Assembly: GCA_028695025.1 (NCBI GenBank) | Contig: JAQVJV010000002.1 | Coordinates: 18,998-82,997 of the forward strand | From: Candidatus Moraniibacteriota bacterium | GTDB taxonomy: Bacteria; Patescibacteriota; Minisyncoccia; Moranbacterales; UBA11712 | DNA: 64,000 nucleotides | Direction of reading: 5' to 3' | In this document: positions 1-64,000 of the stretch, in pieces | Position numbering within the stretch: position 1 is the first letter of the stretch | Layout of the letters: every line of letters starts with the position of its first letter | Program-made: the position numbers and the translations under genes | Notes under the pieces: model-generated | What the model saw: the letters and a program-made list of their open reading frames with translations, nothing else | Database searches by the model: none | Told to the model about the DNA's origin: nothing

Positions 1-273
1 ATCTTGACTCGTAAAGCGTCAAGACCGCACATAGAGCAGGAAGTTTTGTGAAAATAACTAACCAAACCGTTATAATTTCGGCAATCTTTCAATTTCAGAC
101 TCATGACTTTCTCCCTGTTTAATTGATTTTTAAAGATCTATTGCTACAACTCGATCCCTTTTCGGTTTCTCATCGTAACAGCCAAGTATATCATTTTTGG
201 AGAGAATAGTCCATAGATACAGACAATAAAGAAAAATAGTTTCATGAAACATTGGGTTATAGTGGCTTATATA

Positions 274-302
274 TTGCAATATATTGCGGGATGTGCTATA
301 AT
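274..302 (+). promoter_or_regulatory. Putative sigma70 promoter for TrmB-like regulator 1 (TTGCAA, 17 bp, TATAAT)
   Basis: TTGCAA at 274-279 and TATAAT at 297-302 with a 17-bp spacer. Flanking sequence is homologous to the promoter upstream of the paralog at 14075-14103. Confidence 0.5.
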
Positions 303-327
303 AATTATGACGTCGGAAAAGATGACA

Positions 328-361
328 CCTCACCCCAACCCTCTCCTTATAAAGGAGAGGG
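328..361. repeat. Palindromic repeat element copy (CTCACCCCAACCCTCTCCTT-ATA-AAGGAGAGGG)
   Basis: 10-bp stem CCCTCTCCTT/AAGGAGAGGG with a short loop, lying in the 5' leader of the gene at 427. Same family as 2108, 26787, 38089, 63505. Confidence 0.8.
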
Positions 362-398
362 AGCCCAGCAAGAACATACTAATTGCTAAAAACTGATC

Positions 399-426
399 GC
401 CTTCTCCTTGGTAAGGAGAAGGAGGG
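399..426. repeat. Variant palindromic repeat (CCTTCTCCTT-GGTA-AAGGAGAAGGAGGG) immediately 5' of ATG 427
   Basis: Hairpin CTTCTCCTT/AAGGAGAAG with loop GGTA. Its 3' arm is the Shine-Dalgarno for the ATG at 427. Confidence 0.75.
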
Positions 427-1167
427 ATGAGGTTAAAATATATGCAAACAGAAGACCTAAAAAACGCTGGTTTAAGCCAAAATGAGGCAAAAGTGTACCT
501 CGCCGCTTTGGAATTGGGCGAAACAAGCATATACAGGCTTGCCAAGAAATCAGGCGTGAAAAGAACGACGACCTATTTGGCCGTCGAAACCCTCAAGGAA
601 AAAGGGCTTATTTCAAGCTATGAACGTGACAATACCTTAGTTGTTTATGCGGAAAATCCCAAAAAACTCACAGATCAGCTGGAAGAACGGAAAAGAGCCC
701 TTGAAAAAATCATGCCAGAGCTTCTCGCTTTCACGAACCTCATCGACAAAAAACCGAAAATTCGCTATTTCGAAGGGAAAGAGGCGTACAAAGAAGTATT
801 TGGCGATGTTTTGAATTATCCTGACAGTGAAACCCTGGTTACCTTCAATGAAAAATTCTGGGACTGGGATGGTTATTTTAAGACCTATTTCATGCCCAAA
901 CGAAAGGAGAAGAAGATTTGGGCTCGAATTCTTTTTCGTGACACGCCGGAATTGAGAGCTGTCGGAGCGCAAGCGGAAGAATATCTCTCACGCGCCAAGT
1001 TTGTTCCGTCTGAAAATTTCAAAATCGGGATTGAAATGGTTCTCTATGGGCGCGACAAGGTTGGGATGGTTTCTTATGAAGAAGAAATTGCCATCATCAT
1101 CGAAAGCAAGATGATATACGACACGCAAAAAAGTTTTTTTGAAGTGATTTGGGAGGGGGCGAAATAA
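427..1167 (+). CDS. TrmB-family transcriptional regulator (paralog 1)
   Basis: N-terminal wHTH LSQNEAKVYLAALELGETSIYRLAKKSGVKRTTTYLAVETLKEKGLIS plus a TrmB-type C-terminal domain. About 45% identical to the ORF at 14174-14926. Confidence 0.7.
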   Translation: MRLKYMQTEDLKNAGLSQNEAKVYLAALELGETSIYRLAKKSGVKRTTTYLAVETLKEKGLISSYERDNTLVVYAENPKKLTDQLEERKRALEKIMPELLAFTNLIDKKPKIRYFEGKEAYKEVFGDVLNYPDSETLVTFNEKFWDWDGYFKTYFMPKRKEKKIWARILFRDTPELRAVGAQAEEYLSRAKFVPSENFKIGIEMVLYGRDKVGMVSYEEEIAIIIESKMIYDTQKSFFEVIWEGAK

Positions 1168-1254
1168 AAAATCCGAAAGGTCATCCATGCTTGGCAAAAT
1201 AGTGATATGGTGATATAATTTCAGCAAAGGATAATCTTTCAAAAATTCACCAAC

Positions 1255-2091
1255 ATGAAAAAAGAAAAACATTTGGCCATATTTGACGGCAAAAAAATTA
1301 GAAGAGATTGGAATGAAAAAGAAGAGAGGTGGTATTTTTCAGTAGTGGATATTGTCGAAGTTCTCACGGATAGCGTCAACCCGCGAGATTATTGGTTCAA
1401 GATGAAAAAGCGGGTAAAAAGCGAAGATGGAGTTGAGTTGTCGACAATTTGCCGACAACTGAAAATGCGCTCCACGGATGGTAAATATTATTTGACGGAT
1501 GCAGCTGACACTGAAGCTATATTTCGCATTATCCAGTCGGTTCCGTCGCCAAAGGCTGAACCGTTCAAAAGATGGCTGGCCAGAGTCGGTTATGAGCGAA
1601 TCGAAGAAATCAATGATCCGGAACGGGCGCTAAACCGCAGCCGGGAATATTGGCGGCGGATGGGCAGGAGCGAAAAGTGGATCCAACAGAGAATGATGGG
1701 CCAGGAAGTGCGAAACAAGCTCACCGATTACTGGCGCGATCACGAGGTGACGGAGCAAGAAGAATACGCGATTCTCACCAATATCATCCACGAAGAATGG
1801 TCGGATTTCACCGTAAAAGAACACAAAAAGCTCAAGAAACTGAAAACGGAAAATCTGCGCGACCATATGTCGGACGCGGAATTGATCTTCACGGCGCTTG
1901 CGGAACTTTCCACCCGCCAAATTGCCGAAGTGGAGCAATCCCGCGGCTTTCAGGAGAACAAAATTCCGGCCAAACGCGGCGGCCGGATCGCCAAACGTGC
2001 CCGGATTGATCTGGAAAATAAAACAGGGAGAAAGGTTGTGACGGGGGAGAATTTCAAACTGCCTTCATCGCAGAAAAAACTGATAAAATAA
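1255..2091 (+). CDS. Bro-N / DinD-like (DNA-damage-inducible protein D family) protein
   Basis: N-terminus FDGKKIRRDWNEKEERWYFSVVDIVEVLTDSVNPRDYWFKMKKR fits the Bro-N pattern. The C-terminal region resembles the E. coli DinD C-domain. Pattern-level recognition only. Confidence 0.45.
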   Translation: MKKEKHLAIFDGKKIRRDWNEKEERWYFSVVDIVEVLTDSVNPRDYWFKMKKRVKSEDGVELSTICRQLKMRSTDGKYYLTDAADTEAIFRIIQSVPSPKAEPFKRWLARVGYERIEEINDPERALNRSREYWRRMGRSEKWIQQRMMGQEVRNKLTDYWRDHEVTEQEEYAILTNIIHEEWSDFTVKEHKKLKKLKTENLRDHMSDAELIFTALAELSTRQIAEVEQSRGFQENKIPAKRGGRIAKRARIDLENKTGRKVVTGENFKLPSSQKKLIK

Positions 2092-2107
2092 ATCCACTCC
2101 TCGTACA

Positions 2108-2143
2108 ACCTCACCCTGACCCTCTCCTTGGTAAGGAGAGGGA
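2108..2143. repeat. Palindromic repeat element copy (ACCTCACCCTGACCCTCTCCTT-GGTA-AAGGAGAGGG)
   Basis: Perfect 10-bp stem. The 3' arm AAGGAGAGGG sits 7 nt upstream of ATG 2151 and so acts as its RBS. Confidence 0.8.
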
Positions 2144-2150
2144 TTTGCGG

Positions 2151-2627
2151 ATGTTGCAGAAATACTATAATCTTCAATTTATGCAGCTGAAACTCTATAT
2201 CGAAGAGAACAATTTCATAAAACTCGCGCTTTTTGAGGGAAAAAAGGTGCTTGATAGCCTAGAATGGCAGGATGAGAACGATTTATCTCACAAACTTTTG
2301 GCGAATTTGGATAAAATTTTGAGGAAAAATAAGTTAGGACTTGACCCCGCCCCAATTTTGCGGGAAATAAATTTATCTTCAAAAGATGCAAAGAATAAAA
2401 AGCGAATACAGCTCGACGCTGGTCAAAAAGGCCGGGCTATTCGCCCGACGCGCCGAGCAGGTTTTCAGGGGCAAAATTGGAGCGGGGTTGACAAACTTGA
2501 TAAGTACAATATAATAAGTCAAGTGCCGCGGAAATGGACGACGTACCGGATCGCGGAAATTGCTTTTGAAACGCTAAAAATCGGAGAAAATTCAAGTCCT
2601 ATTGCCAAGAATAAGCAAGCATGTTAG
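2151..2627 (+). CDS. Hypothetical protein (weak TsaB/YeaZ-like N-terminal pattern)
   Basis: ORF track 2145..2627 with a TTG start; the ATG at 2151 is preferred. The N-terminus LKLYIEENNFIKLALFEGKKVLDSLEWQ...LDKIL loosely resembles TsaB. Not reliable. Confidence 0.3.
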   Translation: MLQKYYNLQFMQLKLYIEENNFIKLALFEGKKVLDSLEWQDENDLSHKLLANLDKILRKNKLGLDPAPILREINLSSKDAKNKKRIQLDAGQKGRAIRPTRRAGFQGQNWSGVDKLDKYNIISQVPRKWTTYRIAEIAFETLKIGENSSPIAKNKQAC

Positions 2628-2767
2628 AATCGAATCAAGATACAAATCTTTTCGGGTGAACCAATCAAACCAAGCATAACTAAATATTCTTAACTAAACC
2701 ACTTAGCCAAAACCAACCGCTTCCCAGAATTTGCCGAAGCGGAAATTTGGAGAGTGGCGTGTCTTTT

Positions 2768-5700
2768 ATGTCTCAAGAGGCCAAAACCCTCGGGGTGAAA
2801 GAGTCTTTCAGCCCGCAATCCTCTCTCCATAAGAGGAAATTTTTCAACCGGCGCGCAATGGTGTCCCTTCCGAACTTGATCGAAACGCAAACCATGTCAT
2901 ATGACTGGTTTCTCGCGGAAGGTATGCGTGAACTCCTCGATGAGGTTAACCCAATTGAGGATTTCACCGGAAAAGATTTGGAACTTTCTTTTGGAAAATA
3001 TTATCTTGACGAGCCGAAATACGACGAGAAAACGTCGAAAGAAAAAAATATCTCTTTTGAGGCGCCGCTCCGGTGCGCGGTGAGCCTTCTCAACAAACAG
3101 ACCGGGGAGGTGAAAGAACAGGAAGTTTATCTTGGAGACTTGCCGATCATGACCGACCGGGGAACTTTCATCATCAACGGCGTGGAAAGAGTGGTGGTGA
3201 GCCAGCTTATCCGAAGCCCGGGAGTCTTTTTCACGATGGAATATCAGAAGGGAAAGAAACTTTTCGGGGCGAAAATCATTCCGAACCGCGGAGCTTGGCT
3301 CGAAATGGAAACGGATCTTGACGGAGCCATTTGGGTGAAAATCGACCGCAAGCGAAAAGTGGCGATCACTTCTCTTTTGCGGGCTTTTGGCATTTCCACG
3401 GACGAGCTTTTGGCCAAAACTTTCGCCGATGTGAACAAAGGCGAGACGAATTATCTTGAAGCGACGATTGGGCGCGACGCGGCGAAGACCCAGGGAGATG
3501 GATTCAAGGAGGTTTACAAAAGAATTCGTCCGGGGGATCTCGCCTCCGTTGAAAACGCGCGGCAGATGATCGAATCGATGTTTTTCAATTTTGAGAGATA
3601 CGATTTCGGAAAAGTGGGGCGATACCGCTTGAACCAGCGTTTGGATGTGGATGAGCCGAATGACGAAGCGCATCGAATTTTGCGTCCGGAAGATTTGGTG
3701 CTGATCATCAAGGAAATTATCAATCTTAATAATAATCCGATGGCGGAGCCGGATGATATCGACCACCTTGGAAACCGGCGGGTGCGTTGTGTTGGGGAGC
3801 TTGTGCAAAACAAATTTCGGGCGGGACTTGCGCGCATGGTGCGAAATATCAAAGACCGGATGAGTACTTGCGATCTTGCCATAGTTGTTCCAGGTCAACT
3901 CGTAAACTCGCGTCCGGTGGCGGCGGCAGTCAAGGAATTTTTTGCTTCTTCCCAGCTTTCGCAATTCATGGATCAGGTGAATCCGCTGGCGGAACTTGAA
4001 CACAAGCGGCGGCTTTCCGCGATGGGGCCGGGCGGTCTCACCCGCGAACGGGCAAGCTTTGAAGTGCGCGATGTCCACCATTCCCACTACGGTCGGATTT
4101 GTCCGGTGCAGACGCCGGAAGGCCCGAACATCGGATTGGTGAATCATTTGTCTTGCTACGCGCGCATCAACGAGTTCGGTTTTCTCGAGACTCCGTATCG
4201 AAAAGTTGAGTTGAAGGACGGCAAGCCGTTTGTCACCAAAGATATTGAATATTTGAACGCGACCGTGGAAGATCGGAAAGTTATTGCTCACGCGGATATC
4301 CTGATTGACGACGATGGATATATCCAGGAAGAAAAAATTGAAGCGCGGGTGAAAGGGAAGCCGTCGGTGATTGAAGCGACGAAGGTTGACTATGTCGATG
4401 TTTCGCCGAAACAGTGTATTTCAATTGCCACTTCGCTCATTCCGTTCCTTGAGCACGACGATGCTCACCGGGCTCTCATGGGTTCAAACATGCAGCGCCA
4501 GGCAGTATCTTGCATTCTGCCGGATTCGCCGCTGGTGGGAACGGGGCTTGAAGACAAAGCGGCGGCTGATTCGGGACAGGTGATCCTTGCGCGCGAAGAC
4601 GGGGAAGTGGCGGAAGTGGATGCGGCACATATCACCCTCAAGACGGAAAAAGACGGAAAATCAACGAAGAAAATTTATTGGCTCCAGAATTTCGAACGCT
4701 CGAACGCTTTCACTTGTATGAATCAGATTCCGCGGGTTTCCCGGGGACAAAAAGTGGCGAAAGGCCAGCTTCTCGCGGACGGAGCTTCGACGGACAATGG
4801 GGAATTGGCGCTCGGCCAGAATGTTTTGGTGGCGCTCATGCCTTGGGAGGGGAACAACTTTGAAGACGCTATCATCATTTCTGAACGGTTGCTTCAGGCG
4901 GATCGCTATACTTCCATTCATATTGAAGATTTTTCAGTGGATATCCGTGATACGAAGCTTGGCCCGGAAGTGGTGACGCGAGATATTCCGAATATCGGTG
5001 AAGAGCGGCTCAAAAATCTTGACGATACGGGGATCATCCATATTGGAGCGGAGGTTTCTTCGGGAGATATTCTTGTCGGGAAAATTTCACCGAAAGGGGA
5101 AGGCGATCTCACCCCGGAAGAAAGATTGCTTCGCGCCATCTTCGGAGAAAAATCAAAGGACGTGAAAGATACTTCGCTTTATCTTCCGCACGGGGAACAT
5201 GGAAAAGTGGTGGATATCAAAATCTTTTCGCGCGAGCAGGGCGACAAGCTTCCGGCAGGAGTGATCCAGCAGATTCAGGTGAGTGTGGCGCAGCTTCGCA
5301 AAATTTCAGTGGGCGACAAGCTTGCCGGACGACACGGAAACAAGGGAGTGATTTCGAAAATTGCGGCGGTCGAAGATATGCCTTGCCTTCCGGATGGCCG
5401 ACCGGTGGATATCATACTCAATCCGCTTGGAGTGGCTTCGCGTATGAACATCGGCCAGATTCTTGAGGCGCATCTCGGTTGGGCGGCTTCCGAACTCGGA
5501 TACAAAATCGCAAGTCCCGCCCTTGACGGAGTGAGCGAACAGAACATAAAAGAGGAACTTAAGAAAGCGGGCCTTCCTGAAGACGGAAAGATGCGGCTTA
5601 TGAACGGAAAGACAGGAGAGTACTTCGACGAAAAAACCATGGTGGGATATATGTATATCATGAAGCTCAACCACTTAGTGGAAGACAAAATTCACATGCG

Positions 5701-6052
5701 TTCTATCGGACCGTACTCGCTCATCACCCAGCAGCCTCTCGGCGGAAAAGCCCAATTCGGAGGCCAGCGCTTCGGGGAAATGGAAGTGTGGGCGCTCGAA
5801 GGATACGGCAGTGCGCATACGCTTCAGGAAATGATGACAATCAAATCGGACGACCAGCTCGGCCGCTCGAAAGCCTATGAATCGATCATCAAGGGCGAAC
5901 GGATCAAGAGTCCGAACATCCCGGCTTCTTTCAACGTGTTAGTAAACGAACTCAAGGGGCTTTGCCTCAATATCGAATCGGTCGGCGAGAAAACGGAAGT
6001 TGACGAGGAAGAGAAAACCGGATCGGAGAGAAAGGATGACGGAGAGGAATAA
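2768..6052 (+). CDS. rpoB: DNA-directed RNA polymerase subunit beta
   Basis: Motifs [69 protein letters not shown]. The ORF track starts at TTG 2747. ATG 2768 with GGAGAG 13 nt upstream is preferred. Confidence 0.97.
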
Positions 6053-6084
6053 ATTTTTTAAACTTATTGGAAACTTAAAATTTA

Positions 6085-6140
6085 TTGATCCTTGATCCCC
6101 GCCTGCAGCGCTATGCGCAGCATTGCGGGCAGGTTTGATC
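6085..6140 (+). promoter_or_regulatory. GC-rich structured element in the rpoB-rpoC intergenic region
   Basis: CCCGCCTGCAGCGCTATGCGCAGCATTGCGGGCAGG carries interleaved complementary arms (CCCGC/GCGGG, CCTGC/GCAGG) and internal palindromes AGCGCT and TGCGCA. Confidence 0.3.
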
Positions 6141-6156
6141 ACTGATCGCTGAAAAT

Positions 6157-9100
6157 ATGAATCAACAAAATGCCACCAAAGTGAGCGACTTCGACGCAAT
6201 CCGATTGAAGCTCGCGAGTCCCGACGATATCCTCAATTGGTCCCACGGCGAGGTGACAAAGCCGGAGACAATCAACTATCGCACCCAAAGATACGAGCGC
6301 GACGGTCTTTTTTGCGAAAAAATTTTCGGACCAGCCAAGGACTGGGAATGTTACTGCGGAAAATACAAAAAAATCCGCTATAAAGGCATCATTTGCGACA
6401 AGTGCGGCGTGGAAGTAACACGCTCGATCGTCCGGCGGGAACGGCTGGGGCATATCAAGCTCGCGGTGCCGGTTTCTCATATTTGGTTTTTGCGGGGCGT
6501 GCCTTCCAAAATCGGCTTGTCGCTCGGCATGTCGGCGCAGGAATTGGAAAAGGTGGTTTACTTTGCGAGCTATATTGTCATGGAAGTGGATGAGGATGCC
6601 CGCAAGGAAGCGCTTGACCGGCTGGAAGCGGAATACAAAGGCAAGCAGAAGAAAAGCGAATCAGAAAAAGAGAATGAAGAACTCAAGGGCGCCTATCAAG
6701 CCGGCCGGGAAGAACTCAAGAGCCTTCGCCGGTTCCAGATCCTTTCCGAAGTGGAATATTTCAATTTGTCGCTCAAATATGGCCATGTTTTCAAGGCGGG
6801 AATCGGAGCGGAAGCAGTCCGGCGTATTTTGGAAGGGCTCAATATTGAAGAGGAGATCGCCCGGATCAACAAAGAGATTGAAGACGACAAAATTTCTGAC
6901 AAGAAAAAACTTTTAAAACAACTCAAATTGTTCCAGGGGTTCAGCCAGGCCGGCCTTCGTCCCGAATGGATGCTCCCAACCGTGATCCCGGTCATTCCGC
7001 CGGATCTTCGCCCGATGGTCCAGCTTGACGGGGGACGGTTTGCGACTTCGGATCTCAACGATCTCTACCGTCGTATCATCAACCGCAACAACCGGTTGAG
7101 AAAACTGATCGAGATCGGCGCGCCGGAAGTGATTTCCCGGAACGAAAAAAGAATGCTCCAAGAAGCGGTGGATGCGCTGTTTGATAACTCTGCCCGTCGG
7201 GGACAAACTTCGGTGGCGGCTTCAACTGGACAGAAGCGGGCCCTTCGGTCGCTGGCTGATATGCTCAAAGGAAAGCAAGGACGTTTCCGCCAGAACCTTC
7301 TTGGAAAGCGGGTGGATTATTCCGGTCGGAGCGTGATTGTGGTCGGACCGAAACTGAAACTCCATCAGTGCGGTTTGCCGAAGAAAATGGCTCTTGAACT
7401 TTTCAAACCTTTCATCATCAACAAGCTGATCGAAAGGGAATATGCCCACAACGTGCGAAGCGCTGGAAAAATGGTGGAATTCGAAGCGGAAGAAGCTTAT
7501 GAAATTCTTGACGATATCATCGAACATCACTATGTGCTTTTGAACCGCGCCCCGACCCTGCACCGTTTGAGTATCCAGGCTTTCCAGCCGGTGTTCATCG
7601 AAGGAAAAGCGATCCAGATCCATCCGATGGTATGTTCGGCTTTCAACGCGGACTTCGACGGAGACCAGATGGCGGTCCATGTGCCGCTCACCGAGGAAGC
7701 GCGCACCGAAGCGGGAAACATAATGCTTTCGGCGAAAAACCTTTTGAAGCCGGCGAGCGGAGACCCGATCACGATCCCGTCGCAGGACATGGTGCTCGGT
7801 TGTTACTATATGACCCATATCATGCCGGGCCGCACCGGAGAAGGAAAAATTTTTGCAACACCCGAAGAAGCGAAACTGGCCTATCATTTCGGAAGCGTTG
7901 ATCTCAAAGCGGAAATCGAAGTGGATTTTGGAACGGAAAGAAGGAAAACTTCTGTGGGCCGGATTCTTTTCAATGAAATCATGCCGGTGGAAATCGGTTT
8001 CGTGAATGAAGAAATGGACAAAGGAAAATTGAGAAAGATTGTGGCGCAGTGCCTTGAGATATCTGGACGGGACGAAACGGCCAAATTCGTGGACGAACTC
8101 AAAAATTTGGCATTCTCGCTTGTCACCCGTTCCGGAATCAGCTGGGGGATGGATGACCTTGCTGTTCCGGAAGAAAAGAAAAAGATCATGGAAGACGCTG
8201 AAGATCGGGTGGAGCTCATCAACAAGCAATATGGCATGGGGCTTCTCACCGACCGGGAAAGAAAAAGCCAGGTGATCGAGATTTGGAGCGAAGCGAAGAA
8301 TAAAATCACGGAAGCGGTGCGCGCTTCTCTCGACAAAGAAGGCCCGGTATATTCCATGGTATATTCCAAAGCGCGCGGCACGGAAGCGGTGGTGGTGCAG
8401 ATGACCGGAATGAAAGGGCTGGTGGCCGGTCCGACCGGGGAAACGATCGAACTGCCGATCAAATCATCGTTCAAAGAAGGTTTCAACGTCCTTGAATATT
8501 TCATTGCGACCCACGGAGCCCGGAAAGGTATGGCGGACACCGCCCTTCGGACGGCGACGGCCGGATACCTGACGCGGCGGCTTGTGGATGTGGCGCAGGA
8601 TGTCGTGGTTCGGGAAGTCGATTGCGGCGACGATCGGGGAAATTTCATGTATCGCGAAGACTCGGACGTGGTCGGCATCAGCTTTGCTTCCCGCATCACC
8701 GGACGCTATTTGATCGAAGATGTGGCTGATCCCAAGACGAAAAAAGCTATCCTCAAGGCGGGAGATCTCATCACGAAAGAAAAAGCGGAAGAGATTGAAA
8801 AAGCGAAAGTGGAAAAAATAAAGATCCGGTCTGTCGTCACTTGCCAGAGCCGGCGCGGAATATGCCAGAAATGCTATGGAATGGACCTGGGCCGGAACGA
8901 ACTTGTGCAGATCGGACAAGCGGTGGGAATCGTGGCGGCGCAGGCTATCGGAGAGCCGGGAACCCAGCTCACGATGCGTACTTTCCACATCGGAGGCGTC
9001 GCCGGAACGGATATCACCCAGGGACTTCCGCGCGTGGATGAAATTTTTGAATCCCGCCCGCCGAAAGGAGAAGCCGCCATTTCCGAAGTGGACGGGCAGG

Positions 9101-9723
9101 TGGTGGAAATCAAGGAAACGGAAAAAGAAAAAATTATCCGCATCGAAACCGCTCCTGACGAGAAAGGCAAAAAAGATACTCACGAATATGTTGTTTCCTC
9201 GGTCATGAACCTCGAGGTGGCAAAAGACGATCTCGTGGCCAAAGGGCAGGTGCTTTCCGAAGGGCATCTCGATCTCAAAAAACTTTTCAAGATTGAGGGT
9301 GAAGAAGCGGTCTACCGCTATATCATCAAGGAAGTGCAGGAAATATATTCCGCGCAAGGGGAAGGCATCAACGACAAGCATATCGAGGTGATCATCCGCC
9401 AGATGCTCTCGCGGGTGCGGATCCTTGATCCGGGCGACACGACCCTTCTTCCGGGAGACGTGGTGGAAGATGTCCAGCTTGTGGAAGCGAACGATATTGC
9501 GAAGAACGCCGGAAAAAATATCGCGACCGGCGAGAAACTGCTTCTCGGGATTTCGAAAGTGGCGCTTTCCACGGAAAGCTTCCTCTCGGCGGCATCTTTC
9601 CAGGAAACGGCGAAAGTTCTCATCAACGCGGCGGTCACCGGAAAGGAAGACAAACTTCGGGGCTTGAAAGAAAACGTAATCATCGGAAAACTGATCCCGG
9701 CGGGAACGGGATATCGGAAGTAG
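6157..9723 (+). CDS. rpoC: DNA-directed RNA polymerase subunit beta'
   Basis: [14 protein letters not shown] catalytic motif and the N-terminal zinc-binding region [29 protein letters not shown]. 1188 aa. Confidence 0.97.
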
Positions 9724-9754
9724 TGTTTTATTTGTTTATATTTTCCTTATAGTT

Positions 9755-9967
9755 ATGGATGAGTGGAAATTAATCGAAAAAACAAAACCTATTGAAAATA
9801 AGATCAATAATGCCCTTTCATATCTTCCTTCACTTAGAGAGGCTCGAGAAAAACATATACAAACATCGACAAGAAATTCAAACGCCAATGAGATTTGTTG
9901 GGAAGAGATGACGCGAGAATTTGTTGGACATTTAGGCAATATATTCAAAGAAGATTTCTTCGCATAG
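9755..9967 (+). CDS. Hypothetical small protein
   Basis: 70-aa ORF in AT-rich accessory DNA. Convergent with, and overlapping, a minus-strand small ORF. Coding status uncertain. Confidence 0.2.
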   Translation: MDEWKLIEKTKPIENKINNALSYLPSLREAREKHIQTSTRNSNANEICWEEMTREFVGHLGNIFKEDFFA

Positions 9968-10147
9968 TTTGGAAATTTCTTCAGCTTCCTTTTCGGCGCT
10001 TCGGACAATTTTTTTGTATTCGATCAGAATCAAATCATCTGTTTCTGAAGAACTTTTTTCATCTTTAGGTATAAGAGAAGAATCCATCATTTCCGGTGGC
10101 AGTTTTTTTCTTTGATCTGATTTTATTTTGTCAGTCAAAAATTCCAT
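9932..10147 (-). CDS. Hypothetical small acidic protein
   Basis: K/E-rich ORF (MEFLTDKIKSDQRKK...) directly downstream of the HEPN gene on the minus strand. The ORF track extends to 10231, overlapping HEPN. Confidence 0.25.
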   Translation of the reverse strand: MEFLTDKIKSDQRKKLPPEMMDSSLIPKDEKSSSETDDLILIEYKKIVRSAEKEAEEISKLCEEIFFEYIA

Positions 10148-10161
10148 GGCTGGAAAATATC

Positions 10162-10569
10162 CTATATCTTCAATCTCGCTTGTTTTCCGTGAAGCACCCG
10201 GTCGGCTTTTGAGAATATGGACTTGGTCCATTTTAAATATTCATCAGCCTCCTTTTTCGAAATTATTGCTCCGCCGCCATAAAGATCCCAATTTCTCTTT
10301 GCCCTCATTTCGTTGGCAAATACTTCGACTTCCGAATCGGAGAGGAGGCTGGAGAGTTTTTTGATGAGTTCGATGTGGTGGCCTCTTCTTGATTTCACCC
10401 GCAGATTTTGGCTGGCGCAAACCGCAATGGCCAGTTTGAGAAGCGCGTCGTAGCAAAAGCGAAAAGATACTTCGGCCACATTCGCTTCGCTGGCAATTCG
10501 AAAATCTCTTTGGGCGGATTTATGGTATTTTTCGATTTGTTTTCGGGAAAATTTGAAATGCTCGAACAT
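10162..10569 (-). CDS. HEPN-domain protein (HepT-like toxin of a HEPN/MNT pair)
   Basis: Rx4-6H motif in NLRVKSRRGHHIELI. 135 aa. Its start abuts the stop of the upstream nucleotidyltransferase (10569/10570). Confidence 0.7.
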   Translation of the reverse strand: MFEHFKFSRKQIEKYHKSAQRDFRIASEANVAEVSFRFCYDALLKLAIAVCASQNLRVKSRRGHHIELIKKLSSLLSDSEVEVFANEMRAKRNWDLYGGGAIISKKEADEYLKWTKSIFSKADRVLHGKQARLKI

Positions 10570-11115
10570 TCAAAATATTTTTATTGTTTTTTGCGAAAAT
10601 ATGTTTTTGATGAATTCATCTTTTTTCTTTCGGCGGATTTTCAGCTCGTTTCCCGTCATGTCCACGATATTCAGCTCCCGTCCCAATTTTTTCTCGAGCG
10701 GCAGAATCAAGCGCTTGGCCGAGAGGGAAGAGTGGCTTCCGACAAGCAGCAAATCAATGTCGCTTTCCTGCTGAAAAGAGTTTTTGGCGAAAGAGCCGAA
10801 AATCCAAGCCGATTCCAGCCCTTTTATTTTTTCCATTTCTTCTTTCAGGAGGTTCGCGACTCCGTATTTGGCATTATAGATTTGTTTTGTTTCCTTGAGA
10901 AGAGGATATTTTTCGTTGAGAAAAAAGTATTTTTGGTTTCCGGCCGCTTCCGAAAGCAAAATGCCTTCCTGTTCCAATTCCTTGAGCTTGCGAAAGAGAT
11001 TTCCCGGATCAGCTTCCAGAATTTCGGCCAGTTCGTTGATGTAATGTCTCCGGTGCGGATTGAGAAAGAAATATCCGAGCACTTTCACAGTGATTTTTGA
11101 GCGGAATTCAAGCAT
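10570..11115 (-). CDS. Minimal nucleotidyltransferase with N-terminal wHTH (MntA-like antitoxin)
   Basis: GSFAKNSFQQESDIDLLLV matches the GS-x(9-13)-DxD minimal NTase motif. N-terminal wHTH NELAEILEADPGNLFRKLKELEQEGIL. Confidence 0.75.
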   Translation of the reverse strand: MLEFRSKITVKVLGYFFLNPHRRHYINELAEILEADPGNLFRKLKELEQEGILLSEAAGNQKYFFLNEKYPLLKETKQIYNAKYGVANLLKEEMEKIKGLESAWIFGSFAKNSFQQESDIDLLLVGSHSSLSAKRLILPLEKKLGRELNIVDMTGNELKIRRKKKDEFIKNIFSQKTIKIF

Positions 11116-11165
11116 ATTATTGCAATTATTTACAATGATTATTGTATATATTCACAATAATATTG

Positions 11166-12614
11166 TCAAATTTCCCACACCTTCTCCAAAATATAATACA
11201 AATTCTCATCGCCCTTTCCGGTCGGGAGCTCCGCGCGCCGGGTTTCGATGATCTTGAATCCGGTGAGGCGGGCGAGGTTTTCGATGTCTTCAGGAGAATA
11301 GCAATAGCGGGTGGAAAAATGTTCTCCATTGGGAGAATCGTGAACTGTTCCTTCACGGATGTTGTATATGCCTTTCGCGTTCATCAATTTTTTGTATTCC
11401 CCGACATTTTCGGCATAAACCCCTTTTTCCCGGTCGGGTATGTCGAAGACAAATTTTCCTCCCGGCTTCAAGATGCGCGCGGCTTCGCGGAAAAGCCGGA
11501 CTTGCCCGGGAAGGGAGTATTCATGGAGGATGTTTCTTCCGAGCGAATAAACCGCGTCGAATTCCCGGTCTTCGTAGGGCGTATGGTGCCAGTCTTCTAT
11601 GGAAACGCGGGCGTTGGGGTCTTGTTTTTTTATCTCCTCGATATTTTCCGGTGTGATATCATATCCGGAAATTTCATAGCCGGCTTTTTTCATCTCAAGT
11701 AGCAGTCTTCCCGTTCCACATCCGGATTCGAGCACCTTGCTTCCCGGAGAAATGATTTCTTTGAGAAGAGAAACTTCTTTCTCATTGAGTTCCTTGTTGA
11801 GTTGGTGTTCTTTGATGTTGAATTTTCGATAAAAATCCTCAAGTTTTGCAAAAACCTCCTTGTCTTTGGTGGGGACGAGATAGGCGCGGGCGTTTTTCAA
11901 ATTTTCAGCCGCGTTTTGGTCATTTTCCTTTTCGCTCTTGATAATGAGGCCGTTGATTTTCTTGAGAGCCTCTCCCGCGCCGATGAGGTCGGTGAAGAGG
12001 ATAATGGTGAATTCATTTTTTTGTCCAAGAGGTTTTTGTTCGAGATGGCCAAGTAACTTTGTGGAAGAATATTCAGTGTCATAATCCATTATCAATTTGA
12101 TAAAAATTCTTTTCGTTCCGTCAATATCGCCCGGAAATGTTTCTATGAGCCTGGAAATTATGTCGATATTGTCTCTTCTCAAAGATGCGTTTTCCCGTTG
12201 AGATTGAAGCATTGCTCCAATAGACATTGTAAGCGGTCCTTCTCCACCGCGGTGGCGGTCATTTTTTTCCAAATCAAAATGTTTTGCGTAAGTCTCAATC
12301 GTTCTTTTCGCCATACCATAGCTGTCCAGTGGCGATTCTTTTCTGAAATAAACGTGCAATTTTTCCTCGAGAAAAAAGAGGAGCTTTGTTTTCCAGAATT
12401 TCATTGCGGCGATATCATGCGCCGCGTGTTCTCCCAAGGCATTTTTTGTCTTTTCATCAATTTCGAATTCAAGTATTCGGACCAAGAAATCCGGATCGTA
12501 TCTGACTTCAGAAGATTTTGCAATACTCTCTATCTTCCGCAGTTTCTCTTGAAAGTTTTCTATGATTGTTTTTGGAGAATCTATTTTGATTTTTTCCGGA
12601 TGTTCTTTTTCCAT
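11166..12614 (-). CDS. Two-domain protein: unknown N-terminal domain fused to a class I SAM-dependent methyltransferase
   Basis: C-terminal VLESGCGTGRLLLEMKKAGYEISGYDIT...DAVYSLGRNILHEY...LKPGGKFVF (motifs I, post-I, II). The first ~280 aa match no family I recognise; it contains a GEHAAHDIA motif. Confidence 0.7.
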   Translation of the reverse strand: MEKEHPEKIKIDSPKTIIENFQEKLRKIESIAKSSEVRYDPDFLVRILEFEIDEKTKNALGEHAAHDIAAMKFWKTKLLFFLEEKLHVYFRKESPLDSYGMAKRTIETYAKHFDLEKNDRHRGGEGPLTMSIGAMLQSQRENASLRRDNIDIISRLIETFPGDIDGTKRIFIKLIMDYDTEYSSTKLLGHLEQKPLGQKNEFTIILFTDLIGAGEALKKINGLIIKSEKENDQNAAENLKNARAYLVPTKDKEVFAKLEDFYRKFNIKEHQLNKELNEKEVSLLKEIISPGSKVLESGCGTGRLLLEMKKAGYEISGYDITPENIEEIKKQDPNARVSIEDWHHTPYEDREFDAVYSLGRNILHEYSLPGQVRLFREAARILKPGGKFVFDIPDREKGVYAENVGEYKKLMNAKGIYNIREGTVHDSPNGEHFSTRYCYSPEDIENLARLTGFKIIETRRAELPTGKGDENLYYILEKVWEI

Positions 12615-12644
12615 GATGCCATTATATCATTTTCGAAATAAAAA

Positions 12645-12682
12645 AAGGAGAAAGCCGGCGCGTGGTTGGCGCGAGCTTTCTC
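12645..12682 (-). terminator. Rho-independent terminator after the 126-aa ORF
   Basis: GGAGAAAGCCGGCGCGTGGTTGGCGCGAGCTTTCTCC hairpin. On the minus strand it is followed by a T-run (plus AAAAAAAGG at 12651-12659). Confidence 0.6.
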
Positions 12683-12782
12683 CCAAAACCCTAGTGGCTC
12701 GTTTTTGTTGAAGCGGATCCGATAACCGCTGAATTTTTCACGCGAAGTGTTTGCCATCAGGCTGGAGTCGCGACATCTCCTT

Positions 12783-13163
12783 CTATTTTTTCTGCCAACC
12801 TTCCGAAGGCGACCACTGCCAGCCGCCCTCAAAAGACTTGTTTTTCAGGAAAGGAACGTGATCCTCTATCTCGCTCCTTCCCTCCCAGACAAAGTCGGAA
12901 AGTTTGAGCTTTCCGGCTTTGTCTGAGTATTGATAAACTGTCGGGCGACGGTGGTCGCCCGGGGCACAATAGACGACGACTTCTATGTCGCCATCTATTG
13001 CCTCGAACTCGACCATGTCGAATGGCCGAGTTGACCCCTTTGTGGGGGTCGGGTTGGAACCGTCGGCACGGTATTCGTGCCGCCATACCCAATTCTTTAT
13101 TTCCGTAATCATTTTCCCTCCGCCCGCCGTCCGTGGCAGGCAACTTTTTTGAATTCTTTTCAA
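12783..13163 (-). CDS. Hypothetical protein
   Basis: 126-aa ORF in a locally GC-rich stretch. No recognisable motifs. Alternative start near 13112. Confidence 0.35.
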   Translation of the reverse strand: MKRIQKSCLPRTAGGGKMITEIKNWVWRHEYRADGSNPTPTKGSTRPFDMVEFEAIDGDIEVVVYCAPGDHRRPTVYQYSDKAGKLKLSDFVWEGRSEIEDHVPFLKNKSFEGGWQWSPSEGWQKK

Positions 13164-13291
13164 TTCCGCGCCAGTGTAAGTTTTCCTTTGCGCGGGATTG
13201 TTTCTTTCGGCGAATCGCCGCAGGAATTGTGAAAATGTTTTCGCAGCTCTTGCAGCGATTCACCCTTATTCAATTTTCAAAGATCTTTTCC

Positions 13292-13311
13292 TCCAGCACT
13301 AACTTTGGACT
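13292..13311. repeat. Left 20-bp perfect inverted repeat TCCAGCACTAACTTTGGACT
   Basis: Exact reverse complement of 13571-13590. Confidence 0.9.
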
Positions 13312-13322
13312 ATAATGCATTT

Positions 13323-13583
13323 ATGCATTATGTATATTTTCTAAAAAATGAATCTGGTGAAATATATATTGGATGCACTAGCGATTTGAGAAAAAGATTG
13401 ATCGAACACAATCGCGGTTATTCCAATTATACTCGCGGTCATCAATGGAAACTCGTTTACTATGAAGCCTACTTTTCAAGAATTGATGCCGAGACAAGAG
13501 AGAAAAGGCTCAAATATCACGGACAGGCTTTGGCTCAATTAAAGAGGCGCATAAAGAAAAGTTTCCTTTCAGTCCAAAGTTAG
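13323..13583 (+). CDS. GIY-YIG nuclease family protein (YhbQ/UPF0213-like)
   Basis: MHYVYFLKNESGEIYIGCTSDLRKRLIEHN carries the GIY-YIG signature. The ORF track starts at TTG 13305; ATG 13323 is preferred. The stop codon lies inside the right inverted repeat. Confidence 0.8.
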   Translation: MHYVYFLKNESGEIYIGCTSDLRKRLIEHNRGYSNYTRGHQWKLVYYEAYFSRIDAETREKRLKYHGQALAQLKRRIKKSFLSVQS

Positions 13584-13590
13584 TGCTGGA
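13571..13590. repeat. Right 20-bp perfect inverted repeat AGTCCAAAGTTAGTGCTGGA
   Basis: Exact reverse complement of 13292-13311. Confidence 0.9.
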
Positions 13591-13686
13591 TCCACAAAAA
13601 TGCCAATGAGTCGGGGATTGATAAGAAGAGAGTAAATAATCAATCACATGCCAACTCACTGGCATATTTGAGGCTCTCTTCTTGAG

Positions 13687-13812
13687 GCTTGTTTTTTTAA
13701 TAAGCCTGACCTCTTGCTCAACGAATTGAGCAAGAGAACCACTTATTACTTCCGGAACGGTTGCCGGAAGGCGAAGCAGTTTCGTTTCCGCACTCTTTAT
13801 CTCTCTTCTTGC
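13687..13812 (+). ncRNA. Candidate structured RNA region (hairpins; SRP-RNA-domain-IV-like GCC-GGAA-GGC...AAGCAG motif)
   Basis: No credible ORF in the ~560-bp span 13600-14170. Perfect 11-bp hairpin CTCTTGCTCAA-CGAA-TTGAGCAAGAG at 13711-13737. CGGAAC...GTTTCG helix enclosing TTGCC-GGAA-GGCGAAGCAG. Speculative. Confidence 0.2.
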
Positions 13813-14074
13813 TAGTCTGTTATAAAGAATGTTTGGGTATTCCCTCTGCTTCGTGGCCGTTGAAAGCCGTTTCATCAGAGGATATTCTTCCCTAAGAGCT
13901 TATTATCCTGCGATAAAACTGGACTATTTGATTATTTGCTGAAAGAACTCTCTTCTTAGCCAGCTGCTTTTTCAGCTTGACTGGGTAGTATAGCATTTTG
14001 TAGACGGATTGTCAAGATTAGGGTCAAAAATATTTGAGATTTGAGATGATAGTCTTGAGAAATGGGCTTATATA

Positions 14075-14103
14075 TTGACAAATATGGCTGTTTCTGCTAG
14101 AAT
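14075..14103 (+). promoter_or_regulatory. Putative sigma70 promoter for TrmB-like regulator 2 (TTGACA, 17 bp, TAGAAT)
   Basis: TTGACA 14075-14080 and TAGAAT 14098-14103. GCTTATATATTG... is homologous to the promoter region at 262-302. Confidence 0.55.
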
Positions 14104-14173
14104 ATAAATAACGACCTAAAGACCGACAAATATCGCATAACGCGTAACTCGTAACGCAAAACGCAACAAACGG

Positions 14174-14926
14174 ATGCTATCTAACGATCTCGAAAAACTG
14201 GGCTTGAGCGACAAGGAAGCCAAAGTATATTTGGCGGTTTTGGAGTTGGGGGAGGGAAATATCGCCCAAATTGCCAAAAAATCGGGCGTGAAGCGGACGA
14301 CAGTCTATGATATCGCGCTCTCGCTAAAAAGTAAGAATTTATTGCTGGAAACCATGAAAGGCAAAAAAAATATCTATTCCGCCGAAGATCCCCGGAAATT
14401 GGACGATGTCTATGACGAGCGAAAGGCGACGCTCAAAAAGATTTTGCCGGAACTGCTTTCAGTCATGAACGCGATTGAGAAAAAGCCGCGCATCCGATAT
14501 TTTGAGGGCGCGGAAGGAATCAAGGAAGTTTATAAAGACACGCTCAAATATCCCGACCAGGAAATCCAGGCTTGGGTGACGAGTGAAGCGATGACCAAAT
14601 TCGACGTTGAATGGCTCGAAAAATATTATGTGCCCAAGCGCCTTGAGAAAAAAATCTGGGCGCGGGTGATTGCGCCAAAAACAGAGGAGGTTGTCGATTA
14701 TCAAGAACGCGATGAAAAGTCTTTGCGGCAAACACGATTGGTCGACCCGAAAGAATTTCCCATGGAAGTGGAGATCAATCTCTATGGCGGGCGGAACATC
14801 GGGGTCATGGCTTTTGGCGAGCAGATGGGCCTTGTCATTGAGAGCCGGAAGATATACAAAACGCTTAAGAGCATATTTGAGCTTGGCTGGAAATCTCTCG
14901 AAAAATATGCTAAGATGAATCAGTAA
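14174..14926 (+). CDS. TrmB-family transcriptional regulator (paralog 2)
   Basis: LSDKEAKVYLAVLELGEGNIAQIAKKSGVKRTTVYDIALSLKSKNLL wHTH. The C-terminus aligns with paralog 1 (KKIWARV..., ...VIESRKIYKTLKSIFE). Confidence 0.7.
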   Translation: MLSNDLEKLGLSDKEAKVYLAVLELGEGNIAQIAKKSGVKRTTVYDIALSLKSKNLLLETMKGKKNIYSAEDPRKLDDVYDERKATLKKILPELLSVMNAIEKKPRIRYFEGAEGIKEVYKDTLKYPDQEIQAWVTSEAMTKFDVEWLEKYYVPKRLEKKIWARVIAPKTEEVVDYQERDEKSLRQTRLVDPKEFPMEVEINLYGGRNIGVMAFGEQMGLVIESRKIYKTLKSIFELGWKSLEKYAKMNQ

Positions 14927-14970
14927 ATAATATCTTTAAATTACTCTTATTCCTCCAATATTCCTCCAAA

Positions 14971-15006
14971 CCCCCTCTCTAGTCTCCCCCTTGGCAGGGG
15001 GAGAGG
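14971..15006. repeat. Palindromic repeat variant (CCCCCTCTCTAGTCTCCCCCTTGGCAGGGGGAGAGG)
   Basis: CTCCCCC/GGGGGAG stem with loop TTGGCA. Sits between trmB2 and ftsK. Related to the CCCCCTTT...AAAGGGGG subfamily. Confidence 0.6.
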
Positions 15007-15029
15007 ATATGGAGTAATTTATTTCTTAG

Positions 15030-17321
15030 ATGGGCAGAAAAAAGAAAAAAGACAAAGAAAAAAACGGGAACGGCGGCGGAAATGGAAATGGCGGCGGGCT
15101 ATCGGCCCTCAAAAGCGACACAAAGCGGTCCATCATCGCTGTTTTTCTGATTGCCTTTGCACTGCTTGCCGTTTTCAGCCTTTTCGGCGGAGCGGGAACT
15201 TTTGGAAAATATCTCGACAAAGGTTTGGGTCTTGCACTTGGAATCGGGCGGTATATTTTGCCGGTGCTTCTTATTGCGGTCGGGTTCCTTTATTTCCGCC
15301 GGGACGAGGAGGCGTATTACGTCTTTGTGGCGGTGGGCTTTTTTCTGTTCCTTGCGAGCATCCTTGGCACGGTCCATATTTTCTATCCTCTTGAAAAAAT
15401 GGTAGCGGCGGCAAAAGCCGGGCAGGGCGGCGGATTTTTGGGGGCGGCGCTTGCCTATCCCGCGCTCAAGTTTTTCGGCTTTTCGGCTAGCCTTATTGTT
15501 TTGGTAGCGGTGGCTCTTGCTTCGCTTCTTCTCGCGCTCAATATGCCGCTTCGGGCGCTTTTCCGGCCGATGGAATGGATGAAATGGAAGAAGGAGAATG
15601 ATGAGGAAGATGAACCGGCTGATGCCAAAGCCGCGGCGAGCAAAGAAAAAAAAGGGTCGGTATATATTGAAGAAAAACCTTCAACAGCGGCAAGAATCAG
15701 CGAGCTTCTCAAGCGAAAAACGGAAAAACCGGATGTTCCCGAAAGAAAAGCGCCGATGGTTGACCGGCAAAGGACGATCGCCGGATGGAAATTGCCGCCG
15801 CTTGACCTTCTTGAACGCTCGAGCGGGAAAGCGAAGCCCGGCGACATTGAAGCCAACGCCAAAACCATCCAGGAGACTTTTAAAAATTTCGGGATCGAAG
15901 TGGAGATCGGGGATATCAGCGTCGGTCCGTCCGTAACACAGTATTGTTTTAAGCCGGCGGCGGGGATCCGGCTTTCGAAGATCACCGGCCTCAACAATAA
16001 TCTGTCTCTCGCGCTCGCGGCGCATCCGATCCGGATCGAGGCGCCGATTCCCGGCAAGTCTCTTATTGGAATCGAAGTGCCGAACAAGACGTCGACGATG
16101 GTGCGCCTGCGCGATCTCATCGAAAGCGATGAATTTGCGGAGAGAAAATCGAATCTCACGCTTTGTCTTGGAAAAGACGTGGCCGGGAACTATATCTTGG
16201 GGGATCTCACTGAAATGCCGCACTTGATGATTGCCGGAGCGACCGGAACCGGAAAAAGTGTGGGGATCAATACGATCATTACGTCACTTCTCTATCAAAA
16301 CTCACCGGATGATTTGAAGCTCATTTTGGTTGACCCGAAGCGGGTGGAACTCACGGGATACAACGGCATTCCGCATCTTCTGACTCCGACGGTAGTAGAG
16401 AATGGGAAGGTGGCGAATGCTCTCAAGTGGGCGGTGGGAGAAATGGAGCGACGCTACAAAACGCTCCAGGAAGCCGGATCGAGGGATATCCATTCGTATA
16501 ACGGAAAAATCAGGGTCGGCCAGAAGAAAGAAATCATCGACGAAGAAACCGGAGAGGTGGTTGGCGAAGAGGAAGTGAAACGTTTGCCGTTCATTGTCAT
16601 CATCATCGACGAGCTGGCCGATATCATGGCCTCCCACTCGAAAGAAGTGGAGGCGGCGATCGTGCGCCTCGCGCAGATGGCGCGGGCGGTGGGAATCCAT
16701 CTCATTGTTTCGACCCAGCGGCCGTCGGTGGAAGTTCTCACCGGCCTCATCAAGGCCAACATCACGACGCGCATCGCTTTCCAGGTCGCGACACAGATCG
16801 ATTCGCGGACGATCCTTGATATGTCGGGAGCGGAAAAATTGCTCGGGAACGGGGATATGCTTTTCCTTTCCGCCCGGTCGCCCAAACCGCGGCGCATCCA
16901 AGGCGTTTTTGTTTCGGAATCGGAAGTGAAGCGGGTGGTGAAATCGATCAAGGGCCAATTGGAAGGAGAGGTGGAATATGACGATGAAGTGACGGCTCCC
17001 CAGCGGGTGAGTCTTGGCGGAAAAATGACGGGCGGGACGGGCGAAGAAGACGGGGATGATCTCTATGAAGATGCCAAAGACACGGTGGTGAAATCCGGGA
17101 AAGCCTCGGCCTCGCTTCTTCAGCGACGCCTTCGGGTGGGATATGCCCGGGCGGCGCGGCTTCTTGACCTTTTGGAAGCCAACGGCGTGATCGGGCCGGC
17201 GGACGGATCGAAAGCCCGGGAAATATTGGTTGATGGGCCGATGGCGCCTGCGTCTTCAGCCGAAGTTGAGTACGAGGACGAATTGGCCGACCAGTCAAAA
17301 AGGGACCGTTGGCAGATGTGA
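15030..17321 (+). CDS. ftsK: DNA translocase FtsK/SpoIIIE
   Basis: N-terminal Gly/Asn-rich tail and TM helices. Walker A GATGTGKSV. RLAQMARAVGIHLIVSTQRPS. C-terminal gamma (winged-helix) domain. Confidence 0.95.
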   Translation: MGRKKKKDKEKNGNGGGNGNGGGLSALKSDTKRSIIAVFLIAFALLAVFSLFGGAGTFGKYLDKGLGLALGIGRYILPVLLIAVGFLYFRRDEEAYYVFVAVGFFLFLASILGTVHIFYPLEKMVAAAKAGQGGGFLGAALAYPALKFFGFSASLIVLVAVALASLLLALNMPLRALFRPMEWMKWKKENDEEDEPADAKAAASKEKKGSVYIEEKPSTAARISELLKRKTEKPDVPERKAPMVDRQRTIAGWKLPPLDLLERSSGKAKPGDIEANAKTIQETFKNFGIEVEIGDISVGPSVTQYCFKPAAGIRLSKITGLNNNLSLALAAHPIRIEAPIPGKSLIGIEVPNKTSTMVRLRDLIESDEFAERKSNLTLCLGKDVAGNYILGDLTEMPHLMIAGATGTGKSVGINTIITSLLYQNSPDDLKLILVDPKRVELTGYNGIPHLLTPTVVENGKVANALKWAVGEMERRYKTLQEAGSRDIHSYNGKIRVGQKKEIIDEETGEVVGEEEVKRLPFIVIIIDELADIMASHSKEVEAAIVRLAQMARAVGIHLIVSTQRPSVEVLTGLIKANITTRIAFQVATQIDSRTILDMSGAEKLLGNGDMLFLSARSPKPRRIQGVFVSESEVKRVVKSIKGQLEGEVEYDDEVTAPQRVSLGGKMTGGTGEEDGDDLYEDAKDTVVKSGKASASLLQRRLRVGYARAARLLDLLEANGVIGPADGSKAREILVDGPMAPASSAEVEYEDELADQSKRDRWQM

Positions 17322-17404
17322 TATTATGAGGTATAATATCAAAAAACAAACACAAAATAAGAAAAGCAGGAATTTCCTGTTTTTATAGTGGGAAAAAATA
17401 AAAA

Positions 17405-17500
17405 GTCAAACGTCAAAAGTCAAAAATTCAAGTCAAAATTAAAAAATTTCTAGTTTTGCAACGTGATTTTGATTTTTGATTTTTGAACTTTGAATTTCTA
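17405..17500. repeat. Heptad-spaced direct repeats GTCAAA(A) x4 followed by TTTTGA(T/A) x3-4
   Basis: GTCAAA at 17407, 17414, 17421 and 17434. ATTTTGATTTTTGATTTTTGAACTTTGAATTT at 17468-17499. AT-rich region upstream of the rodZ-like gene. Confidence 0.6.
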
Positions 17501-17502
17501 TT

Positions 17503-18495
17503 ATGTTTCGTGGTTTTACCCAAAAAAAAGTGAATTCATATACTCTGGGCGAGCAACTTCGGAATTTGAGGAGCGAAGGGCGCGTGACGCTCCATGAGGT
17601 TTCGCGGGATACGAAGATCCCCATGAAATATCTGGAAAAGATTGAAAGCGGGTGTTATGAAGAATTGCCGCCGGATGTCTATGTGAAAGGGTTTCTTCGG
17701 GCGTATGCCGAGTTCCTGGGAGTCGATCCGAAAAAAATTATCAGCCTTTATGAACGGGAAAAGGAGATAAAAAGCAACCTTTGTTCCGAAGAAAAGAAAA
17801 CTCCGGTGAAGAAGGCCAAAAAACCGGCAAGTTTGGTCATCACTCCCCGCTATTTGGCGGTGGCGGTGATCGTCATTGCCATTGTTGGCGGATTTTCCTA
17901 TCTCTATAACCAAGTCGGGCGGTTTGCGGCGGTTCCGCGGCTGGTGATCACCTCTCCTGCCAGTGACGAATCCGTGCCCGGGAACTCAATTTCCGTTTCC
18001 GGCTTCACGGATGAAGATGCGAAGCTCACCATAAACGGCCAGCCGGTTTTGGTGAGCGACAGGGGAGAATTCAAAGAGGATATTCTTCTCCAAAACGGAG
18101 TGAACGCGGTGACGATTTCGGCCGAAAACCGTTTCGAGAAAAAAATATCAAAGATTTTGAATATCAAGTCGGACTACCAAGCGCCGGAAGTGGCGAACGG
18201 CGGCGATGAAAACGGAAAAGTGATCGGGGAGCAGGACGAAAAGAGGGAAGGGGTGAATATCACGGTGCGGGCGGATGCCAATCCAGTCTGGATTTCAGTG
18301 GAAGCGGATGGGAATTTGGTCTATTCCGGGACGATGCTCCCGGGGGCGGTCCAGGATTTCAAGGGGGACAAGGAAGTGCGGATCACCAGCGGGAAGGCCA
18401 ATCAGACTTTCATCAAAGTGAACGGAAAAGACGAAAAAGTGCTGGCCGATACGCCGGGAATCGTGAGAGATGTTGTGTTTGGACCAAATGACTAA
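17503..18495 (+). CDS. RodZ-like cytoskeleton protein (HTH_XRE + TM + C-terminal DUF4115-like)
   Basis: N-terminal HTH LGEQLRNLRSEGRVTLHEVSRDTKIPMKYLEKIESG, then a single TM helix and an extracytoplasmic domain. Confidence 0.6.
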   Translation: MFRGFTQKKVNSYTLGEQLRNLRSEGRVTLHEVSRDTKIPMKYLEKIESGCYEELPPDVYVKGFLRAYAEFLGVDPKKIISLYEREKEIKSNLCSEEKKTPVKKAKKPASLVITPRYLAVAVIVIAIVGGFSYLYNQVGRFAAVPRLVITSPASDESVPGNSISVSGFTDEDAKLTINGQPVLVSDRGEFKEDILLQNGVNAVTISAENRFEKKISKILNIKSDYQAPEVANGGDENGKVIGEQDEKREGVNITVRADANPVWISVEADGNLVYSGTMLPGAVQDFKGDKEVRITSGKANQTFIKVNGKDEKVLADTPGIVRDVVFGPND

Positions 18496-18522
18496 GCTAA
18501 AATTTTAAATTCATATATAGAC

Positions 18523-19518
18523 ATGACAAAAGAAACTGAAAACAAAGAAATCAAGCTTGAAGAAACCGTGAAAGAAATCAAAGATCGTTTTGGCGAGGGG
18601 TCGATTATGAAATTGGGGGAGGTGAAAAAAGTGGATATAGCGGCGATTCCGACCGGTTCGCCTTCGCTTGATATCGCCCTTGGGATCGGCGGAGTGCCGA
18701 GGGGGCGCATCATTGAAGTATATGGCCCCGAATCATCGGGGAAGACAACTCTTACTCTCCATATTGTTGCGAACGCCCAAAAGGCGGGCGGGTCGGCGGC
18801 TTTCATCGATGCCGAACACGCGCTTGATCCCGCGTATGCCAAAAAAATCGGCGTGAATTTGAACGACCTTTTAATCTCGCAACCGGACAACGGCGAACAG
18901 GCGCTTGATATTGTCGAGACGCTTGTGAAATCGAATGCGGTGGACGTGATTGTGGTTGATTCAGTGGCGGCGCTCACCCCCCAGGCGGAAATCGAAGGTG
19001 AAATGGGGGATTCGCACATGGGTCGGCAGGCCCGGCTCATGTCGCAAGCTCTTCGCAAGCTCACAGCGATCGGAGCGAAAAGCAACGTGACGATCATTTT
19101 CATCAATCAGATCCGGATGAAGATCGGAGTGGTGTTTGGGAACCCGGAAACGACGACTGGCGGAAACGCGCTCAAGTTCTATTCCTCCGTCCGCATCGAA
19201 GTGCGGCGCGCGGCCCAGATCAAGCAGGGAGACCAGATTGTGGGAAACCGGGTGAAAGTGAAAGTGGTGAAAAACAAAGTGGCGCCTCCTTTCCAGACGG
19301 CGGAGTTTGATATCATGTATAACGAAGGTATTTCAAAAGAGGGGGATCTTATTGATACGGGGGTGAAATACGGGGCGGTTGCGAAAACCGGAAATTCCTT
19401 TTCTTTCGGCGAGGTGAAACTTGGCGTCGGACGGGAAAAAGCGAAGCAATTTCTGCGGGATAACCCGAAAGTTTATAAGGAAATTGAAAAAGCGTTGAAA
19501 GAAAAGATCAAAGAATAA
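18523..19518 (+). CDS. recA: Recombinase A
   Basis: [13 protein letters not shown] Walker [35 protein letters not shown]. 331 aa. Confidence 0.97.
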
Positions 19519-19533
19519 AATTGAATGCCAATC

Positions 19534-19570
19534 AAAAAACTCCGGTTGCGAATGCGCCGGAGTTTTCTTG
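19534..19570. terminator. Bidirectional rho-independent terminator between recA and efp
   Basis: ACTCCGGTTGCGAATGCGCCGGAGT hairpin flanked by an A-run on the 5' side and a T-run on the 3' side. Confidence 0.6.
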
Positions 19571-20131
19571 TTACTTCGCCCGTTCCACGTATTCTCCCGT
19601 TTCCGTGTTGATGCGGATGACGTCGCCTTGTTTCACAAAAAGAGGGGTGTTGACTTTGACGCCGGTTTCAAGAGTCACTTGCTTTGACCCGCCGTCAGCA
19701 GTGTTTCCTTTGATGGCAGGCGGAGCCTCCACGACTTTGAAATCCATTTTTATCGGCAGTTCGATGTTGATCGGAGCCGTGTTGTAGATAATAAGGCTCA
19801 CTTCGGTGCCCTCGATAAGATAGTCAGTCAAATTTCCCAGAGCGCTTTTTGGGAGAGAAAATTGCTCATAACTTGCCGTATCCATAAAAACGAAATCGGT
19901 TCCGTCTTGGTACAAATATTGAGCTTTATTTTTGACTATCTCTGCTTCTTCGATTTTGTCTGCACCCTGAAAAGTTTTTTCCATTACAGCTCCGGTTTTG
20001 AGATTACGTAATTTGGTGCGTAACACTGCTCCGGCCCGTCCCATTTTGGAATGCTGGTGAAAAATGACGAGGTAAGGATTGCCGTTGAGGGATATGGTTT
20101 TTCCAGTTTTGATGTCGGAGATAGAAAGCAT
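19571..20131 (-). CDS. efp: Elongation factor P
   Basis: MLSISDIKTGKTISLNGNPYLVIFHQHSKMGRAGAVLRTKLRNLKTG, typical EF-P. The ORF track extends 7 codons upstream to 20152. Confidence 0.9.
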   Translation of the reverse strand: MLSISDIKTGKTISLNGNPYLVIFHQHSKMGRAGAVLRTKLRNLKTGAVMEKTFQGADKIEEAEIVKNKAQYLYQDGTDFVFMDTASYEQFSLPKSALGNLTDYLIEGTEVSLIIYNTAPINIELPIKMDFKVVEAPPAIKGNTADGGSKQVTLETGVKVNTPLFVKQGDVIRINTETGEYVERAK

Positions 20132-20245
20132 AACTCGGGAGCAGAAACACATTTGTCATCCTGGCTGTTGAGTATAGCGACGCAATATTTTGCGTCCCTA
20201 CTATTAGGATCCCATATTAAGTGCGGGATGATAAAACGTATAACT

Positions 20246-20485
20246 TTATTTAATCGTATAAGACAGCAACGCCATAGTCCTTGCCCGCTTGATGGCGTTT
20301 GTTACCATGCGCTGGTGTTTGGCGCAATTGCCCGTACGTCGCGGAGAAACGATTTTTGCGTGCGAGTTCATGAAGCGCCGCAAGAAAAGCGTGTCTTTGT
20401 AGTCGATTGCGTTGATATTGTTGGCGCAGAAAAAGCAATTTTTCGGCGCGGCGGGAGTCGGTTGGTTATTATTGGGCCTGTTCAT
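20246..20485 (-). CDS. rpsR: 30S ribosomal protein S18
   Basis: CFFCANNINAIDYKDTLFLRRF...RRTGNCAKHQRMVTNAIKRARTMALL. Confidence 0.9.
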   Translation of the reverse strand: MNRPNNNQPTPAAPKNCFFCANNINAIDYKDTLFLRRFMNSHAKIVSPRRTGNCAKHQRMVTNAIKRARTMALLSYTIK

Positions 20486-20622
20486 AAAAATAATTCAAAA
20501 TTAAAATATCAAAATAAAAAATGACAAATAAAATTTGAAATTTTAATGCAAAATTATTTTCAAATTAAATTTACTTTATACTTTGCACTGTCATTTTCAA
20601 TTTTGATTTTTGCATTTTTAAC

Positions 20623-21129
20623 TTAAAATGGTATATCCTCGATCTTCACTTCGTCCTGGCTGTCATCTATCTGGATGGTCGGGATTTCTTCCGGTTGGGC
20701 CGGCGCAACGGGGGCGGCAGGCGCGGGAGAAGGCTGGTTCATGCTGTTTGTCGGGGCTCCTTGGGGCGCAGCGGGCTGATAGGGCGAACCGCCTTGCGGT
20801 TTTCGATCGAGCATCTGGAGGGTTTCAGCGATAATTTCGGTCATGTAGCGCTTGTTGCCGCTTTGGTCCTGCCAGGAACGGGTTTGAAGGCGGCCTTCCA
20901 GGAAAATTTTGCTGCCTTTATGCAAATATTGGCCGGAAATTTCCGCGAGGCGTCCCCAGAGGACAATGTTGTGGAACTCGACGGCCTCTTTCCGTTCTCC
21001 GGATTGCTGGTCTTTCCAGACGCGATTAGTAGCAAGGCCGAAGTTGGCAACGGATTGGCCGGATCCGGTGGAGCGCAATTCCGGGTCGCGGGTGAGGTTT
21101 CCAATGAGGAGGACTTTATTAAGGCTCAT
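20623..21129 (-). CDS. ssb: Single-stranded DNA-binding protein
   Basis: OB-fold N-terminus MSLNKVLLIGNLTRDPELR...FHNIVLWGRLAE, and an acidic C-terminal tip ending DIPF. Confidence 0.9.
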   Translation of the reverse strand: MSLNKVLLIGNLTRDPELRSTGSGQSVANFGLATNRVWKDQQSGERKEAVEFHNIVLWGRLAEISGQYLHKGSKIFLEGRLQTRSWQDQSGNKRYMTEIIAETLQMLDRKPQGGSPYQPAAPQGAPTNSMNQPSPAPAAPVAPAQPEEIPTIQIDDSQDEVKIEDIPF

Positions 21130-21169
21130 AGGTTTGAATTTAAAATTTAAATTTTAAAGTTTGAAATTA

Positions 21170-21640
21170 TTATTCCGGGTTTTCTTCGAGAATTTCTGTC
21201 AGTTTTTCGTCGAGGTCGGAAATTTCCACCTTAGGTTTTGTTTCCGGAGCAACCGCCGGTTCTTTCGGTCTGGCTTCTGTTTTTTTATTAACTTTTTCTT
21301 CCGGTTTTTCTTCCCGAACCTTTTGTTCGCTCATCGGCTTTCCAATTTCATCGGCGCGGACGATCAAGTGGCGCATCACTTTGTCGTTGAGGACCATGCG
21401 CCGGTTGATTTCCGTCAGATTCTCTTTTTCTTCGAGGGTGAAGCGGCAGAAGCTGAAAAATCCGTGGGTTTGCTTCTTGATCGGATGGGCGAATTTCCGT
21501 TTTCCGATGTCGGAAAAATCCGCGGAAATTTTTCCGCCGCGGCCGATGATTATCTCCTCAATCTCCCTTTTGATTTCAGGGATCCTTTCTTCATTGGCGA
21601 GAGAGGTGAAGAATAACAGTTCGTATTCCATGTTTTTCAA
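21170..21640 (-). CDS. rpsF: 30S ribosomal protein S6 with K/E/P-rich C-terminal extension
   Basis: MEYELLFFTSLANE...GFFSFCRFTL...VMRHLIVRAD. The rpsF-ssb-rpsR gene order is classic. Confidence 0.85.
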   Translation of the reverse strand: MKNMEYELLFFTSLANEERIPEIKREIEEIIIGRGGKISADFSDIGKRKFAHPIKKQTHGFFSFCRFTLEEKENLTEINRRMVLNDKVMRHLIVRADEIGKPMSEQKVREEKPEEKVNKKTEARPKEPAVAPETKPKVEISDLDEKLTEILEENPE

Positions 21641-21945
21641 TTAAATTAACAAATAAAATCCGCTAAAGAAAGCCCTGTTCAGCGGAATTTTTCTCTCTAT
21701 TCCCGTGAGAATGCGAGACGGAGAGAATATGGACTTTCTTGATTGTTTACCCTGTTGAATTCGCTCCGCGAAATTTTGCGAAGCAAAATTATTCAACTGG
21801 GTAGAAGTAGCCTACCATAGCGATCCATTTTTGGCAAGCTCTATATCTTAAACTCAATTACCCCGTAAAATTTTGCTTTGCAAAATCACGGGGCAGGCCC
21901 CGTATAGTCGCTTTGCTCCCATGGGGCAGGCATCTCCATGCAGAA
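21641..21945 (-). promoter_or_regulatory. Long structured 5' leader of the rpsF-ssb-rpsR operon (candidate S6:S18 autoregulatory leader)
   Basis: 305 bp with no ORF. Contains GTTGAAT...ATTCAAC, two AAATTTTGC...GCAAAAT motifs and two GGGGCAGGC copies. Confidence 0.35.
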
Positions 21946-22995
21946 TTAAATCTTGAACTCAATCACATCACCATCTTGGACAATATAATCTTTTCCTTCC
22001 GTGCGGAGCGTTCCCAATTCGCGGGCGCTGGCCCACGATCCGGCCTCGAGCAACTTTTCCCAGCTGATCACATCCGCGCGGATGAATTTTTCTTCGAAAT
22101 CGGTGTGGATGGCGCTTCCGGCCTGTGGGGCGCTTGAATTTTTCTTCACTGTCCAGGCGCGGGTTTCGTCGGGACCGGTGGTGAGGAAAGTGATGAGCCC
22201 TAAAATTTCATAGGCTTTGAGAATCAACTGATCAAGATTTGATTTCATGCCAAGTTCTTTGGCTTCCTCCACCGACATTTCGGAAAGTTCTTCTTCTATT
22301 TTGACATCGATAGGAACAGTATTTTCGAGAAGATTCAATCTTCGGTCTCCGAAGGTTGAACCTTCAGAAATATTCGTATTCAAGACAAACAACATCGGCT
22401 TCCAGGTGAGAAGCTGTATGTCGCGGACAAGCGAAAAATCCTCTTCTGATAATTTCAGTTCGCTGGCCAGTTTCCCCCCATCCAAAATATTTTTGATATT
22501 TTTCACAATTTCAAGCGCTTTTGCGGCAACTTTATCTTGTCCGCGGGCTTCTTTTTCAAGTCTCGCTATTCTTTTTTGCACGGTTTCAATGTCGGCGAGA
22601 ATGAGTTCGGTGTTGATCACTTCGACATCGCTCTCGGGATCAATCTTATTGTGAACGTGGGTGATGTCGCTATTCTCGAATCCGCGAACGACTTGCGCGA
22701 TTGCGTCCACCTCCCGAATATGCGAAAGGAATTTGTTTCCCAAGCCCTCGCCTTCGGCCGCGCCGCGGACCAGTCCCGCGATGTCGACAAACTCAACCAC
22801 CGTCGGGACGATTTTCGCCGAGCCTGACATTTTCGCCAGTTTTTCGAGGCGCTCATCGGGCACGCGAACAACACCGACGTTCGGTTCGATGGTGCAAAAA
22901 GGATAATTGGCAATATCCACCGGATTTTTGGTGAGAGCTTTGAACAATGTCGATTTCCCGACATTTGGAAGCCCTACGATTCCGACCCGAAGCAT
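21946..22995 (-). CDS. ychF: Ribosome-binding ATPase YchF
   Basis: GIVGLPNVGKSTLFKALT G1 motif. NTEL...TGPDETRAWTV TGS domain at the C-terminus. 349 aa. Confidence 0.92.
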   Translation of the reverse strand: MLRVGIVGLPNVGKSTLFKALTKNPVDIANYPFCTIEPNVGVVRVPDERLEKLAKMSGSAKIVPTVVEFVDIAGLVRGAAEGEGLGNKFLSHIREVDAIAQVVRGFENSDITHVHNKIDPESDVEVINTELILADIETVQKRIARLEKEARGQDKVAAKALEIVKNIKNILDGGKLASELKLSEEDFSLVRDIQLLTWKPMLFVLNTNISEGSTFGDRRLNLLENTVPIDVKIEEELSEMSVEEAKELGMKSNLDQLILKAYEILGLITFLTTGPDETRAWTVKKNSSAPQAGSAIHTDFEEKFIRADVISWEKLLEAGSWASARELGTLRTEGKDYIVQDGDVIEFKI

Positions 22996-23046
22996 AGATT
23001 TATTTGAAATTGAAATTGTTTATTGCTAAACTATTATTGCAATAAA
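22982..23046. repeat. 65-bp perfect direct repeat copy 1 (includes the real ychF start codon and upstream region)
   Basis: CCGACCCGAAGCATAGATTTATTTGAAATTGAAATTGTTTATTGCTAAACTATTATTGCAATAAA, identical to 25406-25470. Confidence 0.95.
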
Positions 23047-23207
23047 ATTAACTAAAATCAAGATTTTGACAAAACCGAAGAAAAGGGCGGCGGCAAGGAT
23101 AATATCGCCACAGTCAAACTCATTGAGGTTCTAGATAATGCTGATTTATATATCGAAGAAAAATCTTCTAGTCTAGAGCCATTGAAAATATTTTACAGGA
23201 AATAGAT

Positions 23208-23669
23208 TTGCTCTTGAAGAAGAAAGATAATCTGGCGGGCAAGTATTTGTTTGGTGCCTTTCAAAATGTGCGCAAGCAATTGATGCGGGCATTGATGTTT
23301 AAAAACCTCATCACGGAAGGGCATATCTCAAATTTGGCAAGATTCTCAACGATTGCCAAACTTATTCACCAAGCAAAACAGATTGAATGAATTGGATCGG
23401 GCCAAGCGGATTTTCTTGTTGAGACAACAAAGGGCCACTTTCTCGTGGTAGAGGTGAAATCAAACCGGGAAAAAGAAGGCTACGAAAAGAACAAGGAGCA
23501 ATACAAAGGAAAAGCCGAGCAACTTTTCAGCGAGGTGTTTGCCAAAGAAATCGGTTTCAAAGAATTTCAACAAGCCAACAAAAACTTTGAATATCGCATC
23601 ATCTTTGATGCTTCGCTCCAGAAAAGGCAGCAGGAGCTTCTGCAGGGCATTGAAAAATTTGAAAAATAA
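23208..23669 (+). pseudogene. PD-(D/E)xK (YraN/UPF0102-like) nuclease-fold ORF interrupted by an in-frame TGA at 23388-23390
   Basis: The two ORF-track pieces 23208-23390 and 23445-23669 are in one frame. ...LIHQAKQIE*IGSGQADFLVETTKGHFLVVEVKSNREKEG shows the D...EVK signature spanning the stop. Confidence 0.4.
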
Positions 23670-23700
23670 ATCAAGAAATCAAAATTGAAAAATAAAATCC

Positions 23701-23748
23701 GCCAGTCTGCGATGTTCTGCAAACTGGCGGTTCTTTTTACGCCTTTGA
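23701..23748. terminator. Bidirectional terminator hairpin, copy 1 of an identical 48-bp repeat
   Basis: AATAAAATCCGCCAGTCTGCGATGTTCTGCAAACTGGCGGTTCTTTTT. 12-bp stem with one mismatch, followed by a T-tail. Confidence 0.7.
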
Positions 23749-23757
23749 ACGCTCGGT

Positions 23758-24618
23758 TTAGGCCGTTTGTTGCCGCATAGCGTCGAACTGCGGCCAGGGG
23801 TCAAACTGCGAACCGATGCCGGGGATGATGTGCTCTTGCCTGCCCTCACCCATATAGCACCGAACTTTGGCGTTGCCTTCCGCATCCAGGTCAAAGCGGT
23901 CAACGATTTTCTTGCCGCCGCATCCACAGGGGCAGTCAACTTCAATCTGTATGACCGGGAAAAGAGGCCTCCCGTCTTCCCCGATGGGATATTTTGGGAT
24001 AGAACCCTCACGGCGACCGAAGGAATTGAAGTTTTCGTGGTTGATATGTTTGGCCATCTTCTGGAGGTCAGCCATAGGGTAGTTGGGAAATTCATCGCCG
24101 GGAAGGTCTGCCCCCATAATGCGGTTCATCAGCTCAATGAGCCTGTGGCTGCCCGCAGTGCGAGCATCGTGATTGAAAAAGGAGTAGAGGGCCTTGCCTT
24201 CCTGAACCAGGGAGAGGTCTTTCGGACGGGAGAAAATCATTTCCGCCCCGCCGTAGTCCATAACTATCTGGTAAATGAAGGTTTTGTCCGCGGGGCAACG
24301 CTTCCGGATTTTGTTGACTAGGTTTTGGACGATGTCCTTTTCTTGGGCTACCGACCAGACCATAATGAGGAAAACTGCCACGGCTTCTTCGGCTTCCCGG
24401 ATGCGGCGGATGAGCCCGCCCTTCAATTTGCCGATTTTCCGTATGAGGCCTTTCCTTTTTTTAAGGCCAACATAGGAGACAACTTGCGGGTGAAAGCTGT
24501 TGAAGCCGCGATACATCCAGAACCCCGACATAAGCTCCTCTATATCAGAGCCGTCGTAGGTTCGTTGCCCGATAAAAACGGGCAGAGCCGAAACCTCTTC
24601 TTTTTTGAAAGTCCTCAT
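23758..24618 (-). CDS. Hypothetical protein with C-terminal CPCGCGG zinc-ribbon-like motif (main cargo ORF)
   Basis: 286 aa, in GC-rich DNA. ...IQIEVDCPCGCGGKKIVDRFDLDAEGNAKVRCYMGEG. No family recognised. Confidence 0.5.
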   Translation of the reverse strand: MRTFKKEEVSALPVFIGQRTYDGSDIEELMSGFWMYRGFNSFHPQVVSYVGLKKRKGLIRKIGKLKGGLIRRIREAEEAVAVFLIMVWSVAQEKDIVQNLVNKIRKRCPADKTFIYQIVMDYGGAEMIFSRPKDLSLVQEGKALYSFFNHDARTAGSHRLIELMNRIMGADLPGDEFPNYPMADLQKMAKHINHENFNSFGRREGSIPKYPIGEDGRPLFPVIQIEVDCPCGCGGKKIVDRFDLDAEGNAKVRCYMGEGRQEHIIPGIGSQFDPWPQFDAMRQQTA

Positions 24619-24735
24619 CCTGCTTCCTCCTCAAAGCTGAATTTTACGCTGAAACATCGCATTCTCTGTTAGGAAAAGCGATAAATCATTAAAGCAATAA
24701 ATGTCCCTGATGTCAATCTGGGCCATTTTTCAGTA

Positions 24736-24783
24736 AATAAAATCCGCCAGTCTGCGATGTTCTGCAAACTGGCGGTTCTTTTT
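24736..24783. terminator. Terminator hairpin, copy 2 of the identical 48-bp repeat
   Basis: Identical to 23701-23748. Confidence 0.7.
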
Positions 24784-24919
24784 GTGATTTTAGTCGATAG
24801 TCAAGCTATCGAGAACCCAACTTTCCAACGCTTTGTTTGGAAACTCCTTGATTTCCTCGCGGTCTTCGCATTCGGATATTCGGGCCTTGTTGGCTACGAT
24901 AACTTGCATTGGAGTATAT

Positions 24920-25180
24920 TCACTCATTACCACGCTCTCGGTAAGCACGCAGCAGGTGTTTGAGCTTCGTGCATTCCGCCTTGAACCAGCGAGGGTCGAG
25001 CCAAGTGCGGTTTAGGCCAAGAATATCGTCGATGTATTCCCGGGCCTCTTCAGGCGTGGTATCGTCCTCTTCCCGCAATTCCCAGATGAGTGCTTTGATA
25101 TGAGGCAAGTCATCTTTCTTTGGGAATAGCTTCAAATGCTTGCAGATCGGCATCAGAGTGAAAACCGGATGTATCGGCAT
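24920..25180 (-). CDS. Hypothetical small protein
   Basis: 86-aa charged ORF. Its TGA overlaps, in ATGAGTGA, the start of a further 45-aa ORF (24790-24927, minus). Confidence 0.35.
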   Translation of the reverse strand: MPIHPVFTLMPICKHLKLFPKKDDLPHIKALIWELREEDDTTPEEAREYIDDILGLNRTWLDPRWFKAECTKLKHLLRAYRERGNE

Positions 25181-25269
25181 AATTTCCCCCTTGATTGTAA
25201 AATGGCTTCAGAATAGGCTACCAACAAAAAGTTTTAGTGTCAATAATCGTTATTCAAACGGCACTGACC

Positions 25270-25350
25270 GCATAATTCTTCCTTTTTAATTTCAAGCCAC
25301 GATTATTCGCTCATACTGCGGCGGTGGCAGTTTTATCGTGAAAGCGAAAG
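25270..25350. repeat. ~75-bp imperfect direct repeat, copy A
   Basis: ...CACGATTATTCGCTCATACTGCGGCGGTGGCAGTTTTATCGTGAAAG, about 80% identical to 26630-26705. Confidence 0.6.
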
Positions 25351-25405
25351 GGATGATTTTTTCAGAATTGCCGTTTGTGAAATGTCTGATAGCGTTCGCT
25401 CCGTG

Positions 25406-25470
25406 CCGACCCGAAGCATAGATTTATTTGAAATTGAAATTGTTTATTGCTAAACTATTATTGCAATAAA
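25406..25470. repeat. 65-bp perfect direct repeat copy 2 (carries a dead-end duplicate of the first 14 nt of ychF)
   Basis: Identical to 22982-23046. Similarity continues degenerately for ~30 bp (TAAAATCAAGATTTT present in both). Confidence 0.95.
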
Positions 25471-25658
25471 GCGGTTAAAAATCAAGATTTTATAAAAAAT
25501 GGACACATACTGGTAATTTCTAACGAAAATCATATGGGCATCAAAGTTGAGTTCAATCCCGATTTGGCACTCCGTGACATTTCGGGAAAAAATTGACAAT
25601 CAGCTGGATATTCTGTAATTTTTCACAAAAGCAATTTTCTCTTGAGAGGGGGAGAAAT

Positions 25659-25814
25659 ATGACCGGCGAACAGATAAAAAAGGCTATGGACGAGTATAGA
25701 GCGTTCTTTGAAAAAATGGGAGCTCCTAAAATCGATTATCCTCACGAAAAACTTCTTGACGTTCCCGTGCGGGGTTTAGCTCATTGCCACGGGATGCTGG
25801 ATAAAATGGAATAA
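25659..25814 (+). CDS. Hypothetical small protein followed by an in-frame TAA and a further 38-codon open frame
   Basis: RBS GAGAGGGGGAG, then MTGEQIKKAMDEYRAFFEKMG...MLDKME*FLKEGRIEKAMRWLCFIQGCLWSNGYYTIGQLADHKRGE. Possibly a nonsense-disrupted gene. Confidence 0.3.
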   Translation: MTGEQIKKAMDEYRAFFEKMGAPKIDYPHEKLLDVPVRGLAHCHGMLDKME

Positions 25815-25937
25815 TTTTTGAAAGAGGGCCGCATTGAAAAGGCGATGCGGTGGCTCTGCTTCATTCAGGGATGCCTCTGGTCAAACGGCTATTATACCAT
25901 TGGCCAATTGGCCGACCATAAACGAGGGGAGTGAAAG

Positions 25938-26315
25938 ATGACATATTACGAGGGATACGAAGTGAAAACCTGCACGCCAGCCGACTTTCAAGACACGATT
26001 TGCGACTGCCTGTGCGACGTTATGGTTTCCGAAGCCGATGAAAAACCGGGATGCATCGTAATCCCGACCAATCTCAACTTGCGGTATTCGGAAAAAGGCG
26101 GATTGGGCCTCGCCATTGCTGGCTTCTATGTGGCCATCCCCAGTTTTGAAAATCCGCCGAAACGGGAAGAAACCATCAAAATTATCCGGGAGGCATACGA
26201 GACTATGGTTCAGTCAATCGCGGCTCTTCCGATGAGAATTGGAGAAATACGGGAAATCCCAATTGTTCCGGACGCGGAATACAACCTCGAAATTGAACTT
26301 CATCATCTGCAATAA
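25938..26315 (+). CDS. Hypothetical protein
   Basis: 125-aa ORF. No recognised motifs. Confidence 0.4.
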   Translation: MTYYEGYEVKTCTPADFQDTICDCLCDVMVSEADEKPGCIVIPTNLNLRYSEKGGLGLAIAGFYVAIPSFENPPKREETIKIIREAYETMVQSIAALPMRIGEIREIPIVPDAEYNLEIELHHLQ

Positions 26316-26337
26316 AGACCAAGGGAGGGCTCTGGAG

Positions 26338-26538
26338 ATGAGAAAATCAGAATTGAAGCCGGGAATGAAGGTCAAGAACAAAATTTCCGGCCGGGTCGGC
26401 GAAGTCAAGGGCCTTCCCGATGGCGAATTGGGTTGTGCCGATTGGTGCGTGTCAATTCGTGCTCGCACGATGTCGGGCAAGCACAAAGGGAAGTGGGATT
26501 ATCCCATCTGGAACGTAGCAAGCCTCGAAGCTGCCTAA
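26338..26538 (+). CDS. Hypothetical small protein
   Basis: 66 aa, MRKSELKPGMKVKNKISGRVGEVKGL..., reminiscent of KOW/SH3-like small proteins. Confidence 0.35.
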   Translation: MRKSELKPGMKVKNKISGRVGEVKGLPDGELGCADWCVSIRARTMSGKHKGKWDYPIWNVASLEAA

Positions 26539-26629
26539 ATTTCGCCGGAGGCCACAAATGGCCAATAAAACAAGACCTCAAGTCTCGCGACAAGGGGTCT
26601 TTTCTTTTATTCAATCGGGACAGAATTTA

Positions 26630-26705
26630 TTATCCTGCCTTTTTCATTGCAGGACACGATTATCCGCTCGTAGCGAGATGGGGGCAGTTTTATCGTGAAG
26701 GTGGC
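26630..26705. repeat. ~75-bp imperfect direct repeat, copy B
   Basis: ...CACGATTATCCGCTCGTAGCGAGATGGGGGCAGTTTTATCGTGAAGG. Confidence 0.6.
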
Positions 26706-26750
26706 TGAAAAATCTTTGCGCGATACTTGCGTGATTTTTGGACTTCAAAA

Positions 26751-26786
26751 AAGGCGGATACAAAATGTGTCCGCCTTGATTTTTTA
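26751..26786 (+). terminator. Rho-independent terminator
   Basis: AAGGCGGATACAAAATGTGTCCGCCTT followed by GATTTTTT. Confidence 0.6.
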
Positions 26787-26825
26787 ACCTCACCCCGTCC
26801 CTCTCCTTATCAAGGGAGAGGGAGT
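26787..26825. repeat. Palindromic repeat element copy (ACCTCACCCCGTCCCTCTCCTT-ATC-AAGGGAGAGGGAG)
   Basis: Same family. Lies immediately 3' of manC on the minus strand. Confidence 0.8.
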
Positions 26826-27901
26826 TACAAATTCTTAATCTTGCCTTCGCCTTCGAGTTTTTTGACGACGTCGGAAACGAGTTGGGATTTGTTTTTGTCG
26901 GCGATGAGGATCGCGTCGGGCGTGTCGACTATTATCAAATCTTTTACGCCGATAGTGGTGATCAGTTTTTCCGATCCATAGACCAAGAGATTCTCGCTAT
27001 CGAAATCAAGGTGTTCGCCTTTTACGTTTACCAAATGTTCCTTGTTATTTCCGACCAAAGTTTCCTTGAGGGCGGTCCAGCTTCCGACATCGCTCCATTC
27101 CAACTCCAAGGGAATAACAGCGACGTTTTTTTCGTTTTCCAGAATGGCATAGTCGATGCTGTTTTTGTCCATTTCGGGAAATTCTTTTGCGAGCACTTTG
27201 GCAAAATTATTATTTTTCACGCTGTCGCGGATTTTCACAAGCCGTGCATAATCATCCGGGACATAGCTTTTGAATTTTTCGATGATCGTTTTGGTTTTCC
27301 AAAGGAACATTCCGCTGTTCCAGAAGTAGTTTTCTGATTCGAGGTATTTCTTGGCTGTTTCAAAATCCGGTTTTTCCACGAATTTTTCGGCGTGGAAAAT
27401 TTCCAAACCGTTTTTTTCGAGAGAGCCGTCCTTTTGGATATAGCCGTATCCCGTTTCCGGCGCGCTGGGCGTGATGCCGAATGTCAAAAGATATTCTTCA
27501 TGATTTTTCAAAAATTCCACGCCTTTTCGGATAGCTTCAAGAAGAACTTCCGGATTTTGGATAAAATGGTCGGCGGGGAAAACTCCCATGATTTCTTCTT
27601 CGTCATTTGCGGCAATCACGGCGGCGGCGAGAGCCACAGAGGGTGCGGTGTTTCGCCCTACCGGTTCAGCCAAGATATTCTCTTTTGGAAATTCAAGGAT
27701 TTCTTTTTCCACTTCGCTCACATATTCCTGGTTGGTGGCGACGTATATATCTTCCGGTTCGGCGATTTTCCGCAGGCGCAGGTAGGTTTCCTGAAGCATG
27801 GTTTTGTCGGAGGTGAGGCACTGGAATTGTTTCGGTTTGTTTTTCCGGCTCACGGGCCAAAGGCGGGTTCCTTTTCCGCCGGCCATGATGACGAGTTTCA
27901 T
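26825..27901 (-). CDS. manC: Mannose-1-phosphate guanylyltransferase
   Basis: MKLVIMAGGKGTRLWPVSRKNKPKQF and the nucleotidyl-transferase fold. The ORF track extends to 27937 across a tandem GTGATCAGTGA repeat. Confidence 0.85.
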   Translation of the reverse strand: MKLVIMAGGKGTRLWPVSRKNKPKQFQCLTSDKTMLQETYLRLRKIAEPEDIYVATNQEYVSEVEKEILEFPKENILAEPVGRNTAPSVALAAAVIAANDEEEIMGVFPADHFIQNPEVLLEAIRKGVEFLKNHEEYLLTFGITPSAPETGYGYIQKDGSLEKNGLEIFHAEKFVEKPDFETAKKYLESENYFWNSGMFLWKTKTIIEKFKSYVPDDYARLVKIRDSVKNNNFAKVLAKEFPEMDKNSIDYAILENEKNVAVIPLELEWSDVGSWTALKETLVGNNKEHLVNVKGEHLDFDSENLLVYGSEKLITTIGVKDLIIVDTPDAILIADKNKSQLVSDVVKKLEGEGKIKNL

Positions 27902-28020
27902 GTTTTCGGTGATCAGTGAACAGTGATCAGTGATCAATATCCAATGAAATTAATTGATAAGATATGATATACTCTGATACAATATTAGCGGAGGGCAGTT
28001 AATTTGTAAAACCAAAGAAT

Positions 28021-29367
28021 ATGGGTGAAATTAATCCGAAAATTTTCAAGGCCTATGATATCCGGGGGGTTTATCCGGAGGAAATAAACGAGGAAGCGGC
28101 GTATAGCATCGGCCGGGCTGCGGTCCAATATCTCGATGCCAAAAGGGTCGCGGTGGGCCGCGACATCAGGGAATCGAGCTCGGCGCTTTTTGAAAATCTG
28201 GCGAAAGGCATTACCGACCAGGGGGCGGATGTGTATGACTTGGGGCTTGCTTCCACGCCGATGGTTTATTTCGCTTCGGGGAAATTGGGGGTTGACGGCG
28301 CGATTGCTCTCACGGCTTCCCATAATCCGGCGGAATATAACGGAATGAAAATTTGCCGGGCGGAAGCGGTTCCGGTCGGAGAAAATAGCGGCTTGTTTGA
28401 TGTCCGGGATCTTGCGATTGCCGGAAAATTTCCAGAAGCTTCTCGAAAAGGGGAAATCATAAACAAAGAAGAAATCAAAAAAGAATACGTCGAATATTTT
28501 TCCGGGTTTGCCAAGCTGGGCGGGCGGAAGTTCAAGATTGTGATTGATTTTGCGAACGCGATGGGAATTTTGGAAAAAGAAATATACGGAAAATTTCCCG
28601 AAAATCTTGAAATAACGCCGCTCTATGAAAATTTTGACGGAAAATTTCCCAATCATGAGGCCAATCCCTTGAAGACGGAAACGCTTGCCGAACTTCAGGC
28701 GAAAGTGGTTGGAACGAATGCCGATTTGGGAATTGCTTATGACGGGGATGCCGATCGGGTCGGCTTTGTCGATGAGACGGGGCAAATCGTGCCGATGGAT
28801 CTCGTCACCGGGCTCATTGCCAAAATTGTCCTTGAAAAAAAACCGGGCGCGAAAATTTTCTACGACCTTCGTTCTTCAAAATCGGTGAAGGAATATATTG
28901 AAGAAAACGGAGGAGTGGCGCTTGAGTGTCCGGTGGGGCACGCGAATATCAAGAAAATCATGCGTAACAAAGGCGGCGTTTTTGCCGGCGAGCTTTCGGG
29001 GCACTATTATTTCCAAGAAAATTTCATGGCGGAGGCCTCGACGCTTGCGGCGCTTATGCTTTTGGGCGTGATGGCGGAAACGGGCGGGAAAATGTCGGAT
29101 CTTGTGAGAGGCATCAAGCGTTATTTCCACTCGGGGGAAATTAATTCCGAAGTGGCAGATAAAGATGCGGTTATTGCGGCGCTCAAGGAAAAATATTCGG
29201 ACGGAAAAATTTCAGAACTTGACGGCGTGAAAATCGAATATCCCGATTGGTGGTTTAATGTCCGGCCGTCGAACACCGAGCCGGTCTTGCGCCTCAATTT
29301 GGAAGCGGACACGGAGAAGTTGATGGAAGAGAAAAGGGATGAAGTGCTGGGATTGATCCGGGGGTGA
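28021..29367 (+). CDS. Phosphomannomutase/phosphoglucomutase
   Basis: Active-site TASHNPAEYNGMKI, metal-binding DGDADR. 448 aa. Confidence 0.9.
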   Translation: MGEINPKIFKAYDIRGVYPEEINEEAAYSIGRAAVQYLDAKRVAVGRDIRESSSALFENLAKGITDQGADVYDLGLASTPMVYFASGKLGVDGAIALTASHNPAEYNGMKICRAEAVPVGENSGLFDVRDLAIAGKFPEASRKGEIINKEEIKKEYVEYFSGFAKLGGRKFKIVIDFANAMGILEKEIYGKFPENLEITPLYENFDGKFPNHEANPLKTETLAELQAKVVGTNADLGIAYDGDADRVGFVDETGQIVPMDLVTGLIAKIVLEKKPGAKIFYDLRSSKSVKEYIEENGGVALECPVGHANIKKIMRNKGGVFAGELSGHYYFQENFMAEASTLAALMLLGVMAETGGKMSDLVRGIKRYFHSGEINSEVADKDAVIAALKEKYSDGKISELDGVKIEYPDWWFNVRPSNTEPVLRLNLEADTEKLMEEKRDEVLGLIRG

Positions 29368-29370
29368 TAG

Positions 29371-29460
29371 GCCCCTCTCCTTTTCCTAAAGGGAGAGTTG
29401 GAGAGGGTTTATTTATAACAAAAATCCCCCTTTAATCCCCCTTTATTAAAGGGGGAAAAT
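29371..29460. repeat. Two adjacent palindromic repeat copies (CCCCTCTCC...GGAGAGGG and CCCCCTTTATTAAAGGGGG)
   Basis: Both subfamilies of the hairpin repeat lie directly after the pmm stop. Confidence 0.7.
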
Positions 29461-29474
29461 CTCGAATTTTTAAA

Positions 29475-29514
29475 AGCCCCGTCGCTGTTTTCCAGCCGGG
29501 GCTTTTGTTTTTTT
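29475..29514. terminator. Rho-independent terminator (bidirectional candidate)
   Basis: AGCCCCG-TCGCTGTTTTCCAGC-CGGGGCT followed by TTTGTTTTTTT. Confidence 0.65.
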
Positions 29515-29527
29515 GCTTAGTGCGTTA

Positions 29528-29830
29528 TTAAATTGTTCTGTCTCTGCAGTCATAACATTTGCCACAGTTAGAGCATTTTTTGTCACAATTACCGCCGTAA
29601 AGCAGAAAATATTGCTTACTTTTGCATTTAGGGCATTCTCCATGCGAGTTCCAAAGAGGTTCATTGATATCTTCCGCGCTTTTTTGCAGGAATTTTTGAT
29701 GTTGATCAATGAACTGTTGGAATTTTCCATCCGAATTTATTGGGGTTTTCGGCTTCATCACTTCAATCTCTGCATGTTGGCCAAAAAGATTGATTTCTTC
29801 AAGGGGAATTCTTTTTTCGGTCATGATCAT
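29528..29830 (-). CDS. Hypothetical Cys-rich protein (C-terminal CxxC...CxxxCxxCxxCxxC cluster)
   Basis: CPKCKSKQYFLLYGGNCDKKCSNCGKCYDC. Last gene of the trpS-pgsA-like minus-strand string. Confidence 0.4.
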   Translation of the reverse strand: MIMTEKRIPLEEINLFGQHAEIEVMKPKTPINSDGKFQQFIDQHQKFLQKSAEDINEPLWNSHGECPKCKSKQYFLLYGGNCDKKCSNCGKCYDCRDRTI

Positions 29831-29883
29831 TCTCCTTCTGCAGTATATTTTTTCAATTGTTAATCGACTTTTTTTGTCGATCT

Positions 29884-30522
29884 TTAGTATCCTCCGAAAA
29901 ATCGAATATTTAAACCCTTTAGGTTATTCCAGCCAATTCCGGTATATTCCCAAACATAGGAGAATAAACTGAAAATTGCCAAAACGGTCGTAATCAGCAA
30001 AAGAACCTGAATAATAAACAAAATGACCCAAGAATAGAGAAACTCTTTGAGATATGGTGTGAAGATAAATGAGGAAATAAAAATCATCAAAGCGCATTCA
30101 AATCCAAATTTCCATTTTCCCACCCTTCTGGATTCTACGCTTAGGTTGAGCAAGTAACCGATAACGGAAAGAAACATCAGGGAGAGCTCTATCCTGATAA
30201 TAATTTTCAGTGGCGTTGTAATGATAAAATCTTCCACGGCCGGATTCTGAAGACTGTCCCAAGCGATATACATCAAAGCCAGAAACAAATATTTGTCAGC
30301 AAAGCGGTCCAATGCGCCGCCGAATTTTGTTGCTCCGTTTATACGGGCAACTTTACCATCGATAAAATCAGTGGTGATGGCGCAAAGAAGGCAGATAAAT
30401 GCAACTGCCGGATAATCTTTGCAGGTTAACAAGATAACAGTCGTTAAGATTATGCGACTGAATGTAATTTGGTTTGCCCTATTTTTAATCCGATCCAGCC
30501 AAACAGTTATTAAGGTGCCCAC
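29884..30522 (-). CDS. CDP-alcohol phosphatidyltransferase family protein (PgsA-like)
   Basis: DFIDGKVARINGATKFGGALDRFADK matches D-G-x2-A-R-x8-G-x3-D-x3-D. Multi-TM. Confidence 0.7.
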   Translation of the reverse strand: MGTLITVWLDRIKNRANQITFSRIILTTVILLTCKDYPAVAFICLLCAITTDFIDGKVARINGATKFGGALDRFADKYLFLALMYIAWDSLQNPAVEDFIITTPLKIIIRIELSLMFLSVIGYLLNLSVESRRVGKWKFGFECALMIFISSFIFTPYLKEFLYSWVILFIIQVLLLITTVLAIFSLFSYVWEYTGIGWNNLKGLNIRFFGGY

Positions 30523-30550
30523 GGCCTACCCCCCTATAATTTTTGAGAAT

Positions 30551-31531
30551 TTACTGCAAAAACCCAACCTTCTCCCGCACGTCCTCCATTTTTTTTGCGG
30601 CGAGGGATTTGCCTTTTCCCCGTCCGGTTTCGAGGATATCAAGAACATCCTTGTCGTTGATATCATTGTATTTTGCCTGGAAATTGCCCAAGAAGTCAAC
30701 TATGACCTCCGCTAGGTCGTTTTTGAACTCGGCATAGCCTTTCCCTTTGTAAGATTGCTCGATATCCTCCGGTTTGGCGTTGTCGAGGAGGGCGTAAATA
30801 TTGATGAGGTTCCGGATGGCCGGCTTGTCGTCGGCATAGCGGATGCTTTTTCCGCTGTCAGTGACGGCGCGCCTCACTTTTTCACGGATTTTTTCGGGGG
30901 AATCGGTGAGGGCGATGTAATTCAATTCCGAGGAAGCGGATTTTGACATTTTTTTTGCTGGATCGTCGAGGCCCATGATACGCATGCCTTCCTTCACGAT
31001 AAAAGCTTCGGGAACAGTGAAAGTTTCCCTGAACTGGTGATTGAACCGGCGAGCCAGCGTGCGGGCGAGTTCCACATGTTGGAGCTGGTCTTCTCCGACT
31101 GGTACGACATTGGTATCATACAGCAAGATATCCGCGGCCATGAGGACGGGATAATCAAAAAGCCCGGCATTGATATTTTCCCGATGCTCTTGGGATTTGT
31201 CTTTGAACTGGGTCATTTTGTCGAGTTCGGGCATTTTGGTGAGTGTGTTCAAAATCCAGCCGAGTTCGGCGTGTTCGGAAACCTGCGACTGAACGAAAAT
31301 TGTGGCACTCTGCGTATCAATTCCCGAAGCGATATAGGTTTTGGCCAGTTCAAGCGTATTGCGGCGAAGCTCTTCCGGATTTTGCGGGACGGTGATGGCG
31401 TGAAGGTCGACGATGCAAAAAATGGAATCGTATTCTTTTTGGAGCGCCACCCAATTTTTGACCGCGCCCAGATAATTTCCAAGATGGAGGTTGCCGGACG
31501 GCTGGATGCCGGAAAAAATGCGTTTTTTCAT
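30551..31531 (-). CDS. trpS: Tryptophan--tRNA ligase
   Basis: FSGIQPSGNLHLGNYLGA (HIGH-type) and KMSKS. 326 aa. Confidence 0.95.
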   Translation of the reverse strand: MKKRIFSGIQPSGNLHLGNYLGAVKNWVALQKEYDSIFCIVDLHAITVPQNPEELRRNTLELAKTYIASGIDTQSATIFVQSQVSEHAELGWILNTLTKMPELDKMTQFKDKSQEHRENINAGLFDYPVLMAADILLYDTNVVPVGEDQLQHVELARTLARRFNHQFRETFTVPEAFIVKEGMRIMGLDDPAKKMSKSASSELNYIALTDSPEKIREKVRRAVTDSGKSIRYADDKPAIRNLINIYALLDNAKPEDIEQSYKGKGYAEFKNDLAEVIVDFLGNFQAKYNDINDKDVLDILETGRGKGKSLAAKKMEDVREKVGFLQ

Positions 31532-31680
31532 ATATATTTGATAAGAGTTTATTCTCGGATTATAATGTATTTAAATAGTAATTTGTAATCGGCGATTAGT
31601 AAAGGGGATTGGCCCTTATTCCGGTTGCAAAGACTTTGACTTTTTTCGGACTTGTGCTAATCTCTTCTGTATTCTAAAAT

Positions 31681-32031
31681 ATGCTACGCCTCATCATCCA
31701 CATTCTTTCCAACGCAGTCGGGATCTGGGCCTCGGCGCGGCTGGTGCCGGGGATATATTTTGACGGCGATTGGACTTGGCTGATCCTTGCAGGTGCGGTT
31801 CTGGGAGCAATCAATTTTTTCGTGAAGCCGGTGGTGAAGATAATCTCCCTTCCGCTCATCTGGATCACGCTTGGCCTTTTCACGATTGTCATCAATGTAT
31901 TGATGCTTATCCTGGTGTCCCATATTGTTTCGGCGCTCGTGATTGAAACTTGGACGGCTGCTTTCTGGGCGGTGGTTGTGATCAGCATTGTCAACTTTTT
32001 TGTATCATCAGTAATAAACGAAAATGATTGA
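31681..32031 (+). CDS. DUF360/holin-4-like small membrane protein
   Basis: Four predicted TM helices, 116 aa. Confidence 0.45.
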   Translation: MLRLIIHILSNAVGIWASARLVPGIYFDGDWTWLILAGAVLGAINFFVKPVVKIISLPLIWITLGLFTIVINVLMLILVSHIVSALVIETWTAAFWAVVVISIVNFFVSSVINEND

Positions 32032-32257
32032 AAAAATTCTCATTTGGGCCCAAATAGCCGTATCCGTCCTTCTTGCGGTTTCCATTTTGTTGCAAAATCG
32101 CGGAGCCGGCCTTTCCGCTTCATTCGGCGGCGACTTTGGGGGATATTACACCAAACGGGGGATGGAAAAATTCCTCTATTGGGCATCGGTATTTCTTTCG
32201 GCGGTCTTTTTAGGACTGGCGGTGGCGAATATCTATTTCAGCTCGAAGGGAGCATAG
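32024..32257 (+). CDS. secG: Preprotein translocase subunit SecG
   Basis: LLAVSILLQNRGAGLSASFGG...KFLYWASVFLSAVFLGLA, a two-TM SecG pattern. Confidence 0.6.
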   Translation: MIEKILIWAQIAVSVLLAVSILLQNRGAGLSASFGGDFGGYYTKRGMEKFLYWASVFLSAVFLGLAVANIYFSSKGA

Positions 32258-32267
32258 TTCATAGATA

Positions 32268-33950
32268 ATGAACAGAAACTTTTGGCAAAAATTTTCTCGG
32301 GTTTTTTCCGCCAAAGAGCGGATGACCGTTTTTTCGTTGGTCCTTTTGGTGGCGATTTCCCTTATTGCTACGGTTTTGGGAATTTATTATTCCCTCACAA
32401 AACCCATTCCGGTTCCGGGCGGGGAATATTCCGAAGGGATCATCGGCCAGCCGATGTATATCAATCCGGTTTTGGCGGCCGGAAATGAAGCGGATGCCGA
32501 TCTCACCCGGCTTATCTATTCCGGACTTTTCAAATATGACAGTGATGGGAAAATCGTGCCTGACCTTGCGGAAAACTACGAGGTTTCCGGGGATGGATTG
32601 GAGTATACGGTGCATCTCAAAAGAGACATCAAATGGCACGACGGCGAACCTTTCGGTTCCGACGACGTTATTTTTACGATTCAAGCTATTGAAGATCCGG
32701 CTTTCAAAAGTCCTTTGCGCCAGAATTGGCAAGGGGTGGGAGTTGAGCAGATTGATGAAAATACGCTGAAGTTCATCTTGCCGGCGGCCTATGCCTTTTT
32801 TCCAAATAACCTCACGGTTGGGATTATTCCGAAACATGTTTGGGAAACGGTGGCTCCGGCCAATTTCTCCCTTGCGGAATATAACTTGCGTCCGGTAGGA
32901 ACCGGTCCCTATGAATCCGTCGATTTTTCCAAGGATTCGGGCGGCATGATTCTCTCCTACAAGCTGGCGGCCAATCCGGAATATTTTTCTGCGAGTCCCT
33001 ATATCAAAACCATTACTTTCCAATTCTATCCCGACGAAGATTCAATGATTGAGGCGTATAACAACAAACAGATTTTCGGGACGAGCTCTCTTTCTCCGGA
33101 CAAATTGAAAGACGTGAAAAGCCAGCGAAGCGCGAATATAATTTCAGCGACTCTTCCGCGCTATTTCGCCGTTTTTTTCAATCAGCAAAAAAATAAAGCG
33201 ATCGCCGACCGGGATGTGAGAAAAGCGCTCTCGCAAGCGGTTGACCGGGCGGATATCGTGGGGAAAGTTTTTGAAGGGCAGGGCCGGGAAATTTTTTCGC
33301 CGCTTCCGCCGGGAGCTTTGGGCGCGACTGATGACGTGAAAAAGTTTGATTTCAATATTGAAGACGCCAAAAAAACGCTCGACGAAGCCGGCTGGAAAGC
33401 GGGGGATGACGGTTTTCGGGTGAAAAGCGGGGAGCCGCTTGAATTTACGCTTGTCACCACCGACTGGCCGCAACTGGTGGACACGGCCAATATTCTCAAA
33501 AGCGAGTGGGAAGCGATCGGCGCCAAAGTGGATATTGATTTTGAAAGTATTGGTGACATCCAGCAAAATTTCATCCGTCCCCGCGAATACGACGCGCTTC
33601 TTTTCGGGCAGAGCTGGCCGATGGCCGAGCCGGATCCCTATTCTTTTTGGCATTCCTCGCAAACCAAGGATCCGGGATTGAATCTCTCACTTTACTCCAA
33701 TCCGGATGTCGACAAAATTCTGGAAAAATTGCGCGCGGAAAACGACGAAGAAAAACGGGAGGAACTGTATGGCGATTTTCAAAGGGAGCTCACGGACGAT
33801 ATTCCGGCCATTTTCCTTTACAGTCCAAACTATTTGAGCGTGATGAATAAAAAAGTACAGGGAGTAGATGTTACCTCGCTGGTTTCATCGGATCAAAAGT
33901 TTGCCAATGTCACTGAGTGGTACATGAAGACGAAGAGGGTAAGAAAGTAA
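32268..33950 (+). CDS. ABC-transporter family-5 (Opp/Dpp-like) substrate-binding protein, orphan, N-terminal membrane anchor
   Basis: LTRLIYSGLFKYDSDGKIVPDLAENYEVSGDGLEYTVHLKRDIKWHDGEPF. No permease or ATPase adjacent. Confidence 0.75.
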   Translation: MNRNFWQKFSRVFSAKERMTVFSLVLLVAISLIATVLGIYYSLTKPIPVPGGEYSEGIIGQPMYINPVLAAGNEADADLTRLIYSGLFKYDSDGKIVPDLAENYEVSGDGLEYTVHLKRDIKWHDGEPFGSDDVIFTIQAIEDPAFKSPLRQNWQGVGVEQIDENTLKFILPAAYAFFPNNLTVGIIPKHVWETVAPANFSLAEYNLRPVGTGPYESVDFSKDSGGMILSYKLAANPEYFSASPYIKTITFQFYPDEDSMIEAYNNKQIFGTSSLSPDKLKDVKSQRSANIISATLPRYFAVFFNQQKNKAIADRDVRKALSQAVDRADIVGKVFEGQGREIFSPLPPGALGATDDVKKFDFNIEDAKKTLDEAGWKAGDDGFRVKSGEPLEFTLVTTDWPQLVDTANILKSEWEAIGAKVDIDFESIGDIQQNFIRPREYDALLFGQSWPMAEPDPYSFWHSSQTKDPGLNLSLYSNPDVDKILEKLRAENDEEKREELYGDFQRELTDDIPAIFLYSPNYLSVMNKKVQGVDVTSLVSSDQKFANVTEWYMKTKRVRK

Positions 33951-33978
33951 TATGAGTATATAAATTAGCATTACAAAT

Positions 33979-35007
33979 ATGAATACAAATATCGACAAAG
34001 AAAATCTCTACGATGTAATTAAGAACATTCCCAACCAGCTGGTGGCGGGGCTGGATTTGGCAAGAGATGTGAAAATCGATGGCGATTTCAAATCGATTGT
34101 CGTTTCCGGGATGGGCGGATCGGCTCTTCCAGCCAATCTTCTCCGGATCTATCTCCATGACCTTTTTGCCCGGGATCCCGAAGCCAACCACCGTTTTGGA
34201 ATTTTCCAAAACCGTTTTTATGCCCTTCCTCCGGAGGCCTATGGCCATTGTCTTAATATCATTTCTTCTTATTCCGGAAATACCGAAGAGACGGTTTCTT
34301 CTTTTTCGGAAGCGCTTGGAAACAATCTTCCCTCTGTGGCTATCGCTTCTGGCGGAAAGGTGGTTGAAATGTGTGAAGCGCATGATGTTCCGTACGTGAA
34401 AATGCCGCCCCCGGAGGTTGTTCTTCAGCCGCGGATGGCCAATGGCTATAATTTTGCCATTCTTTTCCAGATTTTGGTGAATTCAGGGATGGTGAAGGAT
34501 CAAAGGGCTGAATTTGAATCAGCGGCGGCCAAACTCAAAGAAACAGCGGATAAGTTTGAGGAACTTGGGAAAAAATTAGCTGGGGAGTTGGCGGGCAAAA
34601 CACCGGTCATATACGGGTCAACCCGGTTCAAATCGCTCGCGATGATTTGGAAGATTATGTTCAACGAAAATGCCAAAACCCCGGCTTTTTGGAATTTCTT
34701 CCCGGAACTCAACCACAATGAAATGGTTGGCTTCACCAAGCTTCAGGGAGGTTTCCATATAGCAGTTCTGAAAGACGGGAATGATCATCCGCGTAATTTG
34801 AAACGTATCGAAGCCACGCTCTCAATCCTCGAGGGCTATGGTGTCAGCTCATCAGTTGTTGAAATACCTGAAGGAAATATTCTTTTTCGAATTTTTGCCA
34901 CTTTGCAAATCGGCTGTTGGGCATCATACTATCTCGCGCTAAAATATGGGATCGATCCGACTCCGGTCGATATGGTGGAGAAATTGAAGGTTGAATTGAC
35001 AAAATAG
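33979..35007 (+). CDS. Bifunctional phosphoglucose/phosphomannose isomerase (SIS-domain, archaeal-type PGI/PMI)
   Basis: SYSGNTEET SIS motif. 342 aa. Confidence 0.6.
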   Translation: MNTNIDKENLYDVIKNIPNQLVAGLDLARDVKIDGDFKSIVVSGMGGSALPANLLRIYLHDLFARDPEANHRFGIFQNRFYALPPEAYGHCLNIISSYSGNTEETVSSFSEALGNNLPSVAIASGGKVVEMCEAHDVPYVKMPPPEVVLQPRMANGYNFAILFQILVNSGMVKDQRAEFESAAAKLKETADKFEELGKKLAGELAGKTPVIYGSTRFKSLAMIWKIMFNENAKTPAFWNFFPELNHNEMVGFTKLQGGFHIAVLKDGNDHPRNLKRIEATLSILEGYGVSSSVVEIPEGNILFRIFATLQIGCWASYYLALKYGIDPTPVDMVEKLKVELTK

Positions 35008-35191
35008 CCGATTGGGTGTATAATTTGAAAATTGGAGTGTCTTCTTCATCAAATATAGATAAAAAATACTTTATATAAGCCTTTTTATTGAATAAACGAT
35101 TTTGACGGGACATTGATTCTCGTTATTTGGGGATGCAGACCCCGCAATATTTCGCTTCGCTCAATAGGCGGGGCAGGCACGTAGCTGTAAA

Positions 35192-35275
35192 GCCTTGGTG
35201 GCGGAACTGGCAGACGCGCTAGCTTCAGGAGCTAGTGAGAGCAATCTCGTGGGAGTTCAAATCTCCCCCAAGGCA
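35192..35275 (+). tRNA. tRNA-Leu (anticodon CAG)
   Basis: GCCTTGG acceptor stem. CTAGC-TTCAGGA-GCTAG anticodon arm. Long variable arm. GGGAG-TTCAAAT-CTCCC T arm. 84 nt, no CCA encoded. Confidence 0.9.
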
Positions 35276-35366
35276 CGAAGTTATATCTTTTCTAATAATT
35301 AACAAACGGGATTTTGTTTTTGAGGTTCAGCCTTGAAAATACAAAATTCCCAAGATAAACTTTTCT

Positions 35367-37268
35367 ATGAAAAAAACAACAAGGCCGGTAGACGGAGTTT
35401 CCGCCCAGACCGGCCGAAAAAAGGAAATCCGCTCCAAAAGCGGACAAAGTGTTCGGCGCCGCCGCCGGTTCAATCCGGCGAAGAAAAAAATGGCTGCGCC
35501 GAGTCCTGAAGAAAATGTGCTCCGTCTCACTTCAAGCCCCGCTTTCCAAAAAGCGCTTGCGAGGAAGGCGGAATCACAGAAAAGCGCTCCTTCAAGGAGC
35601 AATACTCTTCGCATCATCCCTCTCGGGGGGCAGGAAGAAGTCGGCCGCAACATGACGGTTTTTGAGTATGGCGAAGATATCGTGGTCCTTGATATGGGAC
35701 TCCAATTTCCGGAAGAAGATATGCCGGGGATTGACTATATCGTTCCGAATACGAACTATCTCAAAGGCCGGGAAAAAAATATCCGCGGGGTGATTTTGAG
35801 CCACGGACATCTTGACCACATCGGGGCGGCGCCGATCCTCCTCAAAAAACTGAATTATCCGCCGGTGATCGGGCGTGATCTCACCTTGGCGCTTGTGAAA
35901 AAGAAGCTCGACGACCATGAAAAAGGTTCGGCCCAGAAACTCAAAGCGATGCGGGTGAATTCGATCCGTGACAAAATCCGCCTTGGAAAATTTGAAGTGA
36001 ATTTCTTTGATGTCGAGCATTCCATCATGGACGCGGTCGGAGTGATTCTCAAAACTCCCTCAGGAACGGTTATCCACCCGGGCGACTGGACGATGGGGAA
36101 AGATTCGATGAGCGGAAAAATGATCACCTACCATCATCTTGCGAAACTTCCGAGCCCGCGCATCGTGATGCTCGAGAGTTTGGGCGCGGTGGATACGCGT
36201 ACGGTAACGACTACGGACAAGGAAATGTATGAAAATATCGAAAGGTTGATTTCCAAAGCCCGGGGCCGGGTGATCATCGGCACGTTTTCCTCGCAGATCC
36301 GCCGTATCGGGCATATCATTGAATACGCCGGGAGCATCGGAAAAAAAGTGGCGCTTGACGGATACAGCATGAAGACGAATATCGAAATCGCAAAAGAACT
36401 CGGATATGTGAAAGCTCACAGGGAAACGCTCATTCCCATCTCGGAGATCCATAACTATCCCGAGAATAAGATTGTTGTGATTTGCACGGGGGCGCAAGGC
36501 GAAGGGAATGCGGTACTTTCCCGCATCATCACGGACAACCACCGCTACGTCAAAATCCAAAAAGACGACACAGTGATATTCTCTTCCTCGGTGATTCCCG
36601 GGAATGAACGGACGATCCAGCGGCTGAAGGATAACTTGTATCGCAAGAGCGACAATGTGATCCATAGCGACATCATGGATGTCCATACAAGCGGACACTC
36701 GAACGCGGAGGATATCAAAAATATTCTTCGCCAGATGAAGCCGGATTTCTTTTTGCCGGTCTATGCCAACCACTATATGCTCAAGGAAGCGGCGCGGCTG
36801 GCTCGCGAGATCGGGATCAAAAAAGAAAATATATTTGTGCTCGACAACGGGGATCTCATTGAATTTGAAAAAGGAAAAGCGCGGGTCCAACCCCGGAAAG
36901 CCGACACGAGCTACGTCATGGTGGACGGGCTCGGAGTGGGCGACATCGGCCAGGTGGTCCTTCGCGACCGCCAGCTCCTTGCTCGTGACGGGATGTTCAC
37001 GATCGTGACGATCATTGATTCGAAAACGAAGCGCGTTATCGGCGAGCCGCAAGTGACAAGCCGCGGGTTCATCTACGTCAAGGAAAATTTCGACCTGGTG
37101 AACGCGACCAAGCGCAAAGTGAAGGAAGTGGTGCACAACGCGACGGCGAAAGATGAATCGATCGATTGGAATTATGTCCGTGACCAGATCCGCGACACAG
37201 TCGGCCAGTTCCTCTTCCAAAAAACCGAACGCCGGCCGATGGTTTTGCCGGTGGTGATTGAAGTGTAA
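35367..37268 (+). CDS. rnj: Ribonuclease J with ~85-aa basic N-terminal extension
   Basis: HGHLDHIGA metallo-beta-lactamase motif, beta-CASP and C-terminal domains. N-terminal K/R-rich tail. Confidence 0.92.
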   Translation: MKKTTRPVDGVSAQTGRKKEIRSKSGQSVRRRRRFNPAKKKMAAPSPEENVLRLTSSPAFQKALARKAESQKSAPSRSNTLRIIPLGGQEEVGRNMTVFEYGEDIVVLDMGLQFPEEDMPGIDYIVPNTNYLKGREKNIRGVILSHGHLDHIGAAPILLKKLNYPPVIGRDLTLALVKKKLDDHEKGSAQKLKAMRVNSIRDKIRLGKFEVNFFDVEHSIMDAVGVILKTPSGTVIHPGDWTMGKDSMSGKMITYHHLAKLPSPRIVMLESLGAVDTRTVTTTDKEMYENIERLISKARGRVIIGTFSSQIRRIGHIIEYAGSIGKKVALDGYSMKTNIEIAKELGYVKAHRETLIPISEIHNYPENKIVVICTGAQGEGNAVLSRIITDNHRYVKIQKDDTVIFSSSVIPGNERTIQRLKDNLYRKSDNVIHSDIMDVHTSGHSNAEDIKNILRQMKPDFFLPVYANHYMLKEAARLAREIGIKKENIFVLDNGDLIEFEKGKARVQPRKADTSYVMVDGLGVGDIGQVVLRDRQLLARDGMFTIVTIIDSKTKRVIGEPQVTSRGFIYVKENFDLVNATKRKVKEVVHNATAKDESIDWNYVRDQIRDTVGQFLFQKTERRPMVLPVVIEV

Positions 37269-37311
37269 TTCGTGTAACACGAAACGCATAATTCAAAACT
37301 AAATTAAAAAA

Positions 37312-37341
37312 CCCGATGCCAACTTGCAGCGTCGGGTTTTT
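37312..37341 (+). terminator. Rho-independent terminator after rnj
   Basis: CCCGATGCCAACTTGCAGCGTCGGG followed by TTTTT. Confidence 0.7.
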
Positions 37342-37361
37342 GGTTGGCATATTTTTTTTGG

Positions 37362-37390
37362 TTGCGGGTTATTCTTTGTTGGGATATAAT
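37362..37390 (+). promoter_or_regulatory. Putative sigma70 promoter (TTGCGG, 17 bp, TATAAT)
   Basis: TTGCGG at 37362-37367 and TATAAT at 37385-37390. RBS AGGGGGAG precedes ATG 37450. Confidence 0.45.
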
Positions 37391-37449
37391 GTTGTCAATA
37401 AAAGCTCTTTTAAATTTATTTTTTTATATCATAGAACAGGGGGAGAAAA

Positions 37450-37980
37450 ATGAAACCCAAAAGAAAGAATAGGTTGTTTTTCTTTACGCTAGCAACTATA
37501 GGTTGTGTTGTAGGCGCCTGTCTGATTTGGTGCGATTTAGGGCAGAAAACATCTTTGCAAGAGCAGGTTATCGGGGATGTGCCTGAAGGTGTTCAAGTCC
37601 ATCCATACCAAATGTGCGGGAAGCAAGAAGAATACCAATGCCCTTTATCATCTAACCAAATGCAAAATGTTGGATCCTTGGATAATCTCAAAAAAATCGC
37701 TGAAAAAAAACCAATTTATCTGATGGTTTGCGTTAGGCCTGAAAATAAAAAAGTCACACTTCGGTATGTTACTGTCGATGGCTGTAGTGCGTATTCAGTT
37801 GATCAGTCGCTGAATAAGGAATTTGACTCCAGTTGTGGTTTTGGCTGGAAGTACAAAGTTGACAATGGCAAACTTGTCGCCCAGTCGATAAATTGTCATT
37901 ATTTGGCAGTTGCTGGAGTCGTCATTATTTTATTGGCCTCGATGACAATTATCATTCCAGTCAATCTAAGGGGGGCATAA
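37450..37980 (+). CDS. Hypothetical Cys-rich secreted/membrane protein (possible lipoprotein)
   Basis: N-terminal signal MKPKRKNRLFFFTLATIGCVVGAC, C-terminal hydrophobic anchor. Confidence 0.45.
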   Translation: MKPKRKNRLFFFTLATIGCVVGACLIWCDLGQKTSLQEQVIGDVPEGVQVHPYQMCGKQEEYQCPLSSNQMQNVGSLDNLKKIAEKKPIYLMVCVRPENKKVTLRYVTVDGCSAYSVDQSLNKEFDSSCGFGWKYKVDNGKLVAQSINCHYLAVAGVVIILLASMTIIIPVNLRGA

Positions 37981-38088
37981 TTATGCCAAAAAATATTACC
38001 CCGGAGCTTTGCTAACAATAGCAAGATAAGTTCCGGGGTTTACTTTTTTTACTTTATCCTTTACAATACAAACTTAGTTTGGGCTTTT

Positions 38089-38133
38089 AACCTCACCCCG
38101 ACCCTCTCCTTATATAAGGCGAAGGAGACGAGG
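38089..38133. repeat. Palindromic repeat element copy, degenerate 3' arm, directly 5' of the uvrA ATG
   Basis: AACCTCACCCCGACCCTCTCCTTATATAAGGCGAAGGAGACGAGG. AAGGAG at 38120-38125 serves as the uvrA RBS. Confidence 0.7.
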
Positions 38134-38138
38134 AATAT

Positions 38139-40967
38139 ATGAAAAAATCTCACTTAATTATCAAAGGCGCGCGGGTGAATAACCTCAAAAACGTCGACGT
38201 GAAAATTCCCCGCGACAAAATTGTGGTCGTCACCGGCCTTTCTGGTTCGGGAAAATCGTCCCTTGCTTTTGACACGATATTTGCGGAAGGGCATCGCCGC
38301 TATGTTGAAAATCTTTCCGCCTATGCCCGCCAGTTTTTGGCTTCGGTAAAAAAGCCGGAAATCGAAAAAATTGAAAATTTGTCGCCGGTGATCGCGATTG
38401 ACCAGACAAATGTGAACCGTTCCCCGCGCTCGACGGTTGGGACGATGACGGAGCTTTATGATTGGCTACGGATTCTCTTTGCTCGTCTCGGGAAACCGCA
38501 TTGTCCGAAATGCGGCCGGGAACTCACTCAGCGGACCGCTTCGGAAATTGCCGACGAAATCCTGGCGGAAAAAGAAGAAATAAAATCGCAAATAGCGATC
38601 CTTGCGGGCGCGAAAGATAAAAGCAAACCGTTGAAAGAGAAATTGTCCTCATTTGAGCAGATGGGGTACGCCCGGGTGCGGCTCGGCGAGAAAACAATTC
38701 CCGTTTCGCAAGCGCGTTTTGAAATCGGAAAAATGCCGGAGAATAGCCAGATAGAAGCGGTGATCGATCGGGTGATGATTGACGGGAAATTTCATGACCG
38801 CGAACGGCTGGTGGATTCCATTGAAACGGCGATGAAGGCGAGCGGCGGGGAAGTGGCCATCGCTATTCCCGGAAAGGAAGACCGGAAATACAACCGCTAT
38901 CTCATTTGTTCCGATTGCGGCATTTCCATTTCCGAAATCACGCCCCGGAATTTTTCTTTCAACAATCCGGAAGGGGCATGCCTCGCTTGCGCGGGACTCG
39001 GGACGAAGCTCGAAGTGGATGTTTCCCAGGTGATTCCCAACAGAAACTTGAGCGTCCGCGAGGGAGCCATCAAGCCCTGGAACTTGGCGAGCGCGCGAAA
39101 CGGGAATGCGACCAAGATCGAACAGATGCTTGAAAAAATTTCCAAAGAATCCGGTTTTTCTTTGGATGTTCCGGTGAAAAAACTTGATCCCGAATTTTTG
39201 GACATGTTGATTTATGGCACCCGGGATTTTGAAGGAGCGGTGACTATGCTTGAGCGCAAATACAAGGAAGCGAACTCCGATTTCTCCCGCGGAGAGGCGG
39301 AAAAGTATATGATCATGAAGACCTGTCCCATTTGCAAAGGCCGGCGCCTCAAAAAAGAATCACTCGCCGTGAAAATCGCCGGAAGTTCCATCGCCGATTT
39401 TTCCGAAACGCCGCTTGATATGCTCAAGGAAAAAATGTCAGCCATCCGGGGCATCCCGCAGCTTCCCGCTTTCGGGAAAAAACTGCTTGCCGAGATTTTG
39501 GGAGAAGTCGAAAAGACCATCGGCAACCTTTGCGAAGCGGGCCTTGGATACCTCACGCTGTCTCGGAGTGCCAATTCGCTTTCGGGCGGTGAGTCGCAGA
39601 GAGTGAGGCTTGCGGTGCAGATCGGATCGGGACTCACGGGGATCCTCTATGTACTAGACGAGCCGTCCATAGGCCTTCACGAGCGGGATACTGAAAAATT
39701 GGTCGGGGTTTTTGAAAAATTGAGAGACGAGGGAAACAGCGTGGTCGTGGTTGAGCACGACGCGCAAATCATGAAAAAAGCGGATTGGATAATCGACATG
39801 GGGCCGGGAGCGGGGGAAAACGGAGGAGAGATAATTTTTTCCGGAACTCCTCAAAAAATGCGCGCGGCCAAAACGGAAACGGCGCAGTTCTTGGGCGGGA
39901 AGAAAAAGATTTTTGAAAAGAAAAAACCTGCCCGAAATGCTTCGCGTAGCGATGCAGGCGGGTATCGCAAAGGCAATGGAAGAAAGATTACGGTTGTCGG
40001 CGCCGGGGAGCATAACCTCAAAAACATCGATGTTGATTTTCCTCTCGGGAAAATGATTGTCCTCACGGGCGTGTCGGGTTCGGGGAAGAGTTCTCTTGTG
40101 AGTGACATATTGGGGAAAGCTTTGAGCCGGCATTTTTACAAAGCGAAAGATCCGGCCGGGAAACATAAAGCAGTCAAAGGACTCGGGAATATTTCCAAAG
40201 TGATTGAGATTGACCAGTCTCCGATCGGGCGTACGCCGCGGTCGAACGCCGCGACTTATACGGGAGTTTTTTCCCATATCCGGGATATTTTTGCGTCTCT
40301 TCCGGAAGCAAAGAAACTGCATCTCAATGCCACGCATTTCAGTTTCAACATGAAGGGCGGGCGCTGCGAAGTTTGCCAGGGAGAGGGGCAGAAAAAAATC
40401 GAAATGCATCTTTTGCCGGATATCTATGTCCCTTGCGAGGCTTGCGGCGGGACGCGGTTCAGCCAAAAAGTTTTGTCGGTGGAATATCAGGGGGCGAACG
40501 TGGCCGATGTTCTTGACATGAGCGCGGATTATGCCTGGCGGTTCTTCCAAAACCATCCGCTGGTGGCTGAGAAATTGGAGACTCTCAACCGGGTGGGGCT
40601 CGGATATCTAAAATTGGGCCAGTCGGCGATGCATCTTTCCGGCGGGGAGGCGCAGCGCATCAAACTGGCGACGGAACTTTCGCGGCGCACGAACGGGAAG
40701 GCTTTTTATATCCTCGACGAGCCGACGATCGGTCTTCATTTCGGCGATGTGGCGCGGCTTCTCAAGATTTTGGACGAGTTGGTGGAAAAAGGGAATACGG
40801 TTCTTATTGTCGAACATAATCTGGATGTCATTCGTTCAGCTGATTGGGTGATTGAGCTCGGTCCCGAAGGCGGGGCATACGGCGGAGAGATTGTTTTTGA
40901 AGGAACGCCGAAAGAAATGGTGAAGGCGAAAACATGGACGGCGAAATATCTAAAAAATAAAAACTAA
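38139..40967 (+). CDS. uvrA: Excinuclease ABC subunit A
   Basis: Two ABC modules ([30 protein letters not shown]), LSGGE signature motifs and zinc-finger cysteines. 942 aa. Confidence 0.97.
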
Positions 40968-40990
40968 AATCGAAAAACTGCAAATAAGAA

Positions 40991-41953
40991 TTGAATATCA
41001 GATTTAAAGCATTGCTTTTAAGTTTTATATTTTCGGTTTTAGTTATGAATCTTCAAAAAAATATTATTCAAACAATTATATATTATGATATCTTGGATTT
41101 CCCTCTCACTTCTTTTGAGATTTGGAAGAATTTGATTGGCGAACGAAAGTGTTCTCTTGGCGAAATAACTGAAACGCTTGAAAGTAGCGAGCTTGAAAAT
41201 CGTATTGAAGAATATAACGGTTTTTATTTTCTCCACGGACGTAAAGAGCTTGTCGCGTGGCGGATCCAGGCGGACAAAGACGCGGGATTGAAATTTGAAA
41301 TTGCCGAAAAGGCGGCCAAGTGGCTCCGATTTGCGCCTTATGTCCGCATGGTTGCGCTCACGGGGACGCTCGCGATGAAAAACTGCGAAAAAGATTCAGA
41401 CATTGATTTTTTTGTGGTTCTTGAAAAAGGGCGTATTTTCACCGGACGGCTTCTGGCGACGGCGATGACGCACGTTTTGGGCCGCCGGCGATATGGGAAA
41501 AAAGTGAAAAACCGAATATGCCTCAATTATTTTGTCGCTACTGACAGCTTGAAAATCGAACGCCAAGATCTTTTCGCGGCAAATGAGTATACTTTTGTTT
41601 TTTTGTTGTTTAGCGGGTCGGCGGGTCGGGATTTCTATCGAGCCAATTTCGACTGGATCAAAAAATTCAAGCCCAATTGGGAAATTCCGGAGCTTGCGCC
41701 CGCGCGGTATCATGTTGACCCAACCTCAATCAGCCGGTTTGCCCAAAAGGCGCTTGAGCGCTTGATAAATTCTCTCGGAGGCGATAGAATAGAAACCTGG
41801 CTCAAGTGTGTGCAAATCGCGCGCATCGGGCGGAATCCCCTGACACGCAAGGACGGCGCTTATGTCCGTGCCAACGAAAAAAATTTGATATTCCTTCCCG
41901 ATCCGCAAGGCGTGCGGATTGAGAAGGAGTGGCAAAAGAGAATCAAATCTTGA
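40991..41953 (+). CDS. Hypothetical nucleotidyltransferase-fold protein
   Basis: LTGTLAMKNCEKDSDIDFFVV resembles the GS...DxD NTase motif. Family uncertain. Confidence 0.35.
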   Translation: MNIRFKALLLSFIFSVLVMNLQKNIIQTIIYYDILDFPLTSFEIWKNLIGERKCSLGEITETLESSELENRIEEYNGFYFLHGRKELVAWRIQADKDAGLKFEIAEKAAKWLRFAPYVRMVALTGTLAMKNCEKDSDIDFFVVLEKGRIFTGRLLATAMTHVLGRRRYGKKVKNRICLNYFVATDSLKIERQDLFAANEYTFVFLLFSGSAGRDFYRANFDWIKKFKPNWEIPELAPARYHVDPTSISRFAQKALERLINSLGGDRIETWLKCVQIARIGRNPLTRKDGAYVRANEKNLIFLPDPQGVRIEKEWQKRIKS

Positions 41954-42028
41954 CACCCTGACTGTATTTCCTATAATAACAATTGGCAGTCAAACACTAA
42001 GAGTGCTAATTTAAAATTAATAATTTAA

Positions 42029-43801
<1,773 letters not shown>

Positions 43802-43828
43802 GATCATATAAATCCAAAGAAATTGAAA

Positions 43829-43856
43829 AAGAGGCCGTGTTCGCGGTCTCTTTTTC
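43829..43856 (+). terminator. Rho-independent terminator after groEL
   Basis: GAGGCCG-TGTTCG-CGGTCTC followed by TTTTT. Confidence 0.6.
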
Positions 43857-43924
43857 GCATTCCCCCCTTTTTGTATTTATGCTATAATTTTTGCAGGATA
43901 ATTCTTATTCCCGAACAAAAACAC

Positions 43925-44887
43925 ATGTTTTCGAAATTTCTTAGTGGGATCAATTTCATTGCCCGGTGCCGGAAATACGGGTTGGGCCTTTGGGAGTGCC
44001 CCAATTTTTTGTTCATTGTGATGGGGGTTGTCACGATAGTAACGATGGTGGGGACATATTTCCTTTCCCGCCAGTTTTCTGACGAAGGGATAACCATCAT
44101 GAGCGTGACAGTGGAAGCTGTCCTTATTGTGACAATCGGAAGTTTTGTGATAAGCGGGGTGGAAAAAGTGGCGGAAGCCAATATTTTGAAAACGGAATTC
44201 GTTTCCATCATTTCCCATCAGCTCTGCACGCCGCTTTCCGCCATCAAATGGAGCATGGAAGTATTGGAAACGGAAAGAGAGGCTGATTGCAAATTTTCGG
44301 AAAAGCAAAAAATGTTTCTTGGCAACATTAAGAAATCCAACGAGCAGATGCTCAAAATGGTAACGGATCTTTTGGAGGTGGCTCGGATCGACCAAGGAAG
44401 GGCCATTTTCGAGGACAAGGAGCTGGATCTTTCCAATCTGGTCGAAGAATCAGTGGCCGGGCTCATGCGGAGCGCAAAAGAAAAAAATGTCCAAATAAGC
44501 TTGAGGATTGAGCCGGGTTTGAGCCGGGTTTGCGTCGATGAACGGAAAATAAAGGTGGTTTTGGACAATTTGATCGGGAATGCGGTCAAATATTCAAAAA
44601 ATGGGGGGAAAGTGGAAGTCGGTTTGAAGGAGGAAAATAGACGGATAGTTTTTTCCGTCCAGGACTGGGGAGTTGGGATTCCAAAATTCCAGCATAGCCG
44701 GGTGTTTGAAAAATTCTTCCGATCAAGAAATGACTCCCGATATCGGACTGACGGAGTAGGGATCGGGCTGTATCTTGCCAAAGCCATTCTCAAACATTGC
44801 GGTGGAGAGGTTTGGTTTGACAGTGAAGCTGAAAAAGGGTCAACTTTCTATTTTCGGATTCCGGTTCCGGCCGCCAAGAATGCCTGA
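43925..44887 (+). CDS. Sensor histidine kinase (HisKA + HATPase_c)
   Basis: H-box ISHQLCTPLSAIKWSMEVL. N/G boxes LDNLIGNAVKYS, GVGIGLYLAK. The ORF track starts at 43823; ATG 43925 (after the terminator) is preferred. Confidence 0.85.
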   Translation: MFSKFLSGINFIARCRKYGLGLWECPNFLFIVMGVVTIVTMVGTYFLSRQFSDEGITIMSVTVEAVLIVTIGSFVISGVEKVAEANILKTEFVSIISHQLCTPLSAIKWSMEVLETEREADCKFSEKQKMFLGNIKKSNEQMLKMVTDLLEVARIDQGRAIFEDKELDLSNLVEESVAGLMRSAKEKNVQISLRIEPGLSRVCVDERKIKVVLDNLIGNAVKYSKNGGKVEVGLKEENRRIVFSVQDWGVGIPKFQHSRVFEKFFRSRNDSRYRTDGVGIGLYLAKAILKHCGGEVWFDSEAEKGSTFYFRIPVPAAKNA

Positions 44888-44921
44888 CTTATTTGGCGTA
44901 ATAATTAAATAAAATATTTTT

Positions 44922-45305
44922 ATGGATAACCCGGAAAAGAAAAAAATTCTCATCGTTGAAGATGATCGGGCGCTTCAAGCCGCCCTCGAAGAAACCCTGG
45001 AACAAGAAGGTTTTGAAACGGTCGGCGCTTTTGACGGAGAAGAGGGAACTCAAAAAGCGAAGGATGAAAAGCCGGATCTGATCCTGCTTGACATCATTCT
45101 TCCCAAGAAAAACGGCTACGAAGTTCTGGCCGATCTCAAAAATGGGGAAGAGCAGGATATACCTGTCATGATCATGACCAATCTTGAAGAAATTGACAAC
45201 ATCCAAAAAGCTTTGGATTTGGGCGCGAAAACTTTCATGATCAAATCCGATTTCAGCTTGAAGGACATTGTTGAAAAGATAAAAGAATATTTTTCGAAAA
45301 AATAA
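44922..45305 (+). CDS. Response regulator, receiver domain only (CheY-like)
   Basis: KKILIVEDDRALQAAL...PDLILLDIILPKKNGYEVL...K in a 127-aa receiver domain. No output domain. Confidence 0.85.
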   Translation: MDNPEKKKILIVEDDRALQAALEETLEQEGFETVGAFDGEEGTQKAKDEKPDLILLDIILPKKNGYEVLADLKNGEEQDIPVMIMTNLEEIDNIQKALDLGAKTFMIKSDFSLKDIVEKIKEYFSKK

Positions 45306-47045
45306 ATGCGAGTTGACAATGAGAGGCTAAAAAGTTTCGCGCTGGATTCCGGCATTATGTCTGAAGAACAGCTGAACCAGGCTTCGGAGGAAGCGGAGAG
45401 CGAAGGGAAAAATCTTGGCGATGTCCTGGTTAAAAAGAAGATAATTACTTCCGACCAGATGCGGCAGCTGGTTTCCTATATTCTGGGAATTCCTTTTGTG
45501 AATATTGAAAAAGAAATTATTCCGAAAGAAATACTGCAGATTATTCCCGAAGCCATCGCCAAAAAATATAAAGTGGTGGCTTTCAAAAAAACCGGAACAG
45601 AGCTCAAGGTGGCTATGCTCAATCCGGATGATATTCAGACAGTTGATTTTATCCGGAAAAAGACCGGCCTCAAAGTTTCACCCTGCGTGACAACGGAACT
45701 GGGGATTGAAAACGCGCTCAAGCAATACGAGCAGAGCCTCAAGGCGGAGTTCGGAGATATCATCGAAAAAAACGCGCCGGGAGTTTCGCAGGATGACTCC
45801 TTGGAAAAAGTGGCGCAGGAATTGCCGGTGATCCGCATCGTGGAAGCGCTTCTCAAGCATGCTATCCTTCAGGATGCGAGCGATATCCATATAGAACCGG
45901 ATGAAAAAGAAGTGCGTGTCCGCTACCGCATCGACGGGATGCTCCATGACGCGATGAATTTGCCGCGCACGGTCCTTGCCGGAATTGTCGCCCGCATAAA
46001 GATTCTTTCCAACCTCAAGCTGGACGAACACCGCCTGCCCCAGGACGGACGGTTCAAAATCGAACAAGACGGGAGAAGGACCGCTTTCCGGGTTTCCATC
46101 TTGCCGGTCTATTCCGGAGAAAAAATCGTGATGCGCCTCTTGGACGAATCTTCCAAGGGCCTTACGCTTGAAGCGATGGGCCTTTGGGGCGCGGCGCTTG
46201 AAAAAATACACCAAGCCATCCAAAAGCCGAACGGCATGATTCTCGTCACCGGCCCGACCGGATCGGGAAAAACGACTACGCTTTATACTATAATGGACAT
46301 CCTCAATACTCCGAAGGTGAATATTTCCACTGTGGAAGACCCGATCGAGTACAAGATGTCGAGGATCAACCAGACGCAAGTCAATCCGCAGATAGGACTT
46401 ACTTTTTCCCAAGGTTTGCGGGCGCTCCTTCGCCAGGATCCGGATATCATCATGGTAGGGGAAATTCGGGACAAAGAAACGATGGAAATTGCCGTCCACG
46501 CGGCGATGACCGGCCACTTGGTGCTTTCCACGCTGCATACCAACGACGCGCCGGGAACGATACCCCGTCTCATTGACATGGGCGCGGAGCCGTTCCTCAT
46601 CGCTTCGACGGTGAATGTGGTGATGGGGCAACGGCTGGTGAGAAAGCTTTGCAGCGATTGCCGCCAGAGCTACAAGCTTGACAAGGCCCTTTTGGATTCT
46701 TTGAGCAAAGAAATTGATCTTGATCAGCTTTTGGATATTGCCGCAAAAAGCAACTTCATAGACAAGGAAGTTGCCGTGTCCCGGGATTGGTCAAAAATTG
46801 ATTTTTTTCACTCGGTTGGTTGCGAGCGCTGTTCCCAGGAAGGTTATAAAGGGCGGGTGGGAATATATGAAGTGATGGAAGTTGACGAGGAACTGGCCAA
46901 AATGATCAGTGCGCGCGCGGACAGCAATGAGATAGGGAAAAAAGCCAAAGAAAAAGGGATGATGAATATGTTTGAGGATGGGATGATAAAAGCCATTCAA
47001 GGAGTTACTTCCATTGAAGAAATTCTACGGGTTACGAAGAATTGA
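45306..47045 (+). CDS. pilB: Type IV pilus assembly ATPase PilB/GspE
   Basis: N-terminal GSPII_E_N domain. Walker A GPTGSGKTTTLY. Tetracysteine CSDCRQSYK...CERCSQEGYKGRVGIYEVM. Confidence 0.93.
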   Translation: MRVDNERLKSFALDSGIMSEEQLNQASEEAESEGKNLGDVLVKKKIITSDQMRQLVSYILGIPFVNIEKEIIPKEILQIIPEAIAKKYKVVAFKKTGTELKVAMLNPDDIQTVDFIRKKTGLKVSPCVTTELGIENALKQYEQSLKAEFGDIIEKNAPGVSQDDSLEKVAQELPVIRIVEALLKHAILQDASDIHIEPDEKEVRVRYRIDGMLHDAMNLPRTVLAGIVARIKILSNLKLDEHRLPQDGRFKIEQDGRRTAFRVSILPVYSGEKIVMRLLDESSKGLTLEAMGLWGAALEKIHQAIQKPNGMILVTGPTGSGKTTTLYTIMDILNTPKVNISTVEDPIEYKMSRINQTQVNPQIGLTFSQGLRALLRQDPDIIMVGEIRDKETMEIAVHAAMTGHLVLSTLHTNDAPGTIPRLIDMGAEPFLIASTVNVVMGQRLVRKLCSDCRQSYKLDKALLDSLSKEIDLDQLLDIAAKSNFIDKEVAVSRDWSKIDFFHSVGCERCSQEGYKGRVGIYEVMEVDEELAKMISARADSNEIGKKAKEKGMMNMFEDGMIKAIQGVTSIEEILRVTKN

Positions 47046-47171
47046 AAGGCTAAAATCAAAAAACTTTAGCTTTTAGCTTTTAGAATTTAGACTTTCTAAA
47101 ATCAGGGTCTCGTTTGACTCTTTTTTTTATGTTATAATAAAAGTGTAAATATCAAGTAAAAACAAAATTTT

Positions 47172-48383
47172 ATGCCGGTTTTCGAGTTTACGGCCAAGAA
47201 CATAAACGGAGAGGTCAAAAAAGGGAAAATAGAGGGAAAAGACGAGCGATCTGTCGCAGAATCATTGCGGTCAAGCGGATATTTTACCACGAAAATTGAA
47301 GAAAAAAAGGAAAAAGGGGGACAAGGTTCCGCAAGGTTCAATTTTTTTTCGCGGATTTCCATAAAAGACAAAATGATGTTTGCCCGTCATTTGGGAGTGA
47401 TGCTTTCATCGGGCCTTTCGATCCCGCGGGCTTTGGATGTCATATCCAACCAGACAAAAAGCAAAAAATTCAAAGATATCCTGCTTCAGATAAGCGAGGA
47501 TGTGAAAACCGGAAACACCCTTGCGGATGGATTGGCCAAATCCGGCGTTTTTGATGATTTATCGGTGAATATGGTGAGGGTGGGAGAGGTGAGCGGAAAC
47601 CTGGAAAATGTCCTCAAGCTTTTGGCGGACCAGTTGGAAAAAGAGCACAATTTAATCAGCAAGGTACGCGGAGCGATGTATTACCCGTCAGTCATTTTGG
47701 TCGTCATGGTCGGAATTGGAATTGCGATGATGACCTACGTGGTTCCCCAACTCACCTCCGTGTTTTCCGATGTCGATGCTTCTCTTCCGGCTTCAACCCA
47801 GTTCATAATCAATACGAGCAACTTTATGGCGGCTCACAAGCTGTTGGTTTTTGGATTGGCCATCCTTACGGTTTTTCTGCTTGTTGTTTTTTTCAAGACC
47901 AAGACGGGGAAGAGAGCGGTGTCTTTCATGTCCATCAAGATTCCTGTTGTGAAAAATATCGTCATCCAGGTGAATAATGCCCGGTTTGCCCGTATTTTCA
48001 GTTCGCTCATCCAAAGCGGTGTTCCTGTTGTCGAATCGCTGAAAATAATTTCGGAAACTCTCACCAACCGATATTACCAAGAGGCTTTCCGTGCGGTAAG
48101 CAATGATGTCCAGAAAGGAAAAACCATCCATGAGGAACTTGCCATTTTCCCGAAACTTTTTCCGACTTTAATGGTGCAAATGGTGGAGGTGGGGGAGGAG
48201 ACCGGAAAGACGGCGGATGTCCTTTTGGATTTGGCGAGGTTTTATGAAGAAGAAATTGACCGGGTCACCAAGAATCTTTCTTCGATAATCGAGCCGGTGC
48301 TGATGGTGATAATCGGTTCGGCAGTCGGATTTTTTGCCATATCCATGATCACGCCGATGTATTCCGTGATGGAAAATATATAA
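47172..48383 (+). CDS. pilC: Type IV pilus inner-membrane platform protein PilC/GspF
   Basis: Duplicated T2SSF domains. 403 aa. Confidence 0.9.
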   Translation: MPVFEFTAKNINGEVKKGKIEGKDERSVAESLRSSGYFTTKIEEKKEKGGQGSARFNFFSRISIKDKMMFARHLGVMLSSGLSIPRALDVISNQTKSKKFKDILLQISEDVKTGNTLADGLAKSGVFDDLSVNMVRVGEVSGNLENVLKLLADQLEKEHNLISKVRGAMYYPSVILVVMVGIGIAMMTYVVPQLTSVFSDVDASLPASTQFIINTSNFMAAHKLLVFGLAILTVFLLVVFFKTKTGKRAVSFMSIKIPVVKNIVIQVNNARFARIFSSLIQSGVPVVESLKIISETLTNRYYQEAFRAVSNDVQKGKTIHEELAIFPKLFPTLMVQMVEVGEETGKTADVLLDLARFYEEEIDRVTKNLSSIIEPVLMVIIGSAVGFFAISMITPMYSVMENI

Positions 48384-48452
48384 TTTCAGCTAAAAAGAAG
48401 AGACGCTGGTTATTGTGATATAATAAAAAAATAATAATCAAACTCCAGAAGA

Positions 48453-48839
48453 ATGAAAAAAGGAGAAAAAACAGGATTTTCCATATTGGAAGTATTTATT
48501 ACGATATTCATCATCGGTGTCATTTTGATTTTATATCAAGCTTCTTTATCTGGTTTTTATATTATTCGGACGGTAAAAGATCAAGAGATAGCCTTGCGTG
48601 TGGCGAATAATAAGCTGGAAGAACTGCGATCGGCGGGATATGATAATATTCCATCCACTGGCTCTTTTAATAATCCTCAATTATCTGATTTTTTGGATAA
48701 ATCATCCATACTAACCGTTGAAGATTTTAATGCCGAGACAAAGCAAATAACGGTCACCATCAATTGGCGTGAAAAAGCGGGCGCACCTTTCAAAAATGTT
48801 TCTTTAACTACTCTTGTGACGAAAAATGGAGGAATTTAA
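48453..48839 (+). CDS. Prepilin-type N-terminal cleavage/methylation domain protein (candidate major pilin)
   Basis: KTGFSILEVFITIFIIGVILIL, a class III signal of the GF(S/T)LxE type. Confidence 0.7.
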   Translation: MKKGEKTGFSILEVFITIFIIGVILILYQASLSGFYIIRTVKDQEIALRVANNKLEELRSAGYDNIPSTGSFNNPQLSDFLDKSSILTVEDFNAETKQITVTINWREKAGAPFKNVSLTTLVTKNGGI

Positions 48840-48845
48840 TATTTT

Positions 48846-49412
48846 ATGAAGAGATATAATTTTTTTAAAAAAGGCTTTACATTTATTGAAGCAATCGCGG
48901 CTGTTGCGATTTTTATCTTTATTTCTGTGGCGATGGTTACGATATACGTAAACTATGTCAAAGCTTTCAATTACAACCAAGCGGTAATGAAATTGGCCGG
49001 ATCAGCCCGTTCAGTAAGCAGCGAGGTGGAAAAGATGGTGCTTCAATCAAATCAGATTATTGATAGCCATATTTTTTCTGGAAATGTGTATACTACAAAC
49101 TCTGACACCTTAGTGTTGGAGTTGCCGTCTATCGATAATTCAAAGAATATAGTAAACGGGAAGTATGATTATATTGTTTTTTACATTGAAGGAAGTGGTT
49201 TTTATGAATTGATTCAGGCTGATGCTGACAGCAGTCGAGTTTCAATTGAAAGGCAAATTGCTGAATCGGTGAAGAATATTGTTTTTACCTATGACAATTC
49301 GAATGTGGTTGAGGCCAAAAGGGTTGATTTAACCCTTGATATGCAAGAAACCGTAAACAATAAAATGGCTCAATATCGTCTTGATCAAGAAATATATTTG
49401 AGAAATAAATAA
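48846..49412 (+). CDS. Pseudopilin / minor pilin
   Basis: KKGFTFIEAIAAVAIFIFISVAMV prepilin signal. Confidence 0.65.
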   Translation: MKRYNFFKKGFTFIEAIAAVAIFIFISVAMVTIYVNYVKAFNYNQAVMKLAGSARSVSSEVEKMVLQSNQIIDSHIFSGNVYTTNSDTLVLELPSIDNSKNIVNGKYDYIVFYIEGSGFYELIQADADSSRVSIERQIAESVKNIVFTYDNSNVVEAKRVDLTLDMQETVNNKMAQYRLDQEIYLRNK

Positions 49413-51227
49413 ATGAAAAAAAATATCTACCAAAATCAAAATGGGCAAATTATCATGATCGGATTGGTTTTTTTTGCGATTATTCTTATTTTTTCTAGTT
49501 CTCTTATTGCCTATACTTCATCTCAAGTAAGGCTGGGACGTCAAAATATCGCTAAATCACAAGCGCTTCGGATCGCCGAAGCCGGCCTCGACCAAGCCGT
49601 TTATCAGCTCAATCAGAGCAGTAATTATGACGGAGAAACAAGCACAAATTTGGGAAACGGCGTTTTTACGGTAACGGTTTCGAGTGTAAACAGCAATATA
49701 AAGGAAATTGTTTCGACTGGTTATGTTCCGGATAGCGCCAATCCAATCGCTGTCAGGACAGTAAAATCAACTTTTACTATCAGCGATTCCATTATCTCGT
49801 TCAATTACGGAGTGCAGGCGGGAAATGGCGGATTCGTCATGAGTGGGGGATCAGTAGTCAATGGAAACATATACTCCAACGGAAATATTGTGGCTACTAG
49901 CGGGGTGCATATAACGGGAAGCGCAACAGCAGCCAATTCCCCCTCTGCTTACGCCGATCAGGTAAATGATTCACCGGATTCCATAAACTCTTGCACTAGC
50001 TCTTCTTGCATTACATTTGCAAATTCCAGCGGAACACAGGATTTTGCTCAAAGCTTTAGATTATCAGATGGATTAACCCTGAACAATATTCAATTTTACA
50101 TAAAAAAAGTCGGATCGCCTTCAAATATAACCTTACGAATTGTTAATGATAATGGAGGGAACCCGGGAACAGATGTTTTGATGACCGGAACATTAAACGC
50201 GTCTACCGTTACGTCCAGTTTTGGCTGGGTGACAGTAACTTTACCATCCACGCCCGTCTTAAATTCCGGACAAACATACTGGATGGTTTTAGATGCCTCT
50301 TCCAACTCTTCAAAATATTATATTATCGGTGCCAATAGCAGCTATTCCAATGGAATTGGAAAAATTGGTAAATATGGAACGAGCTGGTCCGACACTTCAC
50401 CGGCGGGATTGGATGGATATTTCAGGATTTTTTTAGGAGGGGCTACCTCAACTATTGGAGGAAGTACTTATGTTGGCGGTGTGTATATTGGCACAACAAG
50501 CTCTGATATTGCCTGGGCTCATTCAATAATTGGCGCTTCAACTACCGGGACATTGTATTGCAAGAGTGGCAGCTATAACAATAAGGCTTGCGATTCCAGT
50601 CGATCAGATCCAGATCCGCAGCCAATGCCTCTGTCAGATGGAAATATTCAGGGCTGGAAAAACGAAGCAGAGGCGGGCGGAGTAATTTCGGGGGACTATC
50701 ATGTTGGATGGGCGGGGGCGACACTAGGTCCAAAAGTGATCACAGGGGATCTCCTGATCGACGGAGGTGGAATTCTAAATGTCACGGGAACGCTTTATAT
50801 CAAGGGAGACTTCACTCTAACAAGCGGGGGAAGAGTGAAATTGGATGAGAGCTATGGAGAAAGCAATGGAATTATTATTGTCGATGGAAATGTTTCTTTG
50901 ACGGGCGGTTCTAATTTTTCCGGTTCGGGTCAGGAAGGAAGCTATCCTTTTCTAATAACAACAAGTTCCTGTCCGACAGCTCCAGGATGTAATGGGGATA
51001 ATGCTATTTATTTATCAGGCGGAGCAGGAACGGTGGCTCTTATCGCCCAGGATGGAAATGCGCTAATAAACGGAGGTTCTGCGCTTAAGGAAGTCACAGC
51101 CAAGCAAATCACCATGTCGGGAGGGGCTCAATTGATTTATGACAGCGGCTTAGTGAATGCCAATTTCTCCAGTGGTCCGGGAGGGTCTTGGGAGTATAAG
51201 CCGGGGACTTATGTTATTGTGAAATAA
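49413..51227 (+). CDS. PilX-N-domain large minor pilin / putative tip adhesin (Gly/Ser/Thr-rich)
   Basis: N-terminal TM helix, then QALRIAEAGLDQAVYQL (PilX_N-like). 604 aa with a G/S/T/N-rich body. Confidence 0.55.
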   Translation: MKKNIYQNQNGQIIMIGLVFFAIILIFSSSLIAYTSSQVRLGRQNIAKSQALRIAEAGLDQAVYQLNQSSNYDGETSTNLGNGVFTVTVSSVNSNIKEIVSTGYVPDSANPIAVRTVKSTFTISDSIISFNYGVQAGNGGFVMSGGSVVNGNIYSNGNIVATSGVHITGSATAANSPSAYADQVNDSPDSINSCTSSSCITFANSSGTQDFAQSFRLSDGLTLNNIQFYIKKVGSPSNITLRIVNDNGGNPGTDVLMTGTLNASTVTSSFGWVTVTLPSTPVLNSGQTYWMVLDASSNSSKYYIIGANSSYSNGIGKIGKYGTSWSDTSPAGLDGYFRIFLGGATSTIGGSTYVGGVYIGTTSSDIAWAHSIIGASTTGTLYCKSGSYNNKACDSSRSDPDPQPMPLSDGNIQGWKNEAEAGGVISGDYHVGWAGATLGPKVITGDLLIDGGGILNVTGTLYIKGDFTLTSGGRVKLDESYGESNGIIIVDGNVSLTGGSNFSGSGQEGSYPFLITTSSCPTAPGCNGDNAIYLSGGAGTVALIAQDGNALINGGSALKEVTAKQITMSGGAQLIYDSGLVNANFSSGPGGSWEYKPGTYVIVK

Positions 51228-51230
51228 TTT

Positions 51231-52313
51231 TTGTATATCATGAATTTTTTTACCCATAATTTATTCAGTTCGAAATATAGGGCATTTGGACTTGAGATAA
51301 AAAGCAGTTCGATAAAAGCAGCTTGGCTTAAAAAGAAAAAAAATAAATTTCGCCTTATGGCCTGTGGAAGGAAAATTCCTTCCCGTGAAAATGTTCAATC
51401 CGATCGCGTTATAAATCCACAAAAGTTAGCTGAGGAAATAAGGTATCTTCTGGAATCAGCTCAGCCAAAACCCATAAAAATAAAAAATGCTATCGTTTCA
51501 ATTCCGGAAGCGAGGGCTTTTATACGCACGATTCAAATACCAAAAATGAGTTACAATGAGGCAAAAGAAGCGGTTAAATGGGAAACTGAAGCAAATATTC
51601 CGATATCAGTTGATCGAGTTTATATTGATTGGCAAGTGATTTCGACTAATGTCGATAAGGAAGATGTTTTGGTGGCGGCGGTTCCCAAGGATGTGGTTGA
51701 TTCATACTTTGAAACTGTAAGATTGGCTGGCCTTTCCCCGTTGGTAATGGAAATCGATGCTATTGCCACAATTCGCAGTCTCACGAGGAATATTAATACT
51801 GAAGCACCTGTTTTAATTGCTGATATAGGTGCGGGGAGTACAAGTTTTGCTATTTGTCAAAACCAGATACCATATTTCACTTCGAGTATTCCCCTAAGTG
51901 GCGATTCTTTTACGGAAGTATTGCAAAAAGAATTAGGTGTGGGGTGGGAAAAAGCAGAAGAGATAAAATTTCAATTCGGAGCGGGAAAAGAAAACACGAA
52001 TGATGTTCATGATAAGTTGCTTGATCCTCTTATTGAAAATTTAGCTGCGGAGATTGAGAAGTCGATTATTTTTTACTCTGAGTCTATATGCAAAGTCGAA
52101 AAAGTTCAGAAGGTTATTTTGTCAGGTGGGGGAGCACTTCTCCATGGATTGCCAAAAAAATTAGAAGAAAGACTGAAAATAGAAGTTGTTATGGGTGATC
52201 CAGCCTATCAAATAGACACAAAGAGCTTTCCATATGAAGTTTCACCTCGAGATCTATTGTCCTATTCAACAGTTTTAGGGCTAGCTCTGCGAGAAATTAA
52301 CTATGGACGTTAA
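51231..52313 (+). CDS. pilM: Type IV pilus assembly protein PilM (actin-like ATPase fold)
   Basis: IVSIPEARAFIRTIQIPKMSYNEAKEAVKWETEANIPISVDRVYIDWQV. Confidence 0.7.
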   Translation: MYIMNFFTHNLFSSKYRAFGLEIKSSSIKAAWLKKKKNKFRLMACGRKIPSRENVQSDRVINPQKLAEEIRYLLESAQPKPIKIKNAIVSIPEARAFIRTIQIPKMSYNEAKEAVKWETEANIPISVDRVYIDWQVISTNVDKEDVLVAAVPKDVVDSYFETVRLAGLSPLVMEIDAIATIRSLTRNINTEAPVLIADIGAGSTSFAICQNQIPYFTSSIPLSGDSFTEVLQKELGVGWEKAEEIKFQFGAGKENTNDVHDKLLDPLIENLAAEIEKSIIFYSESICKVEKVQKVILSGGGALLHGLPKKLEERLKIEVVMGDPAYQIDTKSFPYEVSPRDLLSYSTVLGLALREINYGR

Positions 52314-52848
52314 TATAAATATCCTACCCGATTATCAAAAAGAAAAAATAGAAAAAGAACAAAAGGATAGATTGGTAGTTAAAATCTTCGTTTCAGTTAT
52401 TTTGGCGCTTATTATTGTTAATGTTATCCTTGTCCTTATGTATTTTGTCCTAAACATTGAGTATCAGGCAGGAAAAAAATCATCTGATTCTTTCAACCAG
52501 AATAACATTGACAAGGAAATAGGGCTCGAGAAAATATTTCAGGAGGCCGATAAGCAGGTTCTTGCTCTATCAAAAATAAGTCAAAATTCTTCTGATTGGG
52601 CCAAAGTATTGACTAGAATTGCCGTTCTGACACCAGATGGAGTGAAAATTAGTCAAATTTCTGCGAATGGAACAAATTTGAAAATTTCCGGATTTTCCAA
52701 AACTAGGGACGATTTTTTGGTTTTTCAAGATAATCTTGCTTCTGATGGATTGCAATTTCCCGTAGATATTTCAAATCTAGTCTCAGCGGATAATTTAAAT
52801 TTTGACTTAGATATGGAGATTCCCAAGGAGTATTTGATGAGAAAATGA
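52303..52848 (+). CDS. PilN-like bitopic pilus assembly protein
   Basis: N-terminal INILPDYQKEK followed by a single TM helix. Position after pilM. Confidence 0.5.
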   Translation: MDVNINILPDYQKEKIEKEQKDRLVVKIFVSVILALIIVNVILVLMYFVLNIEYQAGKKSSDSFNQNNIDKEIGLEKIFQEADKQVLALSKISQNSSDWAKVLTRIAVLTPDGVKISQISANGTNLKISGFSKTRDDFLVFQDNLASDGLQFPVDISNLVSADNLNFDLDMEIPKEYLMRK

Positions 52849-53552
52849 ATTTTATGAAAAGTTGGATAGACAAAAAAATAATATTTTTCATGGTTATTGC
52901 TATCATAGCAGCAGCAGGTCTTTCTTGGTTGGCTTTTTTTTGGCAATTCGGGAAGATAAAAACCACCTCCGATATGATTCAGGAGCAACAACTTAGCTCA
53001 CAAGTGGATCAAGAGAGAAGGCAAAAAATCCTTGAGCTTGGCAAGGAATTGGTAGACATTGAAAACAATACAAACGAAATGAAAAATATGTTAGTCGATA
53101 AGAATAACGCCGTCCCTTTTCTGGAGGCCCTGGAGAATATTTCAAGCAGTACTGGAAATTCGATTGTGATCAGCGTTGTGGATCTTTCGAAAGCCGTCGC
53201 TCAAAACACCAAAAAGCCAGTAGCTTCTGAAGACGATTCGGATGCGGATTCTAACTCAAAAACCAGCCCTGCGAAGAAGGCAACCGCTAAAAGTGCAAAG
53301 CCAGATTATTCTAATCAACTCGGATTTTCACTATCCATAAATGGAACTTTTCCATCATTGATTAATTTTCTCAATAAAATCGAAAATATTCCGTATTTTA
53401 TCCAGGTTTATGATTTCAAGATAGCTCCGATTTCAAAAAATCAATCCGCGAAAACGGAAAATTCCGATTCTTCGCAAGACGATCAAAATAAACTGGAAAA
53501 TAGCTTGAACACGATGATAACTATTGGAGTTTATTCAAATGGAACAAAGTAG
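52845..53552 (+). CDS. PilO-like bitopic pilus assembly protein
   Basis: Single TM helix then coiled-coil. Position and overlap coupling only. Confidence 0.4.
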   Translation: MNFMKSWIDKKIIFFMVIAIIAAAGLSWLAFFWQFGKIKTTSDMIQEQQLSSQVDQERRQKILELGKELVDIENNTNEMKNMLVDKNNAVPFLEALENISSSTGNSIVISVVDLSKAVAQNTKKPVASEDDSDADSNSKTSPAKKATAKSAKPDYSNQLGFSLSINGTFPSLINFLNKIENIPYFIQVYDFKIAPISKNQSAKTENSDSSQDDQNKLENSLNTMITIGVYSNGTK

Positions 53553-53865
53553 CGAAAAAAGAAAACTAATCTCAGATAAATTAAGAAATATTTTTGAGAA
53601 GATATGCTCATTTTTCTTAAGATGGTTTCCTCTTTTCTCTCTATTGTTAGCAGCAGCTTTTTGTGTCTTTGTGTGGTATTATTATGTATGGAAATCAGAC
53701 TGGAGCGCTGAGAAAAAACAGCAGTATATTAGCGAGCAAGCCAAGTTCACTTTCAACAAAACTGGCTATCAAAAAATGGTGGAAATTATGAATTCGCGTC
53801 GGGAAAAACTTCTCGATACTCCGGCCTTCGACGGCAAGGACATATTTTTTCCGACTGGATTCTGA
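53524..53865 (+). CDS. Hypothetical membrane protein, last gene of the pilus string
   Basis: 113 aa with one TM helix. Overlaps the previous ORF. Confidence 0.35.
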   Translation: MEFIQMEQSSEKRKLISDKLRNIFEKICSFFLRWFPLFSLLLAAAFCVFVWYYYVWKSDWSAEKKQQYISEQAKFTFNKTGYQKMVEIMNSRREKLLDTPAFDGKDIFFPTGF

Positions 53866-53958
53866 ATGCAATAATCAGTGAACAAAGATCAACAATCAAT
53901 ATATTTTTTTGGATATTATTGACCGAATGGTCTTTTTTTGTTATCTTAGCGAAGCCCC

Positions 53959-54031
53959 GCCCCGATAGCTCAATGGATAGAGTGTCTGGCTTCGGACCAG
54001 AAGGTTAGAGGTTCGAGTCCTCTTCGGGGCA
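53959..54031 (+). tRNA. tRNA-Arg (anticodon TCG)
   Basis: GCCCCGA acceptor. TCTGG-CTTCGGA-CCAGA anticodon arm. AGAGG-TTCGAGT-CCTCT T arm. 73 nt. Confidence 0.9.
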
Positions 54032-54035
54032 CAAA

Positions 54036-54059
54036 AATCCCGCTTGACGCGGGTTTTTG
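54036..54059. terminator. Rho-independent terminator (bidirectional candidate)
   Basis: CCCGCTTGACGCGGG followed by TTTTTG. Confidence 0.65.
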
Positions 54060-54084
54060 TGTTGCTGGTGAATAAATTGATATT

Positions 54085-55113
54085 TTATTTGGCTTTTGCG
54101 GTTTGCTCTGGGACGGTAACAACGAATGATGTTCCCTGGTTTTCGATGCTGTCGACAAGAATTTTTCCTCCATGACGATCAATAATTTTCTTCACCATAT
54201 AAAGTCCGAGGCCGGTTCCGGAGGTTTGAACTCCTACTGCATTTTCAGCCCGGAAGAATTTGGTAAAAAGGCGGTTCTTCTGGCTTTTGGGAATTCCTAT
54301 TCCGGAATCTTGAATCACAGCCTTGATTGAGCCTTGCTCCTGAGAAATATTGAAATCAATTCTTCCGCCATTGGGAGTGTATTTCACGGCATTGTCCAAA
54401 AGATTAGCAAAAACCAATTCCATTTTGTCGGCATCGATATTGGTTTCAGGAAATCCGGCGTCTTCTGGAATCTCAATAAAAAGGCTAATTTTCTTTTCAT
54501 CAGCCATCAATTTGATTCCTTCAACCGCTTTTCTAGCGAGAGGTAAAATCGGCTGGCGTTTGATATGGAATTCCATTTTTCCTTCTTCGATATGGGCGAC
54601 ATTGAGAAGATCGTTGATGAGATCAATTGTATTGCTGATGGAAGCCAGGCCTTTTTCAATGATTTCTTTTTGGTCGGGATTGAGCGGACCGGTATCGGGG
54701 TCGAGAAGGGCCGTGTAGGACCATTTGATGCCGGTGAGGGGAGTGCGAAGCTGGTGGGCGGCCACGGAAACAAAATCGGATTTGGCTTTGTCGAGTTCCG
54801 CCAATTTTTGGTTGGCACGATTCAGTTCCAACTCGCGTTTCACAAGTTGGCGGGTAATTTGGTCAAAATCTTCAATTTGTTTTTCTTTTTGCTTTGTTTC
54901 GGTGCCCATTTCCTCTATGTTTTTTCGAAAGTAAAAAAACAGATATCCAAAAAAAAGAGAGTTGGCCGCAAGAAGAGCGATCATCATCGCTATTCCTGGA
55001 ACAAGAAAAAATTTAAAAAAAGCGAGTATGATAACCGCCAAAGTAAAAGTAATCTGAAAAAACCAGATTGTTTTTGCGAGGGGGATTTTTTTCGTTTTTG
55101 TTTCGACTTCCAT
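54085..55113 (-). CDS. Sensor histidine kinase (second; HisKA + HATPase_c)
   Basis: H-box SVAAHQLRTPLTGIKWSYTAL. GTGLGLYMVKKIIDRHGGKILVDS. Confidence 0.85.
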   Translation of the reverse strand: MEVETKTKKIPLAKTIWFFQITFTLAVIILAFFKFFLVPGIAMMIALLAANSLFFGYLFFYFRKNIEEMGTETKQKEKQIEDFDQITRQLVKRELELNRANQKLAELDKAKSDFVSVAAHQLRTPLTGIKWSYTALLDPDTGPLNPDQKEIIEKGLASISNTIDLINDLLNVAHIEEGKMEFHIKRQPILPLARKAVEGIKLMADEKKISLFIEIPEDAGFPETNIDADKMELVFANLLDNAVKYTPNGGRIDFNISQEQGSIKAVIQDSGIGIPKSQKNRLFTKFFRAENAVGVQTSGTGLGLYMVKKIIDRHGGKILVDSIENQGTSFVVTVPEQTAKAK

Positions 55114-55502
55114 TATTTTTCCAATATGCCGGTGACCTTTTGGACGATTTCGCCCGGAGTGGTATGGGCTTTTACGATATAATCGATTGCCCCTTCAGCG
55201 AGGCCCCGGTCAATTTCTTCCTGGCTCCCCAAATTGGAGGATATGATTACGGGAATATTCTTGGATTGCGGATTGAGTTTTAGTTCTTTCAAAAAGGTGA
55301 TTCCATCAGTTCCCGGAAGAATAATATCGAGCAAAATTATGCCGATAGGTTCGCTCTCAATGATTTTTCGGGCATCGTCGACGTTGGTTGCTCTTTTGAT
55401 CTGCAGGTCTTGCTGCTGGAATTTCCGCTCCAAGAGACTGCCCATAAAAGCGTCATCTTCGACGATAAGGACTGTTTTTTGGTTATTTTGGTTTGGATCC
55501 AT
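55113..55502 (-). CDS. Response regulator, receiver domain only (second)
   Basis: KTVLIVEDDAFMGSLL...IGIILLDIILPGTDGITFLKELK. 129 aa. Its stop overlaps the histidine-kinase start. Confidence 0.85.
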   Translation of the reverse strand: MDPNQNNQKTVLIVEDDAFMGSLLERKFQQQDLQIKRATNVDDARKIIESEPIGIILLDIILPGTDGITFLKELKLNPQSKNIPVIISSNLGSQEEIDRGLAEGAIDYIVKAHTTPGEIVQKVTGILEK

Positions 55503-55562
55503 ATTTTTTTGGTTAATAATGCTTCTATTTTAGCTTATTTTTTGAAAAATGGTCAAATAAAA

Positions 55563-55592
55563 ACGCCCCATTACATAGGGACGCTTTTATTC
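55563..55592 (-). terminator. Terminator downstream of the minus-strand tRNA cluster
   Basis: Minus-strand hairpin AAGCGTCCC-TATGTAAT-GGGGCGTTT followed by TTATTTG. Confidence 0.5.
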
Positions 55593-55596
55593 GTGG

Positions 55597-55667
55597 GCGA
55601 TCACTGGGAATCGAACCCAGGTTCTTGGGACCACAACCCAATGTCCTGCCATTGAACGATGACCGCC
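55597..55667 (-). tRNA. tRNA-His (anticodon GTG, with G-1)
   Basis: TTGGG-TTGTGGT-CCCAA anticodon arm. CTGGG-TTCGATT-CCCAG T arm. Extra 5' G pairs with C73. Confidence 0.85.
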
Positions 55668-55697
55668 ATGTCTATTTTTTTCTAAATAAATTATATG

Positions 55698-55770
55698 TGC
55701 GTCGTGCAGGGATCGAACCTGCGACCGTTGGCTTAAGAGGCCACTGCTCTACCGGCTGAGCTAACGACGC
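55698..55770 (-). tRNA. tRNA-Lys (anticodon CTT)
   Basis: Reverse complement GCGTCGTTAGCTCAGCCGGTAGAGCAGTGGCCTCTTAAGCCAACGGTCGCAGGTTCGATCCCTGCACGACGCA, very close to the E. coli tRNA-Lys frame. Confidence 0.85.
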
Positions 55771-55815
55771 ATTCACAAGTGTCCTCGGCAGGAATTTCAC
55801 CCCGCACCATTTCAT

Positions 55816-55887
55816 TCTCCTCGGCAGGAATCGAACCTGCATAACCAGCTTAGAAGGCTAGTGTTCTATCCGTTGAACTACGAGGAG
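55816..55887 (-). tRNA. tRNA-Arg (anticodon TCT), flanked by the 13-bp inverted repeat CCCCGCACCATTT/AAATGGTGCGGGG
   Basis: CTCCTCG acceptor. CTAGC-CTTCTAA-GCTGG anticodon arm. GCAGG-TTCGATT-CCTGC T arm. Leader and trailer are complementary. Confidence 0.85.
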
Positions 55888-55909
55888 GATAAATGGTGCG
55901 GGGGGCGGG

Positions 55910-55961
55910 CCTGCATAACCAGCTTAGAAGGCTAGTGTTCTATCCGTTGAACTACGAGGAC
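55910..55961 (-). pseudogene. 52-nt duplicate of the 5' part of tRNA-Arg(TCT), truncated after the 5' T-stem
   Basis: Identical to 55836-55887 except the first nucleotide. Followed by CCCGCCCCCC instead of the T-loop. Confidence 0.6.
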
Positions 55962-55997
55962 ATCACTTGAAGATTATAATGGATTCGGCGGAAAAAG

Positions 55998-57305
55998 TCA
56001 ATTCATCCCGTTGGCTTTTTTGTAGGCTTTCCATTGTTTTACGGACCAGTTGTCCGGTTTTTCAGTGATTTTTTCCTCTCCCGGGTGGGGATAAAGGGAA
56101 GGAGATTTGTAGTTGCTCTTGAAAGTGTCCTTGCGGATCAAATTGCCGTCCGAGTCATAAACTTCTTGATAAGCAACGGTTTTCATTGATCCGTCGCCGT
56201 TTTTCTCCAAAACTTCCGGGCCGATGATTTTGGTTTCGCGGCCGTCGCTTGTCCCATAAAAATCAAAAAATAGCTGGGTGCCTTCAACGCGCGTTTCGAC
56301 GAGAATATAATTGGGCGTGTTGTTTATGAACTTGAGATCCGGCTTGGGGATGTAGACTGTGGCATCAAGCCCTTGCGGGTTGTAGTAGGACACCGGATAG
56401 GCGTGATTGGTGCGGGCGGTTACTTCAAGCCCGGCGTTGAGAGCCGCCCGGAACATAGTGGTGGAAACCTGGCACATACCTCCTCCGTATTCGGGAACGG
56501 TTTTGTCCGTTTTGATGACGAGTTCGGGGAGATATCCGGTGGACGCGTCAACTGGTCCCAAAGCCTCAATGAAAGAAAATTCTTCGTTGGGTTTGATGAG
56601 GACGCCGTCGAATTTCGAAGCACCAGTAGTGACATTGTGGATCCGATTTTTGGGAGAGCCGCGGAAATTGGAAACGCCTTCGCCGACGAGCTCTTTTATG
56701 CCGTACTTGTCAAGATCGGTGCTGGTCACTTCCGGCTTCAAGATGTCGGTTGGAAGTGTGATATCTTTGGCGGACGGATCGTTTGCAAGGGCTTGTTCTA
56801 CATCGGAAAGGCTTTGATCACTGTTGATTTCATAGCCGTCTTTTGAAAGGGAGAAGGCGCTCACATCTCCTCCGGAAAAAGACAATTTTGCGTCTTCTGC
56901 CGGGACGCGCGTGTCATCTTTCACTTTTTCCAGGTAGGTTTTTAATTGGTCGGTGTCGATGGTGAGGCGGTTGGAAAGACGGACATGGGTGCGGCTTTGG
57001 TCCAAATCGATAAAGCGAAAAAATATTTGAAGGGCCGGTTCGGAAGCGGCGGGAGAATAGTTGATATTTGTCGCTTCGGCGCTCCAGCTGGCATCAAAAG
57101 CCAGGGAGGAACGGATTTTCAGCCATCCGGAAAGCGTATTCTTGTCGGCGGTTATGGTTTTGTCCTGGACATGAAAGTTGATTGGCCCGCCGATGATTTT
57201 TTGAATTTCATCTGCGGAAAAATTGCCGAGAATTTTTTCTTCGGCCCGAACTGAAAAAGGCAAAACAAAAAAAACTATTTGGATGATGAGAAAAATCCGT
57301 TTCAT
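55998..57305 (-). CDS. VanW-domain secreted protein
   Basis: Signal peptide MKRIFLIIQIVFFVLPFSVRA. VanW core GGGMCQVSTTMFRAALNAGLEV. Confidence 0.65.
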   Translation of the reverse strand: MKRIFLIIQIVFFVLPFSVRAEEKILGNFSADEIQKIIGGPINFHVQDKTITADKNTLSGWLKIRSSLAFDASWSAEATNINYSPAASEPALQIFFRFIDLDQSRTHVRLSNRLTIDTDQLKTYLEKVKDDTRVPAEDAKLSFSGGDVSAFSLSKDGYEINSDQSLSDVEQALANDPSAKDITLPTDILKPEVTSTDLDKYGIKELVGEGVSNFRGSPKNRIHNVTTGASKFDGVLIKPNEEFSFIEALGPVDASTGYLPELVIKTDKTVPEYGGGMCQVSTTMFRAALNAGLEVTARTNHAYPVSYYNPQGLDATVYIPKPDLKFINNTPNYILVETRVEGTQLFFDFYGTSDGRETKIIGPEVLEKNGDGSMKTVAYQEVYDSDGNLIRKDTFKSNYKSPSLYPHPGEEKITEKPDNWSVKQWKAYKKANGMN

Positions 57306-57349
57306 TGACTTAAGAATAACCCAAAAGGCGGTGTTTTACAAGGTTATAA

Positions 57350-57376
57350 AAACGAGCCGTACGGCCCGTTTAAAAT
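57350..57376 (-). terminator. Rho-independent terminator after the hsp20 gene
   Basis: AAACGAGCCGTACGGCCCGTTT palindrome, with a T-run on the minus strand. Confidence 0.55.
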
Positions 57377-57397
57377 TGCTTTTTTGGATTGATCAGC

Positions 57398-57961
57398 CTA
57401 GAATCCTCGCACCTGGATCCTCTTGCTTTTAGTCGTATCAGCTTTGGGAAGGCGGATAGTGAGGATGCCGTTTTTCATAGCCGCTTCGGCTTTGTCGGCG
57501 ATCACTTCCACGGGAAGGATGACGGATCGGGAAAAGGTTCCCCAATAACATTCCTGATAATAATAATTTTCGGTTTCCACCGCCTCGTCATTTTTGCGGT
57601 CGCCGCGGATTGTCACCATATCGTTGTTGATCGACACATCCAGATCCTCCGGTTTCACGCCGGCAATAGTGGACTTGATCACAATTTCGTTGTCGGTCTG
57701 ATAGACATCGATAGTGAGCTGGCCTTCCGAATCACCGGCCCAGCTTTCTTCCGGTTCTTGGGCGGGGGGATTTTGGGTCATCGGTTCGACATCATAATCA
57801 CCTTGCGGAAAATTCTGGGTCTGGATCGGTTGAGGATTCATATCTCGCGGCTGTTGCTGGGGCTGATAGTTGAATTGCTGGCTTTGGGAACGGTAAGAAT
57901 TTTCTTCTGGAATATTGCGGGATCCGGTGAGCCTTTCAAAAAATGATTTTTTTTCTTTCAT
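57398..57961 (-). CDS. Hsp20/alpha-crystallin small heat-shock protein with Q/P-rich disordered N-terminus
   Basis: GQLTIDVYQTDNEIVIKSTIAGVKPEDLDVSI...GTFSRSVILPVEV...NGILTIRLPK alpha-crystallin domain. Confidence 0.85.
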   Translation of the reverse strand: MKEKKSFFERLTGSRNIPEENSYRSQSQQFNYQPQQQPRDMNPQPIQTQNFPQGDYDVEPMTQNPPAQEPEESWAGDSEGQLTIDVYQTDNEIVIKSTIAGVKPEDLDVSINNDMVTIRGDRKNDEAVETENYYYQECYWGTFSRSVILPVEVIADKAEAAMKNGILTIRLPKADTTKSKRIQVRGF

Positions 57962-58037
57962 GGTTTTTGCGAAATACGAATTAAGCGAAAATACGAAAAG
58001 TTATTTTGCTTTTTTTAGTATATAACTAGTTATGCGG

Positions 58038-58643
58038 TTAGGCAAGTTTGCGAAAATTGAACGCCAGAATAGCAATGCCTATAAAGTAAAAAACAGAAAG
58101 TGAAATAACAACAAGATAGTTTGTGAAATTGCCCTTTTGGATGACGAGAAAATTATAAAGCAGGTGGTTGAGAACAGGGAAGAAGAGAATTTTGACCGGT
58201 TTTAAAGGGGTAGAAAAAGTGTTTGAGGAAATAAAAACGCCCATCAAAAAAGCGGTGAGGGTGTGAAGGGCAAGGATTGATCCCAGGGAAAATAATATCT
58301 GCGGCTCATGGATCCGGAAGGCTTGGAAAACTTCCGGATTGGCATAAAATATCAAGCCGATTTCGGAAAGCCCCCAAAATGCGCCGAGGAAAAAAGAAGC
58401 AATGGCAAGCTTCACCCCGGAAAGTTCGATTTTTTTCCGGATAACAAAAAATATTGCCCAAAATTTGGACAGTTCTTCAATGATCACGGAAACAGCCAGA
58501 AAACAGGTGAGGTTTTGATAAAAATTGGAAACTATTTCCCGTTGCCAAAAAACGTCGGCGGCCACGGCAATAATCTGCTCCAAAAATACGGCTATGGCGG
58601 CAGAAACAACGGCGAGAATGATGATTTTTATTGCGGTTTTCAT
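58038..58643 (-). CDS. Polytopic membrane protein, possible PrsW/CPBP-type intramembrane protease
   Basis: IIEELSKFW (EExxK-like) in TM1; about 6 TM helices. The ORF track extends to 58697, overlapping tsaD. Confidence 0.35.
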   Translation of the reverse strand: MKTAIKIIILAVVSAAIAVFLEQIIAVAADVFWQREIVSNFYQNLTCFLAVSVIIEELSKFWAIFFVIRKKIELSGVKLAIASFFLGAFWGLSEIGLIFYANPEVFQAFRIHEPQILFSLGSILALHTLTAFLMGVFISSNTFSTPLKPVKILFFPVLNHLLYNFLVIQKGNFTNYLVVISLSVFYFIGIAILAFNFRKLA

Positions 58644-58647
58644 TTTT

Positions 58648-59760
58648 TTATAGGGCCAATCCTGCGTCGGCCTCCAGATTTTTCCAGTTGGTTTCAAATT
58701 TCTTTTTGTTTTTGGCGAGAGTGTATTGGAAGTATCCGGCGACGGCGATCATGGCGGCGTTATCGAGCGAGTATTGAGTATCGGGCATGAAGTATAGAGT
58801 ATTTTTCAGATTATTTTTGATGGCTTCTCCGAGCTGTTTTCGCAGTTCTTCATTCGCGGAGACTCCGCCGCCAAGCAAAATCGTTTTCGGCTTGTATTTT
58901 TTTGCCGCTTTCAAAGTTTTTGCCACTAAAACGTCAATGACGGCTTGCTGAAATTCGGCACAAAGCGCGGTGGTCATTTTTTTGTCTTTCAATATCACCG
59001 GATTTTTTTTCACAGCATAAAGAGCGGCGGTCTTGAGGCCGGAAAAAGAAAAATTGAGATTATTCGAATTAAGCATCGGCCGGGGGAGCCGAAGGCTCAA
59101 CCTTCGGCGGTCCGAAGGTTGAGCCTTCGGATTTGCGGATTTTTGCGCGGTCAAAATTTTTTCAGCTTCAGCCGCAACTATCGGTCCGCCGGGATAACCA
59201 AGATTCAAAATTTTCGCCACTTTATCAAAAGCCTCGCCAGCCGCATCATCCAGGGTTTCTCCGATAATCCGAAAGTCCATGTGTTTCTTCATGAGTATGA
59301 GCTGTGTATGCCCGCCGGAGACAATTAAGGCTAAAACCGGAAATTTGATAGATTTGGAATTTGGAATTTGGTTATTGGAATTTTCGCGAACAAAGTTCGC
59401 GTATATGTGTCCCGCAATATGATGCGCTCCGACAAGCGGTACGCGCCAGGCGTAGGCGAGAGCCTTCGCCGAATTGGTGCCGATGAGAAGCGCCGGGATG
59501 AGCCCCGGACCCTGGGTGACGGTGATGATATCAATGTCTTTCGGCGCAAGTTTGTTTTCCCGGATGGTTTTTTTCAGAAGAAGCGGCAGGTTTTTAAGAT
59601 GCTCCCGGGCGGCAAGATTGGGGACAACTCCGCCGAAAGGAGCGTGGATTTTCACTTGCGATGACACTAGGTCGGAAAGCACCTGAAAGCGGCCTTTTTC
59701 GGCTTTCACGAGAGCGACGGCGGTTTCATCGCAGGAAGTTTCAATGGCGAGGATATTCAT
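58648..59760 (-). CDS. tsaD: tRNA N6-adenosine threonylcarbamoyltransferase TsaD, with a 14-aa palindrome-encoded insertion
   Basis: MNILAIETSCDETAVAL. AHHIAGH metal site. GGGVSAN. Insert ...KAQPSDRRRLSLRL... encoded by the 59089-59130 palindrome. Confidence 0.9.
   Translation of the reverse strand: MNILAIETSCDETAVALVKAEKGRFQVLSDLVSSQVKIHAPFGGVVPNLAAREHLKNLPLLLKKTIRENKLAPKDIDIITVTQGPGLIPALLIGTNSAKALAYAWRVPLVGAHHIAGHIYANFVRENSNNQIPNSKSIKFPVLALIVSGGHTQLILMKKHMDFRIIGETLDDAAGEAFDKVAKILNLGYPGGPIVAAEAEKILTAQKSANPKAQPSDRRRLSLRLPRPMLNSNNLNFSFSGLKTAALYAVKKNPVILKDKKMTTALCAEFQQAVIDVLVAKTLKAAKKYKPKTILLGGGVSANEELRKQLGEAIKNNLKNTLYFMPDTQYSLDNAAMIAVAGYFQYTLAKNKKKFETNWKNLEADAGLAL
59089..59130. repeat. GC-rich 19+4+19 nt palindrome CCGAAGGCTCAACCTTCGG-CGGT-CCGAAGGTTGAGCCTTCGG inside tsaD
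   Basis: Each 19-mer is itself a 7-bp-stem hairpin, and the two are exact reverse complements. In-frame, 42 nt. Confidence 0.9.
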
Positions 59761-59846
59761 GAGATAAGTATAGAGTATTTAGTATAATGTATAAAGTTTT
59801 TCTTCTGCCAACCAAAAACCGCCCAAGAGAGGGAGGTTTTTTAAAT

Positions 59847-59921
59847 TGGTAGCCCCAAGGGGAGTCGAACCCCTCTTTTCAGGATGAAAACCTAATGTCC
59901 TAACCGATAGACGATGGGGCC
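59847..59921 (-). tRNA. tRNA-Glu (anticodon TTC), CCA encoded
   Basis: GGCCCCA acceptor (G1-U72 wobble). TTAGG-TTTTCAT-CCTGA anticodon arm. AGGGG-TTCGACT-CCCCT T arm. ACCA 3' end. Confidence 0.85.
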
Positions 59922-60040
59922 GCTTGATGCGGCGATACGCTGGATATCATAGCAAAAATGGGTGAATTCGTCAAGAATTGCGGATCCAGGCAAATTCCGG
60001 ATGCTTTGAAAAATCCAGCCGATTTGATATAATCGGCTAT

Positions 60041-60385
60041 ATGAAAAAGGTTGAGAAAAATATCTCTTTAGGCGAGCTTCGGCAGATGGCTGAAAATATG
60101 TTTGGCAACCTGGTGAAAGCGGTGGTTGATGTCGAAAAAGGAACCATGGCGGTTGACGCGGAACTCCATGCCGATGAGGAAGCTTTTCTTTTGGAAAAAG
60201 GTTCACAACAAAAAAATCTTTGGGGAATCAATCTTTATCCGGAATTTTTCGGCCAAGATGATTTTGTGGAATTCGATTCGATGGTCAATCTGCGCCCTTC
60301 GCAGGAAAATCGCAGCCGGGGAGTGGAAAATCCGGAAATTCGAAAAAAAATCCGGGAAATAATCGCTAATTTAGTCACGAAATGA
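60041..60385 (+). CDS. Hypothetical protein
   Basis: MKKVEKNISLGELRQMAENMFGN... The ORF track starts at 59978. No motif recognised. Confidence 0.4.
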   Translation: MKKVEKNISLGELRQMAENMFGNLVKAVVDVEKGTMAVDAELHADEEAFLLEKGSQQKNLWGINLYPEFFGQDDFVEFDSMVNLRPSQENRSRGVENPEIRKKIREIIANLVTK

Positions 60386-60714
60386 AGCCCCAGCATCAAC
60401 AATTGGCGGATGGAAAATGGGAGAGTATGGACTTTTTTCAGCAAATGGCCAATGTCGGCAGTGAAGTGGAGCGGGCGATCAGATGGAACGAAAAGAAAAA
60501 CGCGGCTTATGGCCGGATGGCCTTTGAAAGGTCTCTTGAGCTTCTGGATTTCACGATTGCGGACAGAAAAAACAGGAAGAGGCTGAAAGAACTCTTGAGA
60601 TTGAGAGAATTTTTGGCCGATTATTTCTTTTTCGGGAATATTTATCGGTCAACAAAAAAAAGCTGGCAGAACTATTTTTTCAGTTTCAATTATGCCGCCA
60701 GGCTCGGACGCTGA
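60382..60714 (+). CDS. Hypothetical protein
   Basis: 110 aa. ATGA start/stop overlap with the upstream ORF. Confidence 0.4.
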   Translation: MKPQHQQLADGKWESMDFFQQMANVGSEVERAIRWNEKKNAAYGRMAFERSLELLDFTIADRKNRKRLKELLRLREFLADYFFFGNIYRSTKKSWQNYFFSFNYAARLGR

Positions 60715-60737
60715 AACGTGAAATCATGCTCCGCTTG

Positions 60738-60766
60738 ACAAGATATTGCAAAAAGTCCAATATTTT
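60738..60766 (+). promoter_or_regulatory. Putative sigma70 promoter for hup (TTGCAA, 17 bp, TATAAT)
   Basis: TTGCAA at 60738-60743 and TATAAT at 60761-60766. Confidence 0.5.
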
Positions 60767-60816
60767 GCTATAATTCAAGAAGTTAAGCTCGAAATTAACA
60801 TTAACCGCAAAATTCC

Positions 60817-61089
60817 ATGAAGAAAAAAGAACTCGTGGAGGCAATCGTCAAGAAGACGGAGCTTGCCAAAAAAGACGTCGTTCTCGTCCTTGAGACGATG
60901 GCGGAAGTGGTGAAAAGCCATGTCGCCAAAGAAGCCGTCGAGATTCCGGGGCTTGTGAAAGTCGAGAAAAAGCATCGGGCCGCCCGCATGGGCCGCAACC
61001 CGATGACCGGTGAATCGATCCAGATTCCGGCCAAGTCCGTCCTGAAAGCCCGCGTGCTGAAGAAGCTCAAAGACGCGGTGATGAAATAA
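60817..61089 (+). CDS. hup: DNA-binding protein HU
   Basis: MKKKELVEAIVKKTELAKKDVVLVLETMAEVV...RMGRNPMTGESIQIPAKSVLKARVLKKLKDAV. Confidence 0.9.
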   Translation: MKKKELVEAIVKKTELAKKDVVLVLETMAEVVKSHVAKEAVEIPGLVKVEKKHRAARMGRNPMTGESIQIPAKSVLKARVLKKLKDAVMK

Positions 61090-61228
61090 GACGAACCATA
61101 TCTTTCAAAAAATTCCTCCATAGCGGGGGATTTTTTGATTTTTGGGTCGGATATGATACGATTAGCTTGCCATGGAAAGAAAAAAAATCGCAAAACCCCG
61201 AAATATCTTTTTTAAAGAGAAGAATGAT

Positions 61229-61928
61229 ATGGGCATATTGCTTCTTCACGGCTGGACGGCGCCGGCCGATGTTTTTTTGCCCATGGCGGAATATTTCAAT
61301 TCGCTTGGCTTCACCGGTCTCCGCGCCGTTTCTGCGGGGCCATGGGACGGTGCCTGAAGATCTCGAGGGGGTGGTTTGGCGGGATTGGCTGGAGGACGTG
61401 CAGGAAGCGTTCCGTGACTTAAAAAAAGAATCTTCAAAAATTTTTATTGCAGGTTCATCAATGGGCGGGGATCTTGCCATGCTTCTTTCCGAAGAAAAGG
61501 ATGTTTCCGGGGTTATTTCTCTTGGAACTCCCATTGAATTTCATTTTCAGTTTTTGGCGGAATCTGCACTTCGAATCCTTGGCGCTTTTAAAACTTATCG
61601 CCGGAAATATTATCCTCCCTGGGTGTCGAAAGACGCGATTGATCCTCGACTGTATCCGTATTATCCGATTGCGAGTGCGCAGGAGGTAGTGAAGCTAGCA
61701 AAATACACAGGGGAATGTTTACTCTGGGTCACAAAGCCAATTTTGATAGCTCAATCTACAAGCGACCACCTTGTCTCCAAAAAATCTCCGCAAATAATTT
61801 TTGACCGAAGCAGTTCCTCTCAAAAGGAAATATATTGGGTTGAAAACGGGCACCATGTTTTTGTGGAAAAAGAGGAAATATGGAAGAAGATTGAAGATTT
61901 TATAAAATTAGCGAGTCAAGACAATTAG
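61229..61928 (+). pseudogene. Alpha/beta-hydrolase (esterase/lipase, GSSMGG nucleophile elbow) with a +1 frameshift near 61314-61318
   Basis: N-terminus MGILLLHGWTAPADVF...NSLGFTG is in the frame of ORF 61172-61357. The rest, ...SAPFLRGHGTVPEDL...FIAGSSMGGDLAM..., is in the frame of ORF 61167-61928. Deleting one G in ACCGGTC restores a single ORF. Confidence 0.6.
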
Positions 61929-62031
61929 TTTCGGCTATATTTCAACTTTATTTCTATTGCATTTCAGAAATACGGAAGAAATAAACCCGCCTTACTTGCG
62001 AAATAAGTTGAGATTTAGGAATATATTTTCA

Positions 62032-63186
62032 ATGAAAATTGCAATCTTCACCAACAACTATCTTCCCAATCCTTTCGGCGTTTCCGGTTCAATTGAAAGT
62101 TTCCGGAAAGTTTTTGAAAAAAAAGGCCACACAGCCTATATTTTCGCGCCGTATTGGAAAGGTTATACCGACTCAAATCCGAATGTTTTCCGCTATCCGG
62201 CTTTGAAATTTTCCTCGAAAGGAATCAAGTATCCTTTGCCACTGCCATATTCGAAAAAAATGAATGGGATTATCAAAAAGATGGAATTTGACATCATCCA
62301 TGCCCAGCATCCGAATCTTCTGGGGGCGGCAGGGGCGCATTGGGCAAAAAAGAAAAATGTCCCGCTTGTTTTCACCTGGCACACCCTCTATGACCAATAT
62401 GCTCACTTTGTCCCGCTTGTTCCGCGTAAGATGGCGGCCGCTTGGGCAATTGGAAACGCACGAAAATATGCCAATCGAGCCGATCAAGTAATTGTTCCAA
62501 CGCCTTCGGTCGGCGAAATCATCAAAAATTGGGGCGTGACGAACGAAAATATCGAAGCAGTTCCGACCGGAGTGGAAGAAGATCAATTCTCAAATCTGGA
62601 TAAGGAAATTATCCGTGAAAAATATGGCATAAAAAAAGATGAAATACTACTTTTTGTGATGACGCGCCTCACAGAGGAGAAAAATGTTTTGTTTTTGTTT
62701 GACGCGGCGGTCGGAATTCTGGAAAAAAATCCGAAAACGAAATTCATGATCTGCGGGGACGGGGGGTTGAAGAAGGAGATAGCGAAAAAAATTGACGGGC
62801 TGGGGCTTCGTGAGCGGATCATTTTAGCGGGGATAGTCTCGAGCGATGAGAAAAAAAATTATTATGCCGCGGGAGATATTTTTGTTTATGCCTCGAAATC
62901 GGAAACGCAGGGGATGATTCTTACGGAAGCGATGTATTCCGGACTGCCGATTGTTGCGGTGCGGACAACGGGCGTAAAAGACGTTGTCGAAGACGGACGG
63001 ACGGGGTTTTTGACGGAGGAAGATCGGGAAGAATTTTCCGAAGCGGCGCAAAAATTGATCGATGACGCGGAGTTACGCCGGAATTTTGGCGAAGAGGCGG
63101 CGCGAACGGCGCGGGAAAAATATACGGCGACGGTTTGCGGGGAAAGGATGCTGGGGGTATATGAGAGAGTGATAAATAAAAAATAA
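62032..63186 (+). CDS. Glycosyltransferase family 4 (GT-B, group 1)
   Basis: MKIAIFTNNYLPNPFGVSGSIESF. C-terminal EX7E-like region ...FVYASKSETQGMILTEAMYSGLPIVA. The ORF track starts at 61957. Confidence 0.75.
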   Translation: MKIAIFTNNYLPNPFGVSGSIESFRKVFEKKGHTAYIFAPYWKGYTDSNPNVFRYPALKFSSKGIKYPLPLPYSKKMNGIIKKMEFDIIHAQHPNLLGAAGAHWAKKKNVPLVFTWHTLYDQYAHFVPLVPRKMAAAWAIGNARKYANRADQVIVPTPSVGEIIKNWGVTNENIEAVPTGVEEDQFSNLDKEIIREKYGIKKDEILLFVMTRLTEEKNVLFLFDAAVGILEKNPKTKFMICGDGGLKKEIAKKIDGLGLRERIILAGIVSSDEKKNYYAAGDIFVYASKSETQGMILTEAMYSGLPIVAVRTTGVKDVVEDGRTGFLTEEDREEFSEAAQKLIDDAELRRNFGEEAARTAREKYTATVCGERMLGVYERVINKK

Positions 63187-63187
63187 T

Positions 63188-63784
63188 TTGAAAATATTAA
63201 GCCGCCGATTCTATTCTCAAAACACAATCAAGATTGCCCAAGAACTTCTGGGTTGTTTTCTTGTCCGGGAATATCGCGGAAAAATTATGAAAGTGATAAT
63301 CACGGAAACAGAAGCCTATATTGGGGAAAATGATTTGGCGTGTCATGCGTCGCGCGGTCGGACGCCGCGGACGGAAGTGATGTATGGCGTGCCGGGGCAT
63401 GCCTATGTATATATGATCTATGGGATGTATCATTGCCTGAATGTTGTGACGGAAGAAAAAGATTTTCCCGCGGCGGTTTTGATCCGGGGCGGGATAAATC
63501 CCTCTCCAGCTCTCCCTTTAGCAAAGGGAGAGAGTCCGGGTTTCCCCCTTTGGCAAAGGGGGACTAAGGGGGATTTAAACGGTCCCGGAAAACTCTGCCG
63601 GTTTTTGAAAATTGACCGAAAACTTAATACATGGGATCTCACAAAAAGCGAGAAATTGTGGATTGAGGAACGAGATTCGAAAATAAAATTGCCGAAAGTG
63701 ATAAAGTCTCGGCGTATTGGCATCGATTATGCGAAACATTGTAAAGAATATTTATGGAGATATTCCCTGTCATCCCGCACTTGA
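63188..63784 (+). CDS. mpg: DNA-3-methyladenine glycosylase (Mpg/AAG family) carrying an in-frame palindromic-repeat insertion
   Basis: ETEAYIGENDLACHASRGRTPRTEVMYGVPGHAYVYMIYGMYHCLNVV...AVLIRGG[INPSPALPLAKGESPGFPLWQRGTKGDL]NGPGKL...RIGIDYA. The bracketed segment is encoded by two hairpin repeats. Confidence 0.8.
   Translation: MKILSRRFYSQNTIKIAQELLGCFLVREYRGKIMKVIITETEAYIGENDLACHASRGRTPRTEVMYGVPGHAYVYMIYGMYHCLNVVTEEKDFPAAVLIRGGINPSPALPLAKGESPGFPLWQRGTKGDLNGPGKLCRFLKIDRKLNTWDLTKSEKLWIEERDSKIKLPKVIKSRRIGIDYAKHCKEYLWRYSLSSRT
63505..63575. repeat. Two palindromic hairpin repeats inside mpg (CTCTCCCTTT-AGCA-AAGGGAGAG and CCCCCTTTG-G-CAAAGGGGG)
   Basis: Same repeat family as the intergenic copies. 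Located in a surface-loop position of Mpg. Reading frame preserved. Confidence 0.85.
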
Positions 63785-63854
63785 TGCGGGATCCAGAGAT
63801 ATATCTAGTTATGTTTTCTGGATCCCGGCTCAAAGGCCGGGATGACATAATCTA

Positions 63855-64000
63855 ATGAATCTAAATATAAATAGTCAAATCAATATCTCAAGTGATGAAA
63901 CCGCCTTTTCCGAAATCGTAGATGATTATCTCAAGCCGATATATAACTTCACCTATCGCCTGGTAGGCGACAAAGACACGGCCGAGGATCTCACGCAGGA
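63855..64000 (+). CDS. RNA polymerase sigma-70 family factor (ECF-like), 5' partial
   Basis: ...FSEIVDDYLKPIYNFTYRLVGDKDTAEDLTQ matches the sigma region 2.1/2.2 pattern. Continues beyond the window. Confidence 0.55.
   Translation, partial: MNLNINSQINISSDETAFSEIVDDYLKPIYNFTYRLVGDKDTAEDLTQ

Follow-up and report, generated by a model that had tools for sequence, protein, structure and literature searches.

Palindromic hairpins whose 3' arm resembles a Shine-Dalgarno (SD) sequence recur along a 64,000-nt stretch of DNA from a member of the CPR/Patescibacteria (the window, by which we mean that whole stretch). They raise the question of whether such repeats control translation, are mobile miniature palindromes, or are both. 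A sequence-only reading had listed eight loci, and all eight hold the sequences it described, with ATG codons at 427, 2151 and 38139; the observation itself is confirmed, and the interpretation placed on it is partly supported.

Ten three-block elements are dispersed through the window

That the repeats form a true family was borne out by a three-block finder, which returned nine elements in the window against a mean of 0.48 and a maximum of 3 in 100 dinucleotide shuffles. A decayed copy upstream of uvrA is the tenth. The window thus holds ten short elements where about 0.5 would be expected by chance, a density of about one copy per 6 kb:

327..361, - strand: left member of an inverted pair that lies in the putative 5' leader of a TrmB-like gene; read on the + strand, third block ACCTCACCC at 327-335, pyrimidine block (Y) CCCTCTCCTT at 339-348, ATA, and purine block (R) AAGGAGAGGG at 352-361; 10-bp hairpin plus nine perfect triplets; RNA -17.1 kcal/mol (z = -4.7)
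398..436, + strand: right half of that pair, in opposite orientation, in the TrmB-like leader; Y CCTTCTCCTT at 400-409, loop GGT, R AAGGAGAAGG at 413-422, third block GGGATGAGGTT at 424-434 (reading AACCTCATCCC on the - strand); RNA hairpin -15.3 kcal/mol
2107..2142, - strand: canonical copy between a Bro-N-domain gene (end 2091) and a 160-aa ORF (ATG 2151); blocks AACCTCACCC / CCCTCTCCTT / AAGGAGAGGG; ten perfect triplets; RNA -18.5 kcal/mol
14969..15004, - strand: copy of another sequence subfamily, between a second TrmB-like gene and ftsK (ATG 15030); blocks AACCCCCTCT / TCTCCCCCT / AGGGGGAGA; RNA -17.7 kcal/mol
26786..26823, - strand: canonical copy between convergent genes, 1 nt away from the - strand mannose-1-phosphate guanylyltransferase stop codon and directly after an intrinsic-terminator-like hairpin (26751-26777) and T run; RNA -19.2 kcal/mol
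29375..29410, + strand: left half of an inverted pair, directly after the phosphomannomutase stop codon; blocks CTCTCCTTTT / AAAGGGAGAG / GAGAGGGTTT; RNA -21 kcal/mol
29423..29456, - strand: right half of that pair, of the TCCCCCTTT / AAAGGGGGA / AGGGGGATT subfamily; RNA -17.6 kcal/mol (z = -3.8); a terminator-like hairpin and T run come next, at about 29466-29510
38089..38125, - strand: decayed canonical copy upstream of uvrA; blocks AACCTCACCCC / CCCTCTCCTT / AAGGCGAAGG; two stem mismatches
63497..63532, - strand: copy in frame in a 3-methyladenine DNA glycosylase (MPG) gene; blocks CCCTCTCC / CTCTCCCTTT / AAAGGGAGAG
63543..63575, + strand: copy in frame in MPG; blocks TCCCCCTTT / AAAGGGGGA / AGGGGGATT

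The expectation of stable hairpins holds for nine elements, which fold as RNA at -13.8 to -21 kcal/mol, and fails for the uvrA copy, which folds no more stably than its shuffles (-10.4 kcal/mol, z = -1.1). The exact pattern CCCTCTCCTT-N2-8-AAGGAGAGGG occurs twice in the window and never in 100 shuffles. If up to one mismatch is allowed, CCCTCTCCTT is found 15 times (vs a mean of 4.6) and CCTCACCCCNNCCCTCTCC four times, the latter always on the + strand. All nine pyrimidine-loop-purine hairpins of the window possess the third block; purine-loop-pyrimidine hairpins, the opposite type, are at chance level (one in the window vs 1.1 in shuffles). The canonical copies that stand singly, four in number, all point the same way relative to + strand genes, and the two copies in the TrmB-like leader, once thought to be in tandem, form an inverted pair with third blocks upstream at 327-335 and downstream at 424-434.

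A third block mirrors the stem

The purine-rich strand of each element has the order Y-loop-R-loop-R', as in CCCTCTCCTT / AAGGAGAGGG / GGGTGAGGTT. The conserved 5' extension (A)ACCTCACCCC, formerly taken for an extension of the arm, is the complement of R'; judged by its sequence it is no flank but a third block mirroring the stem, the mirror repeat of the BoxC/PIT/triplex motif. Because a Y-loop-R palindrome is the same on both strands, having the pyrimidine arm first is not a strand bias. Nor does SD/anti-SD mimicry define the family, since the subfamilies with AAAGGGGGA, AAAGGGAGAG and AAGGGGGAGA keep the three-block geometry and not the SD sequence.

Triplex pairing rules hold for the third block. 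Covariation was counted over copies that include related ones, so that the counts are not independent events: a C-G pair at the ninth stem position is faced by G in the third block in 97 of 97 copies, whereas a T-A pair there is faced by T in 139 of 147 and by A in 6 of 147, never by G. For the tenth position, C goes with C in 35 of 37 copies, compared with 6 of 19 where the stem departs from the Y/R pattern. In metagenomes, 134 of 141 exact matches to the hairpin have a third block that mirrors the stem, and the three blocks are altered in concert in orthologous MPG inserts. Structure alone is insufficient to explain the near-identity of the core across phyla.

Proximity to start codons is probably not a property of the family

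If the pyrimidine arm masked the SD-like ribosome binding site of the following gene, and melting by temperature, a helicase or another factor freed it, the elements would be a translational control device. The hairpins are stable as RNA, and ATG 427/442, 2151 and 38139 each have a purine arm a short way upstream. The TrmB-like pair lies downstream of a promoter-like TTGCAA-17-TATAAT at 274-302 and so is probably in a leader. SD-like motifs occur at 8 of 63 window genes, and the elements supply three of the eight. Three of the eight intergenic copies abut putative start codons, vs 8.6% for random placement (P ~0.025-0.03, a post hoc value based on uncertain start calls), which keeps local co-option possible.

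Other evidence speaks against such a device, which we regard as unlikely. Known RNA thermometers have weak, mismatched stems in gene-specific leaders. The elements resemble the SD-sequestering thermometers ROSE and fourU in that, at three places, an SD-like run would be paired just upstream of a start. Unlike thermometers, they have perfect, GC-rich 10-bp stems (-15 to -19 kcal/mol) and occur in every kind of context; SD masking has no use for their third block, nor does SD occlusion account for its conservation. The sole copy at a well-supported start is that of uvrA (ATG 38139, backed by an NCBIfam full-length match from UvrA residue 2), where the SD-like AAGGAG at 38121-38126 straddles the arm end and the hairpin has decayed. 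At the TrmB-like gene, ATG 427 falls inside the third block and the alignment with the paralogue starts at Met6, which is ATG 442, suggesting that translation probably begins there. With the elements removed, an SD-like motif is found at 5 of 60 window genes vs 6.9%, about background, and the segment is essentially SD-less. Elsewhere in the window, copies follow stop codons at gene 3' ends, separate convergent genes or fall within an ORF.

The metagenomic copies of the identical hairpin point the same way: 11 of 141 lie at most 12 nt from an ORF start (ten at GTG/TTG and one at ATG; the third block itself contains GTG), and the distribution of distances to ORF starts has no peak. This largely refutes the anticipated enrichment at start codons. 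Orientation relative to flanking ORFs is unbiased (18 vs 13), and for the family as a whole the SD reading is weak.

Two copies lie in frame in a glycosylase gene

Two copies in an ORF, at 63497-63575, lie beyond the loci first listed. They form an inverted pair in the MPG gene, encoding the peptide NPSPALPLAKGESPGFPLWQRGTKGD. The corresponding loop has no insert in 48 of 116 homologues, and at least three different TM-type (triplex motif) inserts occupy it among the others, one of them a canonical CCCCCTCTCCTT-AAT-AAGGAGAGGG-TT-GGGGTGAGGTT unit. Orthologues thus provide filled and empty alleles, with the inserted peptide retained through later divergence. To judge from these alignments, the loop is a repeated target of palindromic insertions. 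The alleles fit the suggestion of a mobile miniature palindrome. It is the filled and empty sites that suggest mobility; neither an enzyme that would move the unit, nor a target-site duplication, nor a transposition mechanism has been described for it.

The repeats probably belong to the BoxC/PIT/triplex motif family

We are fairly confident that the window repeats belong to the BoxC / PIT (potential intrastrand triplex) / TM family, a previously described repeat that is still unexplained. Earlier papers on BoxC and PIT are said to be those of Bergler in 1992, Bachellier in the 1990s, and Hoyne and Maher in 2000. The architecture is that of the E. coli BoxC/PIT/TMECO element (Holder, 2015; PMC4666352), with the consensus 5'-CCCTCNCCC N3-6 GGGNGAGGG N3 GGGNGAGGG (PMC4666352). 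The window element, reverse-complemented, corresponds to this consensus and to the E. coli copies. Three window copies are 2-3 substitutions from the consensus (26786..26823 is two away) and the uvrA copy is four away; the strict consensus occurs in none of the window copies because their terminal triplets are T-A.T, not C-G.G, giving AAGGAG. The E. coli hrpB-mrcB spacer has the same inverted pair. Scanning with CCTCACCCCNNCCCTCTCC returned at least 120 loci; among the matches listed, 80 records span many phyla and the R arm is present in 120 of 132 complete copies. The core is also found in IMG/VR contigs, and copy number differs strongly among related genomes, as in Enterobacter strains with more than 300 or fewer than 30 copies.

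The E. coli motif forms a triplex in vitro by CD and NMR and blocks polymerase in vitro, has neither promoter or terminator activity nor a preferred distance to ORFs, and is tied to local instability; DMS footprinting in vivo in E. coli did not detect the triplex (PMC4666352).

A proposed DNA-level unit with an SD-like by-product

On its purine-rich strand, the unit consists of a Y block, a short loop, the purine complement R, a loop of 2-4 nt, and R' mirroring R. When single-stranded, Y and R would form a hairpin and R' could fold back into its major groove through G.G-C, A.A-T and T.A-T triplets, for which the in vitro evidence concerns the E. coli version. We propose that the unit acts on DNA as a short dispersed repeat that is prone to insertion and is probably selfish or driven by structure; most insertions would fall in intergenic spacers, with an occasional in-frame one tolerated in a protein loop. 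Since the R block is GA-rich, an SD-like 3' arm is an automatic by-product, and since the hairpin is a Y-loop-R palindrome, AAGGAGAGGG is offered to a downstream gene on either strand. Copies abutting starts would place a stable hairpin and an SD-like run in the initiation region; in a compact, largely SD-less CPR genome they are incidental or, at most, locally co-opted.

Comparison with known systems

The sole Rfam similarity is to Whalefall-1 (RF01762), on the - strand at 2107-2144. Whalefall-1 is a proposed non-coding RNA known only from a whale-fall metagenome and graded as a likely RNA by Weinberg et al. (2010; PMC2864571). A structured non-coding RNA of this type, transcribed from the purine-rich strand, would share with the elements a CUCUCC-loop-GGAGAG hairpin and then AGGGUGAGG on the same strand, and some Moranbacteria copies carry one more small hairpin, within loop 2, as the Whalefall-1 model does. 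We nevertheless consider this very improbable. The window copies do not have that second hairpin, the score of 17.6 bits is far under the gathering score of 37, and six other loci gave no match. Moreover, the purine strand is antisense to flanking genes in most window copies, orientation relative to genes is unbiased, some copies are inside ORFs, and RNA reportedly does not form triplexes of the purine-motif kind (PMC4666352). The evidence points to a DNA-level repeat.

A REP/RAYT- or MITE-type element, in which a transposase recognizes the hairpin and its conserved flank and the triplex-like symmetry is incidental, is quite unlikely. As with REP/BIME sequences, the palindromes are short, GC-rich and extragenic, and each has an asymmetric flank that is conserved; many are arranged as inverted pairs recalling REP doublets, and they sit in short intergenic spacers. 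Filled and empty sites exist, and copy number varies among relatives (also PMC4666352). Yet no GTAG/CGTC tag is seen in the sequence beside the palindrome, and REP families co-evolve with RAYT and are species-specific, whereas the TM core is near-identical across phyla. The flank follows mirror rules across subfamilies, which a protein-recognition flank need not do, and no transposase or RAYT was found in searches covering 20 of ~63 ORFs (10 proteins against NCBIfam, 14 queries against Pfam). Rickettsia palindromic elements (RPE) were reportedly described by Ogata et al. in 2000 as selfish palindromic DNA lying in frame in protein genes. The MPG copies resemble them: palindromic units have entered a variable loop of a conserved enzyme without breaking the frame, filled and empty orthologous alleles exist, and the peptide has been kept through divergence. 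Unlike RPE (~100-150 bp), TM units are ~33-36 bp, have three triplex-type blocks and occur in a different host phylum.

The closest likeness is to BoxC/PIT/TMECO. Shared features are the Y-loop-R-loop-R' order and its core CCCTCTCC / GGAGAGGG / GGGTGAGG, loop lengths of 3-4 and 2-3 nt, a 'mismatch' variant (GGCGAGGG), inverted pairs as a frequent arrangement, marked over-representation, copy number that differs among relatives, and no fixed relation to genes. The window copies differ from those of E. coli in having T-A.T and not C-G.G terminal triplets, in the several sequence subfamilies co-resident in one window, and in their density in a CPR host. The genomes reported in the published TMECO survey are proteobacterial only (PMC4666352), whereas the core is found here in many phyla and in IMG/VR. 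All E. coli copies are intergenic. New here are a CPR (Moranbacteria-like) host with a high density of the element and two copies in frame inside an MPG glycosylase gene.

The window repeats have a three-block architecture

A sequence-only reading had described palindromic hairpins at eight loci of the window, and the sequences at all eight are as it described them. That they form a repeat family beyond chance was borne out by a three-block finder and by dinucleotide shuffles. The hairpin CCCTCTCCTT-N2-8-AAGGAGAGGG occurs twice in the window and in none of 100 dinucleotide shuffles, the 10-mer with up to one mismatch occurs 15 times against a shuffled mean of 4.6, and CCTCACCCCNNCCCTCTCC with up to one mismatch occurs four times (at 328, 2109, 26788 and 38091). 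Among the 35 hairpins in the window with stems of at least 9 bp, the left arm is 85-100% pyrimidine in ten, and in eight of those it is pyrimidine throughout. RNA folding gave free energies of -13.8 to -21 kcal/mol, and the predicted stability held for every element except the decayed copy ahead of uvrA, which has two stem mismatches and folds at -10.4 kcal/mol (z = -1.1).

The informative feature of these repeats is a third block (R') that adjoins the hairpin and mirrors its stem. A hairpin composed of a pyrimidine arm (Y), a loop and a purine arm (R) is identical on both strands; the observation that the pyrimidine arm always comes first on the + strand is therefore no strand asymmetry, and orientation can be read from the third block only. 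The three-block finder required at least seven triplets with at most one mismatch and allowed the triplets G.G-C, A.A-T and T.A-T. It returned nine elements of 8-11 triplets, with no more than one mismatch per interaction and loops of 2-4 and 1-4 nt; five of the nine have 9-10 perfect triplets. Shuffled sequences gave a mean of 0.48 and a maximum of 3 such elements (100 dinucleotide shuffles). A third block is present in 9/9 Y-loop-R hairpins, and R-loop-Y hairpins occur at chance (1 versus 1.1). The decayed copy upstream of uvrA is the tenth element. What the earlier reading took for a conserved 5' extension, (A)ACCTCACCCC, turned out to be the complement of R', and its leading AA faces AA/TT pairs that lengthen the stem in this lineage. 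By sequence, the window elements fall into four subfamilies.

Sequence subfamilies in the window (blocks Y / R / R')
Subfamily 1: CCCTCTCCTT / AAGGAGAGGG / GGGTGAGGTT
Subfamily 2: TCCCCCTTT / AAAGGGGGA / AGGGGGATT
Subfamily 3: CTCTCCCTTT / AAAGGGAGAG / GAGAGGGATT
Subfamily 4: TCTCCCCCT(G) / AAGGGGGAGA / AGAGGGGGTT

Judged by its MPG homologues, the window belongs to Candidatus Moranbacteria (Parcubacteria, CPR). On a rough gene map the window is about 88% coding, with 46% GC and a median spacer of about 100 nt. Six of the elements form closely spaced inverted pairs (327-361/398-436, 29375-29410/29423-29456 and 63497-63532/63543-63575).

Positions of the elements in the window
327-436, inverted pair, between an upstream promoter-like site (274-302) and a TrmB-family regulator gene downstream
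2107-2142, single element, between a Bro-N gene and a 160-aa ORF
14969-15004, single element, between a second TrmB-like gene and ftsK
26786-26823, single element, flanked by convergent genes, with a stop codon 1 nt away
29375-29410 and 29423-29456, pair, after the phosphomannomutase stop codon
38089-38125, decayed element, ahead of uvrA
63497-63532 and 63543-63575, pair, in frame within the 3-methyladenine DNA glycosylase (MPG) gene

Ten elements in 64 kb amount to about one per 6 kb, compared with about one per 200 kb in E. coli. Seven syntenic loci of other Moranbacteria, some 107 kb in total, hold 0-2 elements each.

The TrmB-like gene (427/442-1167) and the Bro-N-domain gene (1255-2091) are flanked by the pair at 327-436 and the single element at 2107-2142, and a second TrmB-like paralogue (14174-14926, 45% identical) is followed by the element at 14969-15004; the bracketed TrmB-like/Bro-N arrangement could be a cassette or a coincidence. 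At two gene ends, intrinsic-terminator-like hairpins with T runs (26751-26785 and ~29466-29510) directly adjoin elements; the elements thus cluster alongside terminators in these short spacers and do not stand in for them. A further hairpin with a 17-bp stem (CAGACAAAGTCGGAAAG tttgag CTTTCCGGCTTTGTCTG, 12886-12925), in or beside small unannotated - strand ORFs (12829-13263), is not a triplex motif.

The repeats are a variant of the BoxC/PIT/TMECO family

Literature searches with the strings CCTCACCCC and GGGGTGAGG returned only unrelated eukaryotic papers, and the route to the family was the literature on E. coli repeat names. The motif was named BoxC and later PIT (potential intrastrand triplex) elements and TMECO, with the TMECO consensus 5'-CCCTCNCCC N3-6 GGGNGAGGG N3 GGGNGAGGG (Holder et al., 2015; PMC4666352). 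E. coli K-12 carries 23 copies, all intergenic; five inverted pairs occur, a 'mismatch' type is common, and no link of the motif to phages or plasmids was reported (PMC4666352). An isolated strand of the E. coli version folds in vitro into an intrastrand triplex that is stable, as seen by CD and NMR, and DNA polymerase is blocked in vitro; DMS footprinting did not detect the triplex in vivo in E. coli, where local variability among strains is raised at the motif (PMC4666352).

The window elements share with BoxC, PIT and triplex motifs the three consecutive blocks (Y, a complementary R and a mirror R', with short loops), and they correspond to the TMECO consensus in reverse complement. The strict consensus has no exact match in the window; the copies at 26787, 327 and 2108 lie 2-3 substitutions away, and the uvrA copy lies four away. 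In the three-substitution copies (327 and 2108) the outermost triplet differs in each of the three blocks (C to T, G to A and G to T), and they are therefore a sequence variant and not the E. coli consensus. The window repeats are a known, still enigmatic family, present as a sequence variant in a new host lineage. To our knowledge, BoxC/PIT/triplex motifs, known since the 1990s, have no established function or mechanism of spread.

A genome-collection scan with CCTCACCCCNNCCCTCTCC found at least 120 loci. The matches listed (80 records) include Proteobacteria, Verrucomicrobia, Planctomycetes, Acidobacteria, Bacteroidetes, Cyanobacteria, Chloroflexi and others, along with MAGs labelled Actinobacteria. 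Of the 132 complete copies among the matches listed, 120 have the purine arm after CCTCACCCCNNCCCTCTCC, as GGAGAGGG in 88, as the recurrent variant GGCGAGGG in 19 and with another single mismatch in 13. E. coli genomes have a median of six places each, 47 of 26,285 places are on plasmids, and the hrpB-mrcB spacer holds an inverted pair arranged as in the window. The same CCTCACCCCNNCCCTCTCC core is frequent in predicted viral contigs of IMG/VR, with at least 120 loci and the purine arm in 131 of 142 copies among the matches listed. In isolate phage genomes, BLAST of the window variant gave no match and the pan-bacterial consensus as query gave only 7 records; because the motif is rare there, the IMG/VR matches may represent prophages or flanking host DNA, and spread by way of viruses is no more than conceivable.

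In some contigs from metagenomes and from Pseudomonas (loci L164, L124, L008 and L032), the hairpin or motif is repeated in tandem at regular intervals, of about 175 nt in L164 (2242, 2417, 2592, 2743) and about 111-152 nt in Pseudomonas, inside longer repeat units. Copies of the L164/L137/L161 type are without the third block and have an ACGT-extended stem.

The third block covaries with the stem

Two independent sets of copies were compared for geometry. In the metagenomic set, chosen by the hairpin alone (CCCTCTCCTT-N3-4-AAGGAGAGGG, n = 141), a mirror block lies within 26 nt on one or both sides of 134 hairpins. Counting copies, which are related and not independent events, the third-block base is G in 97/97 where the ninth stem pair is C-G (R = G); where that pair is T-A (R = A), it is T in 139, A in 6 and G in none of 147. 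The third block also tracks the stem at the tenth position, in 35 of 37 copies that keep the pyrimidine/purine pattern, and it is random (6/19) where the stem departs from that pattern (Fisher p ~1e-6). These are the pairing rules of the purine-motif triplex. Orthologous MPG inserts likewise differ by one change common to all three blocks (CCCTCTCC/CTCTCCCTTT/AAAGGGAGAG versus CCCCCTCC/CTCCCCCTTT/AAAGGGGGAG). The covariation supports selection on, or generation through, the three-block geometry.

Elements are inserted in frame at a hot spot in MPG

The MPG gene occupies 63188-63784 of the window. Its insert at 63497-63575, an inverted pair of two elements at the DNA level, encodes 25 residues (NPSPALPLAKGESPGFPLWQRGTKGD) between the conserved AAVLIRG and NGPGKLC. 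Among 116 close homologues, this loop has 13 residues in 48 and 15-47 residues in 68. The inserts in those 68 are of at least 10 unrelated types, which include at least three kinds of triplex-motif insert; several MPG inserts are non-triplex palindromes, for example RRPTS..TSDV and VRPHSS..RSDL..GRTASRH. Filled alleles were read from DNA in the window and at MPG loci L243 and L246-L248, and an empty one at L244.

Alleles at the MPG site in related loci
L244, empty allele at the DNA level, ...ATTGATCACAAAAAAACAAACGG
L243, one canonical unit in frame, CCCCCTCTCCTT-AAT-AAGGAGAGGG-TT-GGGGTGAGGTT, encoding PPLLNKERVGVR
L247, 'mismatch' variant, its loop 2 containing a hairpin
L246, two units, both from other subfamilies
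L245 and L249, non-triplex palindromes

The element has thus reached the MPG site several times, with the inserts then drifting under protein constraint.

The tsaD gene (58648-59760, - strand) contains a perfect 46-nt palindrome in frame at 59087-59132, with a 21-bp stem (AGCCGAAGGCTCAACCTTCGG cggt CCGAAGGTTGAGCCTTCGG). The TsaD Pfam match takes up 314 residues over 263 profile positions, and the TsaD proteins of relatives are 363-402 aa long. Palindromes inserted in frame may be frequent in these genomes.

Shine-Dalgarno mimicry and other readings of the repeats

The sequence-only reading saw a strong Shine-Dalgarno (SD) sequence in the 3' arm and proposed a translational control device, a mobile miniature palindrome or both; the SD interpretation is mostly not supported by our comparisons. 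Whichever strand a downstream gene lies on, any Y-loop-R palindrome with a GA-rich R offers it an SD-like 3' arm, and other subfamilies keep the geometry without an SD sequence. SD-like GGAG or GAGG lies at -18 to -4 in 8 of 63 rough gene calls in the window, three of the eight being element-derived; with elements excluded, 5 of 60 genes have such a motif against a background of 6.9%, and this genome segment is therefore essentially SD-less. Leaders in the window are AT-rich, and the Moranbacteria-like genome appears to start translation largely without SD. The proposal that the hairpin arm serves at starts does fit three of the ten window copies, and three of the eight intergenic copies lie directly beside putative starts, where random placement in spacers would give 8.6%, a nominal and post hoc difference (P ~0.025) that depends on uncertain start calls. 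The enrichment near start codons that this proposal predicts is absent among the 141 identical metagenomic hairpins, where ORF starts near the arm form no peak; an ORF start lies no more than 12 nt away in 11, and its codon is GTG or TTG in ten (GTG occurs in the third block itself) and ATG in one. Orientation relative to flanking ORFs is unbiased (18 versus 13). ATG 442, the point at which the paralogue begins, is the probable start of the TrmB-like gene, which leaves ATG 427 within the third block, and the best-supported start, that of uvrA, is the one whose element has lost the hairpin. Perfect stems fold at -15 to -19 kcal/mol at 37 C, which would argue against melting, and the stem of the uvrA copy is weak (-10.4 kcal/mol). 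In E. coli the motif showed neither promoter nor terminator activity and lay at no favored distance from ORFs (PMC4666352). A translational role, as local co-option or as local inhibition by a stable hairpin in the initiation region, is a minor possibility that we consider very unlikely.

At gathering thresholds, Rfam identified only tRNAs in the window. Permissive settings gave Whalefall-1 (RF01762) as the sole similarity, on the - strand at 2107-2144, with 17.6 bits against a gathering score of 37, and six related loci had no Whalefall-1 match at E up to 1; we do not assign the elements to that family. Whalefall-1 and the window element have CUCUCC..GGAGAG..AGGGUGAGG in common, but Whalefall-1 has a second hairpin between its blocks, a feature that some Moranbacteria copies do show in loop 2. 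Intrinsic terminators were rejected: neither strand has a T run after the hairpin, and a terminator scan of interval 1-2700 listed none of the elements. We also rejected REP/RAYT elements, as the core is conserved across phyla and neither a GTAG nor a CGTC tetranucleotide tag lies beside any window copy. There was no transposase among the 20 of ~63 window ORFs scanned.

Discussion

The repeats of the window combine a three-block architecture, over-representation and triplex-rule covariation with a pan-bacterial distribution and with filled and empty alleles, and they show no preference for start codons or orientation. We infer that the window variants would fold into a triplex like the E. coli version, that the elements would act at the DNA level, and that they would spread; clean filled and empty alleles at one site are material for working out the insertion mechanism. 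It is conceivable, if on balance unlikely, that the three-block unit spreads horizontally as a minimal mobile DNA element of ~33-36 bp, inserted or copied by its triplex and hairpin geometry and not by an element-encoded transposase, and that some copies in SD-poor compact genomes were co-opted as hairpin-masked ribosome-binding sites. Geometry-driven mobility of this kind, if true, would explain both the near-identical core across phyla and in viral contigs and the repeated independent arrival at one homopurine-rich MPG site in CPR bacteria.

Three findings are new here: triplex motifs reach a very high density in a reduced CPR genome, their third blocks covary cleanly by triplex rules over hundreds of copies, and MPG has a hot spot for in-frame insertion. 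The elements are also an annotation hazard, since the SD-like motifs and hairpins derived from them can mislead the prediction of start codons and ribosome-binding sites and they can leave odd peptides in predicted proteins, such as PLLNKERVGV and PLAKGE.

Rickettsia palindromic elements are palindromic repeats inserted in frame in genes. The MPG inserts resemble them in behavior, as in-frame palindromic units within a conserved protein for which both filled and empty orthologous alleles exist. Whereas the copies of E. coli K-12 are always intergenic, two window copies lie in frame inside MPG. The uneven copy number among Moranbacteria loci, in turn, echoes the strain-to-strain variation described in Enterobacter (PMC4666352).

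Follow-up and report, generated by a model that had tools for sequence, protein, structure and literature searches.

A candidate structured RNA gene, a repeat-framed GIY-YIG cassette and a mobile MNT/HEPN pair between rpoC and a TrmB-family regulator in Candidatus Moraniibacteriota

Ssn nucleases are accompanied by hairpin repeats at their flanks, and the IS-like layout of these elements was pointed out by the Ssn paper itself (PMC11893778). A GIY-YIG cassette organised much like these nucleases and the repeats beside them lies in the genome of a Candidatus Moraniibacteriota bacterium of the candidate phyla radiation. The window, meaning the whole stretch of DNA analysed, comprises 64,000 nt of contig JAQVJV010000002.1 (GCA_028695025.1; positions 18,998-82,997, forward strand). 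The cassette belongs to a 4.4-kb block bounded on the left by the end of rpoC at position 9723 and on the right by a TrmB-family HTH regulator starting at 14174, which is followed by FtsK. The study of the locus covered its genes with their synteny and conservation, the structure of the RNA and the statistics of the repeats; the biochemical activities of all its products are inferred.

An earlier note on this DNA described the 4.4 kb as an accessory block, and ORF calls, family searches and inverted-repeat scans recovered every feature it listed, at the coordinates it had given (Table 1). The accessory character holds for the MNT/HEPN pair, the AT-rich spacer and the 109-aa orphan ORF, which are missing in relatives in a comparison of related loci (denoted below by L numbers). 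It does not hold for the methyltransferase, the GIY-YIG cassette and the supposedly ORF-free region, now a candidate RNA gene: these are conserved in position in relatives, so the block is not a single insertion. The order rpoB, rpoC, convergent methyltransferase and, further on, RNA gene, TrmB and FtsK is retained in L002, and L003 and L085, two contigs of one genome, are consistent with it. The position of the TrmB regulator next to the RNA gene and ftsK is conserved, and its orthologs, of 64-86% identity, also adjoin FtsK. The backbone common to close relatives would accordingly consist of the methyltransferase, the RNA of ~388 nt and the 299-bp GIY-YIG cassette, while the wHTH-MNT/HEPN module, the AT-rich spacer and the orphan 109-aa gene would be additions unique to this genome.

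Table 1. Features of the rpoC-TrmB interval (positions within the window)
Feature	Position	Strand	Remarks
AT-rich spacer	9724-10161		this genome only; GC 0.33 vs 0.46 in the whole window
Spacer ORF 1	9755-9967	+	convergent with and overlapping spacer ORF 2
Spacer ORF 2	9932-10231	-	overlaps HEPN gene by 70 nt
Terminator-like hairpin	10084-10108	+	terminator scan
HEPN-like protein, 135 aa	10162-10569	-	presumed toxin
Winged-HTH + minimal nucleotidyltransferase (MNT), 181 aa	10570-11115	-	presumed antitoxin and autorepressor
Promoter-like site of MNT/HEPN pair	11098-11179	-	TTGACA-17-TACAAT, 11169 to 11141; 11/12 matches (promoter scan)
Methyltransferase protein, 482 aa	11166-12614	-	lineage-conserved; convergent with rpoC
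Intrinsic terminator of 109-aa ORF	12647-12683	-	15-bp GC-rich stem and T-run; strong
Orphan ORF, 109 aa	12783-13112	-	likely start ATG 13112 behind GGAGGG ribosome-binding site
GIY-YIG cassette, 299 bp	13292-13590	+	directly after the terminator of the RNA gene
Left repeat, 20 bp	13292-13311		perfect inverted match to 13571-13590
TATAAT box of cassette	13311-13316
Small hairpin	13312-13331		contains GIY-YIG ATG
GIY-YIG ORF, 86 aa	13323-13583	+	ATG 13323; Pfam GIY-YIG 1.2e-12
Right repeat, 20 bp	13571-13590		overlaps GIY-YIG stop codon
Candidate structured RNA gene, ~388 nt	13594-13981	-	promoter, terminator, 3' pseudoknot
Invariant AGAAGAGAG motifs of RNA (three)	13956-13948, 13809-13801, 13682-13674	-
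RNA hairpin loop UUAGGGAAG	13895-13887	-
RNA hairpin, fully covarying	13736-13711	-
RNA terminator hairpin	13665-13600	-	loop CUCUCUUCU at 13632-13624
RNA U-tract	13600-13596	-
Conserved divergent promoter region	13987-14103		promoter scan and alignment
RNA promoter	TTGACA (14015-14010)-17-TATACT (13992-13987)	-	11/12 matches
TrmB promoter	14075-14103	+	TTGACA-17-TAGAAT; 11/12 matches; conserved leader AACGACCTAAAGACCGACA next
TrmB-family HTH regulator	14174-14926	+	Pfam TrmB 4.3e-16; context, outside the 4.4-kb block

The GIY-YIG gene was found, as the earlier note had reported, between 20-bp perfect inverted repeats, for which 0 matches are expected by chance and which form the longest long-range inverted repeat within the 64 kb. 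The encoded single-domain nuclease is predicted to be catalytically intact, with the catalytic residues Y5, Y15, G17, R25, H29, N30 and E60 invariant. The cassette recurs at this position in L085, L086 and L087, where 19-20 of the 20 repeat nucleotides are the same, and one repeat arm survives in L002 as a 15-nt relic. Across the four cassette genomes, the near-identical repeats stand against a GIY-YIG protein that is only 73-77% identical and a left flank that is unrelated; the repeats would be under strong selection. At 8 of 9 GIY-YIG loci in related bacteria (4 of 5 independent insertions), the gene is bracketed by perfect repeats of 13 nt or more, a property shared by only 0.23% of random intervals. 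The cassette flanks nevertheless fail the published Ssn repeat consensus, and whereas Ssn repeats are dispersed, the 20-mer is confined to this cassette, with no further copy anywhere in 64 kb. Because the consensus is not matched and the nearest solved structures to the GIY-YIG protein are those of UPF0213 proteins, an Ssn-like mechanism is an analogy only. By this analogy, the protein would recognise the stem of the flanking repeats in single-stranded DNA and cut there.

The cassette could also be read as an active IS- or MITE-like mini-transposon, with the repeats as its ends and the nuclease as its transposase, instead of a resident Ssn-like nuclease; this appears rather unlikely. Such cassettes do have a constant size (274-301 bp) and terminal inverted repeats and occupy different sites across genomes, and the IS-like layout remarked on for Ssn points the same way. 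A second repeat type, CCCCGCAC...GTGCGGGG, is present on both sides of GIY-YIG genes, and also of a tRNA copy and of inserts of 36-111 nt that contain no gene; its occurrence around both GIY-YIG genes and gene-less inserts resembles a set of autonomous plus non-autonomous elements. Two of the inserts bracketed in this way are located within RNA-gene loops. However, the window cassette shares one site across four diverged genomes and must therefore have been immobile for a long time, its repeat has no second copy in the window, and a consistent target-site duplication was looked for and not found. GIY-YIG proteins of this size are not known to function as transposases.

DNA-level conservation begins exactly 1 base past the right repeat of the cassette. 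The hairpin-rich region without ORFs that the earlier note had placed here was confirmed: no conserved ORF is present in 13584-14173, and the structure z-score of this region is -6.7. Comparative sequence evidence suggests that it is a previously undescribed, minus-strand candidate structured RNA gene and not junk or the scar of a mobile element. Homologs are full-length in L002, L005, L085, L086 and L087 and partial in L090, which limits the RNA to six related metagenomic lineages among the loci searched. No Rfam family matched the region, and a covariance model of the RNA core gave zero matches in 85 other Patescibacteria loci; the RNA may be a young, narrow element. In the RNA model, 91.8% of the 83 pairs are paired, compared with 34-44% when the pairing is slid, and 23 of the 83 show compensatory changes, compared with 2-9; none of 500 shuffles matched the observed covariation on any measure, although these statistics rest on few sequences because the carriers are five to six distinct, closely related lineages. 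In all five sequences, folding is more favourable for the minus strand than for the plus strand, and G-U pairs also point to the minus strand. The terminator loop CUCUCUUCU pairs with the third purine motif in a pseudoknot of 10-13 bp that contains compensatory changes, and it is able to pair with any of the three identical purine tracts.

The arrangement suggests a stand-alone RNA, transcribed divergently from the TrmB regulator, from a sigma-70-type promoter to an intrinsic terminator. The promoter hexamers of the divergent region are invariant in five aligned sequences, the RNA terminator is likewise invariant, and the whole promoter block is duplicated in L004 (10402-10583). Distinctly unlikely is the possibility that the structure is instead a long, riboswitch-like 5' leader or attenuator, in which read-through into downstream minus-strand genes, ancestrally the methyltransferase, would be governed by the terminator and the pseudoknot. 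In L002, the methyltransferase does come ~500 nt further along the same strand, and in the window it and the 109-aa ORF are encoded on that strand too; the same promoter serves protein genes in L004, and the choice of the terminator loop among three purine tracts amounts to attenuator-type alternative pairing. The downstream content, however, differs in each genome, from an antisense GIY-YIG gene to opposite-strand TA genes (L085) and an unrelated 342-aa ORF (L086); in the window, the methyltransferase is preceded by the strong terminator of the 109-aa ORF and by an apparent -10 box of its own, and known riboswitch families give no match. As a stand-alone molecule, it may serve as a regulatory or scaffold RNA, in which alternative pairings would be possible between one complementary loop and the three exposed AGAAGAGAG tracts.

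The 482-aa protein, described earlier as a fusion of an N-terminal domain to a SAM-methyltransferase, indeed has two parts: residues 14-287, at the N-terminal end, are all-helical, and residues 293-478 form a class I SAM methyltransferase. The core is conserved, and the N-terminal region is hypervariable and fast-changing. The closest homologs of the methyltransferase (64-68% core identity) are convergent with rpoC in L002 and L003, and homologs upstream of TrmB occur in L002, L004, L020, L088 and L089. The gene thus holds the same position, convergent with rpoC and/or upstream of TrmB-FtsK, in at least six related genomes. It is missing at the more distant rpoC loci L060, L070 and L083, and its conservation is limited to a family-level clade.

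The coupled MNT and HEPN genes named in the earlier note are likewise borne out, and the MNT stop codon directly abuts the HEPN start codon. The MNT protein carries a GS..DxD motif and matches Pfam Polbeta (1.6e-9), NTP_transf_2 (6.6e-9) and a MarR-type HTH (3e-4), as well as PADLOC PDC-M05A (1.2e-39); NCBIfam MntA scores 30.9 bits, under its cutoff of 60, and the PDB matches, to minimal NTases, are weak. Its partner matches PADLOC PDC-M05B (5.8e-13) and falls below the cutoff for Pfam HEPN (0.021). A HEPN fold is confirmed at the level of its AlphaFold model (pLDDT 90), for which the top Foldseek matches in the PDB are all HEPN proteins (2hsb, 3o10, 2q00, 1wol and MntA-HepT 7bxo). Across 36 homologs, R57, H64 and R89-N93 do not vary, and R57-x6-H64 is a candidate RNase motif. 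The HEPN protein would act as an RNase toxin, restrained by the MNT through nucleotidylylation or binding, and the HTH domain of the MNT would repress the operon. The promoter-like site lies inside a 39-nt imperfect palindrome, found by inverted-repeat scan, which may be the operator of the pair. A homologous pair with the same two-gene layout occurs elsewhere, in an unrelated neighbourhood without the methyltransferase (L098-L107). At the methyltransferase loci L002, L003, L004, L020, L088 and L089, the pair was not found. The wHTH-MNT and HEPN genes are a self-contained two-gene module with its own promoter, PADLOC candidate PDC-M05, and an ordinary mobile toxin-antitoxin-type pair inserted in this genome only; the insertion would have taken place between the methyltransferase stop codon and rpoC.

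These distributions bear on the proposal that the whole 4.4 kb is one defence or mobile islet in which NTase-HEPN and methyltransferase cooperate, for example in RNA-targeting defence with modification. In its favour, GC content is low and patchy, the three genes are adjacent in the same orientation, the hypervariability of the methyltransferase N-terminal region is a trait shared with many conflict genes, and the PADLOC search suggested in the earlier note gives matches for the pair and, with mad2 (5e-19), for the methyltransferase core. However, the proposed cooperation is unsupported, as each partner occurs without the other, the pair has its own promoter, and neither a further MADS gene nor a DNA-methyltransferase motif was found. 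Judged by synteny downstream of rpoC, with methyltransferase, RNA and cassette syntenic in relatives that do not have the pair, this reading is largely refuted and highly improbable.

Of the remaining ORFs, the two convergent ones seen earlier in the spacer are present in AT-rich DNA, but they have no family match and no homolog in related loci and are unsupported as genes. Nothing similar to the spacer itself was found in L002 or L003, in which the gap between rpoC and the methyltransferase is 153 nt or contains one unrelated ORF; the spacer hairpin could mark the end of the rpoC transcript. The GC-rich ORF reported with a terminator has a GC content of 0.52 and the terminator, and a length of 126 aa if it starts at TTG 13163; it is, however, likely 109 aa long. 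It matches no Pfam, NCBIfam or PADLOC family, occurs in none of the related loci, and retrieved only itself from 1.84 billion representative proteins. Finally, a 121-aa minus-strand ORF (13510-13875) begins with ATG and has partial tblastn matches (31-66%) in L085-L087, but it is practically untenable that coding constraint explains the conservation, as refuted by the indel pattern (3-9 frameshifting indels in each homolog): the longest ORFs vary in frame and strand among homologs, tblastx performs equally well for both strands, helix substitutions are compensatory, and the ORF continues past the right repeat and enters the GIY-YIG gene.

In relatives, the interval holds other cargo, including different MNT/HepT pairs, a HicAB pair and strings of orphan genes, which supports the view of the rpoC-TrmB interval as a hot spot for small accessory cargo. 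As a whole, the locus is quite probably a mosaic, in which a conserved backbone underlies a hot spot of recombination and insertion from rpoC to TrmB-FtsK.

The interval between rpoC and the gene for the TrmB-family regulator contains all of the features listed in the earlier note, among them the pair of perfect 20-bp inverted repeats (13292-13311 and 13571-13590). The description of the interval as an accessory block is supported in part, because accessory cargo does occur in it: the MNT/HEPN pair, the spacer, and an orphan ORF are accessory, whereas synteny in relatives identifies the methyltransferase gene, the GIY-YIG gene, and the region described as ORF-free as resident. The two spacer ORFs have no support as genes. 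The 109-aa orphan ORF is preceded by a good ribosome-binding site and followed by a strong terminator, and no homolog of it was found among 1.84 billion representative proteins.

Features of the rpoC-TrmB interval and its surroundings (window positions), and short repeat-ended elements on related contigs (contig positions)
Feature	Position	Strand
rpoB	2747-6052	+
rpoC	6157-9723	+
AT-rich spacer with two overlapping ORFs	9724-10161	both strands
HEPN-like gene	10162-10569	-
wHTH-nucleotidyltransferase (MNT) gene	10570-11115	-
482-aa methyltransferase gene	11166-12614	-
Small GC-rich ORF	12783-13112 (or to 13163)	-
GIY-YIG cassette	13292-13590	
GIY-YIG gene	13323-13583	+
Region without conserved ORF	13584-14173	
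Candidate RNA gene	~13981 to ~13594	-
TrmB-family regulator gene	14174-14926	+
FtsK gene	15030-17321	+
Short (A)CCCCGCAC...GTGCGGGG(T) elements, contig L005	112-222, 1189-1298	
Same, contig L085	2428-2508	
Same, contig L089	3734-3769	
Same, contig L081	12017-12086	

The loci compared for synteny are the contigs that encode the closest homologs of the methyltransferase (64-68% identity over residues ~180-482). In contig L002, rpoB-rpoC is followed after 153 nt by a convergent methyltransferase gene, a gene-free stretch of 1.1 kb, and the order TrmB-FtsK-RodZ-RecA. Contig L003, with an rpoC that is 89% identical, has the order rpoB-rpoC, a 109-aa ORF, and the methyltransferase gene, and in L004, L020, L088, and L089 the methyltransferase gene is found upstream of a TrmB ortholog or close paralog, at a distance of 2-8 kb. 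None of the six contigs contains the MNT/HEPN pair, the spacer ORFs, or the window's 109-aa ORF. The contents of the methyltransferase-TrmB gap vary: L002 has none, L004 has small ORFs, and L088 and L089 have orphan genes over 6-8 kb. This comparison, which the earlier note had named as the way to refute its reading, argues against a single insertion, since the methyltransferase gene, the GIY-YIG gene, and the ORF-free region keep their position in relatives. The proposal of one co-functional defence islet, in which the NTase-HEPN pair and the methyltransferase act together, is not supported either, because the methyltransferase occurs in relatives without the pair and a homologous pair occurs elsewhere without the methyltransferase. 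Given differing cargo around kept genes, the rpoC-TrmB locus is a hot spot whose frame is conserved. In contig L085, two MNT/HepT pairs lie at different points around the TrmB ortholog (994-1621 and 3506-4381), and contig L090 carries a HicB/HicA pair nearby (1299-1785); the neighbourhood of TrmB repeatedly captures such predicted toxin-antitoxin modules. For annotation, the lesson is that an island does not follow from low GC and a series of "defence-like" domains behind a core operon. It was synteny that told the mobile toxin-antitoxin pair apart from the resident genes.

The 181-aa MNT protein consists of a winged HTH of the MarR/ArsR type and a minimal nucleotidyltransferase domain with a GS...DxD motif. 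The latter (residues 90-170) is matched by Pfam Polbeta (1.6e-9) and NTP_transf_2 (6.6e-9), and the active-site motif G[GS]x9-13DxD is present as FGSFAKNSFQQESDIDLLL. The 135-aa HEPN-like ORF is co-oriented with the MNT gene and begins at the base directly after its stop codon. A TTGACA-17-TACAAT site, itself part of a 39-nt palindrome, falls precisely in the gap that separates the stop codon of the methyltransferase gene from the start codon of MNT. The PADLOC check proposed in the earlier note matched both components of the candidate system PDC-M05 (PDC-M05A on MNT, 1.2e-39; PDC-M05B on the HEPN-like protein, 5.8e-13); on the methyltransferase it matched mad2 in the core only, with no other MADS genes. 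Pfam HEPN scores the 135-aa protein at 15.4 bits (E 0.021), under its cutoff of 22. Consequently, the protein was modelled with AlphaFold from 36 homologs, giving a pLDDT of 90. The six best Foldseek matches of this model in the PDB are HEPN proteins, including MntA-HepT structures, with a probability of ~1.0, TM values of 0.52-0.66, and weak E-values (5e-3 upward). In the motif R57-x6-H64, both R57 and H64 are invariant among the 36 homologs. Members of the HEPN-like family are numerous in Patescibacteria (59-74% identity), where database annotation calls them only hypothetical. In another genome (L098-L107), a homologous MNT and HEPN pair is adjacent, among unrelated genes and without a methyltransferase.

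The pair resembles type VII MntA/HepT and PDC-M05 in its translationally coupled, adjacent NTase (GS..DxD) and HEPN-fold (R-x6-H) genes, which match both PDC-M05 profiles. It differs from them in the N-terminal winged HTH of its NTase and in missing both the Pfam HEPN cutoff and that of the MntA equivalog NCBIfam NF047752, on which MNT scores 30.9 bits against a curated value of 60. Because each protein fails the cutoff of its family, the pair is assigned to a distinct subfamily. It is read as an ordinary, self-contained module of the toxin-antitoxin type, with a presumed activity taken from the family.

The AlphaFold model of the methyltransferase (pLDDT 82) comprises ~270 helical residues followed by a Rossmann methyltransferase. 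Residues 1-175 are unalignable with the three closest relatives and ~25% identical to more distant family members, and GC is 0.38 in the variable N-terminal part (12015-12614) versus 0.47 in the conserved core (11166-12014). Consequently, the N-terminal region appears to have been exchanged or to evolve fast; its low GC and its lack of alignment together suggest that a resident gene has had a domain replaced. The structural neighbours of the protein are class I enzymes of a generic kind, namely small-molecule, peptide, and tRNA methyltransferases. The likeness to MADS mad2 and to the methyltransferases of restriction-modification systems consists of a co-linear mad2 alignment to residues 231-400 (5e-19) and a similar length (profile 492, protein 482). 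The differences are that this match covers the generic core only, that PADLOC found no accompanying mad genes nearby (the only mad1 match being a trivial HTH score of 0.028 on TrmB), that the DNA-methyltransferase motif, sought as (D/N/S)PP(Y/F) and [DNS]PP[YFWH], was not found in the 482-aa protein, and that the gene is a syntenic resident and not island cargo. Ahead of the methyltransferase gene, a TATAAT box (TGATATAAT, 12614-12629) ends 6-7 nt before the ATG, and the box of the GIY-YIG gene (13311-13323) likewise ends 6-7 nt before its ATG. As no ribosome-binding site lies between box and ATG in either case, leaderless mRNAs are suggested for both genes.

The region between the GIY-YIG and TrmB genes had been described as structured and ORF-free. 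It does have a strong fold and no conserved ORF; it is a resident candidate RNA gene and not part of an islet. In blastn comparisons, related loci match 13591-14173 with 66-81% identity ahead of their TrmB orthologs, and conservation sets in at the first base past the right inverted repeat of the GIY-YIG cassette. A 121-aa ORF was rejected as coding, being unconserved and having 3-9 frameshifting indels in each homolog. RNA homologs were gained via the contigs of the protein look-ups, and a profile search places full-length copies in L002, L005, L085, L086, and L087 and a partial copy at the end of L090. Two divergent promoter-like sites are invariant in five aligned sequences, one serving TrmB and the other, TTGACA-17-TATACT, lying on the minus strand. 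From the minus-strand site, conserved sequence extends ~388 nt to a long hairpin, which UUUUUGUGGA follows; the terminator hairpin with UUUUU occurs in all aligned RNA sequences. The divergent promoter block (window 13953-14133) recurs with 73% identity in contig L004 at 10402-10583, just downstream of the methyltransferase gene, where it faces other genes; the promoter module itself has evidently been duplicated or moved.

The alignment of five distinct sequences, with two lineage-specific insertions taken out, was folded with RNAalifold. The consensus structure has 83 pairs, with 91.8% of cells paired and compensatory changes at 23 of the pairs. None of 500 shuffles reaches the observed values on any of five measures, and shifting the partners by 1-3 columns yields 34-44% pairing and 2-9 compensatory pairs. 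One hairpin is wholly rewritten between genomes and still paired (CUCUUGCUCAA/UUGAGCAAGAG versus CAUCGGUCCGA/UCGGGCCGAUG), and the hairpin bearing the conserved loop UUAGGGAAG also covaries. The window RNA has a fold energy of -136 kcal/mol (z = -6.7), and the minus strand, with many G-U pairs, outfolds the plus strand in five of five sequences. The RNA contains three invariant copies of AGAAGAGAG, the third of which is predicted to pair with CUCUCUUCU of the terminator loop in each of the six sequences, forming a pseudoknot of 10-13 bp. Double changes of A-U to G-C and of C-G to A-U occur in this pairing, as does a single G-U wobble.

One alternative treats this RNA as a 5' leader or attenuator, in keeping with L002, where the methyltransferase gene comes downstream on the same strand. 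As the sequence downstream of the terminator differs in every genome, an independent RNA is favoured over a leader. Identity with RNase P, tmRNA, 6S, a group I intron, or other known large RNAs was rejected for want of any model match or signature sequence. Against the 4227 families of Rfam 15, only noise was obtained, with no relevant match at E <=10 in the window or at E <=1 in four homologous loci. The RNA is confined to a narrow group, six lineages of one Moranbacteria clade. A search of 85 other Patescibacteria loci with a covariance model of its core yielded no additional copy, and the exact 20-mer of the terminator had no match in viral contigs. The region is best described as a candidate RNA gene with a predicted transcript, confined to a few close lineages. 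OLE, ROOL, GOLLD, and raiA, all represented in Rfam, are large structured bacterial non-coding RNAs of unknown function. The candidate shares with them a length of several hundred nucleotides, a multi-helix architecture, strong covariation, conserved loops, a pseudoknot, its own promoter and terminator, and discovery via comparison of intergenic regions. It is unlike them in lacking a sequence or structure match in the Rfam families, in its very narrow spread, and in its distinctive repeated AGAAGAGAG.

The GIY-YIG protein has 86 aa (Pfam GIY-YIG, 1.2e-12), and its catalytic residues Y5, Y15, G17, R25, H29, N30, and E60 are invariant in eight relatives. Its nearest solved structures are the UPF0213 proteins BH0048 (3.6e-5) and EF2693, which hints at a subfamily other than cd10448 (GIY-YIG_unchar_3). 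The repeat arm of the cassette stem reads TCCAGCACTAACTTTGGACT; this 20-mer occurs in the 64 kb only as the two arms, with zero copies expected by chance. A 299-bp cassette is located at the same place, directly past the RNA terminator, in L085, L086, and L087, where the protein is 73-77% identical. In these genomes and the window (four in total), 19-20 of the 20 repeat positions are the same, and to the left of the left repeat the flanking DNA is unrelated. L002 retains a relic of 15 nt of one repeat arm and apparently the last few codons. A second cassette type, with the ends ACCCCGCACTTTT/AAAAGTGCGGGGT, is located inside the TrmB leader in L005 and L089. Two more distant Patescibacteria have GIY-YIG cassettes with their own repeats (contigs L035, 10720-11003, and L045, 15005-15319), which end 0-4 nt from the 5' end of a tRNA gene (tRNA-Tyr and tRNA-Ala, respectively). 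Perfect bracketing repeats of at least 13 nt are present at eight of nine loci, corresponding to four of five independent insertions, compared with 0.23% among 3000 size-matched random intervals; phage UPF0213-like genes, used as a control, have no bracketing repeats.

With respect to the view of the cassette as an active transposon, the 3-bp flanks are equal in the window (TCC/TCC) and L086 (TTC/TTC) and unequal in L085 and other cassettes. No consistent target-site duplication was found across cassettes, and each cassette type was found at one orthologous site only. An origin of the repeats by inverted duplication of the target, as the single copy in L002 and the tRNA-adjacent cassettes of L035 and L045 could indicate, was rejected, because L002 looks like a decayed cassette and only 4 nt of the tRNA lie within the perfect repeat in L045.

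The CCCCGCAC ends bracket both GIY-YIG genes of the second type and gene-less inserts of 36-111 nt. Two of these inserts (L005 and L085) sit in loops of the RNA gene and leave its helices undisturbed. In the contigs L005 and L089, copies of the second repeat type number 2-3 per 12-15 kb, a density that refers to these contigs. The short elements look like non-autonomous relatives of the second cassette type. At 55780-55960 (minus strand) of the window, a tRNA-Arg(TCT)-like gene is apparently interrupted past the 5' strand of the T-stem by an insert of ~115 nt, in which CCCCCCGCACCATTT and then AAATGGTGCGGGG enclose a second, complete tRNA-Arg(TCT) at 55816-55887 (the copy called by tRNA finders). 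The 3' remainder TTCCTGCCGAGGACA comes after the insert, whose ends CCCCGCAC/GTGCGGGG are those of the GIY-YIG genes and gene-less inserts in related genomes. In REP/BIME elements, the cognate RAYT is a Y1 (HUH) transposase, and the NIME/dRS3 elements of Neisseria form mosaics. The CCCCGCAC elements resemble both in that short palindromes bracket variable segments and the cognate nuclease gene is itself flanked by repeats. However, their enzyme is a GIY-YIG nuclease and not a Y1 (HUH) transposase, their copy number is low in the DNA examined, and one element carries a whole tRNA gene.

The Ssn family comprises single-domain GIY-YIG nucleases that cut single-stranded DNA beside hairpin repeats (NTS/SRM) flanking their own gene (Nat Commun 2025, PMC11893778). 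The window cassette is similar in encoding a single-domain GIY-YIG protein of ~90 aa without a DNA-binding domain, in framing the gene on both sides by an inverted repeat more conserved than the protein, and in having related short hairpin elements of the second repeat type scattered nearby. In contrast to Ssn genes, which have a complete hairpin on each side, its ORF is bracketed by one long-range repeat pair; moreover, the nearest solved relatives of its protein are UPF0213, its 20-mer is not dispersed within the 64 kb, and its host belongs to Patescibacteria, a group without mention in the Ssn paper. The SRM consensus HGTCWYN0-2YYVSBRHN0-5WNVSBRGN0-2RNCYNB had no match within 500 bp on either side of eight GIY-YIG loci. 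Its only match in the window (TGTCATCCCGCACTTGATGCGGGATCCAG, 63768-63796) is unrelated, with a hairpin ATCCCGCA/TGCGGGAT that resembles the core of the CCCCGCAC repeat. The cassette probably works like an Ssn/repeat pair; it is not classed as a member of the family, because the SRM consensus is absent, the geometry differs, and no consistent target-site duplication is seen.

Most interesting in the interval are a previously undescribed candidate RNA with a conserved structure and the GIY-YIG cassettes framed by repeats. Each is known from few, closely related metagenomic sequences. A joint reading, offered tentatively and with some doubt, is that the minus-strand transcript of ~388 nt represents a new class of large structured RNA partnered with the TrmB regulator or the GIY-YIG nuclease, alongside an undescribed family of hairpin-bounded GIY-YIG cassettes. 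The RNA, with three exposed AGAAGAGAG tracts and the terminator-loop pseudoknot, would act with a constant neighbour, which could be either the divergently transcribed TrmB-type regulator or the nuclease whose gene abuts the RNA 3' end. The cassette family would include gene-less and tRNA-carrying derivatives that share CCCCGCAC ends in these reduced genomes, and its mechanism may be akin to Ssn/NTS or REP/RAYT, with a different GIY-YIG subfamily.

The genomes of Patescibacteria are tiny, and very few regulatory RNAs have been described from them. In this group, an RNA of ~390 nt that covaries strongly and matches no Rfam family makes a concrete candidate for a new class of RNA. The repeat-framed GIY-YIG cassettes would extend the Ssn idea to another subfamily, another repeat geometry, and another phylum, and they offer a clue to the possible movement, in these genomes, of short palindromic elements and even of a copied tRNA gene.

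Follow-up and report, generated by a model that had tools for sequence, protein, structure and literature searches.

A candidate family of recombinase-less cassettes that integrate at the start of ychF in Moranbacteria

The window analyzed in this study (the whole stretch of DNA, 64,000 nucleotides) contains, at 22986-25409, what is probably one unit of a family of recombinase-less cassettes that integrate site-specifically at a TCGG core in ychF. Judging from sequence comparisons, this family is apparently undescribed, and each cassette appears to supply a replacement promoter and start codon for ychF. No description of this element type was found in the literature, in line with an earlier note on this DNA that had suggested an uncharacterised element type. 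The same note had treated the element as isolated, a view that had to be given up: the DNA to its right (25471-26701) appears to be a second, older member of the family whose D1 arm is truncated. The window would therefore hold two cassettes, A (2,424 bp) and the older B (to approximately 26701), and the real feature would be a two-cassette array filling the manC-ychF gap (22982-26824), bordered by ychF/rpsF/ssb at one end and by manC/pmm at the other.

Cassette ends and insertion sites

Members of the family carry two arms. The P-arm (about 100 nt) contains a bidirectional promoter, a leader and an ATG with 3-4 codons ending in GTCGG, and the D1 arm (about 165 nt) begins with CACGGAGCGAAC, is delimited by an inverted repeat of the core and holds a ychF-like segment. 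The insertion point is TCGG in ychF codons 4-5, and the displaced start stays joined to D1. The junction reads ...GTCGG/CACGGAGCGAAC in all copies (the slash marks the crossover), and the module has a mean column identity of 76%. D1 homologs with 74-80% identity to that of cassette A are found in the loci L009, L086/L091 (three copies), L088 and L093. D1 is present in two of the 80 ychF loci from species-representative genomes (L003 and L009), in the window and in eight metagenome stretches; with so few loci, the family is narrow. Its cassettes range from 2.4 to 6.5 kb, possibly longer, and their cargo comprises orphan genes as well as genes for Fic toxins, methyltransferases, and pilin-like and membrane proteins.

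The search for empty sites in related genomes was successful. The distance from the manC stop to the downstream ATGTC(T/A)CT(C/A)AAAGTCGG/AATCGTGGG is 9 nt in L004 and 4 nt in L006. A native attL is present in L091 (7690-7900), consisting of the manC stop, AAAT and ATGTCTCTCAAGGTCGG/CACGGAGCGAAC (D1). Five junctions outside the window (L009, L086/L091 #1, L091 #2, L091 #3 and L093) use the same junction nucleotide, each joining its own ychF-type start (MSLKVG, MLRVG, MSFQIG and others) to D1, so that one nucleotide is used in all six ychF-type junctions examined, the window included. The sites attB (L004, L006), native attL (L091 #3, L009, L093), attR (the first repeat copy of the window) and the internal attP-like junctions share one crossover position. 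The empty sites and the recurrence of this nucleotide in independent genomes bear out the earlier proposal of a site-specific insertion with attL/attR-like architecture at the 5' end of ychF. Stacking is also observed: the L091/L086 array runs manC, D1#3, 3.7 kb, P-arm/D1#2, cargo-B homologs, P-arm/D1#1 and more than 10 kb, and 13 kb of it is identical across two independent metagenome assemblies. Horizontal spread is indicated by L082, where the DNA upstream of ychF is 84.5% identical to the cargo of cassette A, against 70-76% for ychF itself.

In L088, D1 is joined at the same D1 position to a target other than ychF. This cassette (3,088 bp) has a P-arm and D1 at its bounds, interrupts an MFP/HlyD efflux-adaptor gene, and has only CCGA in common between its junctions. 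Removal of the cassette restores a 361-aa ORF, in which the HlyD_D23 and HlyD_3 matches are continuous across the junction and which shows 80-88% identity to six orthologs of 361 aa in a gap-free alignment. The cassette ends and core, the empty sites, the tandem arrays and this precise secondary-site insertion are established.

TCGG at both junctions of every insertion, including L088, is indistinguishable from a short target-site duplication, and the cassettes could thus be read as non-autonomous transposons with a 4-5-bp target duplication (TCGG/GTCGG), an extreme target preference and a transposase encoded elsewhere. This reading has very little probability, however, as the cassette ends are mutually unrelated and without terminal inverted repeats, the in-frame ATG-bearing arm suits a fixed ychF position, and the junction nucleotide is the same in all six ychF-type junctions. 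In addition, no transposase, TnpA/TnpB, IS110-type gene or Rfam family was found, with no Rfam match at D1 at E<=1. IS200/IS605, IS110 (bridge-RNA) and other IS elements were rejected because such Pfam domains are absent and the ends are mutually unrelated.

The 65-bp repeat and the start of ychF

The target gene ychF (349 aa) is located at 21946-22995 on the minus strand and encodes an intact YchF (Pfam YchF-GTPase_C, 1.8e-33; MMR_HSR1, 9.5e-22). The 65-mer CCGACCCGAAGCATAGATTTATTTGAAATTGAAATTGTTTATTGCTAAACTATTATTGCAATAAA is present at 22982-23046 and 25406-25470 with 100% identity and a spacing of 2424 bp. Only two other perfect repeats in the 64-kb window reach 49 nt, so the 65-mer is well outside what chance would produce. 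The earlier note's description of this repeat was accurate in most respects: both copies are real and identical, copy 1 holds the functional ychF start, and copy 2 holds the same 14 nt of ychF followed by unrelated sequence. The weaker similarity of about 30 bp past the repeat was found rightward (23054-23074 and 25478-25498 are 86% identical), and the arm profile matches 22982-23080 and 25406-25506.

The claim that the target was duplicated did not hold. Since the L088 insertion into a gene other than ychF has only CCGA at both junctions, the ATG...GTCGG and the upstream promoter belong to the element. The 65-bp identity appears instead to be the core-proximal part of homologous P-arms of two successive cassettes. 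Native ychF starts in relatives read ATGTCNCTNAAAGTCGG (MSLKVG), whereas the P-arms have ATGCTTC(G/A)GGTCGG; the present ychF promoter, start codon and first four codons (MLRV-G) therefore seem to derive from the P-arm of cassette A. This P-arm, on the attR side (22982-23080, minus strand; profile match, E=5.5e-23), contains repeat copy 1 with the core CCGA(C) at 22982-22986. The promoter scan placed a ychF-directed promoter, TTGATT-17-AATAAT, at 23061 to 23033 and a divergent one, TTGAAA-16-TATTAT, at 23010-23037. Matching divergent promoter-like sites are present in both P-arms.

The P-arms are perfectly identical over 65 bp and then fall abruptly to about 80% across the following 30 bp, a pattern that a crossover at TCGG does not predict and that hints at gene conversion or homologous exchange. 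It is conceivable, though unlikely, that the family is site-specific but that cargo A arrived here by homologous recombination. An array from a related strain (P-arm - D1a - cargo A - P-arm - ychF) would have recombined via the resident P-arm and ychF or, in a variant, a circle would have integrated Campbell-style via about 95 bp of P-arm homology, and the crossover or conversion tract would end at 23046/25470. In keeping with such a route, another lineage (L082) has DNA resembling cargo A upstream of ychF, and cassette contents are mosaic between genomes. However, the homologous route leaves the origin of the junctions unexplained and cannot explain L088, with its 4 nt in common. It is compatible with site-specific integration at TCGG as the main explanation and is no replacement for it.

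Cassette B and the manC border

The P-arm of cassette B (25406-25506, minus strand) was recognized by repeat copy 2 (25406-25470), the profile match and the promoter scan, and carries the same two promoters (25485 to 25457 on the minus strand and 25434-25461 on the plus strand). Its ATG (25419-25417) now opens a 28-codon mini-ORF into D1 (25419 to 25333), which is non-conserved according to a codon-position test. The cargo (25507-26597, plus strand) consists of the orphans orf51 (25659-25814), orf125 (25938-26315) and orf99 (26239-26538), whose homologs in the L003 and L091/L086 ychF arrays have amino-acid identities of 73-94%. L003 has these cargo-B homologs and a single P-arm before ychF, corresponding to cassette B without cassette A. 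The 5'-truncated D1 arm, D1b (26598-26701, minus strand; profile E=2.5e-22), is 76% identical to that of cassette A (D1a) and covers profile positions 62-165; the D1 of L003 is likewise truncated (74-165). The native ychF-start fragment expected before D1b is lost. Between the array and the manC stop, a terminator hairpin (26751-26777) and a REP-like 43-nt hairpin (26782-26824) are present. The other border of the hotspot is formed by manC (mannose-1-phosphate guanylyltransferase; Pfam) at 26825-27937 on the minus strand.

Proposed mechanism and recombinase

The free or circular cassette would carry a composite module of about 265 nt, with the P-arm directly followed by the D1 arm in ychF orientation. 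The P-arm would contribute a bidirectional sigma-70-type promoter, a leader and an ATG with 3-4 codons ending in GTCGG. After crossover with ychF at TCGG, the old ychF start would be left joined to D1 at the far side (attL), and the P-arm would become the new ychF promoter and start (attR). As the P-arm re-supplies promoter and start, the essential ychF would stay expressed and the site would be regenerated, which would let more cassettes stack, with the newest nearest to ychF. A circular intermediate is presumed, D1 and the P-arm are putative protein-binding arms, and the recombinase, acting in trans, would probably be a tyrosine recombinase whose gene lies elsewhere in the genome.

No recombinase is encoded by any cassette in any locus examined, and the enzyme must therefore act in trans. 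The earlier note had called the integrase missing or lost. Its absence was confirmed with Pfam, PHROGs, NCBIfam and PADLOC; loss may be the wrong picture, because all cassettes are without one, and being moved in trans may be how the family normally exists, not a sign of decay. A phmmer search with a CPR tyrosine recombinase query retrieved nothing among the 183 window ORFs, which is a weak test for distant integrases. The only tyrosine recombinase nearby, in L086, is not specifically linked to the arms: its family occurs very widely among Patescibacteria, and D1 and P arms are absent from L098-L100, which have close relatives of it. No free attP circle or autonomous parent was detected in the 80 genome loci, the eight metagenome stretches or viral contigs, the last giving chance matches only.

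It might also be that the manC/ychF junction is a dedicated, undescribed gene-capture platform in these Moranbacteria, with promoter-carrying, recombinase-less cassettes exchanged via the composite site of about 265 nt (P-arm, TCGG and D1) within the start of ychF and an enzyme that is no classical element-borne integrase, although this broader reading is rather doubtful. The enzyme could be a conserved host recombinase, or an always-transcribed D1 could act as a folded DNA/RNA recombination partner. If true, the platform would be a CPR analogue of integrons with an independent origin. To our knowledge, the acquisition and exchange of accessory genes in CPR/Patescibacteria, whose genomes are tiny, are very poorly understood. 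The locus offers a concrete system for testing: attB, attL, attR and attP-like sites are defined to the nucleotide, alleles exist in empty and filled form, and tandem arrays and a secondary-site insertion are available. Since a replacement promoter and start codon would come with every cassette and the site would be regenerated, an essential gene could be entered at no cost. Should the recombinase turn out to be a conserved host enzyme, the system would count as a new gene-capture platform and could possibly serve as a site-specific integration tool for organisms currently without genetics.

Comparison with known systems

The cassettes resemble products of CIME accretion, SXT integration into prfC and integron cassettes, and are members of none of these. 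CIMEs of the ICESt1/ICESt3 family in Streptococcus thermophilus are attL/attR-flanked, lack integration and transfer genes and occur in tandem at one att site (PMC5704250). They are decayed ICEs or IMEs, and the parent integrase is known (PMC5704250). The present cassettes are likewise attL/attR-flanked and tandem, apparently built by successive integrations into a regenerated att site, with cargo ORFs that include no integrase, excisionase or transfer genes (Pfam, PHROGs, NCBIfam, PADLOC). In contrast to CIMEs, they have no known autonomous parent or integrase, and none of those examined encodes a recombinase; they interrupt a protein-coding gene at its 5' end and reside in a CPR bacterium.

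Other mobile elements are also known to use this region. LSR-encoding pipolins use ychF as attachment site (PMC11551731), and a pneumococcal satellite prophage is located upstream of ychF (PMC10383233). These share ychF or its upstream region as chromosomal integration site with the cassettes but encode serine or tyrosine recombinases of their own, are found in other phyla and differ in att sequences and architecture.

SXT elements likewise integrate site-specifically within the opening codons of a conserved GTPase gene associated with translation, and tandem arrays occur. The element reportedly supplies a new promoter and 5' coding sequence, so that the gene remains functional, as is said to have been described in 1999. 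SXT elements are approximately 100 kb, self-transmissible and defined by IntSXT, whereas the cassettes are 2.4- to 6.5-kb (possibly longer), without int/xis, target ychF and have unrelated arms. An SXT/R391 ICE was therefore rejected, as the integrase is absent and the target is ychF rather than prfC; the resemblance is a mechanistic analogy only.

As in integrons, recombinase-less cassettes appear to be moved in trans and stacked beside a promoter, newest closest to the insertion point, with a conserved recombination site at each boundary and occasional secondary sites with few common bases. Tandem recombinase-less cassettes at one site are present in the window and in L091/L086, and the MFP gene of L088 represents the rare secondary insertion. 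Unlike an integron, the array has no intI, attI or Pc platform beside it and lies inside the start of an essential gene, and its cassettes are multi-gene, occur in either orientation and bring promoters of their own. The attC sites of integrons are imperfect palindromes with R'' (RYYYAAC) and R' (GTTRRRY) boxes and a crossover between G and TT. The boundary module of about 265 nt is conserved in sequence, in contrast to the structure-defined attC, and an attC site was rejected because the GTCGG/CACGGAGCGAAC junction has no GTTRRRY box and conservation is not of structure only.

The P-arm also contains a 28-bp 11-6-11 imperfect palindrome (TTTATTGCTAA-ACTATT-ATTGCAATAAA, 23019-23046). An IMEX using XerC/D at a dif-like 28-bp site was rejected because the native attL junctions and L088 place the crossover at TCGG (22982-22986), at least 33 nt from the palindrome.

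Cargo of cassette A

As the earlier note had stated, the cargo consists only of orphan or decayed ORFs (translations; no Pfam family matches), and the cargo ORFs gave zero matches in Pfam, PHROGs, NCBIfam and PADLOC. The main cargo gene is ORF286 (23758-24618, minus strand), which belongs to an orphan family and is predicted to comprise a generic alpha/beta domain and a Cys-rich C-terminal domain; neither its sequence nor its fold is that of a recombinase. ORF86 (24920-25180, minus strand) is an orphan that has an AAGGGGG RBS and a promoter of its own of the TTGACA type. The D1 arm follows on the attL side (25241-25405, minus strand, about 165 nt; profile match E=2.5e-49); it starts with CACGGAGCGAAC and has an imperfect inverted repeat, TCGGCACGGAG ... 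CAGTGCCG, at its bounds.

Two identical terminator hairpins had been noted and were found again as 49-bp perfect repeats. Copy a (23690-23738) is a bidirectional terminator after ORF286, and copy b (24735-24783) a terminator after ORF86/ORF52. L082-L084 have a single copy of this repeat with 98% identity.

These repeats bear on the assembly. Cargo A could be a free 2,424-bp circle, or belong to another strain, and have been threaded into the contig via the 65-mer, as a 65-bp repeat gives the same de Bruijn graph for the integrated form and for a circle plus an empty site. The source is a short-read MAG, and in an independent Logan assembly of SRR22315504 the contigs end exactly where the 65-bp and 49-bp repeats lie (L101 begins at 25406, and unitig L001 covers 23709-24764, ending 30 nt into each 49-bp copy). 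This reading is nevertheless very improbable, as independent assemblies of other samples have the same tandem junctions with diverged, unambiguous arms (L091/L086), and the cargo A-like DNA of L082 is contiguous with ychF. Even if it were true, the P-arm/D1 circle would be the predicted excised form, and the biology would stand.

The cargo had been described as GC-richer, which was not confirmed: at 0.461, its GC content does not differ from the window mean (0.461; 43rd percentile among windows of that size), and in tetranucleotide distance it ranks at the 77th percentile. Against the AT-rich intergenic arms only ORF286 (GC 0.53) is conspicuous, and host genes have equally high values. A cargo indistinguishable from the host, as found here, had been named beforehand as refuting the insertion; composition is a weak basis for refutation because the cassettes circulate among close relatives.

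ORF52 (24790-24948), which overlaps ORF86, is doubtful. Finally, a decayed ORF with a frameshift and an in-frame stop (three-frame translations) is present at 23070-23669 on the plus strand and has no family match in Pfam. Its last 120 nt or so are conserved beside ychF in L082, and its C-terminal part contains a D..EVK motif reminiscent of PD-(D/E)xK nucleases.

Cassette Array Between ychF and manC

The gap between ychF and manC (22982-26824) is a two-cassette array, as follows from the placement of arm profiles, and the younger cassette, A, adjoins ychF. Each cassette has a P-arm of about 100 nt at one end and D1, of about 165 nt when complete, at the other. Profile matches place P-arm A at 22982-23080, D1a at 25241-25405, P-arm B at 25406-25506 and D1b at 26598-26701. 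D1b is 5'-truncated (profile positions 62-165), similar to the copy at the comparison ychF locus L003 (profile positions 74-165). In each P-arm, a promoter scan identified two promoter-like sites, TTGATT-17-AATAAT (extended by a TG) toward ychF and, divergently, TTGAAA-16-TATTAT (10/12 matches) into the cargo.

The direct repeat that drew attention to this gap is perfect, as had been claimed (65 bp at 22982-23046 and 25406-25470, 100% identity, spacing 2,424 bp), and only two other perfect repeats in the 64-kb window reach 49 nt. The weaker similarity of about 30 bp reported beyond the copies is present to their right (86%). The intact ychF at 21946-22995 (minus strand; Pfam YchF-GTPase_C and MMR_HSR1) begins within copy 1, and copy 2 holds the same 14 nt joined to different sequence, both as described in the earlier note. 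The interpretation of these copies as a target duplication did not stand, as the ychF-type start and promoter are element-borne, which is seen in the cassette of the metagenome stretch L088 discussed below. The 65-bp identity is that of the core-proximal parts of two homologous P-arms. Because the ATGCTTC(G/A)GGTCGG start and its upstream promoter belong to the cassette, the YchF of the window begins with MLRVG, versus MSLKVG in native starts.

An imperfect 28-bp palindrome with 11-6-11 geometry (TTTATTGCTAA-ACTATT-ATTGCAATAAA) is found inside the P-arm at 23019-23046 and 25443-25470. Its conservation extends to L088, L091 and L003, and since both -10 elements are overlapped by it, a regulator of the two divergent P-arm promoters could use it as an operator. 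A Xer/dif reading of this palindrome was rejected, since crossovers map to TCGG (codons 4-5 of ychF) and not to the palindrome.

The cargo of cassette A contains a decayed ORF (about 23070-23669) with one frameshift and an in-frame stop in three-frame translation, ORF286 (23758-24618, minus strand), located between two identical 49-nt bidirectional terminator hairpins, and ORF86 (24920-25180, minus strand). The hypothetical or decayed ORFs and paired hairpins of the earlier note were thus all recovered; its description of the cargo as GC-richer was not, with a cargo GC of 0.461 vs a window mean of 0.461 and a tetranucleotide distance at the 77th percentile. None of the three ORFs has a match in Pfam, PHROGs, NCBIfam or PADLOC. 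A protein from a Candidatus Moranbacteria MAG is identical to ORF286, which was rejected as a mobility gene, having no family match and a generic alpha/beta fold only. The terminators that bracket ORF286 form a perfect repeat (23690-23738 and 24735-24783). The relatives L082-L084 have one terminator copy only (98% identical), after the ORF286 homolog, and the second copy in cassette A could be the result of a nested insertion or of recombination between terminators.

Empty and Filled Junctions in Relatives

The 80 ychF loci taken from species-representative genomes included empty sites, which the earlier note had proposed to look for in related genomes: the manC stop precedes the ychF ATG by 9 nt in L004 and by 4 nt in L006, and these junctions are the empty state. 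In L005, L007, L002, L003 and the window, manC and ychF are 1.2-3.8 kb apart, and the junction is therefore an insertion hotspot. L003 lacks cargo A. It has one 65-mer-like promoter region preceding ychF, and its homologs of the cassette B genes orf51, orf125 and orf99 are 73-91% identical to those of the window in amino acids, with 83% at the nucleotide level over 1,050 nt. L082, from another metagenome, has related DNA directly upstream of its own ychF, comprising two thirds of an ORF286 homolog (the C-terminal portion), the same terminator and the end of the decayed ORF. This cargo-A-like DNA is 84.5% identical to that of the window, whereas the ychF genes are only 70-76% identical, which indicates horizontal spread of the cargo.

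A different repeat was observed in L002, where an 80-nt direct repeat (6552-6631 and 7804-7883, 91% identical) duplicates the manC 3' end and surrounds a reverse-oriented orphan ORF of 344 aa (6698-7732). No D1 or P-arm is present in this insert. The displaced manC-end copy is more like the manC ends of other lineages (92.6% identical to the window) than the end of L002's own gene is. The repeat points to another type of site-specific insertion, one that uses the manC side of this junction. In addition, a second conserved ychF leader type (TTGTCA..N17..TAGAGTAAATAGGAAAT...), unlike the window-type P-arm, is found upstream of ychF or a ychF-start fragment in L005, L007, L008, L082, L093 and L086; it may be either a promoter native to those lineages or another class of element-borne arm.

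A Cassette Outside ychF

In L088, a 3,088-bp cassette is inserted within a membrane-fusion-protein (HlyD-family) gene. One cassette end is a P-arm, 82-84% identical to the 65-mer region of the window, and the other is D1. The two junctions of the cassette have CCGA alone in common. Removal of the cassette and one CCGA restores a 361-aa ORF, in which the HlyD_D23 and HlyD_3 matches cross the junction. The restored ORF aligns with six intact 361-aa orthologs with zero gaps and 80-88% identity, and LTAP|MDGVIT is conserved. This insertion shows that the cassette is a discrete mobile unit and that the ATGCTTC(G/A)GGTCGG "ychF start" and its upstream promoter are the element's own.

As only few identical bases are needed, the L088 event is not homologous recombination. 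Homologous exchange between arrays could have brought cargo A into the present genome, and could also explain why the P-arms are identical over exactly 65 bp, but it leaves L088 and the way the junctions arose unaccounted for. A transposon that makes a 4-5-bp duplication is improbable, because the two cassette ends have no relation to each other and the target position does not vary.

The D1 Arm and Its Junctions

A 93-nt repeat (25250-25342 vs 26607-26699, 76% identical) is part of D1, which terminates exactly at copy 2 of the 65-mer. In L009, the D1 homolog (74.5% identical) joins a piece of the ychF start of L009 itself at exactly this nucleotide, the junctions being ATGTCGCTAAAAGTCGG|CACGGAGCGAAC in L009 vs ATGCTTCGGGTCGG|CACGGAGCGAAC in the window. 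A metagenome scan with the D1 core yielded eight further stretches. In L086/L091 (three copies), L093 and L009/L090, D1 opens with CAC(G/A)GA(G/A)CGAAC and is directly preceded by a ychF-type start ending in (G/A)(T/C)(C/T)GG.

L091 and L086 share a three-cassette array with the order manC, D1#3, 3.7 kb, P-arm|D1#2, cargo-B homologs, P-arm|D1#1 and more than 10 kb, which is the same in two independent assemblies. In the manC-proximal copy of L091, the manC stop is followed by AAAT and ATGTCTCTCAAGGTCGG|CACGGAGCGAAC; this is a native manC-ychF junction of the L004 type in which the ychF body is replaced by D1. In the Logan assembly of the source run SRR22315504, the contigs end at the repeats and give no alternative junctions, which leaves room for an assembly ambiguity in which cargo A is a circle accompanied by an empty site. 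Other assemblies show this architecture with arms that have diverged, and such an ambiguity is considered very improbable.

At its edges, about 135 nt apart, D1 carries the core as an imperfect inverted repeat (TCGGCACGGAG ... C(A/C/T)GTGCCG), and D1 and the P-arm presumably serve as recombinase-binding arms. A D1a segment at 25290-25310 (AATAATCGTGGCTTGAAAT, ychF orientation) resembles ychF at 22965-22981 (GGAATCGTAGGGCTTCCAAAT), immediately 3' of the crossover. In L009, the internal D1 segment and its ychF counterpart change together (TGATTACAGCC vs GGGATTGTGGGCC). The segment might represent another site for the recombinase, a relic or a coincidence.

In all copies, the far-side start codon opens a 28-codon ORF through D1 with the same stop (M-x-x-x-G-TERTxSDI...SR*). 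Pairwise differences by codon position are 104/172/125; second positions vary most, and a conserved peptide was therefore rejected. A structured RNA is not supported by the 7-8 sequences compared either, with weak RNAalifold energies of -7.6 and -17.4 kcal/mol on the two strands, only 1-2 compensatory pairs, no convincing covariation on either strand and no Rfam family at D1. Searching with a type-2 P-arm profile for the other end of the L086 cassette gave no match.

Recombinase and Known Systems

A tyrosine recombinase is encoded in L086, about 8 kb from D1#1; its family comprises hundreds of proteins from Patescibacteria with 63-89% identity. The L086 enzyme was rejected as the cassette integrase, since neither the window nor the other loci contain a relative of it, and 81%-identical copies sit in loci without D1 or P-arms. 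The cassette recombinase must therefore act in trans. A viral or plasmid parent was likewise rejected, two viral-contig scans having given chance 20-nt matches or nothing. The recombinase loci L098-L100 (10001-14500) encode a 370-aa tyrosine recombinase, highly conserved in Patescibacteria (hundreds of homologs, 63-89% identity), beside HTH_17 (excisionase-like) genes; a gene for a 505-aa large serine recombinase was called in L099 and L100 and not at the same place in L098.

The feature is real and well delimited, with ends and target precisely known, and supports the site-specific insertion without an integrase that had been proposed. ychF is also an attachment site of unrelated elements in other phyla (PMC11551731, PMC10383233). 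The cassettes resemble CIMEs, which accrete in tandem next to integrative elements (PMC5704250), but have no known parent element. Integrons likewise have recombinase-less stacked cassettes and rare secondary sites, whereas the ychF cassettes have no intI, attI or attC, and, for all the likeness to the integration of SXT into prfC, there is no IntSXT. They are a new variety of site-specific integrative cassette from a phylum that has received little study. The suggestion of an uncharacterised element type is consistent with the literature search, in which no description of this cassette family, or of such cassettes in Patescibacteria, was found.

Other Repeats in the Window

A family of 43-nt REP-like hairpins (CCTCACCCC..CCCTCTCCTT..AAGGAGAGGG) follows gene ends at 322-364, 2103-2145, 26782-26824 and 38085-38127, the third copy being located between the cassette array and the manC stop. 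At tRNA-Arg(tct) (55816-55887, minus strand), a perfect 51-nt direct repeat (55836-55886 and 55910-55960) forms a partial second copy of the tRNA gene 74 bp off, which looks like an att-type scar of integration or excision.

Follow-up and report, generated by a model that had tools for sequence, protein, structure and literature searches.

The locus at 23208–23669 of the window (the whole 64-kb stretch of Candidatus Moranbacteria DNA analyzed here) is, as judged from sequence homology and with a high degree of probability, the dead 3′ stump of a restriction-enzyme gene rather than a gene that a stop codon has split. The real lesion appears to be the loss of about 760 codons at the 5′ end of the gene. 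An in-frame TGA within the locus had been described in the initial annotation as either a nonsense mutation or a recoded codon in a nuclease gene, and the main value of the present analysis is as a correction: an in-frame TGA in a nuclease gene from the CPR could pass as evidence for an alternative code or for recoding, and the apparent recoding here would be a chance match of frame beside a dead restriction-gene stump. The locus is an ordinary pseudogene remnant in a variable island.

Homology to the nuclease family begins downstream of the TGA

Both open reading frames of the locus are on the forward strand. The upstream ORF (23208–23390, TTG start, 60 aa) lies in an open frame that follows a stop at 23166–23168 (stop-to-stop ORF 23169–23387), and the downstream ORF (23445–23669, GTG start, 74 aa) is in the same frame, with the TGA at 23388–23390 as the sole intervening stop; the coordinates, common frame and lone TGA that had been reported are thus all borne out by the sequence. 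For two adjacent ORFs the chance of a common frame is one in three, so the coincidence is without weight alone, and there is no other tie between the two ORFs. A D...EVK core had been proposed to span the stop in the read-through product (...QAKQIE*IGSGQADFLVETTKGHFLVVEVKS...), but the Asp codon (23409–23411) and the E-V-K codons (23451–23459) are all on the 3′ side of the TGA.

Comparison of the read-through product with its homologues, which had been recommended as a check on the split gene, argues against it. Searching 5.8 billion protein clusters returned 25 matches with 59–89% identity, every one of them confined to the C-terminal half and none crossing the TGA. The alignment of each relative opens at 'DFLVETTKG', the Asp of which is encoded at 23409; immediately before this point the relatives read '...HNDFYFEYYSPE.KRIARYFP', and the window has the unrelated '...AKLIHQAKQIE*IGSGQA'. 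The same boundary is present in the DNA: blastn matches to L001–L008, L091, L107 and L108 all begin at 23409, a start common to nine loci of differing context, and ungapped identity to L001 in a fixed register, taken in 30-nt windows, is 10–37% to the left of 23409 and 73–77% to the right.

The remnant defined by this breakpoint (23409–23669, forward strand; peptide 'VEVKSNREKEGYEK...') is a putative 5′-truncated type III-like Res gene, consisting of its last 86 codons plus the TAA at 23667–23669 and retaining the Asp and E-x-K residues. It aligns to residues 762–847 of an 847-aa protein, P0030, with 65% identity (E 2e-32), leaving the rest of P0030 unmatched. When the window was translated in six frames and searched, filters off, with an HMM built from 34 full-length proteins, the only match was to 23391–23666 (E 1e-11, HMM positions 792–859), and tblastn with four longer homologues against the whole 64-kb window gave a sole match at 23406–23693. 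The alignment to P0030 and the profile match are significant and collinear, confirming homology of the remnant to the C-terminus of type III-like Res proteins. Neither component of an intact system accompanies it: there is no N-terminal SF2/ResIII helicase in the same ORF and no adjacent Mod DNA methyltransferase, and the neighboring ORFs (23758–24618, 24920–25180 and 25641–26538) match no Pfam family.

Two other arrangements were considered and rejected. A gene split by an insertion, with its N-terminal part displaced within the window, is not supported, as the tblastn search with the four longer homologues found no N-terminal part of the res gene elsewhere in the 64 kb. The full-length Res HMM failed to match the upstream ORF even when E values up to 50 were admitted; therefore, the locus is not a res gene in which an internal in-frame deletion has fused the 5′ end to the 3′ end.

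The sequence to the left of the breakpoint is an orphan stretch of 362 nt (23047–23408, GC about 37%), located between the ychF promoter repeat and the remnant, and it holds both the upstream ORF and the TGA, which is 18 nt upstream of the breakpoint. None of the 5.8 billion clusters contains a protein homologue of it, and comparison with 1.23 Mb of related loci by blastn and tblastx likewise returned nothing. In L091, res is preceded by a small gene, which was considered as a counterpart of the upstream ORF and discarded, all-frame tblastx revealing no similarity. The codon-usage score of the upstream ORF is intermediate and does not clearly mark it as non-coding, on a scale where any stop-free frame scores upward-biased by construction.

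These data bear directly on the proposal that a small stand-alone PD-(D/E)xK gene spanning 23208–23669 was recently interrupted by a nonsense mutation that turned a sense codon into TGA. The common frame of the two ORFs is in its favor, as is an alignment of Pfam VRR_NUC that spans the stop (read-through residues 52–99), which is sub-threshold (E 0.021, 15.3 bits vs 23.8). However, both protein and DNA homology begin downstream of the TGA, no homologue reaches upstream of 23409, relatives that are 80–89% identical downstream are unrelated upstream, the conserved Glu helix and strands expected in the upstream ORF are absent, and the true parent is ∼847 aa in length; the proposal is hardly credible.

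The stump is better described by a deletion or rearrangement at 23408/23409 that would have eliminated ∼760 5′ codons and placed unrelated AT-rich DNA directly before codon ∼762. The TGA would then belong to this unrelated DNA, its frame agreeing with that of the stump only by coincidence. Youth is the probable reason why the stump has persisted: among the strongly conserved positions just one change was seen, Arg to His in 'KGR'. Its persistence may also reflect the abutting bidirectional terminator, which would end the convergent gene for a 286-aa protein.

The TGA as a stop codon

In some other CPR lineages, the Gracilibacteria and Absconditabacteria, UGA encodes Gly (code 25). The host of the locus, Candidatus Moranbacteria, likewise belongs to the CPR/Patescibacteria, and the locus is within horizontally acquired cargo, so both facts favor a UGA that is read as an amino acid, either by code 4 or 25 inherited from a donor or phage or by selenocysteine insertion or programmed read-through. 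Unlike the code 25 lineages, this genome ends genes at TGA and has none in frame. Among 42 long ORFs, 25 stop at TAA, 10 at TGA and 7 at TAG, and no internal in-frame TGA is present in the long ORFs, including those of 1100–1190 aa. Pfam profiles run to their end just before a TGA in FtsK (15030–17321), the PilB-like T2SSE ATPase (45306–47045) and phosphomannomutase (28021–29367), in agreement with the initial annotation, which had assigned standard code 11 to the core genes. Six tRNAs were found, none of which is a UGA-reading tRNA (anticodon UCA), a suppressor or a Sec tRNA. Furthermore, the other stop-interrupted ORF of the variable region is broken by TAA and not TGA, and upstream of the TGA there is nothing homologous to read through to or from. 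Neither reassignment nor recoding of UGA is found, and any such reading has a negligible probability; on these genomic grounds recoding is considered excluded, and TGA is a true stop in this Candidatus Moranbacteria genome. Phage origin also finds no backing in the databases: in IMG/VR the remnant and the 286-aa gene gave just local matches of 30–54%, with nothing closely related, and GenBank phages gave one weak match.

The parent gene and its nuclease domain

To place the remnant in its family, the homologue profile was compared with 1.84 billion representatives. The best match was P0030 (847 aa), with the profile on residues 626–846 (E 4e-104), and the same search returned dozens of proteins of 830–910 aa with the nuclease domain at the C-terminus. 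The Pfam ResIII helicase domain is present in P0030 and P0036, and sub-threshold matches to TnsA-like_N were found in P0035 and P0036. In the plasmid relatives L089 and L090, a Res-like gene of ∼880 aa lies directly downstream of a site-specific DNA methyltransferase, the plasmid relatives being annotated as 'DEAD/DEAH box helicase family protein' or 'TnsA endonuclease N-terminal domain-containing protein'. In L110 the order is a large serine recombinase (Resolvase/Recombinase), a 393-aa gene, N6_N4_Mtase, the ResIII part and the nuclease part. The domains of the full-length relatives, together with their methyltransferase and recombinase context, therefore indicate that the family is a mobile type III-like Mod-Res module. 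The parent of the remnant is predicted to be a type III-like Res protein of ∼847 aa, in which a ResIII/SF2 helicase at the N-terminus is followed by a TnsA-like PD-(D/E)xK nuclease at the C-terminus.

Among the nearest known systems are the Res subunits of type III restriction-modification enzymes (Pfam ResIII PF04851, for example EcoP15I Res), which resemble P0030 and P0036 in their N-terminal ResIII and C-terminal nuclease, and resemble the full-length relatives in L110, L089 and L090 in following a DNA methyltransferase gene; the window differs in having just the last 86 codons, without helicase and without Mod. The family is distant from characterized enzymes: its sequence finds no counterpart in the PDB, and PADLOC contains no model for it. 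Against NCBIfam BPTD_3080, for which the cut-off is 800, it scores just 82.6 bits. It differs from the N-terminal domain of Tn7 TnsA (Pfam PF08722) in its score, which at 24 bits is below the Pfam cut-off of 26.5, and in its setting, as the TnsB/TnsC partners are absent and the context is one of restriction-modification, not transposition. The placement of the downstream piece in the restriction-endonuclease-like (PD-(D/E)xK) family in the initial annotation was well founded, but its more specific label, YraN-like, finds no particular support: the nearest Pfam families are TnsA-like_N, NERD, VRR_NUC, DUF1064 and Hjc, all sub-threshold, and there is no match to Pfam UPF0102 at E ≤ 10. YraN/UPF0102 proteins belong to the same broad superfamily and have a similar D...E-x-K spacing, but they are stand-alone proteins of ∼120 aa, whereas the parent of the remnant is an 847-aa helicase-nuclease.

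An AlphaFold model of the nuclease domain built from a 31-sequence alignment has a pLDDT of 88 and a pTM of 0.83 (a shallow 15-sequence alignment gave a pLDDT of 46). The residues invariant in the family are E31, on the first helix, P82, D83, F84 and E97, and K99 of the E-x-K motif is conserved in at least 90%. The remnant starts exactly at the Asp, D83, and retains the D, E and K residues; E31 is missing and Ala replaces Pro82. Accordingly incomplete are the catalytic set E ... (P)D ... (D/E)-x-K and the alpha-beta-beta-beta-alpha-beta core of the PD-(D/E)xK fold, of which the Glu-bearing helix and three beta strands have been lost along with the helicase. Without the Glu helix, the three strands, the helicase and the Mod partner, the remnant therefore cannot be a working restriction nuclease, and the fragment is incapable of forming the nuclease domain.

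Decay of the res gene in other contigs

Damaged copies of the res gene, present in many metagenome contigs, were surveyed with the 3′ end as query, so that only copies retaining the 3′ end are findable. Those detected differ in the nature of the damage. The 5′ end is cut next to an IS3 transposase in L005 and next to a serine-recombinase gene in L108 and L111; the copy in L001, truncated near residue 583, is preceded by 870 nt of non-coding DNA; P0023 and P0024 are both cut at 'EVFAKE'; P0022 has lost the E-x-K strand through an internal deletion; and P0009 contains a scrambled patch. In L110 a Mod-Res operon occupies 2241–5711 and its res gene is split by a TAA at 4893–4895. Thus, L110 is a genuine stop-split res gene of the kind envisaged for the window, but it is from another genome and the stop is TAA. 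These copies portray a mobile type III-like restriction-modification module that has been lost repeatedly in Moranbacteria-like genomes, the expected behavior for such modules.

The last 36 codons were compared between six truncated copies (the window, L092, L109, L001, L107 and L108), revealing 10–16 synonymous and 2–5 nonsynonymous codon differences. The simplest reading of this synonymous excess is that selected, mobile, intact alleles have seeded fresh, independent and recent truncations, which would leave the signature of selection on stumps that are themselves dead. Alternatively, a short protein comprising the C-terminal helix-strand-helix of Res may be expressed and selected, the candidates being the 74-aa GTG ORF at 23445–23669 and a 50-aa ATG ORF in L092. 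The strength of the synonymous excess is consistent with a selected product, and the remnant is about 93% identical to L092 in amino acid sequence, vs about 82–85% for the intact 286-aa gene, at similar DNA identity. Remnants in several contexts lie within ORFs that have start codons (P0023, P0024 and the L092 ORF), three breakpoints are clustered within about 15 nt (23531–23547), and in the window the GTG at 23445 and a promoter-like site at 23010–23037 (forward strand, in the 65-nt repeat described below) could permit expression of the remnant. Against this, the query favors 3′-retaining copies and thereby introduces an ascertainment bias, intact or near-intact mobile copies (P0030 and L110) can give rise to remnants that show this substitution pattern, the remnant ORFs have mutually unrelated N-terminal extensions, and half of the fold core is missing. 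A selected mini-protein is consequently unlikely, and we favor a dead stump seeded from intact alleles.

The clustering of breakpoints is an observation in its own right. The three independent truncations in L092, L109 and P0024 fall at positions equivalent to 23531–23547 of the window in different contexts, and could mark a recombination hot spot or reflect selection.

The variable island beside ychF

The remnant is in a variable island next to ychF (21946–22995, reverse strand, start codon 22995–22993), the product of which is 82% identical to YchF of Moraniibacteriota MAGs, and the earlier description of the locus as decaying cargo is upheld. A perfect 65-nt direct repeat encloses the cargo. 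Its left copy (22982–23046) combines 14 nt from the start of ychF with the 51 nt that precede them, and its right copy is at 25406–25470. In L010 the site occurs once, immediately adjoining the flank that here starts at 25471, followed by a small-gene cluster (25637–26685) at 83% identity; therefore, 23047–25405 is an insertion relative to L010. No structured RNA was detected in 22800–27000, where no Rfam match came near threshold.

Downstream of the remnant is the first copy (23690–23738) of a perfect 49-nt direct repeat, which forms a bidirectional intrinsic-terminator hairpin common to the remnant and the convergent 286-aa gene; the second copy is at 24735–24783, a spacing of 1045 nt, and the pair flanks the 286-aa gene. 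Its identity to the hairpin of L092 and L106 is 98%, and an exact search for it in JGI metagenomes returned one contig, of the L092 type. The 286-aa hypothetical gene (23758–24618, reverse strand; 100% identical to NCBI PHF35_00785, from a Candidatus Moranbacteria MAG) encodes an orphan protein with a CxCxC...C motif, with just 3 other relatives in the 5.8 billion clusters and no Pfam or PHROG family.

A second lineage, represented by L092, L093, L094 and L106, has the order ychF, remnant, hairpin and 286-aa-family gene, and the block 23547–24318 (remnant, hairpin and 286-aa gene), which travels as a unit in both lineages, is 84% identical to these four contigs. In L092 and L106 the remnant consists of the last 40 codons and is about 30 nt from ychF. 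This arrangement is relevant to the prospect that strain variants have been mis-assembled at 23408/23409 and perhaps also at the 65-nt and 49-nt repeats. The source is a MAG contig, and assemblers can switch paths where perfect repeats, here 49 and 65 nt long, coincide with block boundaries. However, four contigs from four samples of an independent lineage have the same gene order, and the repeat lengths differ such that no single k-mer size is implicated, making mis-assembly very improbable.

On the right of the island, a second in-frame stop had been noted at 25815; the TAA is real, but it lies at 25812–25814, 3 nt from the reported position. It interrupts a gene at 25659–25934, where L010 has GAA and an intact 91-aa ORF of PHROG family 7775. 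Here a gene is indeed split by a stop, and the comparison with L010 identifies the TAA as a true G-to-T nonsense mutation. At the TGA, by comparison, there is no homology left of 23409 to be split.

The sole mildly unusual feature nearby is the duplication of the ychF start together with a conserved end element of ∼160 nt. In the window and in L016, cargo (2.4 and 6.4 kb, respectively) is enclosed between ychF and a second copy of its own start, the duplicated start being 65 nt in the window and about 17 nt in L016. In both (the L016 positions concerned being 1479–1653 and 7995–8011), the duplicated start is fused after 'GTCGG' (codon 5) to the ∼160-nt end element (window 25250–25410), which opens a small ORF, M(S)L(K/R)VGTERT. 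The same 'GTCGG' fusion is found in L109 (190–359), where the element adjoins a res remnant, and ychF and any cargo are off the contig. Neither cargo contains a visible recombinase; that of L016 differs from the one in the window and comprises an ABC transporter, Fic and TrmB-like regulators. A tentative and rather doubtful idea is that the remnant is decayed cargo of an unrecognized Moranbacteria module which inserts site-specifically at codon 5 of ychF; if true, it would constitute an integrase-less or trans-mobilized island system in CPR bacteria.

Several minor observations concern the same region. The ychF-start duplication and the ∼160-nt element may be an att-like insertion hot spot. 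The small ORF MLRVGTERTLSDISQTAILKKSSLSLSR (window 25419–25333, reverse strand) begins at the duplicated ychF ATG, and it and the matching MSLKVGTERT... ORF in L109 and L016 may specify a leader peptide or a small protein, or may have arisen accidentally with the duplication. A partial second copy of the ∼160-nt element, 76% identical, occurs at 26600–26777 of the window and at 1634–1719 of L010 (nhmmer E 1e-36), at the far end of the small-gene cluster and just before the terminator of the manC-side flank. L010 itself (DATGZC010000068.1) was deposited as 'Candidatus Bathyarchaeia archaeon', but its ychF is 80% identical to that of the window and its genes are syntenic and Moranbacteria-like; it is probably mis-binned.
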